64,000 nt of DNA from Leucoraja erinacea (lineage: Eukaryota), in the NCBI RefSeq assembly GCF_028641065.1, contig NC_073406.1, positions 11,222,001 through 11,286,000 of the forward strand, in the 5' to 3' direction. The notes beneath the pieces are model-generated. The model had not been told where the DNA came from. It saw only the letters and a program-made list of their open reading frames with translations, and did not search any database. A program made the position numbers and the translations under genes. This document shows, piece after piece, positions 1 through 64,000 of the stretch (positions within the stretch are counted from its first letter, which is position 1; each line of letters starts with the position of its first letter).

Positions 1-215
1 TCTTTTCCCTTTCACCTTAAACCTATGGTCTCTGGTTCTTGATTTCCCGATTCTGGGTAAAAGTATCTACCCTATCTATTCCCCTCATGATTGTATATAC
101 CTCCATATGATCACCTCTCATTCTCCTGCGATCCAAAGAAAACAATTCCAGCCTGTCTAACCTGTCACTATAGCTCAGGCCCTCACACATTGGCAACATT
201 CTCGTAAATCTCATC
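1..215 (-). mobile_element. CR1 LINE ORF2 3' fragment
   Basis: [31 protein letters not shown] motif in ORF 23..352. Confidence 0.85.
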
Positions 216-719
216 CTGAGGATCTCAGGATCCTTTATCCTGGGACTTTGTTTGTAGTTCGAGACTCTACTGAGAGGTGACCCTAATATTCTCCGCCTAC
301 CCCATTCTGAATCTTCTACTTTTCCAACTGAACAACAATGGGGAAAAATCATGATTCCTCACACTCTCTGTATCAGATGATATTTGATACTATAATTTGT
401 AAAGTATGTCACAAATGGTTCCATGTTTAGTAAATCACTGCCATCACACATAATATTGCTCAAATCAAAAACAGTTCAGGTACTGCTGATTTCCACTTAA
501 CACCTGTCAATACTTACATCGTGTAGTTCAATTATTTCAGAATTGGAAAGACAATTAATTTTATTTACCAATCCATTTTTCTGCCAGAATATCTCACAAA
601 ATCATGTGCTACTGCAACTTAACAGTTCCGGGATTAATGACCTAAAATGAAATCTTTTCACAACCCATTGCAAATTGGCTTGGTATGAAGTAACAACATG
701 GAACTAAAGCAAAATTTAC

Positions 720-957
720 CTTCTTTTAAGCCGCTCACCAAGCTCTCATCAGGGCTTTCTTTGGTGCTGGTCTCTGTGCTCTCACTTTCAGAAACAGTCT
801 CCGAACCATTCTGTTCAGGTTCTGTCTCCTGGTTCCCATTTTCTTCCACATCTGCATGACTTTTAATGTTCAAGTCTTTATCTAGATTTGCATCTGGAAC
901 TGCCTTATCTTGTTCCGCTTCTGGTTCAGTTTCAACTGCAAGCTCTTCAAGTTTAGG
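720..957 (-). CDS. EIF4G3: EIF4G3 exon [11 protein letters not shown]...[23 protein letters not shown]...LKE (238 nt)
   Basis: atacttcag acceptor, GAAG|gtaaat donor, phase 0-1; similar to mammalian VEENGEEAEPVRNGAESVSE upstream of the eIF4E-binding site. Confidence 0.88.
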
Positions 958-3900
958 CTGAAGTATAAATGGACACGTTACCTCAAATATTTACTATCCC
1001 ACAAAAAACACAACTAACACTTTTGGAGGAAATCATTCACCTTCATTGAGCCCTCTTTACATCCTATCACCCTTTTATGTTTATACAAAACATGTTTTAG
1101 GATATTCACAGCAGAGACTGATTCGCATGTCAAGAGCCAAGCCCTTACTTTAAGCAAAAGTTCCTTTATAAATATCAGAAGGCAATGTTCTTTTTCTTGT
1201 CTGGTCTGCCACTTTATAATCTAGTTGACTGGGACCAATTGAACTATTTCTAACTAACTAATCACATCGACAGAAAGATGATATTGTTTTAAAAGAAAAT
1301 ATTTTTAATAATTAGGACTGTCTTGTACAAATGAAATTTCTGCTTTGTGCAACTAGCCGGTAAATAGTTCTTTTTCAGTTATTTTCTGCACACATATTAA
1401 ACTTATTTTCTAAGCATTAACCAGCATTATTTCATTTCCTTTAGAATTGTTTCTCAGCACAGAACATGACACTGAAATCAGAGCAACAAAATAAAAATTT
1501 GCATTTTACATTTTAAGGTTCCACAGATATTTGGCAGGTAATGGCACCTTAAATGGCTTTTTACTAAATTAGAAAATATCTGATCCAATAATGTCTGCTA
1601 AATTTGGGCTTTTTTCTGAAATATTGAACAATCGCTACAGATTAGATTCCACTGGACAAAGAAAATTAAATCAGCACAAAAGCCACCACATGAAATCATA
1701 CACAAAAATCTGCTTAACAAAAACAAGCGATCTCAATATAATATGTAAATCAGTAAGAGCATTATTCTTGGGTATTTATCTCCAAATAAAAGACAGGACA
1801 GTTGAGCACATTAGTCTATAATCTTACCGATTTCCCTCAGTTAATAAAGCATCTTTATAATGAAAAAAAAGGTGATAGCTTCCCAATATTTTATACGGAA
1901 AATTTTTAGTTTGCTACATAGCACGAAGAAGATGGTGATGCAAAATGTGGACAGATGATTTATGTTCGAGGTGGTAATGTATGAGAGGAAGATCAAAGCA
2001 TTTCACTGACCCACAGATGCCAATCACTTTCAGAGCACGTTTGTTATGGTAAAAACTCATTGTCCTCTGAGCTGGGAGTGCTCCCTGTGCTCTAGACATT
2101 GCCCAAGCAGCAATTCCCAAGTGGGCACTTCATGTTGTATATTATTCAAAAGATGGTAATGTGGCCTGACGCAGTCTCTCGGATTTAGTCAGTCAATTAA
2201 TGAAACAAGTAAAGATGTCTTAATGGTGCTGGTAACCAGTGTCTACCTGGCATTACTTGAATTGAAATTCTAGCAAGAAATGTATTCCTCATACATCATT
2301 TTAGTGAGAAAAACTATTGTTAAGCCACAAATCATATTAAATAATAACATTTTCTGAAACAAAGATTTATTAAGTGAATGGCCACTAACCAGGGAGACCT
2401 TTATAGTTATAATTAATGTAAAAGAAAACAAGTAAATAAAAGTTAATTCTGGAAAACGCTGGAGCCTGGCAGTAAATATTACACTTCGCCTTAAAAGCAG
2501 TTCCTTTTCTACATTGTGAGCAAAGCAATGTAATCCATTTAATAGGGTGCCATATTAGACATTACTGCATAATAATCATGGTTTTGACAGTAATAACTTG
2601 GCATTAAGAGTGGATTAGGTAACTGGCAGAAAACTGAGTTGGATACATTTTTAACTCTGCAAACTGGAGCAGCGAAGTGGCACAGGGATTATGATGGGGT
2701 ATTATATTATTAATAACTTTAAGGGGCAGAATATTATGTAGTTACATTTGCTGACAGTACAAAGATTAATGCAAAAGCAAGCTGCGAGGACCCAAACTGC
2801 CTGCAAAGTGATATGGATAGAATAAATGAGTGAGCAAACATTTGACAGAATGAGCATAAAATGGGGATGTGCGAGATTATTTGCTTTGTTAACAACAGAT
2901 GGCAAAATATTGTTTAAATGGTAAAAGGCTGTAGAATAATGTAGTGAGGGAATGAAAGATCTTGCTTTAATGTAGAGATAGCAAACAATTAGATGGATTA
3001 TTGATCCCTATTGCAAAAGGGATGAAGCATAAAAGTAGGTAAGAACACACTGATCCTCTTATTTGAGGGAGATATCTGGAGAAGCTTTACCAAGTTAATT
3101 CCTCTGAAATGGTCAAGTAAGTTTGGCCTATATGCATAAGAGTTTAGAAGAATGCAATGTGATTTTATTCTAAGATTCTGACATTACAGGATAGATGCAG
3201 ACAGAATGTTTTCTGCAATGGAAGAAATCCAAAATTAGGAGACAGTGTCGCAGAAGGGGTAGCTAACCTGAGAGAGATGAGGGATTACTTCTGAGAAGAT
3301 TATGAAACTTCAGAATTCTCCAAAAGCTGTGGAGGCTACAGTTAGGGCAACACAGATTTCTGGATAACAGGTGAATCAAGTGTTATGGGGGAAACTGACA
3401 TTAATATTGGGATTTAGGTTATAATCAAATTAGCTATGAACTTAACAGTGGGGCTGAAGCGAGCAGTTGATCTGATCTTGCTCCGATCACTTGCAGTCTT
3501 ATTTTTGTCTCTCCATTTAAGATAGCAGATAGGTAACACAATTGAGTAGGTATGTTACAAAACCTACCTGAATCGTCATTGGGAATCTGCCCTCAGCCAT
3601 GGGATTTTGGCGCTGTTGATCTGCGATCTTGGCTCCGCAGATCACCTAGTAAATCATTAACGAAAAATCGCTGCAAGACCCGGTCGCAAAAGGTATTATT
3701 ATTTTTGTCTCGAATAATAGTTAAATAATTTTTAAATGACATCTCACTCCGCAATCTCTCGCAGGGGTTTTAACAAACAATTAAGGTATGTACCTTGGAA
3801 TATATAACCCTGTAAAAGTTATCTATAGCGAGTAGTTCATTTTGGGCTTTTTATATCCCGCAGTATTTTTCTCGGCATTTGGGGCACTAATCCAGCGCGA

Positions 3901-6900
3901 TGAAATCACATGAACCCACTGAGAGCCGATTTAAATGGGCATTCGCTAAATTCCTTCCATTTGGCCTATAAATTAATGTAAATTAGATATAAAAATCATG
4001 TTATATTGTGAATTATTTGTGAATAATCTTTGGACACTTAGGCTATTTAAAAATGTTAATCTTTCCTTAAGAAATGGGCTTTGACTATCCAAGATCACAG
4101 CTTTTTTGTAATGTCCATTGAAAATCAATAGGGAACAAGATGCTAATTTCCGAGTATGAAAATGGCCATAACTTTTTTAATACTTGAGATATGAAAGTGA
4201 ATTTTCAAACTTATGCTTTATCTGATGGGATAAATTGCAGACTTGATTTTTTTTTAAATCTCAAAATTTTGTAACATTGCTAAATTGAGGTAATTGGAAT
4301 AATAACCAAATGAGTTTGGATAGATATTTATGTCTGGTGAAGAAATCTTCAACCTGAGAGCGCAATCGCTTAGATTAGTATAAATCATTTTGATTTTTCC
4401 ATTATAAAGTGGAGGATTCATTCTTCCAAAGATTATGGAAGTAATGTAAATTGAAATTTTCAAGGCTGGGTTATTTTGGTCAGAGTAATTAAAGGAGTAC
4501 TAATAAAGTTGGGTTAATGGTGATGAGATAATCGGTCAGTATCTAAAAGAGAGTAGATTGGCTTGAAGGATGAATACGAAAACCCAATTTTAAACATTGT
4601 CTTAATATGTACCTGATGCAGTTTCGGTAATGTGGTGGTTAAATACATTGGTGAAGAAATCTTCAAGTACAATGAAAGATGGCATAAGGCTTTTTGAGAT
4701 CACCAAGCACTGTGGCTGTTCAACCAATAAGGCTACCTAGAAGGGAATATCTAAGATTCCAGCACCGTGGGTATTAATACTATTTTCCTGCACTTCCAGT
4801 ACCCACTGACACCAGTGGAAGATAAATAGGAACAGATTTCATGTCAACCGTTGCTTATGAAATAGTTCACATTAGTTAACAAAATGGAATGCATGTTTCA
4901 TTCGTAAGAGTTGATCCCAACACAAAAATGCATAGCAAAGTAAACCATCTCAATACATCAAATGATTAAGTGGATAAAGTAACCCTTACCTCTTCACTGA
5001 TCTCTAACAAATCCTCATCAGGTTTGTTCCACTCTTTTGGATTCTTCTGCATCTTTGGTGCAGTAATAGGCATCTGGACTGTAATACAGGTTGAGGCCCA
5101 TTACTTGCTTGGTTCAGCTTCAACAGCTTAAATCATTGGAATTAATTACACTACTGTTGTTTTGTATTCATAGCAAAAATCTACATCAATCTGTATTCAA
5201 ATATAGGATTATTCAAAATCCCTGGATGTCTAAGGTTTTAAGTGTTTGGCTAATTGCATTTGAGAAAAACCTAATTATTAATTAACATACATTAGAATGC
5301 TCCCATGAACAAAAGGCTAATATTATTGTATACAAATGGACGTCTACATTTTAATGGGTCCAACACCAATTTTTCTTCAGTGTTTATGTTGATTTGACTG
5401 GAGAGTATTTATGTTTTCAAATGGATGCTAAATATGAATAAAAAGCTACTTAGTCAGCAAATGTACCAGAACGTTTTTTGACCCTCCGAGGAAAAATAAT
5501 TTTACATTTCCAAATCCTAGTCCTTCCAAGTGGACAGAAAATAAAGATTCTGTATTGGAAATTGTAAAAATATGCTTGCCTAGTTCCTTGACAAATAATG
5601 GGCTGATTAGAAACCAATGTTTCCCAAGATAACAACTGTTTAGCTCTATGTATCCACATTTTCCAGGTTTCCATAACTCCATATAGAATGATCTGAAGAT
5701 CAGATTTAAGGAATCTGATCTCTTGCTCCAGCTCCCCTCTGGGATTTAGCATAGGTTCCAGGGGTATTCAGTTACTTAATGAACAGATAGCCCCTCAACT
5801 CTAGTGGGGCCATGGATTATACATCTATAGTGGCCCATTCAATTGAATATGGTAGTTAAACTTCAGTAAATGGAAATTAAGAATGACAACCTGAAAGCAT
5901 GGATTGCAGAGCATTTCAGTATTCTAGTACTTGAAAATCAGTATTTTGGAGGAAATCAGTATTTTTACATTGTGCCATTTTGCTGAAAAAATATGGTTTT
6001 TTTATGTGCGGTCATACCCATGAAAGAGTACAAGAATGCATAACCCTGCTACCAATTGACATGTCTTCTGCGCACCTTACGTGACAGTGCATTAATTGCC
6101 ATAAAGATCACAGGAGTTAAACAAAAATATGAAGTTATGCTTACAATCAAATCAAACATGATCTTATAGAATGAGATTGCAAAAGGAGGGATGCAATGAT
6201 TGTAATTTGTATGTATGTTTGCACAAAAGGTTTTTTTGATAGAATCTGGTCTACTAAGTTTAATGTGTGTTATCAGCAGCAATAATAATAGAAGCAATGG
6301 ATGGTACAGAGAGAATGTGTTTGAAAGAGCAAATAATGTGTCCATTAAAGGCAGTTAAGCTCTTTTGGCTCTGCAATATATGTTGTAAAGTCTGTGAAAT
6401 GTTATTAATCTGGCTGACTGGAACATGTTCAGTAACAGAGCATTTGAATATTTTGAAGGCTTCCTCAGAATTCTGATTTGCAATGAAATGGAAAAAAAAG
6501 CTCTGGAATTAAGCAGAAGTGCAAAATTAAGATTTAAGATCATGATCTCAGTCATAGATCTTGAGTGATGGTGCAAGTTTGAGGGGTTCGATTTCCATCA
6601 GCAGCTAGATGTGTATCATATTCAATACATATATTTCAATAAAGCACATGACAAATGCTTAATATCAAATTTCTGACCCAAGCTAAATGACATCAAATTT
6701 GTTTACATAAATGAAATCATTATTGAAATTGTACTAAGGGTAGCTTGAAATGTCTGAACAGAATGATAGGATGCGTTTACATAAGTTTCCTGATCCCAAT
6801 GTACCAAGGAAAGTAAATTATGAGCAGAGCCTGCGTATTAACCACTGTTAAGAGGAAAATCAAAATTTTCCACAACTTTGCAGGGCATCTGAAGAATGAC

Positions 6901-9900
6901 TGGCAAAGTGTACACGAAATGTGAAACCAAAGCAAAGGAAATTGAAGCCATTAGCATAAAAAAGTCACAGCAACCCTATACTGAATGTAGCAACCATGTT
7001 ACCTGTGATGGGTAATTATACAATTAAGATTAAACAAGATATTTATACCTAACAGGCAAAAATGCAAAAACTATTTGATGAAATAATTAATAAAGTCCTC
7101 TGAGCTTTGTTTTCAAAGCGAGACAATCTATCCTCCAACAGTCCCACTTAGACCACAACACCAGCTTATTTGTTTAAACAAAAATGAACAGATCCTCCAG
7201 TCCAGCAAATAAATTAAATCATGCTGAACCGAAGGGTGTTTTAAGACACACAAAGAGGCCAAAATGTGGAAAAAACAGATTAATATTGCTATATACAGAT
7301 TCTTAAAAATACTAAGAACTAACCTTGGGTTGAGAGGCTCATTACATGATCTACTACATCCTTTCCCTGTTATAATCAAAATGATCTGGATTTTTTCTTC
7401 AATGGATTAAGTGGTCACATTCGCAACAATTAAACCAACGGTTTGAGCACAAGCAATAAAATAGTTGTATATTTAATTTAACTGTCGATCTCTTTAAAAT
7501 AATACAATCTGATTAAATGTAGTTAGAAAAATTGCAACACCCTGTAAAGAATAAAAGCAGATTATAGTTCACTTTCTACATTAAGTTAATTGTTATGGTG
7601 TGGAATCCACTAGTTAGAGATTCTTAGACTGTATGGCATAAAACGCCTCTGAGTTCGAATGTCATGCTACTTGTTAATTCCAGGCCTTTGAATGCTTCAC
7701 TAATAAACACACCACGTTTGGAGTATTGTGGGCAGTTCACAAGAATGATCCCAGGGATAATTGTATTAATGTATGTTGAACATTTGATGGCTCTGGGCCT
7801 GTTCTAGGAGTTTAGATGGATGAGGGAGAATCTCATTGAAACCTACCGGATAATGAAACGCCTAGCTGGAGTGGACATGGAAAGGTTGTTTCCAGTAATG
7901 GGAGAGTCTAAAACCAGAGTGCACAGCCTCAGAATAAAATGTTATTTCAGAATACAAATGAGGAGGAATTTATTTAACCAGATGGTGGTGGATCTGTGAA
8001 ATTCTTTGCCACAGACGGCTGTGGAGGCTATCATTGAGTATTTTTAAAGCAGGGATTGATAGCTTCTTGATTAGTAAGGATGTCAAAGGTTACAGGGAGA
8101 AGGCAGGATAAAGGGGTTGAGTGGGAAAAATAAGATGAGCCATAATTGGGTAGACTCGATGGGCTGAATGGCCTAATTCTAGTCCTGTCTTATGATCTTA
8201 TACAAGTGATACAGCCACCAAATAGTTAAAGGATGCATGTCAACAAGTGCACCACTTCTGGGAAAAATATAAATTAAAAAAACTGCAACAAAGGGATTGG
8301 GGATCTAAATTTATATCCAATTTTAACCTTCGTACATCATAAAAAATATCCTATAAAGCATAAAATAAAAATCCTATAAAGTAGCAAAATACAGTAAGTG
8401 AAAATAAAAACACGGCAGATATTAGAAATCTGAAATAAAAACAGAATAAGCTGGAAACAGTCAGCATGTTCATCAGCATCTGTGGAAGGAAACATAACAT
8501 TTCAGGTTTGGAACCCCTTAGCTGAGTGTTTCTATGCTTTTCTGTTTTTATAGCAAGATATCTTAACTTTCGTATGCATGTTAAACCATACATTCTTCAG
8601 TAATTCAAAGCCACCTCATAGCAAAATATTTAAGGCTTCACTGTTGCCTTTAATATTTTGCTGGATAGCAGGAATTATGTTTCCCTGTCCAGGGTGTCTA
8701 GAACCTGGATTTTGTTCTTATAATCAGGGGTCATCCAATTATCAGGGATTTAAGAATATTTGTCACCCAGCAGGCGTTCAATTATTTATGGAGGGCGTCT
8801 TCGGAGGTTCGTTATTGAATTTATTCAAAACAGAGATCGATAGATTTTTAGCTATTAACAGAATTGTAGGTTATGGGGTTAGTGTGGAAAAGTGGCCCTT
8901 AGGTTAACCATCATCTATAATCTCACCAAAGCGCAGAGCATGCACAAAGGGCTGAAGATATCTGCTTCTATTTCTTACATCCTTTCTGCTTATATATGTT
9001 GGAATGAGTTGCAAGAATTGGTATCTCAGAATATATTTTTGGCAAAATGGAAAAAGAACCACAATTAGTCCTTTCTCACATCAGGTGAAGCGGAAATCTA
9101 AGCAGGCAGATTAACGTTAAAAATTCCAGCAACAGAATTTAGATAATGCGTCCAAACACATATCGGAAAGTGCAGCATGTAACAGCTTCATCAAATATTG
9201 TAGCTGTTAAGAAAGTGACAAAACATCACCCTTTAGTTCAGTATTCCTTAACTGGTTTGATATTCTGTTGTGACGAGCTGAGCCACTTTGGTCTCGAACC
9301 GTTGTTCGTCGAGCTCGAGCACTCGCGTGGAACTGGCGTGATGTGGGCCAACGAATCAACGCCGACCTGGTTGGTCAGCTGGCGGGATGCAGCGGACGAC
9401 AGAGCTAGTCTTCACTTCAGTCAACACATTAACACACACCATGCCTTTTTGTACTAATTGTTGAACTGAGTGTTCAAATATTAAACAGAGTTTATACAAC
9501 ACGTGAAACTCTTCAGTGGCGACCCAGACGATCCAAAACGGCCTCTTTTGGAATTCATCATGCCTGGAGGAGATAACCCAGATCAGCAGAACGCAGTTTC
9601 ACTCAAACTGCCCACCTTCTGGACATCACAGCCCCAAGTGTGGCTTGAACAGGCTGAAGCCCAATTCCACATCCGCCAGATAACTGCCGACGACACCAAG
9701 TACTACTCCGTGGTCAGTGCACTGGGCCAGGAAACTGCCGGGCGCCTCATTGATTACCTTCACCAGCCACCAGCCGACAACAAGTACGATGGGATCAATG
9801 CGTTCCTCAAGGACACATTCGGTCTCAGCCCCCATGACAGGATGGCAAAACCCCTGCATATGGATGGCCTAGGCAACCGTGCTCATGAATTAAATGTTCG

Positions 9901-12900
9901 CCCTGATGGATGGACGCAAGACCTGCCACCTTTTCGAACAGGTCTTCCTCGAGCAAATGCCTGAGGACATCCGCCTGCTCCTCGTGGATGACGATTTCAC
10001 TGACCCTGACGGCTGGCAACCCGTGCAGACATGCTGTGGCAGGCCAAACAGCAGGTGGCGGCTGTGCCTCGGCATGTCATACGGGTGGTCCCAGCCTTCA
10101 CGGAAGGAACGTGAGTGACGTCGGCCACGAACGGCGCCAGCAAGGACAAGTGGTGCAACTATCATCAAAGGTGGGGCTACAGGGCCCGCCGATGCCAACC
10201 ACCCTGCACGCATCTGGGAAATGCCTCGGTGGTGGCAACTGCGGCCGGCCAAAAACATCGCCTCCTCTACACCTGGGATCGTCATTCTGGGCGACGTTTT
10301 CTCATTGACACAGGAGCAGAGGTCAGTGTTTTGCCCCCCCTCAGGCACACACACTCGTTCCGGAAAGAAGTGGCCTCCCATGACCGCTGCCAACAGCAAC
10401 ATCAGAACATACGGAGTCCACACGATCCCGTTCAACTTCAACTCCTGTCGCTTCAAGTGGACCTTTACTGTCGCCGATTTCTCACAACCACTGCTGGGCG
10501 CTGACTTCCTCCGGGTTGACGTGAAAGTACGACATCTCGTTAATTCTGAGACGTTCGAGTCGATCGCCTTGCACCACGCCGAATTGACTGCGCCCCACCT
10601 GGGCTCGATGACCTCAGCCCGTGGGCATCCCCATGTCACATGGTCCTCAATGCATCTAGGCGCTGGAGACCCTGTGGGGACTAGCGCCATCTCAACGACG
10701 TCACATCGGTCGACCGGTACTCTTGTCCCTCACATCCAGGACTTCACGGTTAACACTGGATGGTGACAAAGTATTTTCCTAGATCAACCTGGTACGTGGT
10801 GGCTACCATCAGATTCCGGTCCACCAGGACGACATCCCCAAGATGGCCCTCATCACCCTGTTCGGACTCTTCGAGTTCCTGCGTATGCCTTTCGGCCTCA
10901 AGAACGCCACCCAAGCCTTCCAACGGCGCATGGACATGACTGGCCGCAGGCTGGACCATGTTCATCTACCTCGACTACATCCTCGTCACCAGCTGCTCTC
11001 GCCAGGAACACCGCGCCTGGCCATCAACCTTGCCAAGTGTTCGTTTAGCCTCACTTCCATCAACTTCCTCGGCCACCACATCAACCAGCACGGTGCAGTC
11101 CCGGTCCCGACCAAAGTCAAGGCTATTCGCAAGTTTGCCAAAACCTCTATTGTGAAGGGATCCCACCGCCCACTGGATCGCCCGCTTTAGCGTGCCGGCA
11201 GACATCTCCTCCGACAGAGGTGGACAGTTCACCTCCGAGCTGTGGTCAACAAGGGCCCGGCTACTTGGCACTATGCTGCACCACACAACGGCCTACCACC
11301 CACAAGCAAACGGCCTAGTGGAACTTTTTCACCGGCACATGAAGGCATCCCTCAAGGCATGGCTCACAGCCCTAGACTGGGTGGACAAATTGCCGTGGTT
11401 CATGCTAGATATATGTACTGCCCCAAAGGAGGACCTGGCAACTTCCTTGGCCAAGCTGGTGTACGGTGCCCCGATTACGGTCCCAGGGGACTTCATCCCG
11501 GTGGCACGTGGACATCAAGAACCGCCCATGACCATGCTGACATGCCTCCCTGAGAAGGTGGGCACGCTTTCTCCAGTCCCATCGTCCCGACATGGTCTCA
11601 GGACCACGCACGTCCCACATGGCCTCCAGAATTTCCTTCGCCGAGATTCCCACCATACACCACTGCAAAAGCCTTACGAGGGACCCTTCAGAGTACTGCA
11701 AAACGACACCACGGCTTTCATCGACATTGGCGGCAGACATGAGACTGTCTCTGTGGACTGTCTTAAGCCAGCACACCAGGAGATTGACCAACCAGTGCAG
11801 GTGGCACACCCCCACCGCAGAGGGCGTCCACCATAAGGACCATACCCGCCCTCAACTCAACCAGCTGCAACTCCGGTTTTGGGGTGGGTTTGGTGGCAGA
11901 TCGAGCCACATTGGTCTCGAACCGTCGTTCGTCGAGCTCGAGCACTTGCGTGGACCTGGTGAGATCTGGGCCGGACAATCAACGCCGACCTGGGTGGCCA
12001 GCTGGCAGGGTGCAGCGGACGATGTAGCTAGTCTTCACTTCACAGCCAATATGTTAACACACACACCATGCCCTTTTGTACTAATTGTTGAACTGAGTGT
12101 TTAAATATTAAACTGAGCGTTTATGCAACACGTGAACCTCTTCACTTCACAAAATAAAAAATGGTATTGGGAAACTATTCTCCTGGCCTGGTACAAAATT
12201 CTAGTGACTCAGAAGTCTGAGGCTTCTGCCAGTGCTATCAAATGTGGACATTGCACATTTCCCGTGATATTCAGAATGACAAATTTGTCAGTTCACTTCA
12301 CCAGTAGACTTGTAGAACATAGAATTGCACAGCACAAGAACAGGCCCTTTGGCCCATAATGCCCATGCCAAACTGAGACCAAGACCATCTCTTATCCACC
12401 CAACCATAATCCATAATCTCTCCATTCCTTGCATATCTTGAGATCTATCCAAAAGCCTCTTAAATGCCATTACTATATCTGCCTCAACCACCAACCCTGG
12501 CGGCATGTTCCAAGCACTCACTATCTCTGTGCAAAAAGGTTTCATCGCACGTCTCCTTTGAACTTTGCCCCTCTCATCTTAAAGCCATGCCCTCTAGTAT
12601 TTGACATTTCCTTCCTGGGAAAAAGGTGCGGACCGTCTACCCTATCTGTGCCTCTCATAATTTGACATACTTCTATCAGGTCACCCTGCAACATCCAGAG
12701 AAAACAATCCAAATCTATCCAACCTCTCCCTATAGTTTATATCCCCTAATCCAGGCAACATTCTGGTAAAACTCCTCAGCAACCCTATCCGAAGTCTACA
12801 CATCCTTCCAGAACTACACACAATATTACAAATGTAGACTAACCAATCTCCTAAAAAGCTGCATCATGACATCCTGATTCTCATGCTCAATGCCTCTACC

Positions 12901-15900
12901 CATGAAGGCAAGCATACCATATGCCGATTTTACCACTCATCTACCTGTGTTGCCACTTTCAGGAAGATATGGACTTGGACCCTAAGTTTCCTCTGTACGT
13001 CAATGCTATTGAGGGTCATGTTAATAACGGTATATTTTGCCTTTACATTTACACTGCCAATGTGCAGCACCTTGCACATGCTGTGATTAAACTCCATTGG
13101 TCATTACTTCGCCCATTTCTGTAGCTGATCTTAATTTTGTTGTACACCTTGACAGCCTTTCTCAGTCTGCAACCCCAGCAATCTTCGCGTCTCCATGTAG
13201 AATCCAGCAATGGAGCTGCACCTTGCTAACTCCCTGGCATTTGTGTCAAGAAATTGTCTGATTCAAGATACAAAACTACATTCATTTCAATGGAGACTAG
13301 ATATAAAGTAAAGGCAAATTTGTTTTCTTTTCATTATTTGATTTAATTTAACATTTTCAATTATGTTGAATTTACTTAACTCTTTATTTTGTTTCAAACG
13401 TCTCAATTGTTAAAAATCCTCCACCACTTTTACACCTGGCAAAGTGTTTTATTTGATAATACTTCTGAAATCTAATCACTGTAATAGAAATAAATGGTAG
13501 CCAATTTATGCAAGGCAAGCTTTAACCCCATGCAATGTGATAGCATAAGCATAATTTGTCTCTCAGTGATGTTGGTTAAACAATAAATATTGATCAAGTT
13601 ATGGGAATGACCACATTAAGTGCTTTGAAATACTGTAGTGTCATGGGATCATTTCTGGCTACCAGAAAAAAAACGGAACTTTGGTTCCAAATGCCATTGG
13701 ACTGAAATCTGAACCCACGACTCTGACGAGGCCAAAGCGCAACCAACTATGCCACAACTGACACAACATACTAATCTAGTAATTACACCAATTCTAAAGT
13801 CCTAAACATAGATAAACCAACCACTATAAATTGAGGGAATGAGGTTAAAATAACTGGGTACCGTGACAGCAGTGCTTTGACATGAATACCATACCGAGAA
13901 CTAAACATCCAATTCAACACCATTGGTATTTCATCTTTTAATGATGCTACTTTGAGAGCATCAAATCACTTTCACAATCGAAAAATACTCAACAGTCACA
14001 AAAAAAGCAATTAAATCAACCAGTTTTGAAGCATATTTTACCTTCAACTAATACTCAAGAAATTGAATGCATGAAATTGGAGAGCAAAGAATAGATGAAA
14101 TCCATACAAACAACTCCATTAATAGTTCTTCTCAAAAATGTCTTAAGTATATTACGATACAATTTTGCCACCTATTCAATTTTTATAAGATAATATCAAC
14201 CATCATACTTGCAGATGCATCTCGAATCAAACATTTAATACTGATTCAATACAGTAAATCCACTAACCTGCACATGCAGCTTATATCAAACAAAACTAAA
14301 TCTCAAGATATCTGATGGTCGTTACATACATTCAGCTATTTGAAAATTGCAATGCAATTTCGACAATATGCTATCTGTATAAAATCAAAGATAAAATCAC
14401 AAATCTCTTACACATGAAATAAAACAACTATTCATTACCCAATTGCTGAAACTGGCTGCAAGCTCCATTGTGTCATAGAAAACAATGACGAAGTATAGAT
14501 CCATTTTTAACTACATCAAGGTGGTAAATAACAGGATCTCCCTTGCTTCAACAAAACAGCTAAGTGCACTAGCACAATGGCATGCAACTTTAGCGATGAA
14601 GGTATTATGCTTGCAAAAGAAAAACATAAATTTTGTTGGGCTTGTGGTAATTCCATTCCACTATGACCCTGCTGAGAGGAAAAAATACATCATCTGGAAT
14701 GAAATGAAAACAATAAACAATTTCAAAAATCAAATACAACACAACTGGGATAAACTACTTAGTGCTTCTCTTCAGCCAAATTTAGAACTTTAGACTTGAG
14801 ATACAGCTTAGAAACAGGCCCTTTGGCCGACCAAGCCTGCGCCAACCAGTAATCACCCCATACACTATACACGAGGGACAATTTATAATCTGTACTGGCC
14901 AATTAATATACAAACTTGCAGACACAGGGGGAACGTACAAAATCATAGTCAGGATCGAACCCGGGTCTCTGACGCTGTGAGGCAACAACTCTACCACTGT
15001 GCCATTGTGCCACCCTCGTGCATTAAATTTTATCTGTGGTACAGATTGCTTGTCTGAATGGTTATCTTCCAGTATTCACAACTCTCCAAATGAGTGTATT
15101 TGTAAATCACTATTTCAATTATCCATGCAGAGCACCTTGACCACCAACATCGGTTAACTCCTAGGCTTGAATCACACCTCCTTATCGGACCAAACACATT
15201 GTGTTATAAATTCAATATTCATGCACTTTGCCTCGGCAGCTAAGCTATTTGGGACACAGCAACTAAGAATAAAATTATTAATTGGAAAACCACACCGTTA
15301 AACAAATTTGTAACCAAACTAAAGTGGCATACATGGCTAAAATATATCCAGATATATTCACTTATTTCATTCTACCACTTTCTTTGCCAATTCTATAATT
15401 GTTCCCCCGATTTACTTGCCATCATCTTCTTATTTAACTGGGCAATCAAGTCCAGGTTGGGGAATGCCCTGAAACACCTTATTTCAAAGGTAGACTAAAG
15501 TGCTGGTGAAACTCAACGGGTGCAGCAGCTGAAGAAGGGTTTCGGCCCGAAACGGTGCTATTTCCTTCGTCCATAAATGCTGCTGCACCTGCTGAGTTTC
15601 TTCAGCACTTTTGTTTACCTTAGATTTTCCAACATCTGCAGTTCCTTCTTAAACACCTTATTTCAAAGAATGATTAAGAGTATGGCTGCAAAGCAATGTC
15701 TGAAATATGCACTCCTTCCCTTCCACGCCCATTCTTTTATTTCCAAGTATTTTGCAAAAGGACAATATCTCATCCCAATGAAAATTTTATTGTTGCACAC
15801 ACAAGAGAGATATATAAAAAAACTGTTTTGTGTGCTATCCAGACCACTCATACCATACACAAATACAATTATGCCCATCTTTTCATCCCCATGAAGAAAT

Positions 15901-18900
15901 CTTTCATTTTAAGTTAATTGATTGCTGGATCTGTTTACTCCTATCCTATCTACTGTAATCTCTAATATCTCTCAGTATTTACTGCAGTAAAACTCAGATA
16001 ATCCACAATTTGACCTCAATAATTCCAATGGTTTGACATGTGGCTCACTCCATCTACAAGTTTGCAGATTACACCATTGTGGTGGGTCAGATCACGAGCA
16101 AGGACAAGATGGAAAGCACACAGGAAAAAAAAAATTTACTAGCATGCCGTCAGGATAACAACCTCTCCCACAATGTCTGCAATACAAAAGAGCTAGTTAT
16201 TTTCAAGAAGCATGGTGGAGTCCTTGTTCCAATCAGCATCAATGGTGCCCAAATGGAAATGTTCGAGAGCTTCAAGTACCTTGGTGTTAATACTATCACC
16301 GATCTGTCCTGGACCAACCACATTGTAGCGATAACCAAGGCAGCATACCAATGTCTTTGCTTCGTTAGGAGACTCCGAAATTCTCCATTGATTTTAACAA
16401 GCTTCTAAAGATGCCCCATAGATAGAATATTGTCAGGTTGCATCACAGCTTGGTTTGCGAACAACTCTACCCAATGCCACAAGACTTGTGGATGAAGGCC
16501 AGTCTTCACACAGACCAGATTCACCACCATTGCCTCCAACTACACTTCACATTGCCTCAGAAAATACTTGTCCCACCCTACTCATTCTTTCATCAGGCAG
16601 TGGATGCAGAAGCTTGAAAGCATGCATCTCCAGACCCAGGAATAACTTCTTCCCCTCTATTACCAGTTTTCTGTTCAGCCCTTGCATAAGCTCGGGTAAC
16701 GTTCTATTCACTTCAATTGCATTGCGGATATTGAACTTTGTCTATGGAACTAATGCTCCACAATGCTGAAAATGATATTCCGCACTCTGTACCTTTCATT
16801 TTGCTCTAGAGTTTGACTTGATTGTATTATGTATCACTGATCAGTTTGAATAGTATGAAAAACAAACAGTTTCACTGTCCCTTGGTAAATCAGGAAAATA
16901 ATAAACCTAACCCAAATAAGGCCACCCCTTAGCCTCCAACACAAAAAAAAGAAAAAAAAATCCCAGCATATCCAATCTCTCCCTGTCCAATCCCACTTAC
17001 TGTTTTAAGTCCCGTCTGGTTTGACATATGAAAATGCAAAACCTCACACTTGTCAGAGTTCAATTCCATTTGCCATTCCGTGGTCCACTTTCCCAACTGA
17101 TCTAGATCTTCTTATGAACTTAGAAATCCTTAGTCACTGTCCACTATACTACCCATCGTGCTGTCATCTGCAAATTTACAAATGATGATGACTACTTTGT
17201 CATCCAAATGTATATTATAAACAGCAATGGACTCAGCAATAATCATTGAGGTACACCCCTGATCACAAGCTTCCACTCAAAAAAGCAACCCTCCACACTA
17301 CCCTTTGACTCCTTCCCCCATGCCAATTTTGAATCCAATTGGCTAGCTCACCATGGATTCCATGTAATCTAACATTTTGGTCAAGCCGACCGTCCAAATG
17401 CCTTGTCTAAGGCCATGTAGACAATGTTCACTGTCCTTCTTACCTTAAATAAAGGTACAACATTAACAATGCTCCAGTCTTCCAGAACTCCACCTCTTTA
17501 TTTTTGCTATTTGTTGCATTCTGGCTGCTTATAAAATCCAAAACACCATTTTCCTATTTTGCCATCTGCCATTGCAAGATATTACTTATTTTTATCCCTG
17601 CTCTCTTCCTCCATATCTTCCAGCAGCTTTCTATTGATCTTTTTTCCTGCTGACGTGCATCAGTTGTCATACATTTTAAAACACTGATTAATTAAGGATT
17701 TAAGAATTAGCCTAGTTTTTGCAATTTGATCAAGTATGGCCGTGATGTCAGATATAACCAGTAATACATTATTTTAGATCCAACTGAAAATCTTCTCATA
17801 CAAGAGTACGGGTTTATGAACAACTTTAATCTTTTACTTCCACATAGACTACGCATCTTAAAGTGAAACCTCAGGACTATAAACCACTGAGAAGACCAGC
17901 ATGGTTCACATACCGTCACATAACCATGTATACTCAAATCACTGCGATCGACAGCGAGAGCTCGGAAACCACTATGGTGATATTTATCTTGACTGAGCAC
18001 TGTAACCAATTACATTGTGAATTTGTTCTAAATTCAAGATGAACAAAGTTAATTCAGAAAATAGCCAAAACTTTCATGAGATTGAAGACTGGATATGAAA
18101 TGAAAACACACCTCTTAAAATATCTTGTCATCTTCCAACTCTCAAGATACTGGTACCTCAGCTTTAATTGCCATTAGTAGTTATAATCATTGTTTCCATA
18201 TACAATTGAGTTAATATCATCAGCTGCTATTTCAGATAAGGAATTACATAGCTCTGCCTGATTCTACTCTCATATATTTGGGAAAATGTACTGTGCAATC
18301 ATTAAAGAACCATTACTAATTCCCTTCCCTCTGGGACACGCAATTTGAGTCCAACTTTGAATCTTAAAATCTTAGGAACATTTAGTTAAATCAGAACAGA
18401 TCAAAGACTGAACCAGGAACTTTTGTGATCTACATGTCCCCTTTAGTTATTAGACAACCCGATTTTATAGTTGAAAGTTTTTGAAAGCAATTCCTTCCCT
18501 GCCTGGTGTTAAAAAAATCAGTTTTCATTGGCACTCAGTATATAGTCATCTTTGTATCAGTTTTGGTTTTCTGTTGGAATGGGAGACAAAACCACTATTG
18601 GAATAATGAACAGAATAATACAAACATTGTAACTGGATCACCATGGCAATAACAGAATGGGAGTCTGAATGCAATGAAAGCAAAACTAAAACTATTTGAA
18701 ATCTGCCACAGCAGTGACACGGTATACAAGCAGTAAAGATTTCAAAATCATTCTTAACTGGAACGCACAAATAGAAAATTGTGAAGAAAATACAAAAACA
18801 ATTTTCATATCCAAGAGACACTTGATTTTTTCGCAACGTTATACTACAACAATTTTTAACATAGAGAACTGAAATAATGCAGACAGTCTTATTTAATGGA

Positions 18901-21900
18901 AACCTACCATGCACAATCTCAGGGCTTTTTTGGGAGTTTAGTTGTTGTGATTCATTTTCCTCTACCTCTTTCTCCTCAACTTCCACAGATTCCTTGCTTT
19001 CCACATCTTCATCTTTGTCATCATTGATAGGAGCTTCCTCACTGTCCTCTTCCTCTGCTGCAACCTCCAGATTGGTTGATAAAACTACGGGAGAAAGTGT
19101 AATCTCTGCCTCCGTTTCTGTCCTAAGATTATCTTCAATCTCTACATTAGCCGGCAATGAAAAATCTGGTGAAACACTTTCTAGAGTGCTTGGTGTTATT
19201 TCCTGTCCGGCAATGCCATTCACTTCTGTAGTCGTGATAATAGTACAAGGTACCGTGGTTTCATCAAATTGAGCAACAATTGTTTCTTCAGGTAGATCTT
19301 CGATATCCTCCTCTTTTTGTTTATCATCTTCTGCTTCTTTGTGCAAATGTACAGTCAATGTAAGTTTCTTCTCCTCATTGGAATTGGATGTTTCAGATTC
19401 GTCAGCACAATCCATCGTTGGGAAAATAGCATTACTGGAAACATTTTCCACCAAAGCTCCCTCTTCTTCTGGCTCCTCCCCTTCTACTACTTCCTCCTCC
19501 TCCTCCTCCTCTTCTTCCTCCTCCTCCTCCACCTCCTCCTCCTCTTCCACCTCCACCTCCACCTCCTCCTCTTCTGCCACCTGTAAAGGAACTGGATCAG
19601 GTGGTTCTCCATCAATCTCTTTCTTTTCTTCAACTATTTCCGATCTAACATCTGGGGTAGAACTTTTCACTGGTGGTTCCGGCATTGGTTTTTCTTCTGT
19701 GTGATCAAAAAAAGGTATTCTATTTCAGTGAACATACTATTTTTGTTTCACGCAAAGTTTGTAACATTAAAAAAATAAATAAAAACAGAACAATTAGAAG
19801 TCACCCATTAACATTCTTGCCAAAACTAACTGTCCATAGCTGTGCATGGTTAAAACTTAATTGTCATTTGTTAATCTGGATCAAACCATATTTGGTAAGA
19901 GGAAATATTTAGATTTTTTTTTAAGTTTGTCATATAATAACATCATTCTTAATGTAGCCTGAACTGCATTTTTAATTATGTCAACTTACATCCATATATT
20001 TGTGTTTAAAACACAAAAGTTAGAAAAGGAAATTAATTGTTCTGTCATCTATCAAAATCCTTTTTGAAAGCAAACAGGACAAGTCAAGACTTGAGTTGCA
20101 ATAAAGATTATTATCAATTCTTCATAACTGGCTCGTGATTTATCTTCAAAGTATAAAATGAGGCATTAGGTAAATGGCTTTGGATTAAGCCAAGTAAAAT
20201 AATCATTAATTGCACAGTATCAGGTAGAAGTGAGAAAGTATGGCAATCTTAATATTACACAAAGCACAATTTACTAATTTTAAACATGTGGTTTTCATTT
20301 TTATTGTATTGGAAAATGTTATTAATATATCCAGATATTCCCGCTAGCTGTGAGCCACCGTGATTTTGCCTTACAAGTCATGCAACTTATGTAAAATGTG
20401 ATGTGACTATAAAAATGACCAGGTACTGCAAACCATTAAATTGGAAACACAGCAAATGATTTAAGTTATATAGTAAACATTAAGGAACACTAGATATATC
20501 CAACATTTTTTAATGATCCAACAGGTATAACTTGCTCCACTATACCCACTGATTGGCGTCATTGGTGCTCTTCACATAATAAATCATCTTTGGTGCTGTA
20601 CCGCAGTGTCATAAACTAAATTGACACAAAATCCAAATATGGCATATGAGGTGGGGTGTTTAAAAAGCTCCGAGAAACAGATAGGTTTTATGCAGGGCTC
20701 TAAAAAGAGAGGTGAAATAGGCAAAATGAGTTCAGAAAGCTTTGGCTTTACTTAGGTGAAGGTCAAGATCAAGGTTGAAGTCTGAAGAAGGTCTCGACCC
20801 GAAAAGTCACCCATTCCTTTTCTCCGGAGATGCTACCAGACCCGCTGAGTTACTCTAGCCTTTTGTGTCTATCTTCTGCAGATTCTATTCCTTCAAAGTT
20901 CACTTTTTTTAAATGAGTAGAGTGGTAGATGCCTGGAACAAGCTACCAGAGGAGGTGGTAGAAGCTGATATATTAGCAATACCTGAAACGCATTTAGACA
21001 GAGGCACAAACATTCAGAGAGTAGAGAAGGACGGCGCAAACACAATAGGCTGAAATCCTGTTTTGTATGCTGTTCTATGTTCCATGAATATAGTATCACA
21101 CAGCAAAATTTAAACCAAAGGATTGAAAGTATGAAGGACTTGTGAATACATTTCCAAAAAGCATAATATAATTGCTGAAACCAAACCTGTGCTTTCCGTA
21201 ATGCAACACTAAATTTTATGAATGATGATATATTTCTAATTTCATTATTCAATAGGCAGAAGAAATTGCTACTTCTCTTCACATAATCACGGAAATATCC
21301 CTTCTTCATATGTGCAAACTTGACGTTGCACAGAAGTTAAATATATTATTTTGTTTTATTTTGCAGTAAATTCTTAATTTAGTTCCATACCTGGTTTCAG
21401 TTTTGTAATAGCAGCTTCAGTTCGCTCCACTGAAATAAATAGAAACATTTTATGGCATGTACCATGCCTGAACTTGTAATTATAGGAATTCTACTTTGTA
21501 TTTAAGTTTATTGGTCCTTATTGAGAAAACATTGCATATGCAAGTGTAGATATTTAAAACAGTAAATTAAAAATACTTCAATTACACCAAATTTTCAAAG
21601 AAAACTACTTGTTATGTATGTCTGTTGAGAACAAATCAAAATGTCCATACTTTTTCCTAGAAATCTAAGACTACCTTTCCCTGGTAGTAAGCAGCTATTT
21701 AAAAAAAAATTGGTGTAATGTTTCCTTACTCTATGAACAACAAACCTTGCATCATTCATTTTACTATTTTGAAATCATAATGCTTTATTTATCTTTGAGT
21801 TCTATAATTTATATTGGTTAATTCTTGCTATTGAGGGAGTGCAGCGTAGGTTCACAAGGTTAATTCCCTGGATGGCGGGACTGTCATATGCTGAGAGAAT

Positions 21901-24900
21901 GGAGCAGCTGGGCTTGTATACTCTGGAATTTAGAAGGATGAAAGGGAATCTCATTGAAACTAAGATTATTACGTGTTTGGATACGCTAGAGGCAGGAAAC
22001 ATGTTCCCGATATTGGGGAGTCCAGAACCAAGAGCCACAGTTTAAGAATAAGGGGTAAGCCATTTAGAACGGAGGAGTAAATAATTTTTCACAGAGAATT
22101 GTGAGTCTGTGGAATTCTCTGCCTCAGAGGGCGGTGGAGGCTGGTTCGCTGGATACTTTCAAGAGAGAGCCAGATAGGGCTCTTAAAGATGGTGGAGTCA
22201 GGGGATATGAGGAGAAGGCGGGAACGGGTACGGATTGTGGATGATCAGCCATGATCACATTGAATGGCGGTGCTGGCTCGAAGGGCCGAATGTCTACTGC
22301 ACCTATTGTCTATAATTGAAATTAATGGCTAATACAATTTTAAATTAATGAACAAATCCTTTAAATATGTAAAATAAGCAGCTAAATTCAAGAATCTAGA
22401 TCAAACCAGTATTGTTCATAAACAAAATACAATCATTTGATTCGAGCCAATTTAAAGCACTTTCGGTGGGGTCAGTCTCAGGGTTTGCTCAATTTTGGTG
22501 GCCACTGGAGATAAACACTTCTTAGTTCATGTTTTATTGGCAGCCCTGCTGAAGCCACCACACTTCACTCTAATACTTTCAATTATGGGCAGATTTGGAG
22601 CACTGAGGTACCAATTCCCTCAAAATAATCGTTGTTAAATAAGTGAAATGCAAAACTTCAATAGGAAAGGAACAATAATCATGTTCCAAACAAAATAATA
22701 ACCCTGTACTGCTAATTTCTTGATCAGGAGAATTTCATGACATTCCAGTGTGAAAGCTTTGTCCTGTGACAAATCAGCTCTAATTTCACCACAGTAATTA
22801 TCTTAAATGCTTTAACAGAGGTTCCACTCGGTTTATGTGTTCTTTTTGTTACAGTTTATAAAAATTTGATTAGTTTTATCATATTACCTCTACAGTTCTT
22901 TCTGAAAAACTACAAATGGCACTCATAAATCGGACAAAATGTGCAGATTGTCATATTCTGAAAAAATCTGCCATTGAAGATCATATAAACTAACATGAGA
23001 ACAGGATATAACTTACTGGCAACACAATTTCTTCTATGTTAAATCTGTGCATTTGAAAATTATGAAGGCTAATAGTTGATGCTAGTCCACATAAGAGATT
23101 AGTATACAAACTTAAAGCACACGGCATTGGGGGTTCAGTATTGATGTGGATAGAGAACTGGCTGGCAAACAGGAAGCAAAGAGTAGGAGCAAACGGGTCC
23201 TTTTCACAATGGCAGGCAGTGACTAGTGGGGTACCGCAAGGCTCAGTGCTGGGACCCCAGCTATTTACAATATATATTAATGATCTGGATGAGGGAATTG
23301 AAGGTAATATCTCCAAGTTTGCGGATGACACTAAGCTGGGGGGCAGTGTTAGCTGTGAGGAGGATGCTAGGAGACTGCAAAGTGACTTGGATAGGCTGGG
23401 TGAGTGGGCAAATGTTTGGCAGATGCAGTATAATGTGGATAAATGTGAGGTTAACCATTTTGGTAGCAAAAACGGGAAAGCAGACTATTATCTAAATGGT
23501 GGCCGATTGGGAAAGGGGGAGATGCAACGAGACCTGGGTGTCATGGTACACCAGTCATTGAAGGTAGGCATGCAGGTGCAGCAGGCAGTAAAGAAAGCGA
23601 ATGGTATGTTGGCTTTCATAGCAAGAGGATTTGAGTATAGGAGCAGGGAGGTTCTACTGCAGTTGTACAGGGTCTTGGTGAGACCACACCTGGAGTATTG
23701 CGTGCAGTTTTGGTCTCCAAATCTGAGGAAGGACATTATTGCCATAGAGGGAGTGCAGAGAAGGTTCACCAGACTGATTCCTGGGATGTCAGGACTGTCT
23801 TATGAAGAAAGACTGGATAGACTTGGTTTATACTCTCTAGAATTTAGGAGATTGAGAGGGGATCTTATAGAAACGTACAAAATTCTTAAGGGGTTGGACA
23901 GGCTAGATGCAGGAAGATTGTTCCCGATGTTGGGGAAGTCCAGGACAAAGGGTCACAGCTTAAGGATAAGGGAGAAATCCTTTAAAACCGAGATGAGGAG
24001 AACTTTTTTCACACAGAGAGTGGTGAATCTCTGGAACTCTCTGCCACAGAGGGTAGTTGAGGCCAGTTCATTGGCTACATTTAAGAGGGAGTTAGATGTG
24101 GCCCTTGTGGCCAAGGGGATCAGAGGGTATGGAGAGAAGGCAGGTACGGGATACTGAGTTGGATGATCAGCCATGATCATATTGAATGGTGGTGCAGGCT
24201 CGAAGGGCCGAATAGCCTACTCCTGCACCTCAATTTCTATGTTTCTATGTTACTAGGAGCTGCCAAACGAATGAAGGAAGTGTTAATACCTCGCAATTAT
24301 TGTTCTGAAATACCCTTGCATGATGCCTACTGATAATTTTTCGGAATTATAACTGTTGCCAGGTGCAGATAAACTAACTGGCAACATAAACATATGGGCA
24401 ATAGATATTTATGGGTTTGGCATTGCGAAAACTAGTCAATGCAGATTTTTCAAAGTGATAGAAAGTTTCTGCCACAGGTAAAATAAATTAACCCATTAAA
24501 CTACCTGAAAATTAGATTTTTAACAAATCAACTAAACATGAAGATTCGCCCAGATATCTTTTGGCAATTTTACCCGACTGGAAAATAATACGAAAAACAA
24601 TATATAATCCCCTGTCATTCATTTCCCATCAGTATCAACAGTTACCAAATAAAATATCACAAGAAATATAGCAGAGGAGAAATGAACAAACCTTGCTTGA
24701 AGTCCACGTTTTGTGTCATGTGTGCATTTTCCACAGTTCCAAAAACTGGAGGGTGATCTGCAACCTGACTGGGCAGCTGCTGGGATTTGAGGTACAACAG
24801 GTGAGGATAATGAGGGTGCGGACACAAAAACTAGCACATGGAACACAGAACAGAGAGGAAAATATGTGAAACAGTTTCCCATGAAATTCCACAATAAATC

Positions 24901-27900
24901 AAAAGAAAGAAAATCAAAAAGAGATGGAGTAAGCAGGAATGAGAAGAAAAAGAAAACAGGATTACCGTTAACAACAGCAAGGAAAGACAACAGACAGAAC
25001 ACTGCTAATACATTCTCAGTGTTCCCCCCACCCAAGAGTCCTTTTTGATTAAGGACTGGTCAATTATTTGCAACACAATAATCTAATTTATTTATTTTCT
25101 CATCCATTAACCTCTTATGACAACATTAATGTGTAGCTGATCTTTCCAGTATATATTGGTTAGTGAGAAATTATGAAATATAAATAATGCAATGTACCAG
25201 AAAATAAATTTGGCTATTTCTGAGACACAAGGTACTGCAGATGTTGGTGTACATAACATTATAAGAGGCATGCATAGGGTAGACAGTCAGAATCTTTTTC
25301 CCAGGATGGAAATATCAAATACTCGAAGGCACAGCGTTAAGGTAAGCGATGTGCAGGTTTTTTTTAAACAGAGGATGGTGATTGCCTGGTTGAACTAGGT
25401 ACTTTAGTGATATTTAAAAGATTTTTGGATAGGCACGTGGAGGTGCATGGACTGAAGCGATATAGGTTATGTGCAGGTACAGTGCCCTCCATAATGTTTG
25501 GGACAAATACCCATCATTTATTTATTTGCCTCTGTACTGCACAATTTGTGATTTGTATTAGAAAAAAATCACATGTGGTTAAAGTGTACAGTGACAGATT
25601 TTAATAAAGGCCATTTTTATACGTTTTGGTTTCACCATGTAGAAAGTACAGCAGTGTTTATACATAGTCCCCCCCCCCCCCCATTCAGGGCACCATAATG
25701 TTTGGGACACAGCAGTGTCATATAAATGAGTCATGTTTAGTATTTTGTTGCATATCTTTTGCATGCAATGACTGCTTGAAGTCTGCGATTCCTGGACATC
25801 ACCAGTTGCTGGGTGGCTTCTCTGGTGATGCTCTGCCAGGCCTGTATTGCAGCCATCTTTAGCTTTTGCTTGTTTTGGGGGCTAGTCCCCTTCAGTTTTC
25901 TCTTCGGCATATAAAAGGCATGCTCAATTGGTTCAGATAGGGTAATTGACTTGGTTGCTCAAGAATTGACCATTTTTTAGCTTTAAAAAACATCTTTGTT
26001 GCTTTAGCAGTATGTTTGGGATCATTGTCTTGCTGTAGAATGAACCGCTGGCCAATGAATTCAGAGGTATTTGTTTGAACTTGAGCAGATAGGATGCATC
26101 TGTGTACTTCAGAATACATTATGCAACTACCATTAGCAGTTGTATCATAAATGACGATGCGAGCCAGTACCTTCAACAGCCATACATGCCCAGGCCATAA
26201 CATCCCCACCACCATGTTTTACAAATGAGGTGGTATGCTTTGGATCTTGGGCAGTTCCTTCTCTCCTCCATATTTTGCTCTTGCCATCATTTTGATACAA
26301 TTTAATCTTCGCCTCATCTGTCTCCAAGACCTTTTTCCAGAACTGTCGTCGCTCTTTTAAGTCCTTCTTGGCAAACTGTAACCTGGCCATCTTATTTTTG
26401 TGGCTAACCAGTGGTTTGCATCTTGCAGTGTAGCCTCTGTATTTCTGTTCAATGGCTCTTCTGCGGACAGTAGTCATTGACAAATCCACACCTGAAGAGT
26501 GTTTCTGATCTGTCGGACAGGTGTTTGGGGATTTTTCTTTATTATAGAGAGAATTCTTCAGTCATCAGCTGTGGAGGTCTTCCTTGGCCTGCCAGTCCCT
26601 TTGCAATTAATAAGCTCACCAGTGCTCTCTTTCTTCTTAATGATGTTCCAAACAGTTGATTTTGGTTAGCCTAAGGTTTGGCTGATGTCGTTAACAGTTT
26701 TATTCTTGTTTCTCAGTCTCATAATGGCTTCTTTGATTTTCATTGGCACAACTTTGGTTACCTATGGCTACTGGGATCCCTGGATAGTTGCCAGGGAGGA
26801 GGTATAGGTACAGGTGTTACATCTCCTTGGGTTGCCAGGGAAAGTACCTGGGTCGGAGGTGGTAAGGGCTGAGTGAACCAAGGAGTCATGGAGGGAGCAG
26901 TTTCTGCGGAAGTCAAAATTGGGTCGGGATGGGAAGATGTGACTGGTGATAGGATCATGTTGATGGTGGCAGAAATGTTGGAGAATTATGTTTTGGATGC
27001 GGAGGTTGGGGGGTGAAAGGGAAGAACCAGGGGAAGTCTATACTCGTTTTGTGTGGGTAGCGAGTGCAGGGGGAGCGAGTGCAGAACTATGAGACACAGA
27101 AGAGATGCAGGTGAATCCATCCATGACAGCAGGGGGGAAACCCACGTTTACTAAAGAAAGAGGACATCTCGGATATCTCAGAATGAAAGTTTCATCTTGG
27201 GAGTTGATACAGCAGAGGCAGAGAACTTGAGACGGGATTGCGTCTTTACAAGAGCAGGTGTAGTCCATAACTGTGGGAGTCGGTGGGTTTGTAGATGTCA
27301 GTTGATAATCTGCCCTCCCCTGTGATGGTGACAGAGAGATCAGGAAAGCAGAGAGGGATGTCAGAGAGAGTGCGTCAATTTGAGGGCAAGATGGAAGTTA
27401 GTATTAAAGTTAATGAAATCAATGGGTTCTGCACAGGTGCAGGAAGCAGCTCCAATGCAGTCAACAATATAGCGAAAAAAGAGTTGCGGGAAGGTGCCAG
27501 TGTACATTTGGAACAAGGGCTGTTGCACATAACCAACAAAAGGGTAGACATAGCTGGGGCCCATGCGGGTGCCCTTGGAGACACCGAAACTTGAAGAAAG
27601 TGAGATGTCAGACAGAAATTGCTGAGTGACGACAAAGTTCGCCAACCAGAGGATTGTTAGTGAAAGGACACTGTTTGGGATCTGTTAGTTAGAACCAAAG
27701 GCCTTGAGACCTTCCTGGTGCGAGCTGGAGGTGTAAAGGGACTGGGCGTCCATAGTAACCAAGAGGCAACACGGGACCAGAAATTCAAAGTTATTGGAGT
27801 GTCTTGGATGTTTTAAAAAGAAAGTCAAATCAAAAAAATTTAATTCCAAAAGAGAAAAACAATTGTGACTCATCCTGCAACTCAAAATATCCTATCCATT

Positions 27901-30900
27901 ACAAAATGAATCCTCAAATGACTGGGATGATGTGCTTAAATTTGGTGGCAATTATGGGCAAATTAACATGAGGTTTAAAAGAAAATGTGGCATGCTTATG
28001 ATATTTAAAGCAGGTTAGATAAGGAGATCTACCCATTTATATATTCCCTTCACTACCATCTGGGTGGGCACATTTTATGTACATAACCAAAAACTAAAAA
28101 AAGTAAAAGTAATGGCACTAAAGTTCACCTGCCAACGATATGCTTATTTTGAAAGAGGATTTCTAATCATAATTTAGTGGGAACACGATACATCATAACA
28201 TTGAAGACAAACAAATATTTAAAGTTCAATACAACGTGAAACACAAAACACTTTCAACAAGATGTATACGCATACATTTCATGAAGCTTTGTTTCAGCAA
28301 ATCTTCACATTTCAGTTTAAATCTCAGTGATTACATTGTGTCGTAATTATACAGAAAGCAACTGTTGTAATTCAGTTCTAGGAGCTTAACAATTAGCTTC
28401 ATAGGCAAAATAGCTTTGTGGTCAATAGAGTGTTTCTCCCTTTCTCTCCCACCTGACAGACCAAATGGTCTTTGTTGATTCGCACTATTTCTTTCATGGT
28501 ATTAAAATAAAGTGGTATCTCAACTGCCTGCTTTGCAATTTGTATGTTGGATTATCTGCATGATTCTCTCTTCCCCCCCCCCCCCCCCCCCCCCCCCCAA
28601 AATGCTTGGGCTAAAGGCTTGGCAAGAATACTCATTCTATCAGCTAGGACAGCTGGTATCTCAGTGGCTGCTCCACACACCTCAGGCTGTAGAAAACCAG
28701 CCAAATCACATTTGGTAATATTCAGCAAATTTATCAGTACACCAACAAAGCACTACAACAGAATACATGCTGCACTGGACGATCATGACTGAAGCTATGG
28801 CCGGGTATTCGGCAGGCTGCCTTGGGTTCACTAGACGACTCTTGGGCATTGTGAGCACGAGGGAGCTACCAGCTAATTTAATGGTCTGATTATTATATCA
28901 ACACTTGGCTGGTCAACAAAAGCAATGCATGCAGAGCTGGAAGGGAATGTGACTGCCATTTGGTAGAGAATAATTTCAATTAAATGGGAATAGAAATCGA
29001 TTGTGCCATTTGAAGAGTTAGATTTAGCTATAGCTGAGTGATGAGAGCTGGCCGAGATTCCTGAATTATTATTATTTTTAAATTTTCAGTTCCAAGAAGC
29101 TCCTTCAAAGTGATTGCCTCTCTTTTCTTAACTTCTATCTCAATGAACAATCCCTCAAGGAAATCCTAAGTACTCTATGTTCTCCCTAACCAGTAGTGTC
29201 TTCCCTCCTCTTATGCGTTCCTTTCTGTTACTTCTATACTATTCCATTTTGTAAATAATGTGTCCAAAAATGTCGCAATATTCCAGAGGTAGTCTCACGA
29301 ATGCCCTACATAATGGAAACATAGGCTCCCTACCCTTGTATTCATTTCCCCTTTCAATTAAACAATAAGATAATTCGTTTTCCTAATTATTTGTTTTCAA
29401 AATTTACAATTTCCCATATCTGCTTGCTTCGATCCTTATCCACGAATTTACCTATATCTATATTCCTTTGCAGTAGTCTTTTGCTCTTCACAACTTATTT
29501 TTCTTCCTATCTTATGCCATCAAAAAAATGTAACAACCATACCTTTAGTATCTTTATCAAAGTTATTTATGTACTTTGTAAAATAAACTGAGGCTCGGGT
29601 ACTAATCCCTATGGCATATTCCTGTTTATTATCTTGAATACAATAAACAGATTCATTTATGCCTGTTCTGGTGCCAGCTTGCCAATCCATTTTCTACAAT
29701 AGCAGTGTTGTGCTTACCAATTAGAAAGATTGTCAATGATAAAATAAATTGGTGTGAATATAACCCTGTATTCAGAATCAGTCTGAAGGGTATCGGCCCG
29801 AAACGTCATCCATTCTTTCTCACCAGAGTTGCTGCCTACCCCACTGAGTTACTCCAGTATTTTGTGTCTATCTTCGATTTAAACTGGGATCTGCAGTTCT
29901 TTCCGACACGTTTTGACCCTGTATCATATCAGGAACACAAGGTCTCACCTTGTCATTACATCATCTAACTATTTTTTAAAAGAAGCCTATATGTTAGCTG
30001 TAATAACTTTCCATGACAAATGATCTTAACGGTTAATCATCCCACAAAAGAAACACCTGTTCAAATGGTGCCAAGCAGAGCTCCAAGACAGGCTTTTCAA
30101 ATCCTTGATTGGGGTTTACTATAACAACCTTATGCATTGTGGTGAAGATCCTGTTTATATACGACAAAAGGACCCAAAATAGATAAAACTAAAATTTCAA
30201 TACAATTGCTAACTTTCAACAATTTACTTTTTCACCATATCAGTGTCAGCTATTTGCTAACTACCTGAGGTGGAGTGGGAGTGGTATTCGGCCTCACAAC
30301 AGGTGGTGTAGGGTTTCTGCTTCCACCTCCACCCGACATTATTTCTTCAGTGATGTCTTTGCCTCCTTGATTTGGATCACGGATTCTAATCTGCAGAAGA
30401 GAATCGAATAATTATACTTTGACGTACAACAGTTTTTAAAACTTTTTCGTTCTTAAACTAAGCATTCCTTGCTGTGGAATATGAACAGATGTCATTTAAA
30501 TGGTGTAGTACAAATAAGCGAGTTTCCCTAGCTTCATGGTAGGCATGTTTTCCAAAGTACTTTATTATTTAAATATGCTGCACTGACGATTTATTTAAAA
30601 TTTGTAACTGCAAATACCTCCCATGTCAATAGTGTGATGAACATGAGAACATCAGAGAGATACAACATGGAAACAGGTCCTTTCGCCCACCAAGTCTGTG
30701 TCAACCATTAAACTATCATTTGAAATAATCCTAAACCCATATACTGCATATACCAGCAAAATCATTAGATGAATCACTTTGAATGTAAAAGAATCAACAC
30801 ACAGTGCATTCAGAAAGTATTCTGACACCTTCACTTTTTTCACATTTTGTGAGTTTCAGCCTTATTCTAAACTGGATTAAATTATTTGTTGTTTTATCAT

Positions 30901-33900
30901 CAATCTACACACAATACCCCATAATAAAAAAGTGAAATCAGGAGTTTAGAAATTTTTGCAAAGTAATTAAAAAGAAATAACTGAAATATCACATTTACAT
31001 AAGTAGTCATACTTTTTACTCAGTATTTTGTTGAGGCACCTTTGGCAGCAATTACAGCCTCAGGTCTTCTTGGGTATGACTCCACAAGCTAGGCACACCT
31101 GTATTTGGGTAATTTCTCTCATTCTTCTCTGCAGGTCCTCTCAGGTTGGATGAGGAGCGTCGATGCACAGCTATTTTCCGGTCCCCACAGAGATGGTTGA
31201 TTGGGTTCAAGTCCAGGCTCAGGCTGTGCCACTCAAGGGCATTCACAAAGTTGTCACAAAGCCACGCCTGCGTTGTTTTGGCTGTGTGCTTAGGGTCGTT
31301 GTCCTGTTGAAAGGTGAACCTCCGCCCCAGTCTGACGTCCAGGACGCTCTGGAGCAGGTTTTTAATCAAGGATCTCTCTGTACTTTGTTCCGTTCATCTT
31401 TCCCTCGATCCTGACTAGTCTCCCAGTTCCTTTTGCTGAAAAATATCCCCACAGCATGATACTGCCACCACCATGCTTCACCGTAGGTATGGTATTGGCC
31501 AGGTGATGAGTGTTCCTCCAGGCGTGACGTTTGGCATTCAAGCCAAAGAGTCCAATCTTGGTTTCATCAGACCAGAGAATCTTGTTTCTCATGGTCTGAC
31601 AGTCCTTTAGGTGCCTTTTGGCAAACTCCAAGCGGGCCGTCATGTGCCTTTTACTGAGGAGTGGCTTCCGCCTGCCCACTCTACCTTAAAAGGCCTGATT
31701 GGTGGAGTGCTGCAGATATAGTTGTCCTTCAGGAAGGTTCTCCCATCTCCACAGAGGAACTCTGGAGCTCTGTCAAAGTGACCATCGGGTTCTTGGTCAC
31801 CTCCCTGACAAAGGCCTTTCTCCCCGATTGCCCAGTTTGGCTGGGTGGCCAGCTCTATGAAGAGTCCTGGTGGTTCCAACGTTCTTCCATTTAAGAATGA
31901 CAGAGGCCACTGTGCTCTTCGGGACCTGCAATGCTGTGGAATTGTTTTATACCCTTCCCAAGATATGTGTCTCGGAGGTCTACGGACAATTATTTCGTCT
32001 TCATGGCTTGGTTTTTGCTCTGACGTGCACTGTCAACTGTGGGACCTTATATAGACAGATGTGTGCCTTTCCAAATCATGTCCAATCAATTTAATTTACC
32101 ACTGGTAGACTCCAATCAATTTGTAGAAACATATTAAGGATAATCAATGGAAACAGGATGAACCTAAGCTCAATTGAGTGTCATAGCAAAGGGTCTGAAT
32201 ACTTAACTAAATGTGATATTTCAGTTATTTACTTTCAATTACTTTGCAAAAATTTATAAACACCTGTTTTCGCTTCTTGATTCTGGCGTATTGTGTGTAG
32301 ATTGTTGATTAAAAAAATGAATTGAATCAATTTTAAAATAAGGCTGTAACATAACAAAATGTGGAAAAAGTGAAGGTGTCTGAATACTTTCTGAATGCAC
32401 TGTAATGCACAGCTGGAAACATGAATAGCTAGGGCTTGCAGAATTACTAAATTACCCCTTTCCAATGCAGTTTCTAATCAATTTTAGGTATGCAAAATGT
32501 AACAAGGGTAGCACAGTGGTGCAGCAGTAAAGTTGCAGCTTTGGGTTCAATGCTGACTATGCTAAACATATTAGATCCTGGGATCGATCCTGACTATGCT
32601 TAAATATTCAGCTAAATTAATACGTTCTTAATTTCTCCTGCATGTTCATGGGAAGTGAAACATTTTTCAGTCATCCCAATGTGAACCTCAGCGAGCCCAA
32701 TTTCAGCAGCATCCACATCAATTAATAGGATAAAAATTCAGGGAATTTATAAATGATCAGTGACAGGCTGAATTCCATACTTATAGCACAGCACAGTCCA
32801 AATTATTTCAGAATCAAGCTAATGCCAACAAGCCTGTTACAGTCCTGATAAGTGCCTATACAACAACGTGCTAAACATACTAAAGTAAATGTAAAAATAC
32901 TAAATGAGCAAATTCCATTTTCCACTTAACTTCTGTTTTGATCCTACACATCCTCAACCTGAATGGGCTCAAACTATTACTATTACATCATTTTAAGGCA
33001 GTAAGCATGCAATTTGTAATTCCTTGGGATTCACACACTGCATCATGCAGTACTTTTAATTTTTTTACAGGATGTTTTAATTTGAATGATACTATCAGGC
33101 CAGCAATTGCGCAGTTCCATAATTACTCTGAAAAAGTGATGACCAACTTTGACATCCACCTGATCTTCAACGAACAATTGTAGAGTTATACATTTTCCTC
33201 TCGTTCGGCTTACCGTTACTGGTGCTCTGTGGTTCCAGTGCTATCTTTATTTTAAGGACAAATGTTCTCCCTTCTTCATGGCATTTAGGCATCCATGACT
33301 AAATTAAGACTGCATCAAGAAAGCAATCTGGTACAACTCAAACTAAATGCTGATATTATCAGCAAGTAGGCATTACTTTAAGGCTAAGGAGGACCTTGCA
33401 TTACCTGCACTGAAACAGAGATGGTGGGGTCACTCAAAAAATATAATTCTAGATGTTTGACTGGGCAGGATATACCTTGTAGATCGGCAGAATACAGACC
33501 TCACCTTGAAAACGTAGCCAGGTAAAGTGCTCTTCACAGATATGAGCTACATGAAATTGGGTGCCTTCTTGAGAAGATTATACTTCTTTCTAACATTCAT
33601 ACCTTAGAGAAACAGACTCAGCAATACCAGTGACTTCTGCAAGCCACATAAAAAAACCCATTCTAATATAGAATCAAATAACAGGACTGCAGGGCTATTT
33701 GCAAGTTAAACGTCACCTCCGTTACACGCAACTCAATTACACACAAGCAGAAGCAAAAGGAAACCAGCCACATGGACGCTTTACCGTTTTCTTTTCCCTC
33801 TTTGTTGGAGGTGGTTGTTGTTGTGTAGGCACTATCAAAGGTGCAGTCGGCGAATACACAGGTTGACTGTAATAGGATGGTGCTGGTGAAAGAAAATGCA

Positions 33901-36900
33901 CATCACAATTTATCCAAACATGCTCCGCACATTCAATAATAGGTAACTTTATGGAGTTTTCGAAATTCATGCACATCACAGTTGATACAATATGGTATAT
34001 TTTGGCATTAGTTGTAATGAACACTTGAATGTAAGCCAGTATTCCCACTAGAGCTCAGGAGTCCGTTCTTATCAAGACAACTTAGAATTCAAACACCCAA
34101 ATGCCACACTGCAATGTTCCTTTCACTCTTGCAAGAAAGTACTGCTGTTTTTGGATCTTTATTGTTGTTTTTGCTTTAAGTATTCAATCACAAACCCGAG
34201 GCTTGTTGTGCATGCAGCAGGGTGGGTGGAAGGTGGGATGCAAAGATGGAGTGGTTTCAAAACTGAGAGGATTCGGTATGGGACGTATACAAATGTATGC
34301 AGTAATCTTCAAACAGTGTCTCCCCAACAGGAAGGAAAATAATAAAATTGCAAAATTCTCCCATAAGCTAAAAAAAATCTGTCCGCTGACAGAGATGTCC
34401 ATTTGGTTGACTGTGATTATAAGGCTGCAAATTTACTGGTTATCGATATTGAATGATCCTGGTGAGCAGGCATGTGGTTTGGACATTGTATTCTCTGGAT
34501 CAGCTCTTGTTCTCTCCATTGTCAGCCCTGCAAATCTGCATATGCGTGGCACTGAAATTGTATTTTTTTTTTTAAGTAAAAATGATTACTGTGACATTTG
34601 TGTTGAGAAAGAAAACGATACAGACCACTTGCTCATGAATCGTAGAATATCTCTTTGCTTAATTTAGTGGGACCATCACAGAAATTGCTTTTGAAACCCT
34701 GAATGTAATGACAAAATACAAGATTACAAAACTATTTTTATGGCAAAGGTCATAACTATGAATGAAGTAATGATTCTTTAAAGTCCCAACAGTTCAGGAT
34801 CTATTGGCTTTAATAGTTTATGATGGGTTTAGTAAAACAATGTTGAGAAAGATCTACAGCAATGTACAGGACAAATCTACTTGATCTGAATAGCTTTAGG
34901 AGAAAAACAATAATACAAACATTTCTAGGAAACACTGAAACTTATCTCAGCATATATCTCCATGCTTCATTCCTTTGAAATAAGTTATTTAGCCTGTGAA
35001 TTCAACAACATTTTCACAGTAATTACATTCCACCAAAAAATCCTCACCAACCACACTGCAGCAAAGGCATTCTAATCACAACAGGGAGGATCCACTTTTG
35101 GCTGATCCATGGGTTTTTAATTACTCACATTAACTTCGAGTAGTTATATCTTTTAACTCATCACTCAATTTTTCCACAATATTTTCTCCTCCAGTGAGAA
35201 AGTCAGCCTTTACAATTCATTATTTGTCAAATGTTATATAAAATTACAAATATTATATTTTTGTCAAGTGCTATACCTACAAAGATGTAAATGCACGTAA
35301 AACCAAAAGCTGCTGTGGATTACATTATTAGTATGTCAAGTCAATGCTGTGATTTCCACAGCACCTGCACAATGGCTTCATCAGTGGCTAAACATAACTG
35401 ATCACAACTATGCCATGATTAACTTAAAATAAATTCTAAATACTAGCACCAAGCCATAATCAGCAATTTATTTTTGTATTTCTCATCTCCCAAAGTCCAG
35501 GACCGACTGATGCACAGCAATGTATTTTCAGATTTATTAGCTGAAAATCTGGCACTGCTCTAAAACTACAGCACTACAGCTTGGGACAATCCTTCCCATG
35601 CTGATTCAGCACTTTCTCTCTGCCAGATATAACCTTCATCCATGCTCAGTGTACAGCACCTAAACTTATAGCTAGAAAGATTCAATCTTATATAATGTTT
35701 TGAATTCACAGTAGGAAATTTATTGATTTTCAAAAATAAGCTTTGTGAAAATTGAATGATCAGATTATCTGATAGGCTCTGCGAATTGCTAAATGGACTA
35801 GGAAAACTCAGCGGGACAGGCAGCATCTCTGGAGAAAAGGAATGGGTAAGGTTTTGGGTCAAGACTCTTCTTCAGACTGATATCAGGGGAGTGGGCGGGA
35901 CAGAGATAGAATGTAGTTGACGACAATAAGACTGGTGGGAGAACTGGGAAGGGGGAGGGGATGGAGAGAGAGGGAAAGCACGGGCTATTTGAAGTTAGAT
36001 AAGTCAATGTTCATACTGCTGGGGTGTAAGCTACTCAAGCGAAATACGAGGTGCTGTTCCTCCTATTTGCGCTGGGCCTCATTCTGACAATGGAGGAGGC
36101 CCAAGACAGAAAGGTCTGATTGGGAATGGGAAGGGGAGTTAAAGTGCTGAGCAACCGGGAGATCAGGTAGGTTGAAGTAGAACAATCGCCGAGCCTACAC
36201 TTGGTCTCACCGATATACAGGAGTTAACACCTGGAACAGCGGATAAAGTAGATGAGGTTGGAGGAGGTGCGTGAACCCTTGCCTCACCTGAAAAGACTGC
36301 CGGGGTCCTTGGATGAAGTCAAGGAGGGAGGTAAAGGGACAGGTGTTGCATCTCCTGTAGTTGCAGGGGAAAGTACCTGGGGAGGGGGTGGTTTGGGTGG
36401 GAAGGGACGATTTGACCAGCGAGTTGCAGAGGGAACGCTCTTGGAAAGCAAAAGGGGTGGAGATGGGAAGATGTGGCCAGTAGCGAGATCCCGTTGGAGG
36501 TGGCGAAAATGCTGGAGGATTATATGCAGTATGCGACGGCTGATGGAGTAGAAGGTGAGAACAAGGGGGACTTTGTCCTTGTTATGAATGGGGGGGGAAG
36601 GGGAGCAAGAGCAAAGCTGCGGGATATCGAGGAGATCCTAGTGAGAACCTCATCTATAATGGAAGAGGGGAACCCCCGTTCCCTAAAGAACGAGGACATC
36701 TTCGATGACCTGGTAAGGAAAATCTCATCCTGAGCGCAGATGCGGTGTAGAGGGAGTAATTGGGAGCAGGGGATAGTCTTCACAAGAAGCAGGGTGGGAA
36801 GAAGTGTAGTCTAGATAGCTATGGGTGTTAGTGAGTTTATAATAGATGTCAGTCAATAGTCTGTCTCCTGAGATGGAGACGGTGAGTCTAAAAATGGCAG

Positions 36901-39900
36901 AGAGATGTCGGAGACGGTCCAAGTGAATTTGAGTGCAGGATGGAAATTAGTCGTGAAGTTGATGAAGTCAGTGAGTTTTGCATGGATGCAGTCGTCAATG
37001 TTGTGGAGTTAGAGTTTGGGGATAGGGCCAGTGTACGCCTGGAACAGTGATTGTTCGACGTACCCAACAAAGAGGCACGCCCAGCTGGACCTATAGCTAC
37101 GCCTTGGATTTGGAGGAAGTATGAGGAGTCAAAGGAGAAGTTGATATGGGTAAAAGGACCAGCTCTGCTGGGTGGAGGAGAGTGTTACCAGATGGAAATT
37201 GTCTGGTTCTGCAGTCGAGGAAAAATGAAGGGCTACCAACAGTTTCGTCCTTTATCAGAAATAGCTACTTTGGGACAAAAGAGATGATAGCACTTGTGGA
37301 TTTATTAAAACACAAATTTAGATAGCAGCATATGGGGAAAATGAGATTCCATCTACAGTTTTCAAATCAGTTTGCATTTTTTCCTCAAGACAGCCATTTC
37401 AAACTAAGATGACTGATTCAGCACAGTAATATTGTCAAACAGTATCATTAAAAAATCAGCAATTTCCCTATTGTCCTCCCTACTGAAAGATAATTGTTTC
37501 AATGCTTAATTTTCAATGAAAAGGACCTGAACTATAATCAGTTGTCGGACTATCACCAAACTGCTGTAAATTATAATATTTTCTATATTTAGATGCCAAT
37601 ATCTCAATAATCACAATCATAATACCTCTAGCATGAACTGTTCAAGCTAATTAGATGTGGTTGCTTAATTATCTTATTTGGACATCAGCTGATTTCTATT
37701 CATGGTCAAATTAGATCAACTGGAATTACTCATGACATCCAACAGGTAACATTAATGGATCAACAACTATGTGATTCCTAAGTTCTGCAAGAACAAAATA
37801 ATGCCACATCATAGTTTTTGTTGATAATTTGCTGATAAGTACTGGTAAGGGAAGCGAGAGAATAATTATGTTGCATGATTCCTACCTCAGCAATTATCAT
37901 TCATGAAAAATTATAAACAGTATTCAGCTCTCTAACTACAAAATGTAAGTATTTGTGCGTCTGAACTGCGTGACATGTTGAAGTCAAATAATTAAATCAC
38001 TATATTAGAAAAGTCTAATTTTAACTAATTAAAGTTCAGAGACCTCTCACTTACAGATTGGTTTATTCCATGAAAACAGCCAACTACATTACATTTCCAT
38101 GACAGCTTCTCTCACAAATGAGTGCACGTTGAAGATATATTTCAGAACAGAATTTAAGCCACATTCCTATGTAAAATGTAATAGTTATAGGATAACACGT
38201 TACAGGATAGTCACCCACAGATTGCAGGTTAAATTCCAATTGTGGCATGGCAAACAATTTAAATTCAGCTTCCAAATATATTGCATGAAAAAAAAGGTAA
38301 CATCAGTAAGAGTGATTTCAACCTATATGATTGTGTGAAAATCAAATTTGGTAACCCATTTGCTTCAGAGAGGGAAATATGCTGTCCCTATGTATCTAAC
38401 CATAAGTACATTCAGTCTCACAAAAGTGGTTGAATCTTAACTGCTATCCCGAGTGGCTAAGCAAGAAGCGCCTCAGCTGTATCAAGTCACTACAAAGATG
38501 ACCAAGAATAAAACGAGCCGAACGGCTTGCCTATAACTTCAGCATTGAACTAGTCCCCCTCTGCACAGCAAGAAATTTGCCATTGATTAGTCTGAGACCC
38601 AAGACAGATAACAGGAAAGTAATTAATGATGGGAATACTAAAATAAATCAAAATGGAGTAAAGGAATGTTGACAAAACACCTGAAGCAGGAAGGAGAAAG
38701 CATGAAGCAGGAAGGAGAAAGCATTATTTGGTATCCATGAGTTATCCAGGTGATTATTTGTTGAAAGGATGGAAAAAAACATTTTAAGATCCACACCTGC
38801 AGATACATTTTATTTCTGCACATCTTCCTTTATTCTTGAAAACATAAAATCTACGTAAATGTTCTTATGTAGGAATCTACCAAAGAAACTAAAATACCTG
38901 GAAATTATTTAAATCTTGCAAACCCCAACTTGCTCATTTTATTGCTTTTTCATACATCAGTACCCAAGAGAAAATAAACTAAAACTGAACAAATATTGAT
39001 CTAAACATGCACATTCCTATTAAAAAAAATCACAACAATGACTTAAATGATGAGCTAAATATCTATAGCTGACTATCTGACTACTTTGCTACATGATTGA
39101 AGCATTTATTTTTTTTAAACTGGTATACAGTGACATGCCCTGAGAATCTTATGTACTGGGACTTAAACTCCACCTTTCTATCCAGTTAGGATATGGCAAG
39201 TTTGGGCCAAGACTTGGCTGGCCACCTTACCAGAGCCCATCCTTTCTCACTTCCTGCAGGCAATAAAGACTGTTGGCAGAAGCACGAAACAGGTCACCTG
39301 CCTGTGTATTACTATTGAAATTAGAAAAGAAAAAAAACTGTAACTGTTAATTATATATATAATTTATTAAAAGTAACTTTTTAATATATATTTATATATA
39401 TATATATATTAAAAAGCCTGTAATGTTTTCCCTCGTGAATCTTAAGGTATACATGCCTAGATATAGTTTTAAAAAAACAACTTTTTCTATTTAAAACTCA
39501 CCACACAGTGGCTGAACTCCTGATTGGGGCCACCCTCTGCGCCTTGTTTCTGAGGCTAGACATGAAACAGAACATAAATTTGTTTAGCCTCAGATCCCAA
39601 TATTCACTGTTGCTCACTGCTCATCCAAGGCTAAGCATAGAAAGATCCCATTTCAGTGCCAGGCCTTGGAAATGTGGCAGGAGTGAAGTGACAATTCTAG
39701 CAGCTATTGGGTGAAAATAGTCAATCTCTTAAAAAGGTGTTAAGTTTTTGAAAATTTATCCAATGGTCAGAATTATTTTCCTGCTTTCTTTCGTTAGATT
39801 TTTCACATAGTAATAGCATTGTTCTGGGATCCATTCCAGAAATATAGAATCCAGGGAATGGATGGTTAACAAAAACAGTAAAAATGGGTAGCAAACAAAT

Positions 39901-42900
39901 AAATCAAACAGCCAGTTTGATTTTAAAATGAATAATATTATATAAACCCATTAAAAGAAGATCTTGCCATAATTGGGTTTGTAATGATCCTAATAGACAT
40001 TGCATTGCTTTGCATAACAGACCAAATAAGACTATTTAAAATTTTAGACATTAATGTCATTCACATTCTTGGAATAATTTTTAAACATCAAGATTATTCT
40101 TGATGTGAAATGCAGGCAGACATTGTCATCAACTGAGTTTGAGATAAAATATGCTCTTTTCTAGGGATTAATGATAACATGCGGATAAAAAAAAAAATCA
40201 CGGGATTTTATTATTGTTTGCACCTATGCCACTTGACAGGAACTTGTCAAACTTATGGTAAACTTTACTGGTGGGCCTCTATATCCACTGCGTTCACTTC
40301 ACTGGAGGAATTGCTGTCAAACACCTAAGTGAAAGTTCACTGGCTGAATATATTTCATCGCACATGGACAACAACCATCTCCCCAACATGCTACAGATTG
40401 GAATCATATGCAAAAAGTGAACAGTGGAAATTATAGCACAGTTGGATATAGACCTGCTATTTTCACCAAAAACACTGGAAGCACAAATAACAGCAGTAAA
40501 GTACTGCATTTTTCTGGTCTTCATGAGCTGCAGCTTGGTCTTCAATTGCCTCTTAATTTGAACAATGTTCCTAATGTAGCAAATACAAGACAGTGAAAGA
40601 AAGATCCAAATCTCCAGTAGAAATCTGCTTAACAGGGAATAAAAAAAATTAAACGCTCTCAAAAGTCTAACTGGTATGGAGATTTTATAAACCAAAATAG
40701 TTTAACCAGTTGCACAAAACAAGATCAGCTTGCCCCGTTTACCTTTGGCTTAAATAAGCAAACATACCCAATGAAACCTGTATAATTACCGTGAATAAGA
40801 TAATCCTGATAAAATGGACGAGACAGAAAGTCTTATAGAGTATATCAAAATTTCCAACTACATTTTCTTTGCCACCTCACCTGCACACACTCAGCAGAGT
40901 TTATTTCAATTTTACCATTCATCAAGAGATGCATCAATATTAGTTTTCTGTTATGGCCTTTTGATTATTAAAAAATCCCTCTCTTGCAATGTGAGCATGC
41001 TCGTATTTGTGTGTGTCAGCGTTTGTGTGTGCAGATGAATTGTAACCTAAGGATAGGTAACTGCCCAACTGATTGAGCATATGCAGAATTCAATAAGGTT
41101 AGTTGCATCAATGACTAATTTAGGATTTCGATTGAGAATTTATTTTTAATTCCTGACATCACAGTACGTGAACCACCAGTGAGCCAAGGGAGACAGAGAC
41201 TTTACCTGCTATGACGGGCAAGTTGCGTCTCCCTCTGAATACTAATGAAAATTGGAACCGTCTAGGATACACCTTAAATTAGCTTCGTACCACATCTATA
41301 TGGGGTTTTTTTTGGGGGGGGAAAGGGAAGAGAGAAACTAAAGCTACATTAAAACTTTATGAGAACTGATTAATAGTAAGGCATTTTCCATTCTACATTT
41401 CAGCTGAAATTTACATAGACATTAACTGAGAATGAACTACCCGTTGCATTTACCTCTTAATTAAACAAAGTAAATTAGTTGAACACAAACCTGGATTTTG
41501 ATTTCAGATGAGAATCAGTTCAAATCTTTCATCTGCCGCCTAAATTTTTCTGGTATTACTGCTCTCCAAGTTACTAGGCACCTCCAGAGTTTTTTGAAAT
41601 TATTCTCACCAGACCATCACAATACTTTGACATAATTAAGCCACAACCAATTTTGAAATCACAGATTGGGCTACCAGGCAGTAGCGTACGCAAGGAGATT
41701 CAACAATATTAGACTGCAAAAATATCTTGAAGAAAATAAACATCTTCATTTGAAATATCGCGATTGCTTAAAATAACGGGTCTACTTGTAATTTGGCAGT
41801 GTGTAATTATATAATTCAAGGAATCTCGGAAAAAGTGAACAGAAGGCACAGAAACGTCTGAGAGTATGATCATATGACTTTTGCCAAAACATGGTTTAAG
41901 ATGGGGAGAAAAAGTAGCTCAAGATTCCTGGGTCACATGGCTGGAGGAGAAAGAGAGGATGTATACCAATATTCATTTTAGAAATTACTACAGATGTGAG
42001 GAAAGATCGTATACTAGAAAAGTCAAAGTTAATCTGAAAAATAAAGAAGTTGTAATCGCATTGCTTAGATCGTACCCAAGGCTCCAAACAGGACTGAACC
42101 GAACAGGAAGGTTTCTGAGAAATGGACAAATAATAACAACATTTTTATAAAATCATACTCAGCAAATCCAAGGAGAGGTGGGGACTGGACAACTTTAATT
42201 CATGAGCTTGGGGCAACAGGAAGGATGGCAGAGCGAGAATTATAAAAGCACCAATCATCATTTTGAGTTTACAATGAAGGATAGACATAACTAGGAGTGA
42301 AAGCTATAAATTAAGGTAAAGTCAATCTTATCAGGGTGACATCGTTTAGTAATTGTGGACTGGAAATAGACACAAAGAGTAAATTAGTTGCAGAGAAGTG
42401 GAAGTCACCGGCAGGCGGAGACAAAACGTAGTAACGGAGGAACCTTGATGAGCTGATAACTTGAAGTAATTTAATCGAATAGCTTAAAGTAGTCAAAATT
42501 GCTGGAGAAACTCAGCGGGTGAGGCAGCATCTATGGAGCAAAGGAATAGGCAGCATTTCAGGTCGAGACCTTTCTTCAGACATGTTGGGGGGGGGGGGGG
42601 GGAGAGAGAAAGAATTGAATAGCTTGATTTTTTTGACCAATGTGGACACATTTGGGATAAATATTTTCACCATATATATAAGTACATATTTCTAGGAATT
42701 CTAAATGACGTGTTCCTAGACACCATTCACAGGCATTCATAACTTTCTAAAATGTTAACACAATGAACTTTTGGCTTACCAGATTTGTCTCAATTATTTA
42801 CTGAAAATTAAATATCAATCAACAATTTACTTGTCAATTACAGCAAAGACTCATACATTTGCCTTGCAATGCATTACAATTTGGGGCAACCAAAATTTTA

Positions 42901-45900
42901 CAGAAATTATACAAGTGGATCATTACACTTACTGAACCATAATATGTGGCGCCGTATTCTTTAAACATTTAGATAAACTAAATAAATCATCTCAGATGGC
43001 TGGGCAATATGCAATTTCAAATCTAGTTTGTTGATTACATACCTTCACACCAGCATCAGCATTTTTGCTATTAAGTGTGCCACAGATAAAAATCTGCAGG
43101 ATACCATAAACTGTATACTAAATTTTAATTGAACTTGCACTCTAGTTCCAAAAGCTATGTTTAGTTGGCAAGAATAATCTAAAAGACGTACACCATCAGT
43201 AAAATGCTGTACTACTGCACTTGAACCAAAATGATTTGATGATACACCAATATGCTGCTTGTGCAATGGTTTAGTTGCTCTTATTAGGAGTATTGATGCC
43301 AGGCATGCAAGCACAAGTACTTCACCACAGATATATAACTCAAAACTTTTGCCACTGGTTATCTAAATGAGCAATCTAGGTTAACTCAAATTCCATCCTA
43401 AAAACATCATGAAACTGAAATCAATACATCTGGTAATTTGTGGACTAATACAAGGAAAATGGCCCGTGAATACTGCTGTTGCTGGACATGCATTGCAGGA
43501 TTGGAGTTACATGGTTGACCCTCAAGGTCTTTTTAAGAGAGCATGAAAAAAAAATGTGGATGGAAGCCCATCATATAAGCATAACTTGGAATGGTCGGAA
43601 AAAGTCTCTCCACCAGTATCCAATTATACTCACATAAATATCTAATTTCAGACGATAAATAAATAGGCAAGCAGTGAGTACATCGATTTTACATTAGAAA
43701 GTATTGCTCAAGGTTTTCTTATTTCCAATGTTGACTATTGTATCTATTATCAACAACAACCAACTTGGCTCACAGCAAACTTCTGTTTAAAACAGCTAAG
43801 ATGAACTGAGAAACCAAAAGACGATTAAGTGCAATCAATTTCATGAGCTCAGAATAAATGCCATTCAATCTATTCTTTTTTTTTTTTTTAATCCTCAAAT
43901 TTTGTTAGTGGCTTACTACTTACCATAAGTAGTGAAATCACCAGGACCTGGTCCAGAATAGAATGTACCAGGAGGCGGCTGAACAGGATACTGCTGTGGT
44001 GGCCCCATATACGGAGTCGCACTGGGGCGGAACTATTATAAAAGCACAAACCAAAATTAGTTTCAGCGCATGTCATTTCTTACGAACAACACTTCAAATA
44101 CTTCTAAAAAAAAAAACTTCAATTGATTTTGTTGAAAATAATTATCACAATAAAGTGACATTATATAACTTTTGGATTGCAGTCTTATCCCAGATTCAAC
44201 ATAGCAAAATACAGATGCTGGAAACACTCAGATCAGATAACATTTGTAGAGAGAAAATGTTTCAGGTTGAATGACTTTTCAACAAAACTACAAAATCTTA
44301 GAAATTAAACACATTTTAAAGTAGCATGGGGTGGGGCAGTGAGAACAGGCAAACATTTGTGAGATTTATTGAATGAAACAAGTGGAGGTGGCATCAACAA
44401 TGGGGATGAGAAGTTCGGTTAATCACAACTGATCAACCCGAAAGGAATGGGATAGGCTCATTATCTGAATTCAATATCGAGTCCTAAGGGCAGTAACATG
44501 TTTGGCTAAAAGATGAGATGCTATTCCTTAAGCTTACATTGAGCATTCTTGGATCTGTGTAAGAGCCAAAGTCAGTGAGTGCAATAGCGAATTGAAATGA
44601 CATGTAACTGGAATGTCAGGGTTACTCTTGCATACGAAAAGCAGGATGTTTTGCAAAAAGTTCACCCAACCCACATTTGACTTCTCCAATGCAGAGGAAA
44701 CCACACTGTGAGCACCAACTGCGGCACGTTAAATTGGGAGAAATGCAACTGAAAGGAAGAATGGTCTCTACCCGAAACTTCACCCATTCCTTCTTTGCTG
44801 CCTGGTCCACTGAGTTACTCCACCAATTTGTGGCTATGTTCTGAACTGTAGCTTCACCTGGTTGGGACCTTGGATGTTAGGTCAAGGTAAAATGGAAGAT
44901 GCTTTAAGGAGAACTAATTTGGAGATACAAGATTGAACCAAGGATTCCTGAAGAGCCTGGTTCCTTCAGAATGCTGAAGGGACCGAAAGGACTACAGGGA
45001 ACGTGCCTTCCACGGTACATGCAATCTCCTCAACATTCACTCCTCTTATTACAGCATCTTCACATGCAACCACAGAAAATGAAAGCCTGTCTTTTTATCT
45101 CTTCTCTTTCCACCTTACAGGAAGAGATTTAAAAATCACTGCAAGGACAAGCCAAGGAACTATAGGCTAACTACCGACCCTATCAATGACAGGCAAGTTA
45201 TTATCTGGGATTTTGAGAGACAGGATATATTTGCATTTCGAAAGCCACGGAATGATTAGGGACAATCAAAAATGACTCAAAGTGCTGGATAACTAAACAG
45301 ATCAGGGTGCATCTCTGGAGAACATGGATTGGTGATGTTTCGGGTCGAGATCCTTCTTCAGACAGCATAGTAGGCTTGTCTTAGTGCATGGAAAACAGTA
45401 TTTCATTAATTTAAGTTTTTGTGAAGACCTGATCAAGAGAATTGACAAATGCATGGCAGTAGACAAGAGTCAAGTCAAGAGTGTTTAATTGTCATATGTA
45501 CTGAAAACAGAACAATGAAATTCTTATTTGCAGATGCACAATAGGTCTGTAAACACAGTACTCATAGGTAATGTAAACAAATTCAATAAATGAAAAGCCT
45601 CACTATTAGTGCAAAATTGGCCGAAGTCCTTAGTGCAAACAAGACAGTTCGTAGTTCATAGTTTAGTTGGTGTTTGTAGTCTTCGAGAGCCTGACAGCTG
45701 TTGGGAAGATCCTGTTCTTGAACCTGGAGGTCACAGTTTTCAGACACCTATACTGTCTTTCTGAGGGCAGGAGTGAAATGAGAGGGTGGCCAAGGTCTTT
45801 AATGATGTTGATTTCCTTTCTGAGGCAATGACTCCTATTGATCCTTTTGATATTGCGGAGGTCAGTACCCATGATGGATCGGGTGGTGTCCATGATTTTT

Positions 45901-48900
45901 AGTTATCTGCGCTTCGCTCCAAGCCGTTTGCGTACCAGGCCATGATGCAACCAATCAATATACTCTCATGTATACATGTGGGATTTCACAAGGTCCCACA
46001 TGGCCGACTAGTCCAGAAGGTGAAATCACATGGGATGCAGGATGAGCTAACCACCTGGATTTAAAAAAAATTGTCTTGGTGGAAGGAGTCACAGTACAGG
46101 AGTGGGGAGTTATTTCCATGTTGTGCGGTCTGCGATCAGCTGTGTGACAATTGGATCAGTGCTGGGTTCCCCGTTGTTTGCCATATATTAACAATTTGAA
46201 TGAGAATGTTGGTGACATATTTAGTATATTTGGGGATGACACAAAAATTAGTGATGAGGCAGACAGTGGAGAAGGCGTCTCAGGTTACAGCAAGGCCTAG
46301 TTCAATTGGGAAAGTGGGCAAAGGAATGGCAGATGTAATTTAACTCAGACAGGTGCAAAGTGATGCATTTTGGCTAGTTAAACCACTGCAGGGCTTAAGG
46401 CAGTATATGACAGGGCCCTGGGGAGTGTTGTAGAACAGAGACATCCAGACATACAAGTACATAGTTTCCTGCAAGTGGTGACATATGTAGACAGGATAGT
46501 GAAGGTGGCATAATTCACTGAATATACTCAGGGCAGAGTTCAAGCAAATTAAGGGATATGCAGTTAGGGCAGGAAAGTGGTACTGAACAAGAAACTAGTT
46601 TTGACATTGCTGAATGACAGTGCCGGCATGAGGGACAACATGACGTAATCCTGCACTAATGGAAGATGAAATGGTGTCTGGTGTGGCATCATAATGAATT
46701 TGGAAGAAATTAAAGAGGATGATCTGTTGAACATGGAGGGATTGATAGGCAAGGGGTGTTCTGTTGGAGGACAGGGTGTAACAACAAAAGTGTAGGAAAC
46801 TTAAGTAGTTGAGAACCATTATGGTGGATGGAAGCCACAAATAAGGGAGTAAAGGGAATTAAGTTAAATCAGTGGAAAAATAATGATTTAAAAATAATCT
46901 GAAAAAATGTATAGGATGCAATGTGACGAAGGACTGGCTGTGGGACAGGAAACAAAATAAATCCTTGCATAGCATGATCATGTCATCTGCACCATGCTGA
47001 AGGAGAGAACTGAAGAGCACAGAAATAGGTTCAATAGGGCAGATTATACTATTATTTTGTTTGGTTGGGTATCCATTCCACTGTGACCAATGAAGAGCAT
47101 TTGAAGTTGTAATCAATAGCTTGGATTAAGAGCTTGCTGTGTTCACACAAGGCCTGTACTAATCATTATTAACCCCTCTGGCATCTTTACCAATCAGTCA
47201 TACCATTTGGCAGGAAAAGCTTCACAATTTTGCCCACATTCAACCACTTGATTAGATAGTGATTAAATCACTATCACCTCTACTTATCACATCTTTAATC
47301 ATCCTAAGGTAGACAAAAGTGCTGGAGAAATTCAGCGGGTGCGGCAGCATCTATGGAGCGAAGGAAATAGGCAACGTTTCGGGCTGAAACCCTTCTTCAG
47401 ACTCCTATCTTTAATCATCCTAATTTGTTCATTGATTTAAATACTACAGTGGTGTAGTTAGGCTAAATACTACAGTGGTGTAATTAGGATGTCTCATCCA
47501 AGGCAGATTGTTTGAGTAACAAGCTATTCCAATTCCATAAATAGGAAATTTCCAGCAGAAATGGCAAGTCTTTCACTCAACATCCTCACATATCACATTT
47601 TGAACTAGATTTACATGATACAATAAACTAAACATATGGAATTACATGAAACCAACATTGATACACTTCCATTTATGAACGTTAGCTCATCGATAAAGTC
47701 TCATCTAAATTCCAATTTGAATTATCCAAAGTTTTGAAATGTTTAAAAAAAATAAAATATAACTGATTTCTGAGCAGATTGTAAAATACAATATCCCCAG
47801 GTGTGCAGAGACACAACTGATTACAAGTACTTGTCACCCTCACACTACAAATGTATATAGGTTTATTTATAAAGAAAAATAATACTACTAGTTCAAATGA
47901 TTAATATTTAAAGTAGTAGTTACTTCTCTTACCGGATTTGCAATGTAATATGGAGCCTGAGGGGCTTGGGGATATGGCACAGGTGGATTCATCATTATTA
48001 TAGGTCCTTGGCTGGGCGGATAGACTGCAGCTGTTGCAGTCTGTGTCCCTGGACGCATGGAAGGATTATTATTCTGTATGTTAGGTCTAGTAGGTTGCAT
48101 TGGCGGTCTTTGAAAAAACTGCAGGAACAAAAAATGTAAAAAATTAATACACTTACTAATAATTCATAAAAAGCATTGCATACACACCATCCTTTTAAAT
48201 CGCCTTAAAAAATTGCAGAAAATGATTCATTCAAAGACTACGCTCCAATTTTTTGAAAATAAGAACTCAACTGATGAATATATGCCGGGGGCACTGCACT
48301 TGGGCTGGCCACTTTCCCCAGTAATAGGTCTCCATCTCAAGGACAGCAGTAATCTAAAAAAGCAGAAGCTCACCACTAGTGAACTCCAGTCTTTCAACTG
48401 CCATGTTCTACAGAAGCACACATCTTCTCAGTTACATTAGAGGGACATTAGCCTACGTGCATCATGACCTCTAGAAGGATCTCTAGATAAACGAACTAGG
48501 GGACAATCATTGCAATTTAATTAATTGCTCAATAATTCAAAGTAGTTTATAGAGAGAGTACAGAGGAGATTTACTAGGATGTTGCCTGGGTTTCAGCGCC
48601 TAAGTTACAGAGAAAGGTTGAACAAGTTAGGTCTTTATTCTTTGGAGCGCAGAAGGTTAAGGGGGGACTTGATAGAGGTCTTTAAAATTATGAGAGGGAT
48701 AGACAGAGTTGACGTGGATAAGCTTTTTCCATGGAGAGTAGGGAAGATTCAAACAAGATCACATGATTTGAGAATTAAGGGACAAAAGTTTAGGGGTAAC
48801 ATGAGGGGGAACTTCTTTACTCAGACAGTGGTAGCTATGTGGAATGAGCATCCAGTGGAAGTGGTGGAGGCAGGTTTGATTTTATCATTTAAAAATAAAT

Positions 48901-51900
48901 TGGATAGGTATATGGACGGGAAAGGAATGGAGGGTTATGGTCTGAGTGCAGGTAGATGGGACCAGGTGAGAGTAACTGTTCGGCACGGACTAGAAGGGCC
49001 GAGATGGCCCGTTTCCGTGCTGTAATTGTTATATGGTTATATAGTTCATCATTTGAATTTTCACTTTATTTTCATGAATTTCTCTGGACATTTTTAAGCA
49101 CATCAAGTTAATAAAAAGCAACTTTCAATATTCCAACGCTTGTAGATCTGTGAAGTCAAAGACTTCCATTTTAAATACGTAAGAAAACTTTGAATTCAAA
49201 CTGATCTGTAAGCTGGGTGGTTGAAATATTTATAAAACGTGAAAACAATTCTAATAATGCTGCCTTAAACCCCTTTTTCCAATTTTCAGCATTTAGCAAA
49301 GCCGATTGAGAGTTACTAATTAGTTGATATTACCTGAATAGGTCTGAATCCTCCCTTCAACAATGAAGCAATCAAAGTAGCAGAAAAGAGAGAAAGCCAA
49401 TAGAACTTATCGATCAGAAGGAAGGTCATGATGTACATGCATTCATTGTAACAGCCAATGATTTTCCACATTCAAGAGAACTTAAAATTTCTCTCCTCCT
49501 CCAGTACAAATACCGATTAGATTTATTTCTAACCATACAGAATACTTTGAAAAGAACATTCAGCAGATAAAGTAGCTGTTCCAAATTGGTTGGATAATCA
49601 GTTCATAGCTTTGGAATAATCAACATTTTCCAATAGGAATTATGAAATATTACTGCACTTTTCAAAAATGTTGTTCTATAATTTGCACTGATTTCCCATA
49701 ATAGGTTGAAAATCATCAGCTTGAATTACACTTTTATTATTCTGAAGATGATGTTTACTTCTTCTAACAATCCACATTCAAGATATTCCTTACGACGAGA
49801 TTAAATGAACTAGATGTCCAAGAAAGCATCAAAACATTGAGATAAAAAACAGTATCATGGTTTTACTGAAACAAATGAATTATAAGGAGCGTGGCTTTAG
49901 GCAGTAAAAATATTTTATAATAGATCAAGATATTAACCGTGGAGTGATTTAAACATTTCTAAGATAAGCATTTGTTGAGACAAAATAAATCAGACGTCTC
50001 TTTGTAGAAAAACATGTTCCAACAGAAGGATAAGATACCAAAGGATAGGATACTGAAAATAGCTGGAGCTGTCATCCCTTCTTCTCAATCCAGAATGTAC
50101 AATGTCAGCTCATGAATGAATTTACATTGAAATCAGCTTGGAGATTGTCCTTTTTAAAAAAAATAAAAACCAGTTGAAATGCGACATGACCTTGTGCAAA
50201 TGCACAACTCCACACTTGGATCCAATCAGTAAGTTGGTTACAATAACTGAACAATAAAGCAAATAGCAGCTTGTCGTTTGTCAATGCTCACTGGCTTCCC
50301 TTAGTATTTATATTTACCAGAAGTATATTAAATGTTTTCCTGCTTTGTTCCAACAACTTTGCGCTACTGTTCTGTAATCATCTCTAAAATGCACTACACA
50401 CCTTAACGTGAAGGTGTGTTTCATAACATTCACCGGCACTTCAATTTTAAATTATGTTGGTAAGGAAATGCTTTTTTTTTTACTCCAAAGGCATGCTGAC
50501 ACTTTCAGTAGACTGATATCTTTCTTAGTCAGGCTATGAAGTGAATAGTGTGGATCATGCAAATTCATATGGTTATTGGGTGGAGAAACCCACAAGGGAA
50601 AATGCTTTCAATGGCACCACATTCCATTTGGCATTTGAATTGGTGTTCAGTGAATCTAGTTTAAGTTGGGTTGGAACACTGGTTTAAAATCCTTTAAAGA
50701 TTTTTTTTTAAATCTGACACGAGCAACCATGTTAAATATAGTACATTTTTCAGAATATAGATTTAGAATCAAAAGCAAAAGAAATATGGAAATTTTGAAA
50801 TTCAAAAACGACAGGTGCTGAAAATCTGAACAGATAATGCTAGTAACATTCAGGTCAAGCAGCATCTGTGGTGAGACGAAGGGTTAACATTGACGCTCTG
50901 CTATAAATGAGAAAACAAGTGAGAAAGTTGAAGAATTTAAGTTGAAAAGTTAACTCTTTTCCTCTTTCAACAAGTATAGATTTTGACCTGCTCTGATAAG
51001 CAGCACTGGAAACAGTATGTTGAGCTTTTAGAGAGTTCAGTGAATTGGTCGTGATTATAGCTTGACACCATTATTAGTAGAATTTTAATATTTGAATTCT
51101 AGTCCAAAGAAGCACTGAAATGTAATGCTTTCCACCTTGAACTATCTTATCGAGCCAAATTACATTTTATTAGTGAGTACTTCATGGTACATGTTCAGAG
51201 GCAATATTAGTGTCATGAAATTTCTTAAAGCCCATTCTAAAGTATTGAATTTGGATTTAAATGACTTTTGATCACTTTGTTGGGAATTTGTAAATATCAT
51301 TCCAATTCTATTACTCCATTCATTATTTTTATAGTTGCGACTAATAATAGTTTGACAGCACTATGAGACAAAAGATAACTAAAGATTGGCTAAAGATAAC
51401 TCACAACCCCATCACACACAATGGTTGACTCAATTGTAACTACATACTGGGGGCAATTTAAATCGGCCAACTAACCTACATCTCTTTGGGATATGGGAGA
51501 AACATATCAGCACCTGGAAGAAACACAGTAACGTGGAGAAAGTGGAAACTCCACACAGACAGCATCAGAGATCACCTGTCACCTTGATCTGTGAGACATC
51601 AGCTCTACAAGCTGCGCCACCAGGCCACCCACAAGTTTCAATAAACATGTCAAGACTGTGTTTTGTTTATGTGAGCAGCAAAATATGTTTATTCCTACAC
51701 ATTGTTGTTTCTGTTAACTAGTTATGATAGAATAATGAACAAATTGGCACAGCTACCTAATAATAATGTATCGTAGAGTATATTATATCACATCATAAAT
51801 CCACTGACAACTGCTAATGTGGATTTTGAACAGGTCTCAATTGCAATCTCTTGTTGAACAAAGGTCAAATCAACGATAGACACAAAAAGCTGGAGTAACT

Positions 51901-54900
51901 CATGGGACAGGCAGCATCTCTGGAGAGAAGGAATGGGTAACGTTTCGGGTCTAGATCCGTCTTTGTATTTATATATCTCTCATGTTTCTTTCAGAACGTC
52001 CTTCATCATCTTACTACCAATATAGTACTTTGAAGTGCAGTCACTCCTGCAATATGGGCAAACATAGATGAGTTTTATAGAGAGCAGTGGATGCCTGGTA
52101 CAGGTTATCAGGAGTGGTGGTGGTGGAGGCAGATGTAATAGTGGCATTTAAAAGGCTTTAAATAGGTGCATGTATATGCAAGGAATATGGATCACATGCA
52201 GGCAGATGAGATTAGTTTAACGTGGCATCATGTTCGACATACACATCGTGGGCAGAATAGTTGGTTCCTATGCTGTACTGTTCAACGTTCTATTGGAGTT
52301 AACAACTTGCATCCTACAAATAGTAATGTGATAATAACTAGATAATCTGTTTTAGAAAGATTGATTTAAGACATAATGTGGACCAGGTTAGAACAGTAGT
52401 TAAGAACCATGCCATTCTTTTTCTAAATAATGCCTTGCCTTTTACTTGCACCCGAGAAAGCTGACAGCCACTCAGCTCAACATCTCAACTGAAAGACAGC
52501 GGATTTGATTGTTTGACATTTTAGTACAGCACTGCAGTGCCATAGGCTTTGTGCCTAAGTCTCTGGAGTAGAAATTGAAAGCTGAACCTTATGACTTGAC
52601 AAAATGTGGTATCAACTGAGCCATTGCAAAAGTTCACAGGGAAGGTAAAATACGCAGATTTAGTTTCAGATAATGTGCTGACATTAATGTCTTAAGAATA
52701 CAAGGGGGCCAATAACTGTTAAATCCATTTTGTATTTTCAGATGAGCCAGATAGCAATGTGAGGAATTAACAGGTTTAGGAACAGCCAGAAAAACCAGTG
52801 ATCATTATCACTGCAAAAGCTTCAGAGCTCACTACACCCACACTTGATTAATATTAAAGAGAAACATGAAGACTGGATGCTAACATTTGTACAGTTCTTA
52901 CTCGTCATATTACATTATCCAATGTGAGGCAGTAAATCGAAAAAAAGGCATCACATTTGAAAACGTAACAGTTACCACATTTGAGCAAAGGTAAACAAAT
53001 TATGGGACAGCTGAGTTTTTCTTGTTTCACAGTTGTAATGCCTAACAATAGTCTCTTCCTACTTTTAATAAATGCCTAGTCAGACATTGCAGTAAAATCC
53101 AGCAAGACGACATGTACTGGGAGATAATGACAACACCTCATCTTGTGACACAAATTTAGATCATTCTCACACCCAGATTAGAATGACAGCTGAAACAGAT
53201 TTGCTCAATAAATATGCAAATTGTTTTCTTAATTGAAATTTTACTCAAAACAAAATATAATGATACACATGCTTATTTCCATTCTTTGGGCAACATTCCA
53301 TTTGAAAAAGACAATACTGACCTTCCATATATTTTTCAACTGTTCTGTGCTATGAATGTCTATTAAGTTCCTGTGGAGCAGCTTTTGGGCTTAGCCAATT
53401 TTTGAAAACCGAATGTACCTGTTGAAAAATGTCAGTACACTAGGATAGCTACAGAACCAGTACTATGAAAACATTATCATCTGAAATTTAATCTGGAAGT
53501 TGGTCTACGCATCCAACACTGGGGTGATATCCTAACAGCAACAATCATTGAGCCAATTTCACTCATTTGGACAGTGATATCTTGAACCTCCCTGCATAAT
53601 ATTCAAGCTATCGATATGTTAAAATACTTACTTTCCTCTCCTTCCCACCACTGTAGATATAACAGATTTTTTTTTTAATTGCAGGAGTCCATATCACTGA
53701 CAAAGCCTGCGTTTATTGCCCTTCTCCACCTGCTCTCAAAGGTAGTATAAGGAGCTGCCGTAAGCTATTGTTCTCTTCCTGATAAAAGTACATCAAAAGT
53801 TCTGTTGGGCAAGAAACCTAGGACTTATATTGCTGTTTTGTTATTACAGCAATTTCCAAAGCCTGATACTTGGAAGAGTTCTTGGAAATGGTGGTAAAAT
53901 CATGAGCATGCTATCTTATGGTTTATTGCAGTTAAGATCAAAACTTGAGCGACTGCTAAATAAGAGCATGCAGTATGTAAATGATGCATTCTGCAGGTAG
54001 TTCATTGGATGTAGAGTGAGTGAACATATTGAATGGTGGATGCGGTACAAACAAGCAAGGTTACATTACCTTGAATTCTAGCAAAAGAGAGCTACTGGAG
54101 GAACTCAAAAGGTGAGGCAGCATCTGTGAAGGGAAATGGACAGTTGACATTTGGGGTCAAGATCCCAGCTGGGCTGAAAGAGTCGGGGAAGTAGCCAGTT
54201 TAAACAGTTGGAGAGCGGAGTGGAGCAAGAGCTGATAAATGATAGGTGAATACATGTGAGGAGGGATTGATTGGCAAATAAAGTCTGGTGGGGGAGGGAA
54301 ATATGTACATAACAAAGGCTACAGTTGCTGAAATCTGATAAGAAAGGAAAGTGAAGAATGGACCGGCATGAGGGGAACAACAGGAGGGGAGGTGTATGCT
54401 GTAGTGAGTTAGGGCATCCAGTAGGAGGGGTGAAAAGAAATGCAGTAAGAGGGATCTGGGGGTTAAGGTGGGAAGAAGGGTTTGCAAGAGAGGCAAACCT
54501 TGTTAGGAGGAGAGAAAAGGACATATGAGGTGTGGTTTACTTGAAATTCAAAATTTTAATGTTCTTGTCACTGGGATGGAGACTAACCAGGTGGAATACG
54601 GGGTGCTCTTCCTTTACTTTGCATTTGGCATCAACTGCAGGGGAGAAGGCCGGTGACAAACAGGTCAGTCTGGGAAACGGAATTAAAATGGCAGGCTATC
54701 CAAAACGGGTGGGAAGCAGGGGTCTGGAATGGACGGGGAGGAATGCTGTCACCCAAGTGTTGGAGCTGCATTCATTCAGACAGTGGAAACGATTCAAGCA
54801 CACTCCTAATGCGACTCTTAATTGGCGGAAAGATTTTGGGGTGCCACATTGGTAATGTCATCAAATATCATGTGTGGTTATATAAAGTTGATATCAAACT

Positions 54901-57900
54901 CAGGTAGAATTTGAACTCCGGGTCTGTGCTATTAACTGAAGAAGGGACTTGACCCGAAACATCACCCATTCCTTCCCTCCAGAGATACTGCCTGTCCCGC
55001 TGAGTTACTTCAGCATTTTGTGTCTACATGTCTGTTATGAACTATGTATTATGGCAGAGTAAGTACATCATCAAAACCCAATGAAAAAATTAAACGAGTG
55101 AAGGAACCATGATCAAATTCAGGCAAATATTATGTATATCAATATGCCATATTTCAAAAGAATTCATGCAAAAGGTTCATTACAATCTTTTTCCCCTCCT
55201 ATATCTGGAATCCCAGTACATGAATCATCTTCTGTACCTTGCCCACGTGGGCATTCATTTGTAATAAGTCAACACTTGCAAACTTTGTTCGTCTATTTAA
55301 AAGCTGTGCTATAAATAGCTATGCCATAAATATAAAATATTATCCTTATCTATCAATTCCATATGTGTGTGTTTCTGAATAAGGTTAAAGTTGAGCACCA
55401 ATGCTGAAGGTAAGCTACAGCACATGCTGGAAGCCTCAAACAAAATCAGGCAAACCACAAACCATAGACAAATATAAATTCATTTCTCAAGCCAGAGTGC
55501 CAAGGGCTTTGATGGGTGGAATTAGTCAAGTGTGCTCAAGCAATATATGGAGGGAAGGTACCCTGGAGGATGCAAAAAAGTGAGGTTCTATTCAGGCAAA
55601 GGAAGTGGCATAGGTCAAGTGTAGGCAATGGGGATCTAGTGTATCCTTGTGTGTAATGAAATGAGGATCATAGTTAAGGAAGAGATCAGGAGACTAAGAA
55701 GGGAGCATCAGAAAGCTGTGGCATAAACATATTAAGGACAATCCAAGAAGACTATGTATATCAAGGAAAAAGGGATAACTAGGGCATATGAAGGTAGATA
55801 AATCTCCAGGACCTGATCAAATTTATCCAAAGAGTCAATCGGAAGCTCGAGAAGAAACAACAGGAGCCCTGGCTGAACTGTATGAATCCGCATCAGACAC
55901 GGGTGTGGTGCCAAAAGATTGGCTAAGATTTTGCCTCAATTTAAGGGCTGGAAATAAAAAACCTGGGAACTATAGACCAGCAAGCATAACAGCAGTGGTA
56001 GGAAAGCTACTGGAAAGGATTCTGAGGGACATAAGACACATGCATTTGGAAAAGACAGGGGTTCATTAGGGGATAATTAACAGAGTTTTGCATGTGGGAG
56101 AGTCTCATTAATATGATGATGAACTGGCATAGCAGGAAGCAGAGGGTGATGGTAGAATTGTGTTTTTTCAGACTGGTAGATTGTGCTGAATTCTCCCAAT
56201 ATATAGCATTGCTGTAATCTTCGAACCTCCTGGCTTCTGTGGGTTAGTTATGTTGTTTCATATCAAGTACGTCAGCAACTGTTAATCTATGTTCCAAAAC
56301 AAGTATTTCTTAAAATGTCATTGGTGAAAATATTTTTCAGTTAAGAAGGGAGATCAAAGGATATAAAGTAATACTGGTATTTCCAATATTACCAGATTGA
56401 TATAAATTATTATGCAAAAAAAACTAATCCTTTGATAAAACTTCTTGTTAATGGTTTTCATAGCATGTTTAAAGTTTTGCCTGTCACTTATTTTACAATT
56501 TATTAACACCCCTGCACACATACTGCCTACTCAGCCAAACCACAAGAAAACAGAACATGATTGGCATCAAGGCACAACTTTGACAGGTATCTTATTAATG
56601 GAGATATTTATTGTAGCTGTTGTCCATATTTTTTATTTATCCAAGACAATTTTCAAAAACGCCTCTAAATTTTATTTTTATTTGTGTGACGATTCAGAGA
56701 AAATGATGGATCCCTTGATCACACAATGAATCCCAAGTGTCCGACACAATTTAAAATAGGATTTACATTACACAATTGAAGATGGCAAAATAATCTGACA
56801 GTTGAAAAAGGTAAACCCACAGAAGATCACCATTGCTTTTTATTAGCCTTAAAATGTAGTTCCAAAAACCGATCAAACAGATGAACATACTTGCCTCAAA
56901 ATAGTAACTCTACATTTGAGAATGGCAGCAATCTAATTAAGCCAAGTACTGCTTTGAGAAATTTGCAATGATCACAGGAATCTTGAACCAATGACATGAA
57001 ATCTAAAAATATCACTGACCATTTTACTGAAGGAATCAGAAAACATGGTAGACACCATCATTGAATCAAATTAAAACTAAATCTGCCCGATTTCATTATG
57101 CCAAGAATGTTTTCCTGTTGTTGCTGATAGATTTGAACATTAAACAGTATCTCAAACTAAGACCTTGCTCAGCGACTTTCTATGGTGTCATGTTTGACAA
57201 CTATCAAAACTGCTTGAAAATTGCGTCGAAGACCATTGTACTGTAAAGTGAAGTTCCTCAAGTGCTGAAAGGATGCTGCCCGGCCTGCTGAGTATTTCCA
57301 GTGTTAACTGGTCATTTTTTCTGCTAAAAAGCTAATTTGCCTGAACATTCATATTTTGTAATAATCTCCCAGTTCATTTACAGTAATGCTGTTTGAATAG
57401 GAGATATTAAATTTTCAAATTCATAGATTGAAGTTGAAAATTACAAAGGTACAACTGTAATATTGCAATTGACACCAACTTAACGGGAAAACAGAAGCTC
57501 AATCTCAAATATCTTGTTGCTTTTTAAGTAAAGAAATGGTCAAAGAAGAAATGTCACCACTTCTGCAATCACAATTGAAAAGCAAAAATAATACATACAT
57601 ATTGCACATCCAATAAAAGTACATTTTATAAACGTTTAAAGTAGAAATTCAAAGAGAAAGCAATTGAGGAGTTGCTTCTGTTGCAGTTCTGTGGATGCTG
57701 AGACAGCTGATACAATCAAAATAAGGTCTACAAACTTTACCACAGGTAAAGGTGGTGGGTGAGGGAGGTGGAATATTCTTTCTGTTTTAACTTGTCTATG
57801 GTGCACTCCAATAAAGAGACACGAGTTTCTCAAATGCTTCTGGCTGATTCATTAACTTAAGCAACCCCAATGCAGAAATTTTCACAATTAGTAAGGATGT

Positions 57901-60900
57901 TACATTATTCCTGAGGAAGGTTTAAGAAAACACTCCTGCTGTGATTGAGGTCAGAGTGGAGTGTCTGCACCAGGATTCTAACTTTGGGATGGAGAAGGAC
58001 TCGGCCCCTCCATTAGTGCTGGTCACCTGCACGGAGAACCTCTGTTTTAGAGGTGACAGCCTTGGAGATGATGCCGAATTATCCTGCCACGGGATCTGGA
58101 GGATACTGCAGAGACAAGTTTGATGCATTTTTCCAGTGCTGTGGTGGGTAGTCTCCATCTCAGAAGCACACAAAATGGGTGAAATGCATAAAACGGGCTT
58201 AATGTGCATTTTTCACTCGTGCACATGGCTCAATGACTTGATACAGCAATCCACAGCTCCTCCTTTGTAATCTTTCGATGCGTTTTGTTAAAAGAAGTAA
58301 CTCCTACTGAGCTATGGAGACACAAGAAACTGCAGGTGCTGGAATATTGATCAAAAAAACAAAGTTCAATGAATGCTTAGTGGGTGCAGCAGAATTTGTG
58401 GAGGAAGTGGACAGGTGATCTTTAGATCGATTTGGATTAGGAAGGGTCCTACCTGAAACGTCATCTGTCTATTTCCTCCACAGATGCGGCTTGAAGCATT
58501 GAGTTCCTCATGCACCTTGTTTTTTTTCCTAAACCTACTCTCCAGCCAACCTACACTCCAGGGAAATGTTCCATTGATTGTTTACAATCTACCTTTCAAA
58601 TGCACCACAAACAAAATCCATAAAGCTATTTTCACTGCTTCCTTCAGCCTCTGCACTGAAGAACTTATCATCTCTGGAAATGTCAACCTTTACATCCATT
58701 GACCTTGTTCACTATTCTGTATACACTGGCTCAGATAATCTTACACACCACTGAGCCATTTTTTAAAATTGCCTGCAACTACTTTCTCTTCCCATCACCT
58801 CCCTCCACAAACCTTATCCCCAGAATAGCATTTAAGCTTCTCTTCCACCTTTCCAGCTGCTGCCTGCCATGCAATCACATATCCTCACTCTATGAAGTTA
58901 TTCTTTTAACAAGGCCTTCGTCCTCCTTGGACCACCCAACATGTACCCTGGCACCACAACATTTCTTCATCTTCAGGCATTGTCTCCCCCCCCCCATGCT
59001 TTCAAATTAGCGATCATCAACCTTCTGAAAAATCCATGTTTCTCCATTCTTCCAAATCACTACCTAATCTTCCATTTTTCTTTCCTCTAAACTTCTTGAG
59101 CATATGGATGGCTTACCCAGACCTCATGCAAACTTCTCCAAGGATTTGAAGACTTTGAACCCAAAATTGTACACAAAGTTTCTTATGACATCCAAGGCAA
59201 ATATGGCAAAGGTAAACAATCCTTCCTCCTTGTCTTTCACAAAGATTGTACTATTTTTCATACTGAATTGTATCATCTTCCACCTGCTCACCATTGTCAA
59301 TCAACCAGGTAAGCTGCATTTGTTTTGTTTTTTTCGGGCAATGCCAACAAGTTTTTGTGAAAAGAGCACCGTGAAAGGTAACGTATCGTGAATAAAGGGA
59401 GCAATGGATGCACTATACTTAGATTTCAGGACAGCATTTCAAAAGGCCCGCATCAAATGCTACTGTAGACAAAAAGCAGCTCACAGTTTGGGAACCAACA
59501 TATTCACATGGATAGACATTGGCTAGCACCCAGGAATACAATGAGATTAAATGGGATTTTTTCTGGTTGACAAATGCAACAAATGGTCTACCTCATGAAT
59601 CAGTGCTGGAGCTTTACCTTTTTACAATTTATATACATTTAACATCAATACCTTTGGTACCTTCAAGGATGAAGACAGAAGGTACGATAGCTAGATCTGC
59701 AGAAGATACAAAGACTGCTAGGGAAGAAAGTTGTAAAGGGGACAGAGTCTACAAAGAGACAAAGACTTATGAGTGGGTCAAAATCTGGAAAATAGAATAT
59801 GTGAAAAAATATGAAATTGACCATTTTGGCAGCAATATAAAAAGGCATATTGTTGCCATTGGGGCATGCAGCGCATCCATGCTGACCATATTAATCCCAT
59901 TTACCAGCACCAGGTCCATACATTCTATGCATTTATTAAGCACATGTCTAGATAATTAAATCTTGCAAGAGTATCTGCCCCACCTATTCAGACAGTACCC
60001 TAAATCTATGCCCTCTAGTCTTAGATGCTTCTGCTATGGAGGAAGAAATTACCTGCGCCCCTCATAATATTATGTACCTGATCGGGTCCACGCTCAGCAT
60101 CCTCCATTCCAAGAAAAACATAACCAGTCGATCAGTCTCTCCTCATAACTGAAATATTCCACTCCTTTAATATACTCAACGCGCTTTGGGATTTTCCTTA
60201 ATCTAGTCTGTCAGTCATATTTTTTGGCTCCTCATTGGCCTCAATTTATTTTTAAAGTATTAATGGTGGGTACTTTTGAATATGATAAGAGTCCATTTCC
60301 TCAATTACCATGTCCATGCATGCATTTACCTCTTTTATTATCTTTAAACTGTCTAAACATTTGTCCATTAACTTTTGAGTATATGTTTCAGCTAAATATT
60401 AAGAATAGCTGTCAACTTTAATTCCCAAAACAAAGTCTTGACACAAACACTATCCATTTCTCTATCTGAAACTGAACCAGACTGCTCGAGATGGGTTGTG
60501 GGCCACATCACTATCACTTTTCAAAATCATTATTACCACCTTCATAGCGTTACCTGTCTCCACTGTTGCTTCCGCTGCTTCTGAAACCCTTAGTTATGCC
60601 TTTGTAACACCCAGCATTGTCTATTATGATGCATTCATTTCAGGTTTTCCTCTTTTACTCTCTGTATACTTGCGATGCTGTGATCTGAAAGGCCTTGTCT
60701 TAACTTTAAGTATTGTTCATCATCAGCTCTACATTTGTTCATCTTCAAATGACATGTTGATTTTAAAATGTTCATCTTTGTTTGCAGATCAATCCATCCA
60801 TCTTGTCCCTCCCTTTTTCTCTCATCTGTTCCTGCCCCATTACTACCAAGATATATTTTTCTGGAGAAGGATCTCGATCTGAAATGTCACCTATTCCTTT

Positions 60901-63361
60901 TCTCCAGAGATGCTGTCTGACCCGCTGAGTTAGTCCAGCTTTTTGTGTTTATCTTTCGGCACATTAGATAATTCCAGCCTTCTGATCATCACTGAATTTA
61001 ATCACTTCATAATCAACAGCTATGCTTTCAATTGCCAAGACGCTACGCTCTGGATCTTCCTTCTATATTTCCCTTCGGTATCAGCTTTTGTGAAGCTCCT
61101 TAAACCCAGTTACTTCTTTAAAACATTTTTTGAAACACATTTTTTTTAAATGAGTCTGTCAAAAACTAATCTACTTGTCAAAAACCTGGACCATTTATTT
61201 ACATCACAACTGCACTCTGTTGACTCACTGATGTGTCTTCTGCATAGTCACAATATTTTTCAGTCATAACATGGAGATAAATGTACATCTTCCACCATGC
61301 TTTAACTTTTTCTCAGGCTTTTGTCCTCGGTCCATTTATGGAGTGGACACTTGAAAGAGCGGAACATTTTTTCAGCAAGGGAGTAGTAACGTTAAAGGAT
61401 TGAGATAAATTAGTCATGGTCAGCATTGGGATGAGGGGAGAAATCTGGATGGTTAGCAGTTCAAAAAGGGATTAAGTGAAAGGTTGGGGAGCTTTGAGGA
61501 CAAGCTCCGTCTAACGGCAAGAAAATAAACAGCAGATCTCTTCGGGAAAAGAATGGAATGGAATCTAAAAAGTATTTTGTTTTGATTTTGGAAAAAGTAC
61601 TTTGGTTTAGTTTTGTTTACCGTCACATGTATCGACGTACAGTGAAAATCTTTTTGTAGCGTGCTAACCAGTTAGCGGGAAGACTATACATGATTACAAT
61701 TGAGACGACCACAGTGACATACATGATAAGGGGAATAACATTTAGTGCAAGATAAAGTCCAGTATAGGTCCCATTAAAGATAATCCGCGGGGCTCTAATG
61801 AGGTAAGTAGTAGCTCAGGACCACTCTCTAGTTGTCGATAGGACGGTTCAGTTGCCTGATAACAGCTGGGAAGAAACAGTCCCTGAATATGGAGACACAA
61901 GTTGTCACACTTCTGTACCTCTTGCCTGATGGGAGAGAGGAGAAGAGGAAGTGACTGGGCTGAGGCTCGTCCTTGATTATGTTGGTGGCCTTGCTGAGGC
62001 AGCTTGAAGTGTCAATGGAAGGGCGATTCGTTTGTGTGATGGTTGCAGTTAGACTCGAGTGCTAGAGTGAAAATCATCAGCAATGGCTATAGAATATTCT
62101 GCTCGGGATGATGAAATCTCAGCAATCGTGATCGATATTAAGGTTAATGATGTAAAGAGAGATGCAAGTAAGAAAACACAAAACATTAATAATACGGGAA
62201 ATAACATTTCCATGTGGTCCTGCAATTACTATTCAGGAAGATAGGAAGGAGATTACAATGCAGGCAAACAAAAGTAGTAATTAGAAGATTACTATTGGTG
62301 GCTTATGATAGCGTGTATTGAAAGGAGAGTGCCCAAGGAAAAACTTGAGTTCTGCAAGCTATACCTGCCAGCTGGAGTACTGGTTACAGCAGTTCTGGTT
62401 ACTACCTTGTTGGAAATTAGTAGCACCCAAGAGGGCACAAATGAGATCTACAAAAAAAAGCCAATGACAGATTTAACTGAGATCTAATACTGAAAGCTTT
62501 GGATGAATGATGGAATTGGATTTTACTGAGTAGAGAAATTACTACGAGCAACCAATTTAAGATAGTTGATACACATGATGAGAGAAATTCCACTCCAATA
62601 CCTCACAAAAAAATGTCAAATTAGTTCGACATGATTTCTTTAGCAGAACCAAAGAAGCTTTCTCTGATCAAGCTATACTTGTCCAAGTGACCACCAATTC
62701 TATCACTAATCACATCTAGAAATTTCCCCACTACTGAAGTCAAATTGACTTGTCCAGTTACTGGTTTCATTCATTTCTGTACAATGGTGTGGTAATGCTT
62801 AGAATTTCTAGTTTTCAGGCACCAATCCTGAATCTATGGATGTTTGTAAGATTGTAGATAAAGCCACAACAATTTTCTTACTAACCTCCATTAACAATCT
62901 AAAACCAGAGGATGTGTTCATATTATCAAGCATTTAAACTATTGATAGTTTGACCACTTAGTCTCAACCACTTACAATCAAACATGATTAAAGAAAATCA
63001 GATCCACTCCTCACCCAGCAATTCATTGCAATAGAAATGGTGAAAATTAGGAAGTTAAACATTTTCAATCATTAGCAGCCAACAGGCCAAACAGTTATTA
63101 GTGGCCAAAAGGAGTTTTGCTTGAAGACCATTTTGAACATATTTTTTTTTTTACGTTTAAGGTCAGTTGCTCAAGCCAAATGTCGACAATTTTTGGGAGA
63201 CTGAATGCAATTTGATCTTTCCCCATTTAATAAAGTGCATTGTTCGATCAGTAAAGTGAGAACTACTCATTAAGGCTAATATTTAATTTGGCAAAAATTG
63301 AGATGTATGAAGTGAATGGGGTAAATACCTGGTGGTGGGCAGCCCGGGGCCCTGCTGCGAA
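720..63361 (-). CDS. EIF4G3: Eukaryotic translation initiation factor 4 gamma 3, partial multi-exon gene (N-terminal half; gene extends beyond both window edges)
   Basis: Spliced exons give [27 protein letters not shown]...[36 protein letters not shown]...[21 protein letters not shown], collinear with vertebrate eIF4G3. GGFRPIQ (not GGFRSLQ) and KREKKT favour G3 over G1. All junctions are AG/GT with matching phases. Confidence 0.93.
2480..3500 (+). mobile_element. Highly decayed CR1 LINE fragment
   Basis: Degenerate similarity to the CR1 at 23083-24250 (tttgctgacagtacaaag, gagtttagaagaatg, gctgtggaggct). Confidence 0.65.
3547..4282. mobile_element. Non-autonomous DNA transposon (736 bp) with 16-bp imperfect TIRs and 7-bp TSD
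   Basis: Left end TAGGTATGTTACAAAA; right end reverse-complements to TAGCAATGTTACAAAA; AATTGAG directly flanks both ends (3540-3546, 4283-4289). Confidence 0.8.
4990..5078 (-). CDS. EIF4G3: EIF4G3 exon [30 protein letters not shown] (89 nt)
   Basis: ctgtattacag acceptor, GAG|gtaagg donor, phase 1-0; corresponds to the mammalian AQIAITVPKTWKKPK exon. Confidence 0.87.
7710..8200 (+). mobile_element. CR1 LINE 3' fragment
   Basis: accacgtttggagtattgtg...gcacagcctcagaataa...gggctgaatggcctaattct CR1 3' end. Confidence 0.8.
9269..9515 (+). repeat. 5' LTR of Gypsy element
   Basis: TGTGACG...CTCTTCA, direct repeat of 11892-12144. Confidence 0.88.
9560..11836 (+). pseudogene. Degenerate gag-pol of Gypsy element
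   Basis: Domains split across ORFs 9503, 9894, 10115, 10221, 10843, 10958 and 11192; RNase H and integrase N-terminus not seen. Confidence 0.88.
11892..12144 (+). repeat. 3' LTR of Gypsy element
   Basis: Follows the ggggtgggtt tract, ends CTCTTCA, aligns to the 5' LTR with many substitutions. Confidence 0.88.
12310..13190 (-). mobile_element. CR1 LINE 3' fragment
   Basis: ORF 12288..12545 ([24 protein letters not shown]); catagaa tail and aacaggccctttggccc. Confidence 0.85.
13470..13765 (-). mobile_element. Decayed Deu-domain SINE (SacSINE1/AmnSINE-like)
   Basis: gtcatgggatcattt...gaacccacgactctgac...accaactatgccac resembles the antisense of this SINE group. Confidence 0.5.
14790..15015 (-). 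mobile_element. tRNA-derived SINE (HE1-like) with CR1-type tail
   Basis: Minus strand gggtggcacaatggcacagtggtagag (A box)...cccgggttcgatcctgac (B box); 3' gggcctgtttc. Confidence 0.8.
15490..15650 (+). mobile_element. Penelope-derived short element with hammerhead core and inverted arms
   Basis: CTGAAGA-A-GGGtttcggCCC-GAAA at 15529-15552; inverted arms 15487-15529 and 15579-15621; 18-bp flanking direct repeat. Confidence 0.8.
16040..16915 (+). mobile_element. Rex1/Babar-type LINE 3' fragment
   Basis: [42 protein letters not shown] motifs; taaacctaa tail. Confidence 0.75.
16965..17490 (-). mobile_element. Decayed CR1 fragment
   Basis: gtgctgtcatctgcaaattt (minus strand KFADDST), gccttgtctaaggccatgtaga. 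Confidence 0.65.
18908..19696 (-). CDS. EIF4G3: EIF4G3 large acidic low-complexity exon (789 nt, EEKPMPEPP...SPEIVH)
   Basis: cacacag|AAGAAAAACCAATG acceptor, CATG|gtaggt donor, phase 1-1; starts like mammalian EEKPKPDP; overlaps ORF 18546..19685. Confidence 0.88.
20780..20877 (+). mobile_element. Hammerhead-core Penelope-derived short element
   Basis: tctgaagaaggtctcgacccgaaaagtc...gctgagttactctagc. Confidence 0.7.
21391..21429 (-). CDS. EIF4G3: Probable 39-nt EIF4G3 cassette exon (V)[12 protein letters not shown]
   Basis: atttatttcag|TGGAGCGAAC...AAACCAG|gtatgg; symmetric phase 1-1, open in the required frame; homology not recognised. Confidence 0.62.
21825..22312 (+). mobile_element. CR1 LINE 3' fragment
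   Basis: ORF 21839..22045 QRRFTRLIP...[13 protein letters not shown]; ctattgtctat tail. Confidence 0.9.
23083..24251 (+). mobile_element. Young 5'-truncated CR1 LINE with uninterrupted RT C-terminal ORF
   Basis: ORF 23141..24157: [21 protein letters not shown], native stop; (tttctatg)n tail. Confidence 0.96.
24692..24779 (-). CDS. EIF4G3: EIF4G3 exon [29 protein letters not shown] (alternative starts at 24776 and 24830)
   Basis: CAGCAG tandem acceptor, AAG|gtttgt donor, phase 0-1; similar to mammalian QLPSQVPEHSPVVYGTVESAH. Confidence 0.9.
25480..26757 (-). mobile_element. Tc1-family transposon, one end missing; transposase pseudogene
   Basis: TA|CAGTGCCCTCCATAATGTTTGGGAC terminus with inner direct repeat near 25691; [17 protein letters not shown] and TDEAKI motifs across frameshifted ORFs. 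Confidence 0.9.
26758..27800 (-). mobile_element. Penelope-like retroelement fragment (RT and thumb)
   Basis: [12 protein letters not shown]...[10 protein letters not shown] and MDAQSLYTS motifs; [13 protein letters not shown] region. Confidence 0.82.
28573..28598. repeat. C26 homopolymer (G26 on the transcribed strand)
   Basis: Read directly. Confidence 0.9.
29080..29700 (-). mobile_element. Highly decayed CR1 fragment
   Basis: tattccagaggtagtctcac (minus strand VRxxLEY), ggtactaatccctatggca. Confidence 0.55.
29772..29915 (+). mobile_element. Hammerhead-core Penelope-derived short element with 9-bp TSD
   Basis: agtctgaagggtatcggcccgaaacgtc (core has a 3-nt deletion); accctgtat at 29763 and 29916. 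Confidence 0.72.
30265..30390 (-). CDS. EIF4G3: EIF4G3 exon [42 protein letters not shown] (PABP-binding site)
   Basis: cttctgcag acceptor, CAG|gtagtt donor, 126 nt; canonical eIF4G PABP-binding motif. Confidence 0.96.
30802..32402 (-). mobile_element. Full-length Tc1 transposon (1601 bp) with long inverted repeats
   Basis: CAGTGCATTCAGAAAGTATT...AATACTTTCTGAATGCACTG|TA; inverted repeats of about 200 bp; [20 protein letters not shown] and SLDLNPI motifs. Confidence 0.96.
31020..32004 (-). pseudogene. Tc1 transposase pseudogene
   Basis: ATG at 32004 (MKTK*LSVDLRD, early stop), several frameshifts, ends KGASTKY*. Confidence 0.9.
32506..32600 (+). mobile_element. Truncated HE1-like SINE head with duplicated B-box segment
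   Basis: gggtagcacagtggtgcagcagtaaagttgc...gggttcaatgctgactatg...gggatcgatcctgactatg. Confidence 0.6.
33785..33882 (-). CDS. EIF4G3: EIF4G3 exon [33 protein letters not shown] (98 nt)
   Basis: ttctttcaccag acceptor, ACG|gtaaag donor, phase 1-0; start of the PABP-binding motif. Confidence 0.93.
35798..37225 (-). mobile_element. Penelope-like element 3' part (RT, thumb, GIY-YIG) ending in hammerhead-bearing terminal repeat
   Basis: [29 protein letters not shown] and [12 protein letters not shown]; terminal hammerhead-like core near 35850-35878. Confidence 0.88.
38682..38723. repeat. Perfect 21-bp tandem duplication
   Basis: (tgaagcaggaaggagaaagca)x2. Confidence 0.9.
42486..42612 (-). mobile_element. 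Hammerhead-core Penelope-derived short element with TSD
   Basis: tttcaggtcgagacctttcttcagac on the plus strand; flanks aat(c/t)gaatagctt. Confidence 0.72.
43924..44032 (-). CDS. EIF4G3: EIF4G3 exon [36 protein letters not shown] (109 nt)
   Basis: ttttataatag acceptor, TATG|gtaagt donor, phase 0-1; similar to the mammalian [25 protein letters not shown] exon. Confidence 0.92.
44200..44900 (-). mobile_element. Old Penelope GIY-YIG fragment with nested hammerhead element (about 44748-44840, +)
   Basis: [23 protein letters not shown] in ORF 44622..44810. Confidence 0.65.
45270..45363 (-). mobile_element. Hammerhead-core short element inserted in a CR1 fragment
   Basis: gtttcgggtcgagatccttcttcagac on the plus strand. 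Confidence 0.68.
45465..45965 (-). mobile_element. Rex1/Babar-type LINE 3' fragment nested in decayed CR1 (about 45140-46510, +)
   Basis: [18 protein letters not shown]...[14 protein letters not shown] in ORF 45663..45893; caagt repeat tail. Confidence 0.7.
47308..47406 (-). mobile_element. About 100-bp hammerhead-core element with 17-bp TSD
   Basis: Minus strand agtCTGAAGAAGGGtttcagCCCGAAACGTTg; atctttaatcatcctaa at 47291 and 47407. Confidence 0.85.
47438..47488. repeat. 26-bp period tandem duplication
   Basis: taaatactacagtggtgtagttagg c taaatactacagtggtgtaattagg. Confidence 0.85.
47933..48118 (-). CDS. EIF4G3: EIF4G3 exon FFQRPPMQP...YYIANP (186 nt)
   Basis: ttcctgcag acceptor, CCG|gtaaga donor, 62 codons of Pro/Gln-rich N-terminal region; contained in ORF 47888..48130. 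Confidence 0.92.
48549..49043 (+). mobile_element. CR1 LINE 3' fragment
   Basis: ORF 48579..49025 [22 protein letters not shown]; gttatatg tail. Confidence 0.92.
49334..49354 (-). CDS. EIF4G3: EIF4G3 21-nt neural microexon GGFRPIQ
   Basis: ttgttgaag|GGAGGATTCAGACCTATTCAG|gtaata; matches the known eIF4G3 microexon peptide. Confidence 0.92.
51876..51963 (-). mobile_element. Penelope-derived short element (hammerhead core damaged)
   Basis: tagacacaaaaagctggagtaactca...acgtttcgggtctaga. Confidence 0.62.
52300..52627 (-). mobile_element. Decayed Deu-domain SINE (SacSINE1-like)
   Basis: cacccgagaaagctgacagc...aacatctcaactgaaagacagc...caagtctctggagt-like segment...aactgagcca. Confidence 0.6.
54090..54760 (-). 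mobile_element. Decayed Penelope 3' fragment
   Basis: Same layout as 35798-36200 (gcagcatctgtg..., purine-rich tract, ttacttgaaatt, gggtgctcttcct). Confidence 0.6.
54936..55027 (+). mobile_element. Hammerhead-core short element
   Basis: ctgaagaagggacttgacccgaaacatc...gctgagttacttcagcattttgtgtcta. Confidence 0.7.
55600..56185 (+). mobile_element. Decayed CR1 ORF2 fragment
   Basis: [28 protein letters not shown] in ORF 55788..56069. Confidence 0.8.
58317..58525. mobile_element. Inverted pair of decayed Penelope-derived short elements
   Basis: tgtggaggaagtggacaggtga versus tcatctgtctatttcctccaca around gaagggtcctacctgaaacgtc. Confidence 0.6.
59390..59850 (+). mobile_element. Decayed CR1 RT fragment
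   Basis: [23 protein letters not shown] remnants. Confidence 0.65.
60861..60957 (+). mobile_element. Penelope-derived short element (degenerate hammerhead) within L2-like remnant
   Basis: ctggagaaggatctcgatctgaaatgtc...cccgctgagttagtccagc. Confidence 0.6.
61595..62045 (-). mobile_element. Rex1/Babar-type LINE 3' fragment
   Basis: acagctgggaagaaacagtccctgaat...cttgcctgatgggag, homologous to 45690-45800; tttggtttagttt tail. Confidence 0.7.
63329..63361 (-). CDS. EIF4G3: EIF4G3 33-nt exon [11 protein letters not shown]
   Basis: ttctcttcag|TTCGCAGCAGGGCCCCGGGCTGCCCACCACCAG|gtattt; phase 0-0; resembles mammalian FAAGPRPPHHQ. Confidence 0.9.
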
Positions 63362-64000
63362 CTGAAGAGAAGTAAGAAATACACAAGGGAAAGGCACACA
63401 GAGTCAGCAAGAACGCAAGGACAGACTAGAAAACTCAAAAGCACAAGCATTAAACCACAGTTCTAATATACCAGCACTTGATGTCACTAAACACACATTA
63501 GGTTTAAAAGAAAATTAAAGCTTTCCACAAATCAGAATTACAAGGCAGCATTCCATCATACACAAATTAATTTTTCTGCTAAACTGAAATTAAATGAGAT
63601 CACGATCTTGACGCCTTAAAAAGGAAATATTTACCTTGTGCTTAAGGATAATGCTTGGTGTAATTGCAATTTTCAAAGAATCAAAATGAATAATATCAAT
63701 TAAAAACCAACATTTATGCAAACTACTTTTAAAGAGGAAAAACTGTTGAACATTGAGGCAATAAATGATAACAAACCCATTTGAGATGAGTAAGCTACAT
63801 TGATATTACAGGCACAAGTACATGAGAAAAAGGATAACAAAGACAGATTCTTCAAATTGCAGAGGAGGAAGCACTACCAAAGATGCACTGTGCTACAATT
63901 AGATAGGGCAGGACAGAATTCAGACATGGAATGTCCAACCCAGCTGGACAATATCAATTTAGGGCAATGACAGGATCAAAAACGTAGCAATTACAGAGGG

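Follow-up and report, generated by a model that had tools for sequence, protein, structure and literature searches.

Abundant short copies of a Penelope-like element hammerhead module in the genome of Leucoraja erinacea

The ribozyme motif described here has been known since 2014. In the part of Cervera and De la Pena (2014, PMC4209133) available to us, the minimal hammerheads (min-HHRs) in the pseudo-LTRs (pLTRs) of metazoan Penelope-like elements (PLEs) have an extra base between positions 9 and 10.1, a G10.1-C11.1 pair, a palindromic 15.2-16.2 and a short helix I, and they are mostly scattered single motifs tied to truncated PLEs, with head-to-head pairs nearby. We observed the same features in the genome of Leucoraja erinacea, where helix II differs in having 4 bp and a tetraloop. 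The unit of EN+ PLEs, as outlined in the accessible text of Craig et al. (2021, PMC8557442) and Arkhipova et al. (2013, PMC3846280), comprises RT, a Cys-rich linker and, at the C-terminal end, GIY-YIG, and shows a pLTR, heavy 5' truncation, inverted arms, a one-sided tail of 30-40 bp and solo pLTRs, all of which have their counterpart here. For PAc, a Poseidon element of Anolis carolinensis, the consulted part of Frangieh et al. (2024, PMC11167929) reports that the tail is defined by two internal sites, downstream of the hammerhead, at which RT starts, along with cutting and extension of both DNA strands, AT-rich targets and no RNA ends at the cleavage site. Our sequences resemble PAc in these points, and according to the same source insertion of PAc does not need hammerhead cleavage. 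The origin of the pLTRs, tails and inverted arms of PLEs is named as an open question in the portions seen of PMC8557442 and PMC11167929.

We analyzed a stretch of 64,000 nt of L. erinacea DNA (GCF_028641065.1, NC_073406.1, positions 11,222,001-11,286,000; hereafter the window). By module we mean the minimal type I hammerhead with its tail, and by stub a module inserted alone, that is, a short copy. A profile made from 8 window copies matched the window 19 times, with a score of at least 30 bits in 13 cases; the best score in 10 block-shuffled control windows was 5.9 bits. A previous sequence-only reading had listed about 12 short copies and four target-site duplications (TSDs). All 12 places were matched by the profile and the four TSDs were confirmed, as given below, while no TSD of at least 8 bp was present at the 10 other window events checked.

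Short single copies were located at 29763..29924 (plus strand, with a long tail, a CUGANGA box that has lost 3 nt and a 9-bp TSD at 29763/29916), 20779..20880 (plus, with a short tail, a stem II that lacks one G, a disrupted helix III palindrome and no TSD found) and 47291..47423 (minus, copy 47308-47406, 17-bp TSD 47291/47407). Profile hits gave further ones at 45268..45363 (minus, short tail, older subfamily), 54935..55029 (plus, short tail) and 60860..60958 (plus, short tail, A6 mutated), and a short copy that has lost the CUGA box at 51866..51964 (minus). Some of the listed copies are real, but of another kind than described. Those near 15490 and 58440 are head-to-head inverted pairs and not single short copies: at 15472..15668 a short-tail arm on the minus strand (approximately 15490-15528) adjoins a long-tail arm on the plus strand (15529-15650), U16.1 is lost and an 18-bp TSD (15472/15651) flanks the pair, and the old pair at 58321..58523 has its long tail on minus and its short tail on plus. 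The copy near 44748 is the inverted short arm (plus, 44755-44844) of an old 5'-truncated element copy at 44213..44844, whose minus long arm holds GIY-YIG remains (44753-44467) and a decayed end (approximately 44279-44213), with no TSD found. The copy near 42486 (42473..42625, minus) has its TSD (13 bp with one mismatch, 42473/42613) and a short tail, but it also carries approximately 30 nt of the upstream 3' non-coding stretch of the element and is not the module alone. To these we added older remnants: highly decayed minus-strand copies at 8412..8516 (profile hit) and 50826..50891 (18 bits), a decayed plus-strand tail fragment at 57271..57305 (16 bits), and an old minus-strand copy at 54092..54540 (hit 54165-54092, outer limit approximate) with a pyrimidine-rich upstream stretch that by eye resembles the 3' end of the element. 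Core damage had previously been noted for several copies. Of the 12 listed copies, only one (47400, in 47308-47406) has an undamaged invariant core together with the palindrome ACGU; read by eye, those at 20782, 45361 and 54936 have intact core letters and a lost palindrome.

The window also contains a 5'-truncated, frameshifted Neptune-type PLE at 35798..37234 (minus), recognized by tblastn and by blastn to longer copies. As had been claimed, it ends with the hammerhead sequence (35878-35798), in which G12 is mutated and the tail is cut. It reads, in order, the C-terminal half of RT, a Cys-rich linker, GIY-YIG, approximately 120 nt of pyrimidine-rich non-coding sequence and the hammerhead; tblastn placed RT and then the C-terminal GIY-YIG at 35930-37086. 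A second, older Neptune-type RT fragment, with the hammerhead end missing, was identified at 26774..27766 (minus) by comparison with longer element copies. Pfam found no PLE domain in the frameshifted window frames, and longer relatives searched in their place gave matches to RVT_1 and to GIY-YIG, both with E=3.6e-4 and short of the curated cut-offs. The Cys-rich linker between RT and EN was present in the longer copies L105 and L201 and in the window copy; a Zn-finger-like Cys linker at this place is a trait of Neptune and Nematis in the available part of PMC8557442. Judged from these sequence features, the parent is an EN+ PLE of the Neptune type. The module ends 30/30 long Neptune-type PLE copies, with the same two 3' modes as the stubs. 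The proposed mobilisation by Penelope machinery is supported. Full-length copies start with the module and continue into the ORF body, and the ORF probably starts at an ATG approximately 35 nt past the long tail. The pLTR was found in 8/30 copies carrying the ORF start.

The motif had been read as a minimal type I hammerhead like those of PLEs, and this is supported: an extra base follows CUGANGA, and helix III is the palindrome ACGU. Consensus and pair counts show CUGANGA, the extra base, helix II, GAAA, the palindromic helix III and UH. In 77 long copies helix I pairs at -1:+1 in 85%, -2:+2 in 93%, -5:+5 in 83% and -6:+6 in 53%, with a 2x2 internal loop in between; the distal pairs are missing in most short copies. 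An Rfam scan of the window returned no hammerhead family at E<=10, therefore the assignment rests on the motif and pairing analysis. Minimum-energy folds, dimers included, were inactive alternatives (z of 0.68, 0.07 and -0.43) and did not recover the hammerhead, and the isolated 47308-47406 copy gave no hammerhead fold either. Minimum-energy folding is expected to miss such motifs and is uninformative here. Inspection by eye ruled out a type III-like cut just before AGU, which would leave positions 15.2 and 16.2 unpaired. The core is kept in 102 of 249 copies, 70 of which also keep the palindrome. For a ribozyme family the core was expected to be more conserved than its flanks; at the level of copies we observed 0.92 in the core versus 0.90 in the flank (p=0.20). 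The cores decay like the flanks, neutrally, and most copies are decayed or dead.

For the first genome search the copy at 54935..55029 was the query. In a sample of 1.4 Mb, with hits below 25 bits dropped before counting, we found 506 insertions, which extrapolates to approximately 0.55-0.8 million genome-wide. The family is denser than the sequence-only reading had stated, with 1 insertion per 2.8 kb instead of about one per 5 kb. The module makes up approximately 4.6% of the sampled DNA, and the genome has 10,833 occurrences of a single exact 31-mer. There were 378 single events, 96 inverted ones and approximately 16 with several hits on the same strand, the 16 listed being mostly partial duplications.

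The 3' ends of 662 hits peaked at model columns 99-103 and 127-134, two sites approximately 33 nt apart that correspond to the known tail. For the 5' starts, 119 of the 378 singles were left out (no 5' core or no 150 nt of flank), and among the remaining 259 we set aside 3 with inverted tail remnants. Short copies, starting mostly 1-6 nt before CUGA, numbered 168/259, and 88/259 were long and reached beyond this edge. Exact anchoring dropped 45 of the 168 short and 11 of the 88 long copies for want of an ungapped anchor, a filter biased against starts inside the core. In the 123 anchored short copies the match to the element at -1 to -6 was 0.98, 0.84, 0.71, 0.34, 0.20 and 0.22, and approximately 0.05 beyond; 69% of them (bootstrap 55-78%) start 1-4 nt before C3. 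Two 3' sites and a sharp 5' start give discrete lengths, and not the continuous distribution that would have spoken against the sequence-only reading. The edge is nevertheless ragged: 33/54 short copies with AGT retain the preceding C, and a cap-derived extra G was not enriched (6/54), so there is neither a sign of a cap G nor a single start base. Ends set by hammerhead cleavage were rejected, as starts at the cleavage site numbered 2/378 and ends there 0/662. The edge is shared by 5/30 ORF-start copies (one being the query locus of the search for them), and 8/30 reach past it, in approximately 4-5 independent events, four with one common flank. Together with the 88/259 singles, these copies past the edge require longer templates or strand transfer. 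In 27 exact-pattern junctions the ORF start is joined directly to the 5' edge. The joints are varied, and since all 27 differ, independent events are more likely than one fixed 200-nt mini-master, which we rejected. Four of the six junctions inspected are same-direction dimers of module, ORF start and module, which fits template jumps after run-off.

Short copies had been credited with TSDs of their own, and this held in the sample: 34/149 short singles had one (controls 0-4), as did 17/93 inverted pairs (controls 0-2). The TSDs are 9-17 bp long and 64% AT. After 28 of the 96 inverted pairs with unclassifiable tails were left out, the remaining 68 comprised 54 long+short, 12 short+short and 2 long+long pairs, where approximately 34/18/16 would be expected (p=2e-6). 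Some inverted junctions centre on the TCAG-N-CTGA palindrome and most lie off it.

The stubs are end modules of Neptune-type PLEs, and we consider it probable that they were made directly from the RNAs that also give the long copies, with RT starting at one of the two tail sites and running off where the template ends, shortly before the ribozyme. The module is the 3' end of long copies and, as shown here, also the 5' start of full-length ones. Judging from the anole PLE literature and from the 3' end modes, the PLE protein would make nicks in both strands of AT-rich DNA, at a distance of 9-17 bp, and would prime at two RNA sites separated by approximately 33 nt. Priming at the module nearest the RNA 5' end would leave only approximately 95 or 130 nt to copy and would yield stubs of fixed length, while priming at the 3' module would yield the usual long, randomly truncated copies. 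Where priming takes place at both nicks, each using a different one of the two sites, the product would be a head-to-head pair in which one tail is long and the other short. The 5' edge likely marks the end of the RNA template of the element. Given run-off, the ragged end may well reflect transcription starting at the initiator-like TCAGT, although we would not go as far as to expect it; nuclease trimming at a folded or protein-bound module is a somewhat weaker candidate, and a hard stop of reverse transcriptase is another way to such an end. Ribozyme cleavage would not set the stub ends, and the stubs would be dead on arrival, because they are without the ORF-start sequence that the anole protein, from a Poseidon-clade element, needs.

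Several other origins were weighed against run-off. Plain random 5' truncation of Penelope ends describes the long class, in which the 88 singles extend continuously from 27 to >600 nt, and 88/378 singles start within columns 13-60. For the main class it is contradicted by a stop rate of approximately 0.15 per nt at the edge versus 0.005-0.006 on either side, a 25-30-fold jump over 4 nt, and its probability is practically negligible. The same element RNA could instead be copied from longer templates on which reverse transcriptase halts at the edge, by snap-back at the TCAG-N-CTGA palindrome, on entering the C-rich tract or at a bound protein. Such a stop is favoured by the raggedness over approximately 6 nt, by the position of the edge on the 5' strand of helix I, by several inverted junctions centred on the palindrome, by read-through in about a third of the singles and by similar shares of short and ORF-start copies stopping at the edge. 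However, an enzyme moving 3' to 5' runs into the RNA structure from the 3' side, and stops in columns 13-60, inside the hammerhead, occur at an ordinary rate of 0.006 per nt; a stall by G-rich cDNA is expected 15-30 nt into the tract, where only approximately 2% of short copies end; and most inverted junctions are off the palindrome. We regard this stop as unlikely. Very little credence was given to solo pLTRs formed by recombination between two direct module copies, as solo LTRs are. This would leave a TSD-flanked solo, since the edge can also be the start of full-length copies, and solo pLTRs of a rotifer are put down to recombination or deletion in the consulted part of PMC3846280. The direct repeats, though, are only 100-135 bp, and there are far too few full-length precursors: in the sample, coverage is 187 at the module but drops to 1-2 at 2.5 kb upstream, and in 1.4 Mb one subfamily's ORF start has 5 matches. 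Scarcely any was left for the 5' edge being a 3' splice site, marked by a pyrimidine tract, YTNAY and CAG, with stubs that derive from RNA after splicing or from an intermediate of the process. In all long subfamilies the motif does come right after a pyrimidine tract and YAG, a donor-like AG/GT lies at the ORF stop in one subfamily, and helix I is where the Penelope intron of D. virilis ends (available text of PMC4209133). Against this, the donor GT is not conserved, 4/4 inspected matches (of 18) to the spliced-junction pattern were the unspliced subfamily end, short copies have no common exon ahead of them, the 15 joints shown of 54 include no GT..AG joint, and several subfamilies have no open frame across the module. 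A spliced ORF with its donor at the ORF stop and its acceptor before the motif was rejected on the same grounds of donor, pattern and joints.

An independent ribozyme SINE or retrozyme-like lineage, as the sequence-only reading had proposed, would have solo copies transcribed from an internal promoter and recopied by the PLE protein. The stubs do look like SINEs in their defined ends and TSDs, discrete lengths and very high copy number. We take TCAGT at the stub start to be initiator-like and GTC at +29 to +31 to be weakly downstream-promoter-like. A few derived units have spread, namely a 67-nt internal duplication with the same junction at 4 loci and a MITE-borne pair at 5 loci. Yet short and long copies are alike in consensus and divergence in the large subfamilies (long/short 0.086/0.089, 0.070/0.067 and 0.134/0.149 in three large clusters), although the oldest cluster (divergence approximately 0.2) shows some consensus differences between the classes. 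Among 323 copies in 6 clusters, 460 tests over 92 columns gave no short-specific site (best p=0.0115, at a CpG column; 92 columns have limited power for young short-only masters), and no separate SINE master lineage was detected. Rfam had no hit on the copies, and no tRNA, 5S or 7SL head was seen by eye. Tandem arrays of complete hammerhead units, which define retrozymes, are rare (approximately 16 of the 506 events), ends at the cleavage site and core conservation were wanting, as described above, and a short-tail solo would be unable to yield long+short pairs. RNA data comprised one poly(A) raw-read run of a related organism and three contig sets, and are unfit for mapping starts. Module reads were abundant in this run, but they divide approximately 50:50 by strand, and 91% of the aligned ones go over into dissimilar sequence, as would be seen for copies carried along in host transcripts. 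The run, which is blind to circular RNA, had no position at which the starts or ends of molecules piled up, and no RNA ends at the hammerhead cut. We hold such a lineage to be quite improbable.

In kind the stubs are ordinary, a PLE ribozyme end piece inserted alone. More tentatively, and with some doubt, we suggest that several percent of the genome may be PLE cDNAs comparable to strong-stop products, made by a protein with two active sites that primes at both nicked strands from two fixed sites, 33 nt apart, close to the start of a terminally redundant RNA that begins with helix I. If so, pLTRs would arise by strand transfer between two module copies, like retroviral R, and the hammerhead would be a landing or boundary structure more than a cutter. 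Hundreds of thousands of natural PLE insertions are on record in the L. erinacea genome. In these, inverted pairs combine a long with a short tail, stubs and full-length copies have a sharp 5' edge in common, and there are jumps from that edge onto the ORF start; precise predictions follow from them for the in vitro system that already exists. In annotation, the module should be filed as PLE ends and not as a SINE. A search of the accessible literature, which leaves out most subscription papers as well as Repbase/Dfam, listed no paper that deals with this family in cartilaginous fish or with stubs of PLEs that have a fixed 5' edge.

SINEs can share the 3' end of a partner LINE, and they are short, TSD-flanked, very abundant and in need of the enzyme of another element. 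Here, in contrast, the whole stub is element sequence, and no separate master lineage was detected. Animal non-LTR retrozymes, in the parts consulted of Cervera and de la Pena (2020, PMC7229834) and Li et al. (2026, bioRxiv 10.64898/2026.07.22.740005), likewise have a PLE-derived type I hammerhead and are non-coding, with scattered monomers. However, retrozymes are defined by tandem units of approximately 150-450 bp and circular RNA, whereas our stubs are dispersed, 95-135 bp long, rarely tandem and without permuted or cleavage-site ends. A chondrichthyan retrozyme consensus, which could bear on novelty, sits in the supplement of the bioRxiv paper. The accessible part of PMC4209133 cites approximately 4,000 min-HHR motifs for coelacanth and 9,000 for Xenopus, compared with the count for a single exact 31-mer here, and does not describe a fixed 5' edge. 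PAc belongs to another clade and its ORF starts inside the hammerhead, while here the start is likely downstream of the long tail; the in vivo 5' edge described here is not treated in the consulted part of PMC11167929. TSDs of EN+ PLEs are approximately 9-10 bp in the available text of PMC8557442 and PMC3846280, versus 9-17 bp here. Finally, the rotifer solos in the seen part of PMC3846280 are without TSDs, whereas in L. erinacea the shortest unit dominates, with a sharp start and often a TSD of its own.

A profile was built from eight copies in the window and used to look for the dispersed hammerhead-core family that the sequence-only reading had described. The family was borne out by 19 matches, while the highest score in 10 shuffled windows was 5.9 bits. 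Grouped with an extended profile, the stronger matches represent 14 insertion events. We found all four target-site duplications (TSDs) that had been claimed, each in its place. The copies listed at that time were likewise present, but not all of them are separate simple copies, as two are head-to-head pairs and a third belongs to an old long copy as its inverted arm. Among these copies, as judged by reading the sequence, only at 47400 are the catalytic core and the palindrome ACGU both intact. A Rfam scan of the window gave no hammerhead match.

The window contains other elements as well. There is a degenerate LTR retrotransposon at 9280-12117 (direct repeats 9280-9490 and 11903-12117), which we take to be Gypsy-like. 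Tc1-like DNA transposon remnants were located at 30801-32403, with long inverted repeats, and at 25892-26561, and 3' parts of CR1-like LINEs at 48546-49025 and 21821-24213, the latter with an open 363-aa frame (23066-24157) matching Pfam RVT_1. The Glu-rich open frame at 18546-19724 (minus strand) had no match in a Pfam search and is probably a large host exon.

The Penelope-like element (PLE) at 35798-37234 is 5'-truncated and frameshifted, and its RT, Cys-rich linker and GIY-YIG domain follow the layout reported for Neptune and Nematis (PMC8557442), to which we liken it by domain layout. A module of hammerhead plus tail terminates 30 of its 30 best relatives. In full-length copies, reached by upstream walking (L231 and L240, genome stretches from outside the window), the module continues into the ORF body, and therefore it lies at both ends of the element. 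The full-length 5' ends on four small contigs (L242, L246, L251, L255) share one upstream flank and are therefore duplicates of a single insertion. In the stretch upstream of the motif in long copies (e.g. 35879-35900, minus strand), several subfamilies retain a YTNAY-like pentamer and YAG directly before the motif although the sequence further upstream differs. The pentamer sits too near the motif for a usual branch point.

The module consensus agrees with the minimal hammerhead that Cervera and De la Pena described in PLEs: it has the extra base after CUGANGA, G10.1-C11.1 and a palindromic helix III (PMC4209133). Helix II has 4 bp and a tetraloop, and in helix I 2 bp are followed by a 2x2 loop and 1-2 more pairs. 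Among subfamily consensus lines the core is constant, except in a cluster of deletion-bearing copies, and motif changes either leave pairing intact (U-A to U-G) or preserve the H of the cut site, which suggests that the masters were under selection. In the copies themselves, conservation of the core above its flanks was not upheld, as it decays like the tail (0.92 vs 0.90, p = 0.20). The core is retained in 102 of 249 copies, and the distal helix I pairs are absent from most short ones. Published minimal hammerheads show weak cleavage, either as dimers or in the presence of protein (PMC11167929, PMC4209133). One codon at profile columns 59-63 varies between TGT, TCA, GCA and TGA, in a reading frame that some subfamilies keep open; this is probably non-coding variation.

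We estimated abundance in the 2.19 Gb assembly, whose repeats resemble those of a cartilaginous fish, probably a skate. Its 38 largest contigs were sampled at fixed positions, giving 140 stretches of 10 kb. There were 662 matches of at least 25 bits in 506 events, making up 4.6% of the DNA; 12 stretches had no match, and the top score in the shuffled sample was 6.5 bits. Scaled by length, the rough genome-wide number of events is about 0.8 million; the counts of a single exact 31-mer, 10,833 genome-wide against 10 in the sample, put it at about 0.55 million.

The 3' ends of the modules were bimodal (columns 99-103 and 127-134). These two modes are the known optional PLE tail of 30-40 bp; its counterpart in PAc, an element of the anole, is a pair of internal start sites for RT (PMC11167929). 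The 5' ends were analyzed in the 259 of 378 singles with a 5' core and enough flank. Upstream element sequence was lacking in 168, three were set aside, and 88 ran on into the element over distances from 27 to more than 600 nt. Most long singles of sufficient length reached GIY-YIG coding sequence. Among the short copies, 123 were anchored exactly; in these the element match collapses 3 to 7 nt before C3, the first base of the CUGA box, and 69% start 1-4 nt before C3, most commonly at the A of TCAGT. This edge is ragged; an extra G was looked for there in short copies and none was seen. Transcribed copies of a related organism break at the same edge, with 651 loose ends before A, 593 before G and flanks that are unlike. 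Among 30 ORF-start copies, 5 start at the edge; a pseudo-LTR is present in 8, which represent about 4-5 independent events; the others start within the module or are chimeric.

TSDs of at least 9 bp bounded 34 of 149 short singles, against 0-4 in shuffled pairs; among inverted pairs they bounded 17 of 93, against 0-2 in shuffled pairs. They were 9-17 bp long, with 64% AT in singles. TSD-bounded singles measured 90-189 bp and clustered near 100 and 128, and the longer ones contain scraps of inverted arm or target DNA. Tails could be classed in 68 of 96 head-to-head pairs: 54 combine a long with a short tail, 12 have two short tails (5 being copies of one composite) and 2 have two long ones, which departs from independence (p = 2e-6). 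Since PAc acts on both strands, cutting and extending each, and is predicted to form a dimer (PMC11167929), the simplest reading is that each nick would be primed from a different one of the two sites. One-sided tails have already been reported for PLEs (PMC8557442).

We consider it fairly probable that long copies, stubs and pairs all arise from an element RNA with the module at both ends, on which RT would prime within the module. Long copies, truncated at random in the ordinary way, would come from priming in the 3' module, and run-off stubs of 95 or 130 nt from priming in the 5' module; priming from both nicks would give head-to-head pairs. Run-off is further supported by the ORF start, which joins the edge directly at 27 exact-pattern junctions with varied joints, a count that is uninformative on other jump sites as the pattern had fixed spacing. 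Four of six inspected junctions are module-ORF start-module dimers. A hard stop of RT at the edge seems unlikely. Plain truncation is less likely than run-off from the RNA end, and the stop rate at the edge, about 0.15 per nt, compares with 0.005-0.006 on both sides; splicing and recombination as sources of the stubs and solo modules are also less likely. The edge itself may come from nuclease trimming as far as the folded or protein-bound module, or from a transcription start at TCAGT, presumably an initiator-like motif. Inr-like and internal promoters are reported in other PLEs (PMC2377424, PMC3846280). Mini-dimers with 65-250 nt of ORF start between two modules occur in other genome stretches (L273: about 1500-1870; L275-L280: about 1300-1660; L135: 7300-7760); their units of about 200-365 bp resemble a retrozyme precursor. 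ORF reads at L242:1000-1310 and 1500-1800 are strand-biased about 2-5:1 in the direction that commonly indicates antisense RNA, with library strandedness unstated, unlike module reads, which are about even by strand.

An independent SINE or retrozyme-like lineage, as the sequence-only reading had proposed, is less likely too. Short and long copies are mixed in all groups, tandems are rare, and ends at the cleavage site are nearly absent (starts 2 of 378 singles, ends 0 of 662 matches). When 323 copies were clustered, each of the 6 groups held long, short and paired copies, and in the largest the three consensus lines were identical. Long/short divergences were 0.086/0.089, 0.070/0.067, 0.134/0.149 and 0.195/0.214, and none of 460 tests for site differences survived correction, with power limited to 92 columns. 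Against the view that there is no separate lineage, two derived units have spread. A 67-nt internal duplication (columns 24-90) has an identical junction at four loci (L048:437-684, L071:9738-9995, L037:3628-3781, L125:7280-7440), which points to one derived master. One head-to-head pair (approximate centres L039:3138, L083:6758, L089:6040, L134:810, L184:6449) lies inside a MITE-like composite with common flanks and short inverted termini, presumably Harbinger-like; with 5 copies in 1.4 Mb, it therefore spread as a unit.

Our literature search, which excluded repeat databases and most subscription papers, returned no account of the module family in cartilaginous fish and no description of a fixed 5' edge. 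The family is extremely abundant and offers a mechanistic clue. The hammerhead motif, solo ends, tail and inverted arm are all known PLE features. Non-LTR retrozymes are defined by tandem arrays (PMC7229834; bioRxiv 10.64898/2026.07.22.740005), which are rare in the skate module family.
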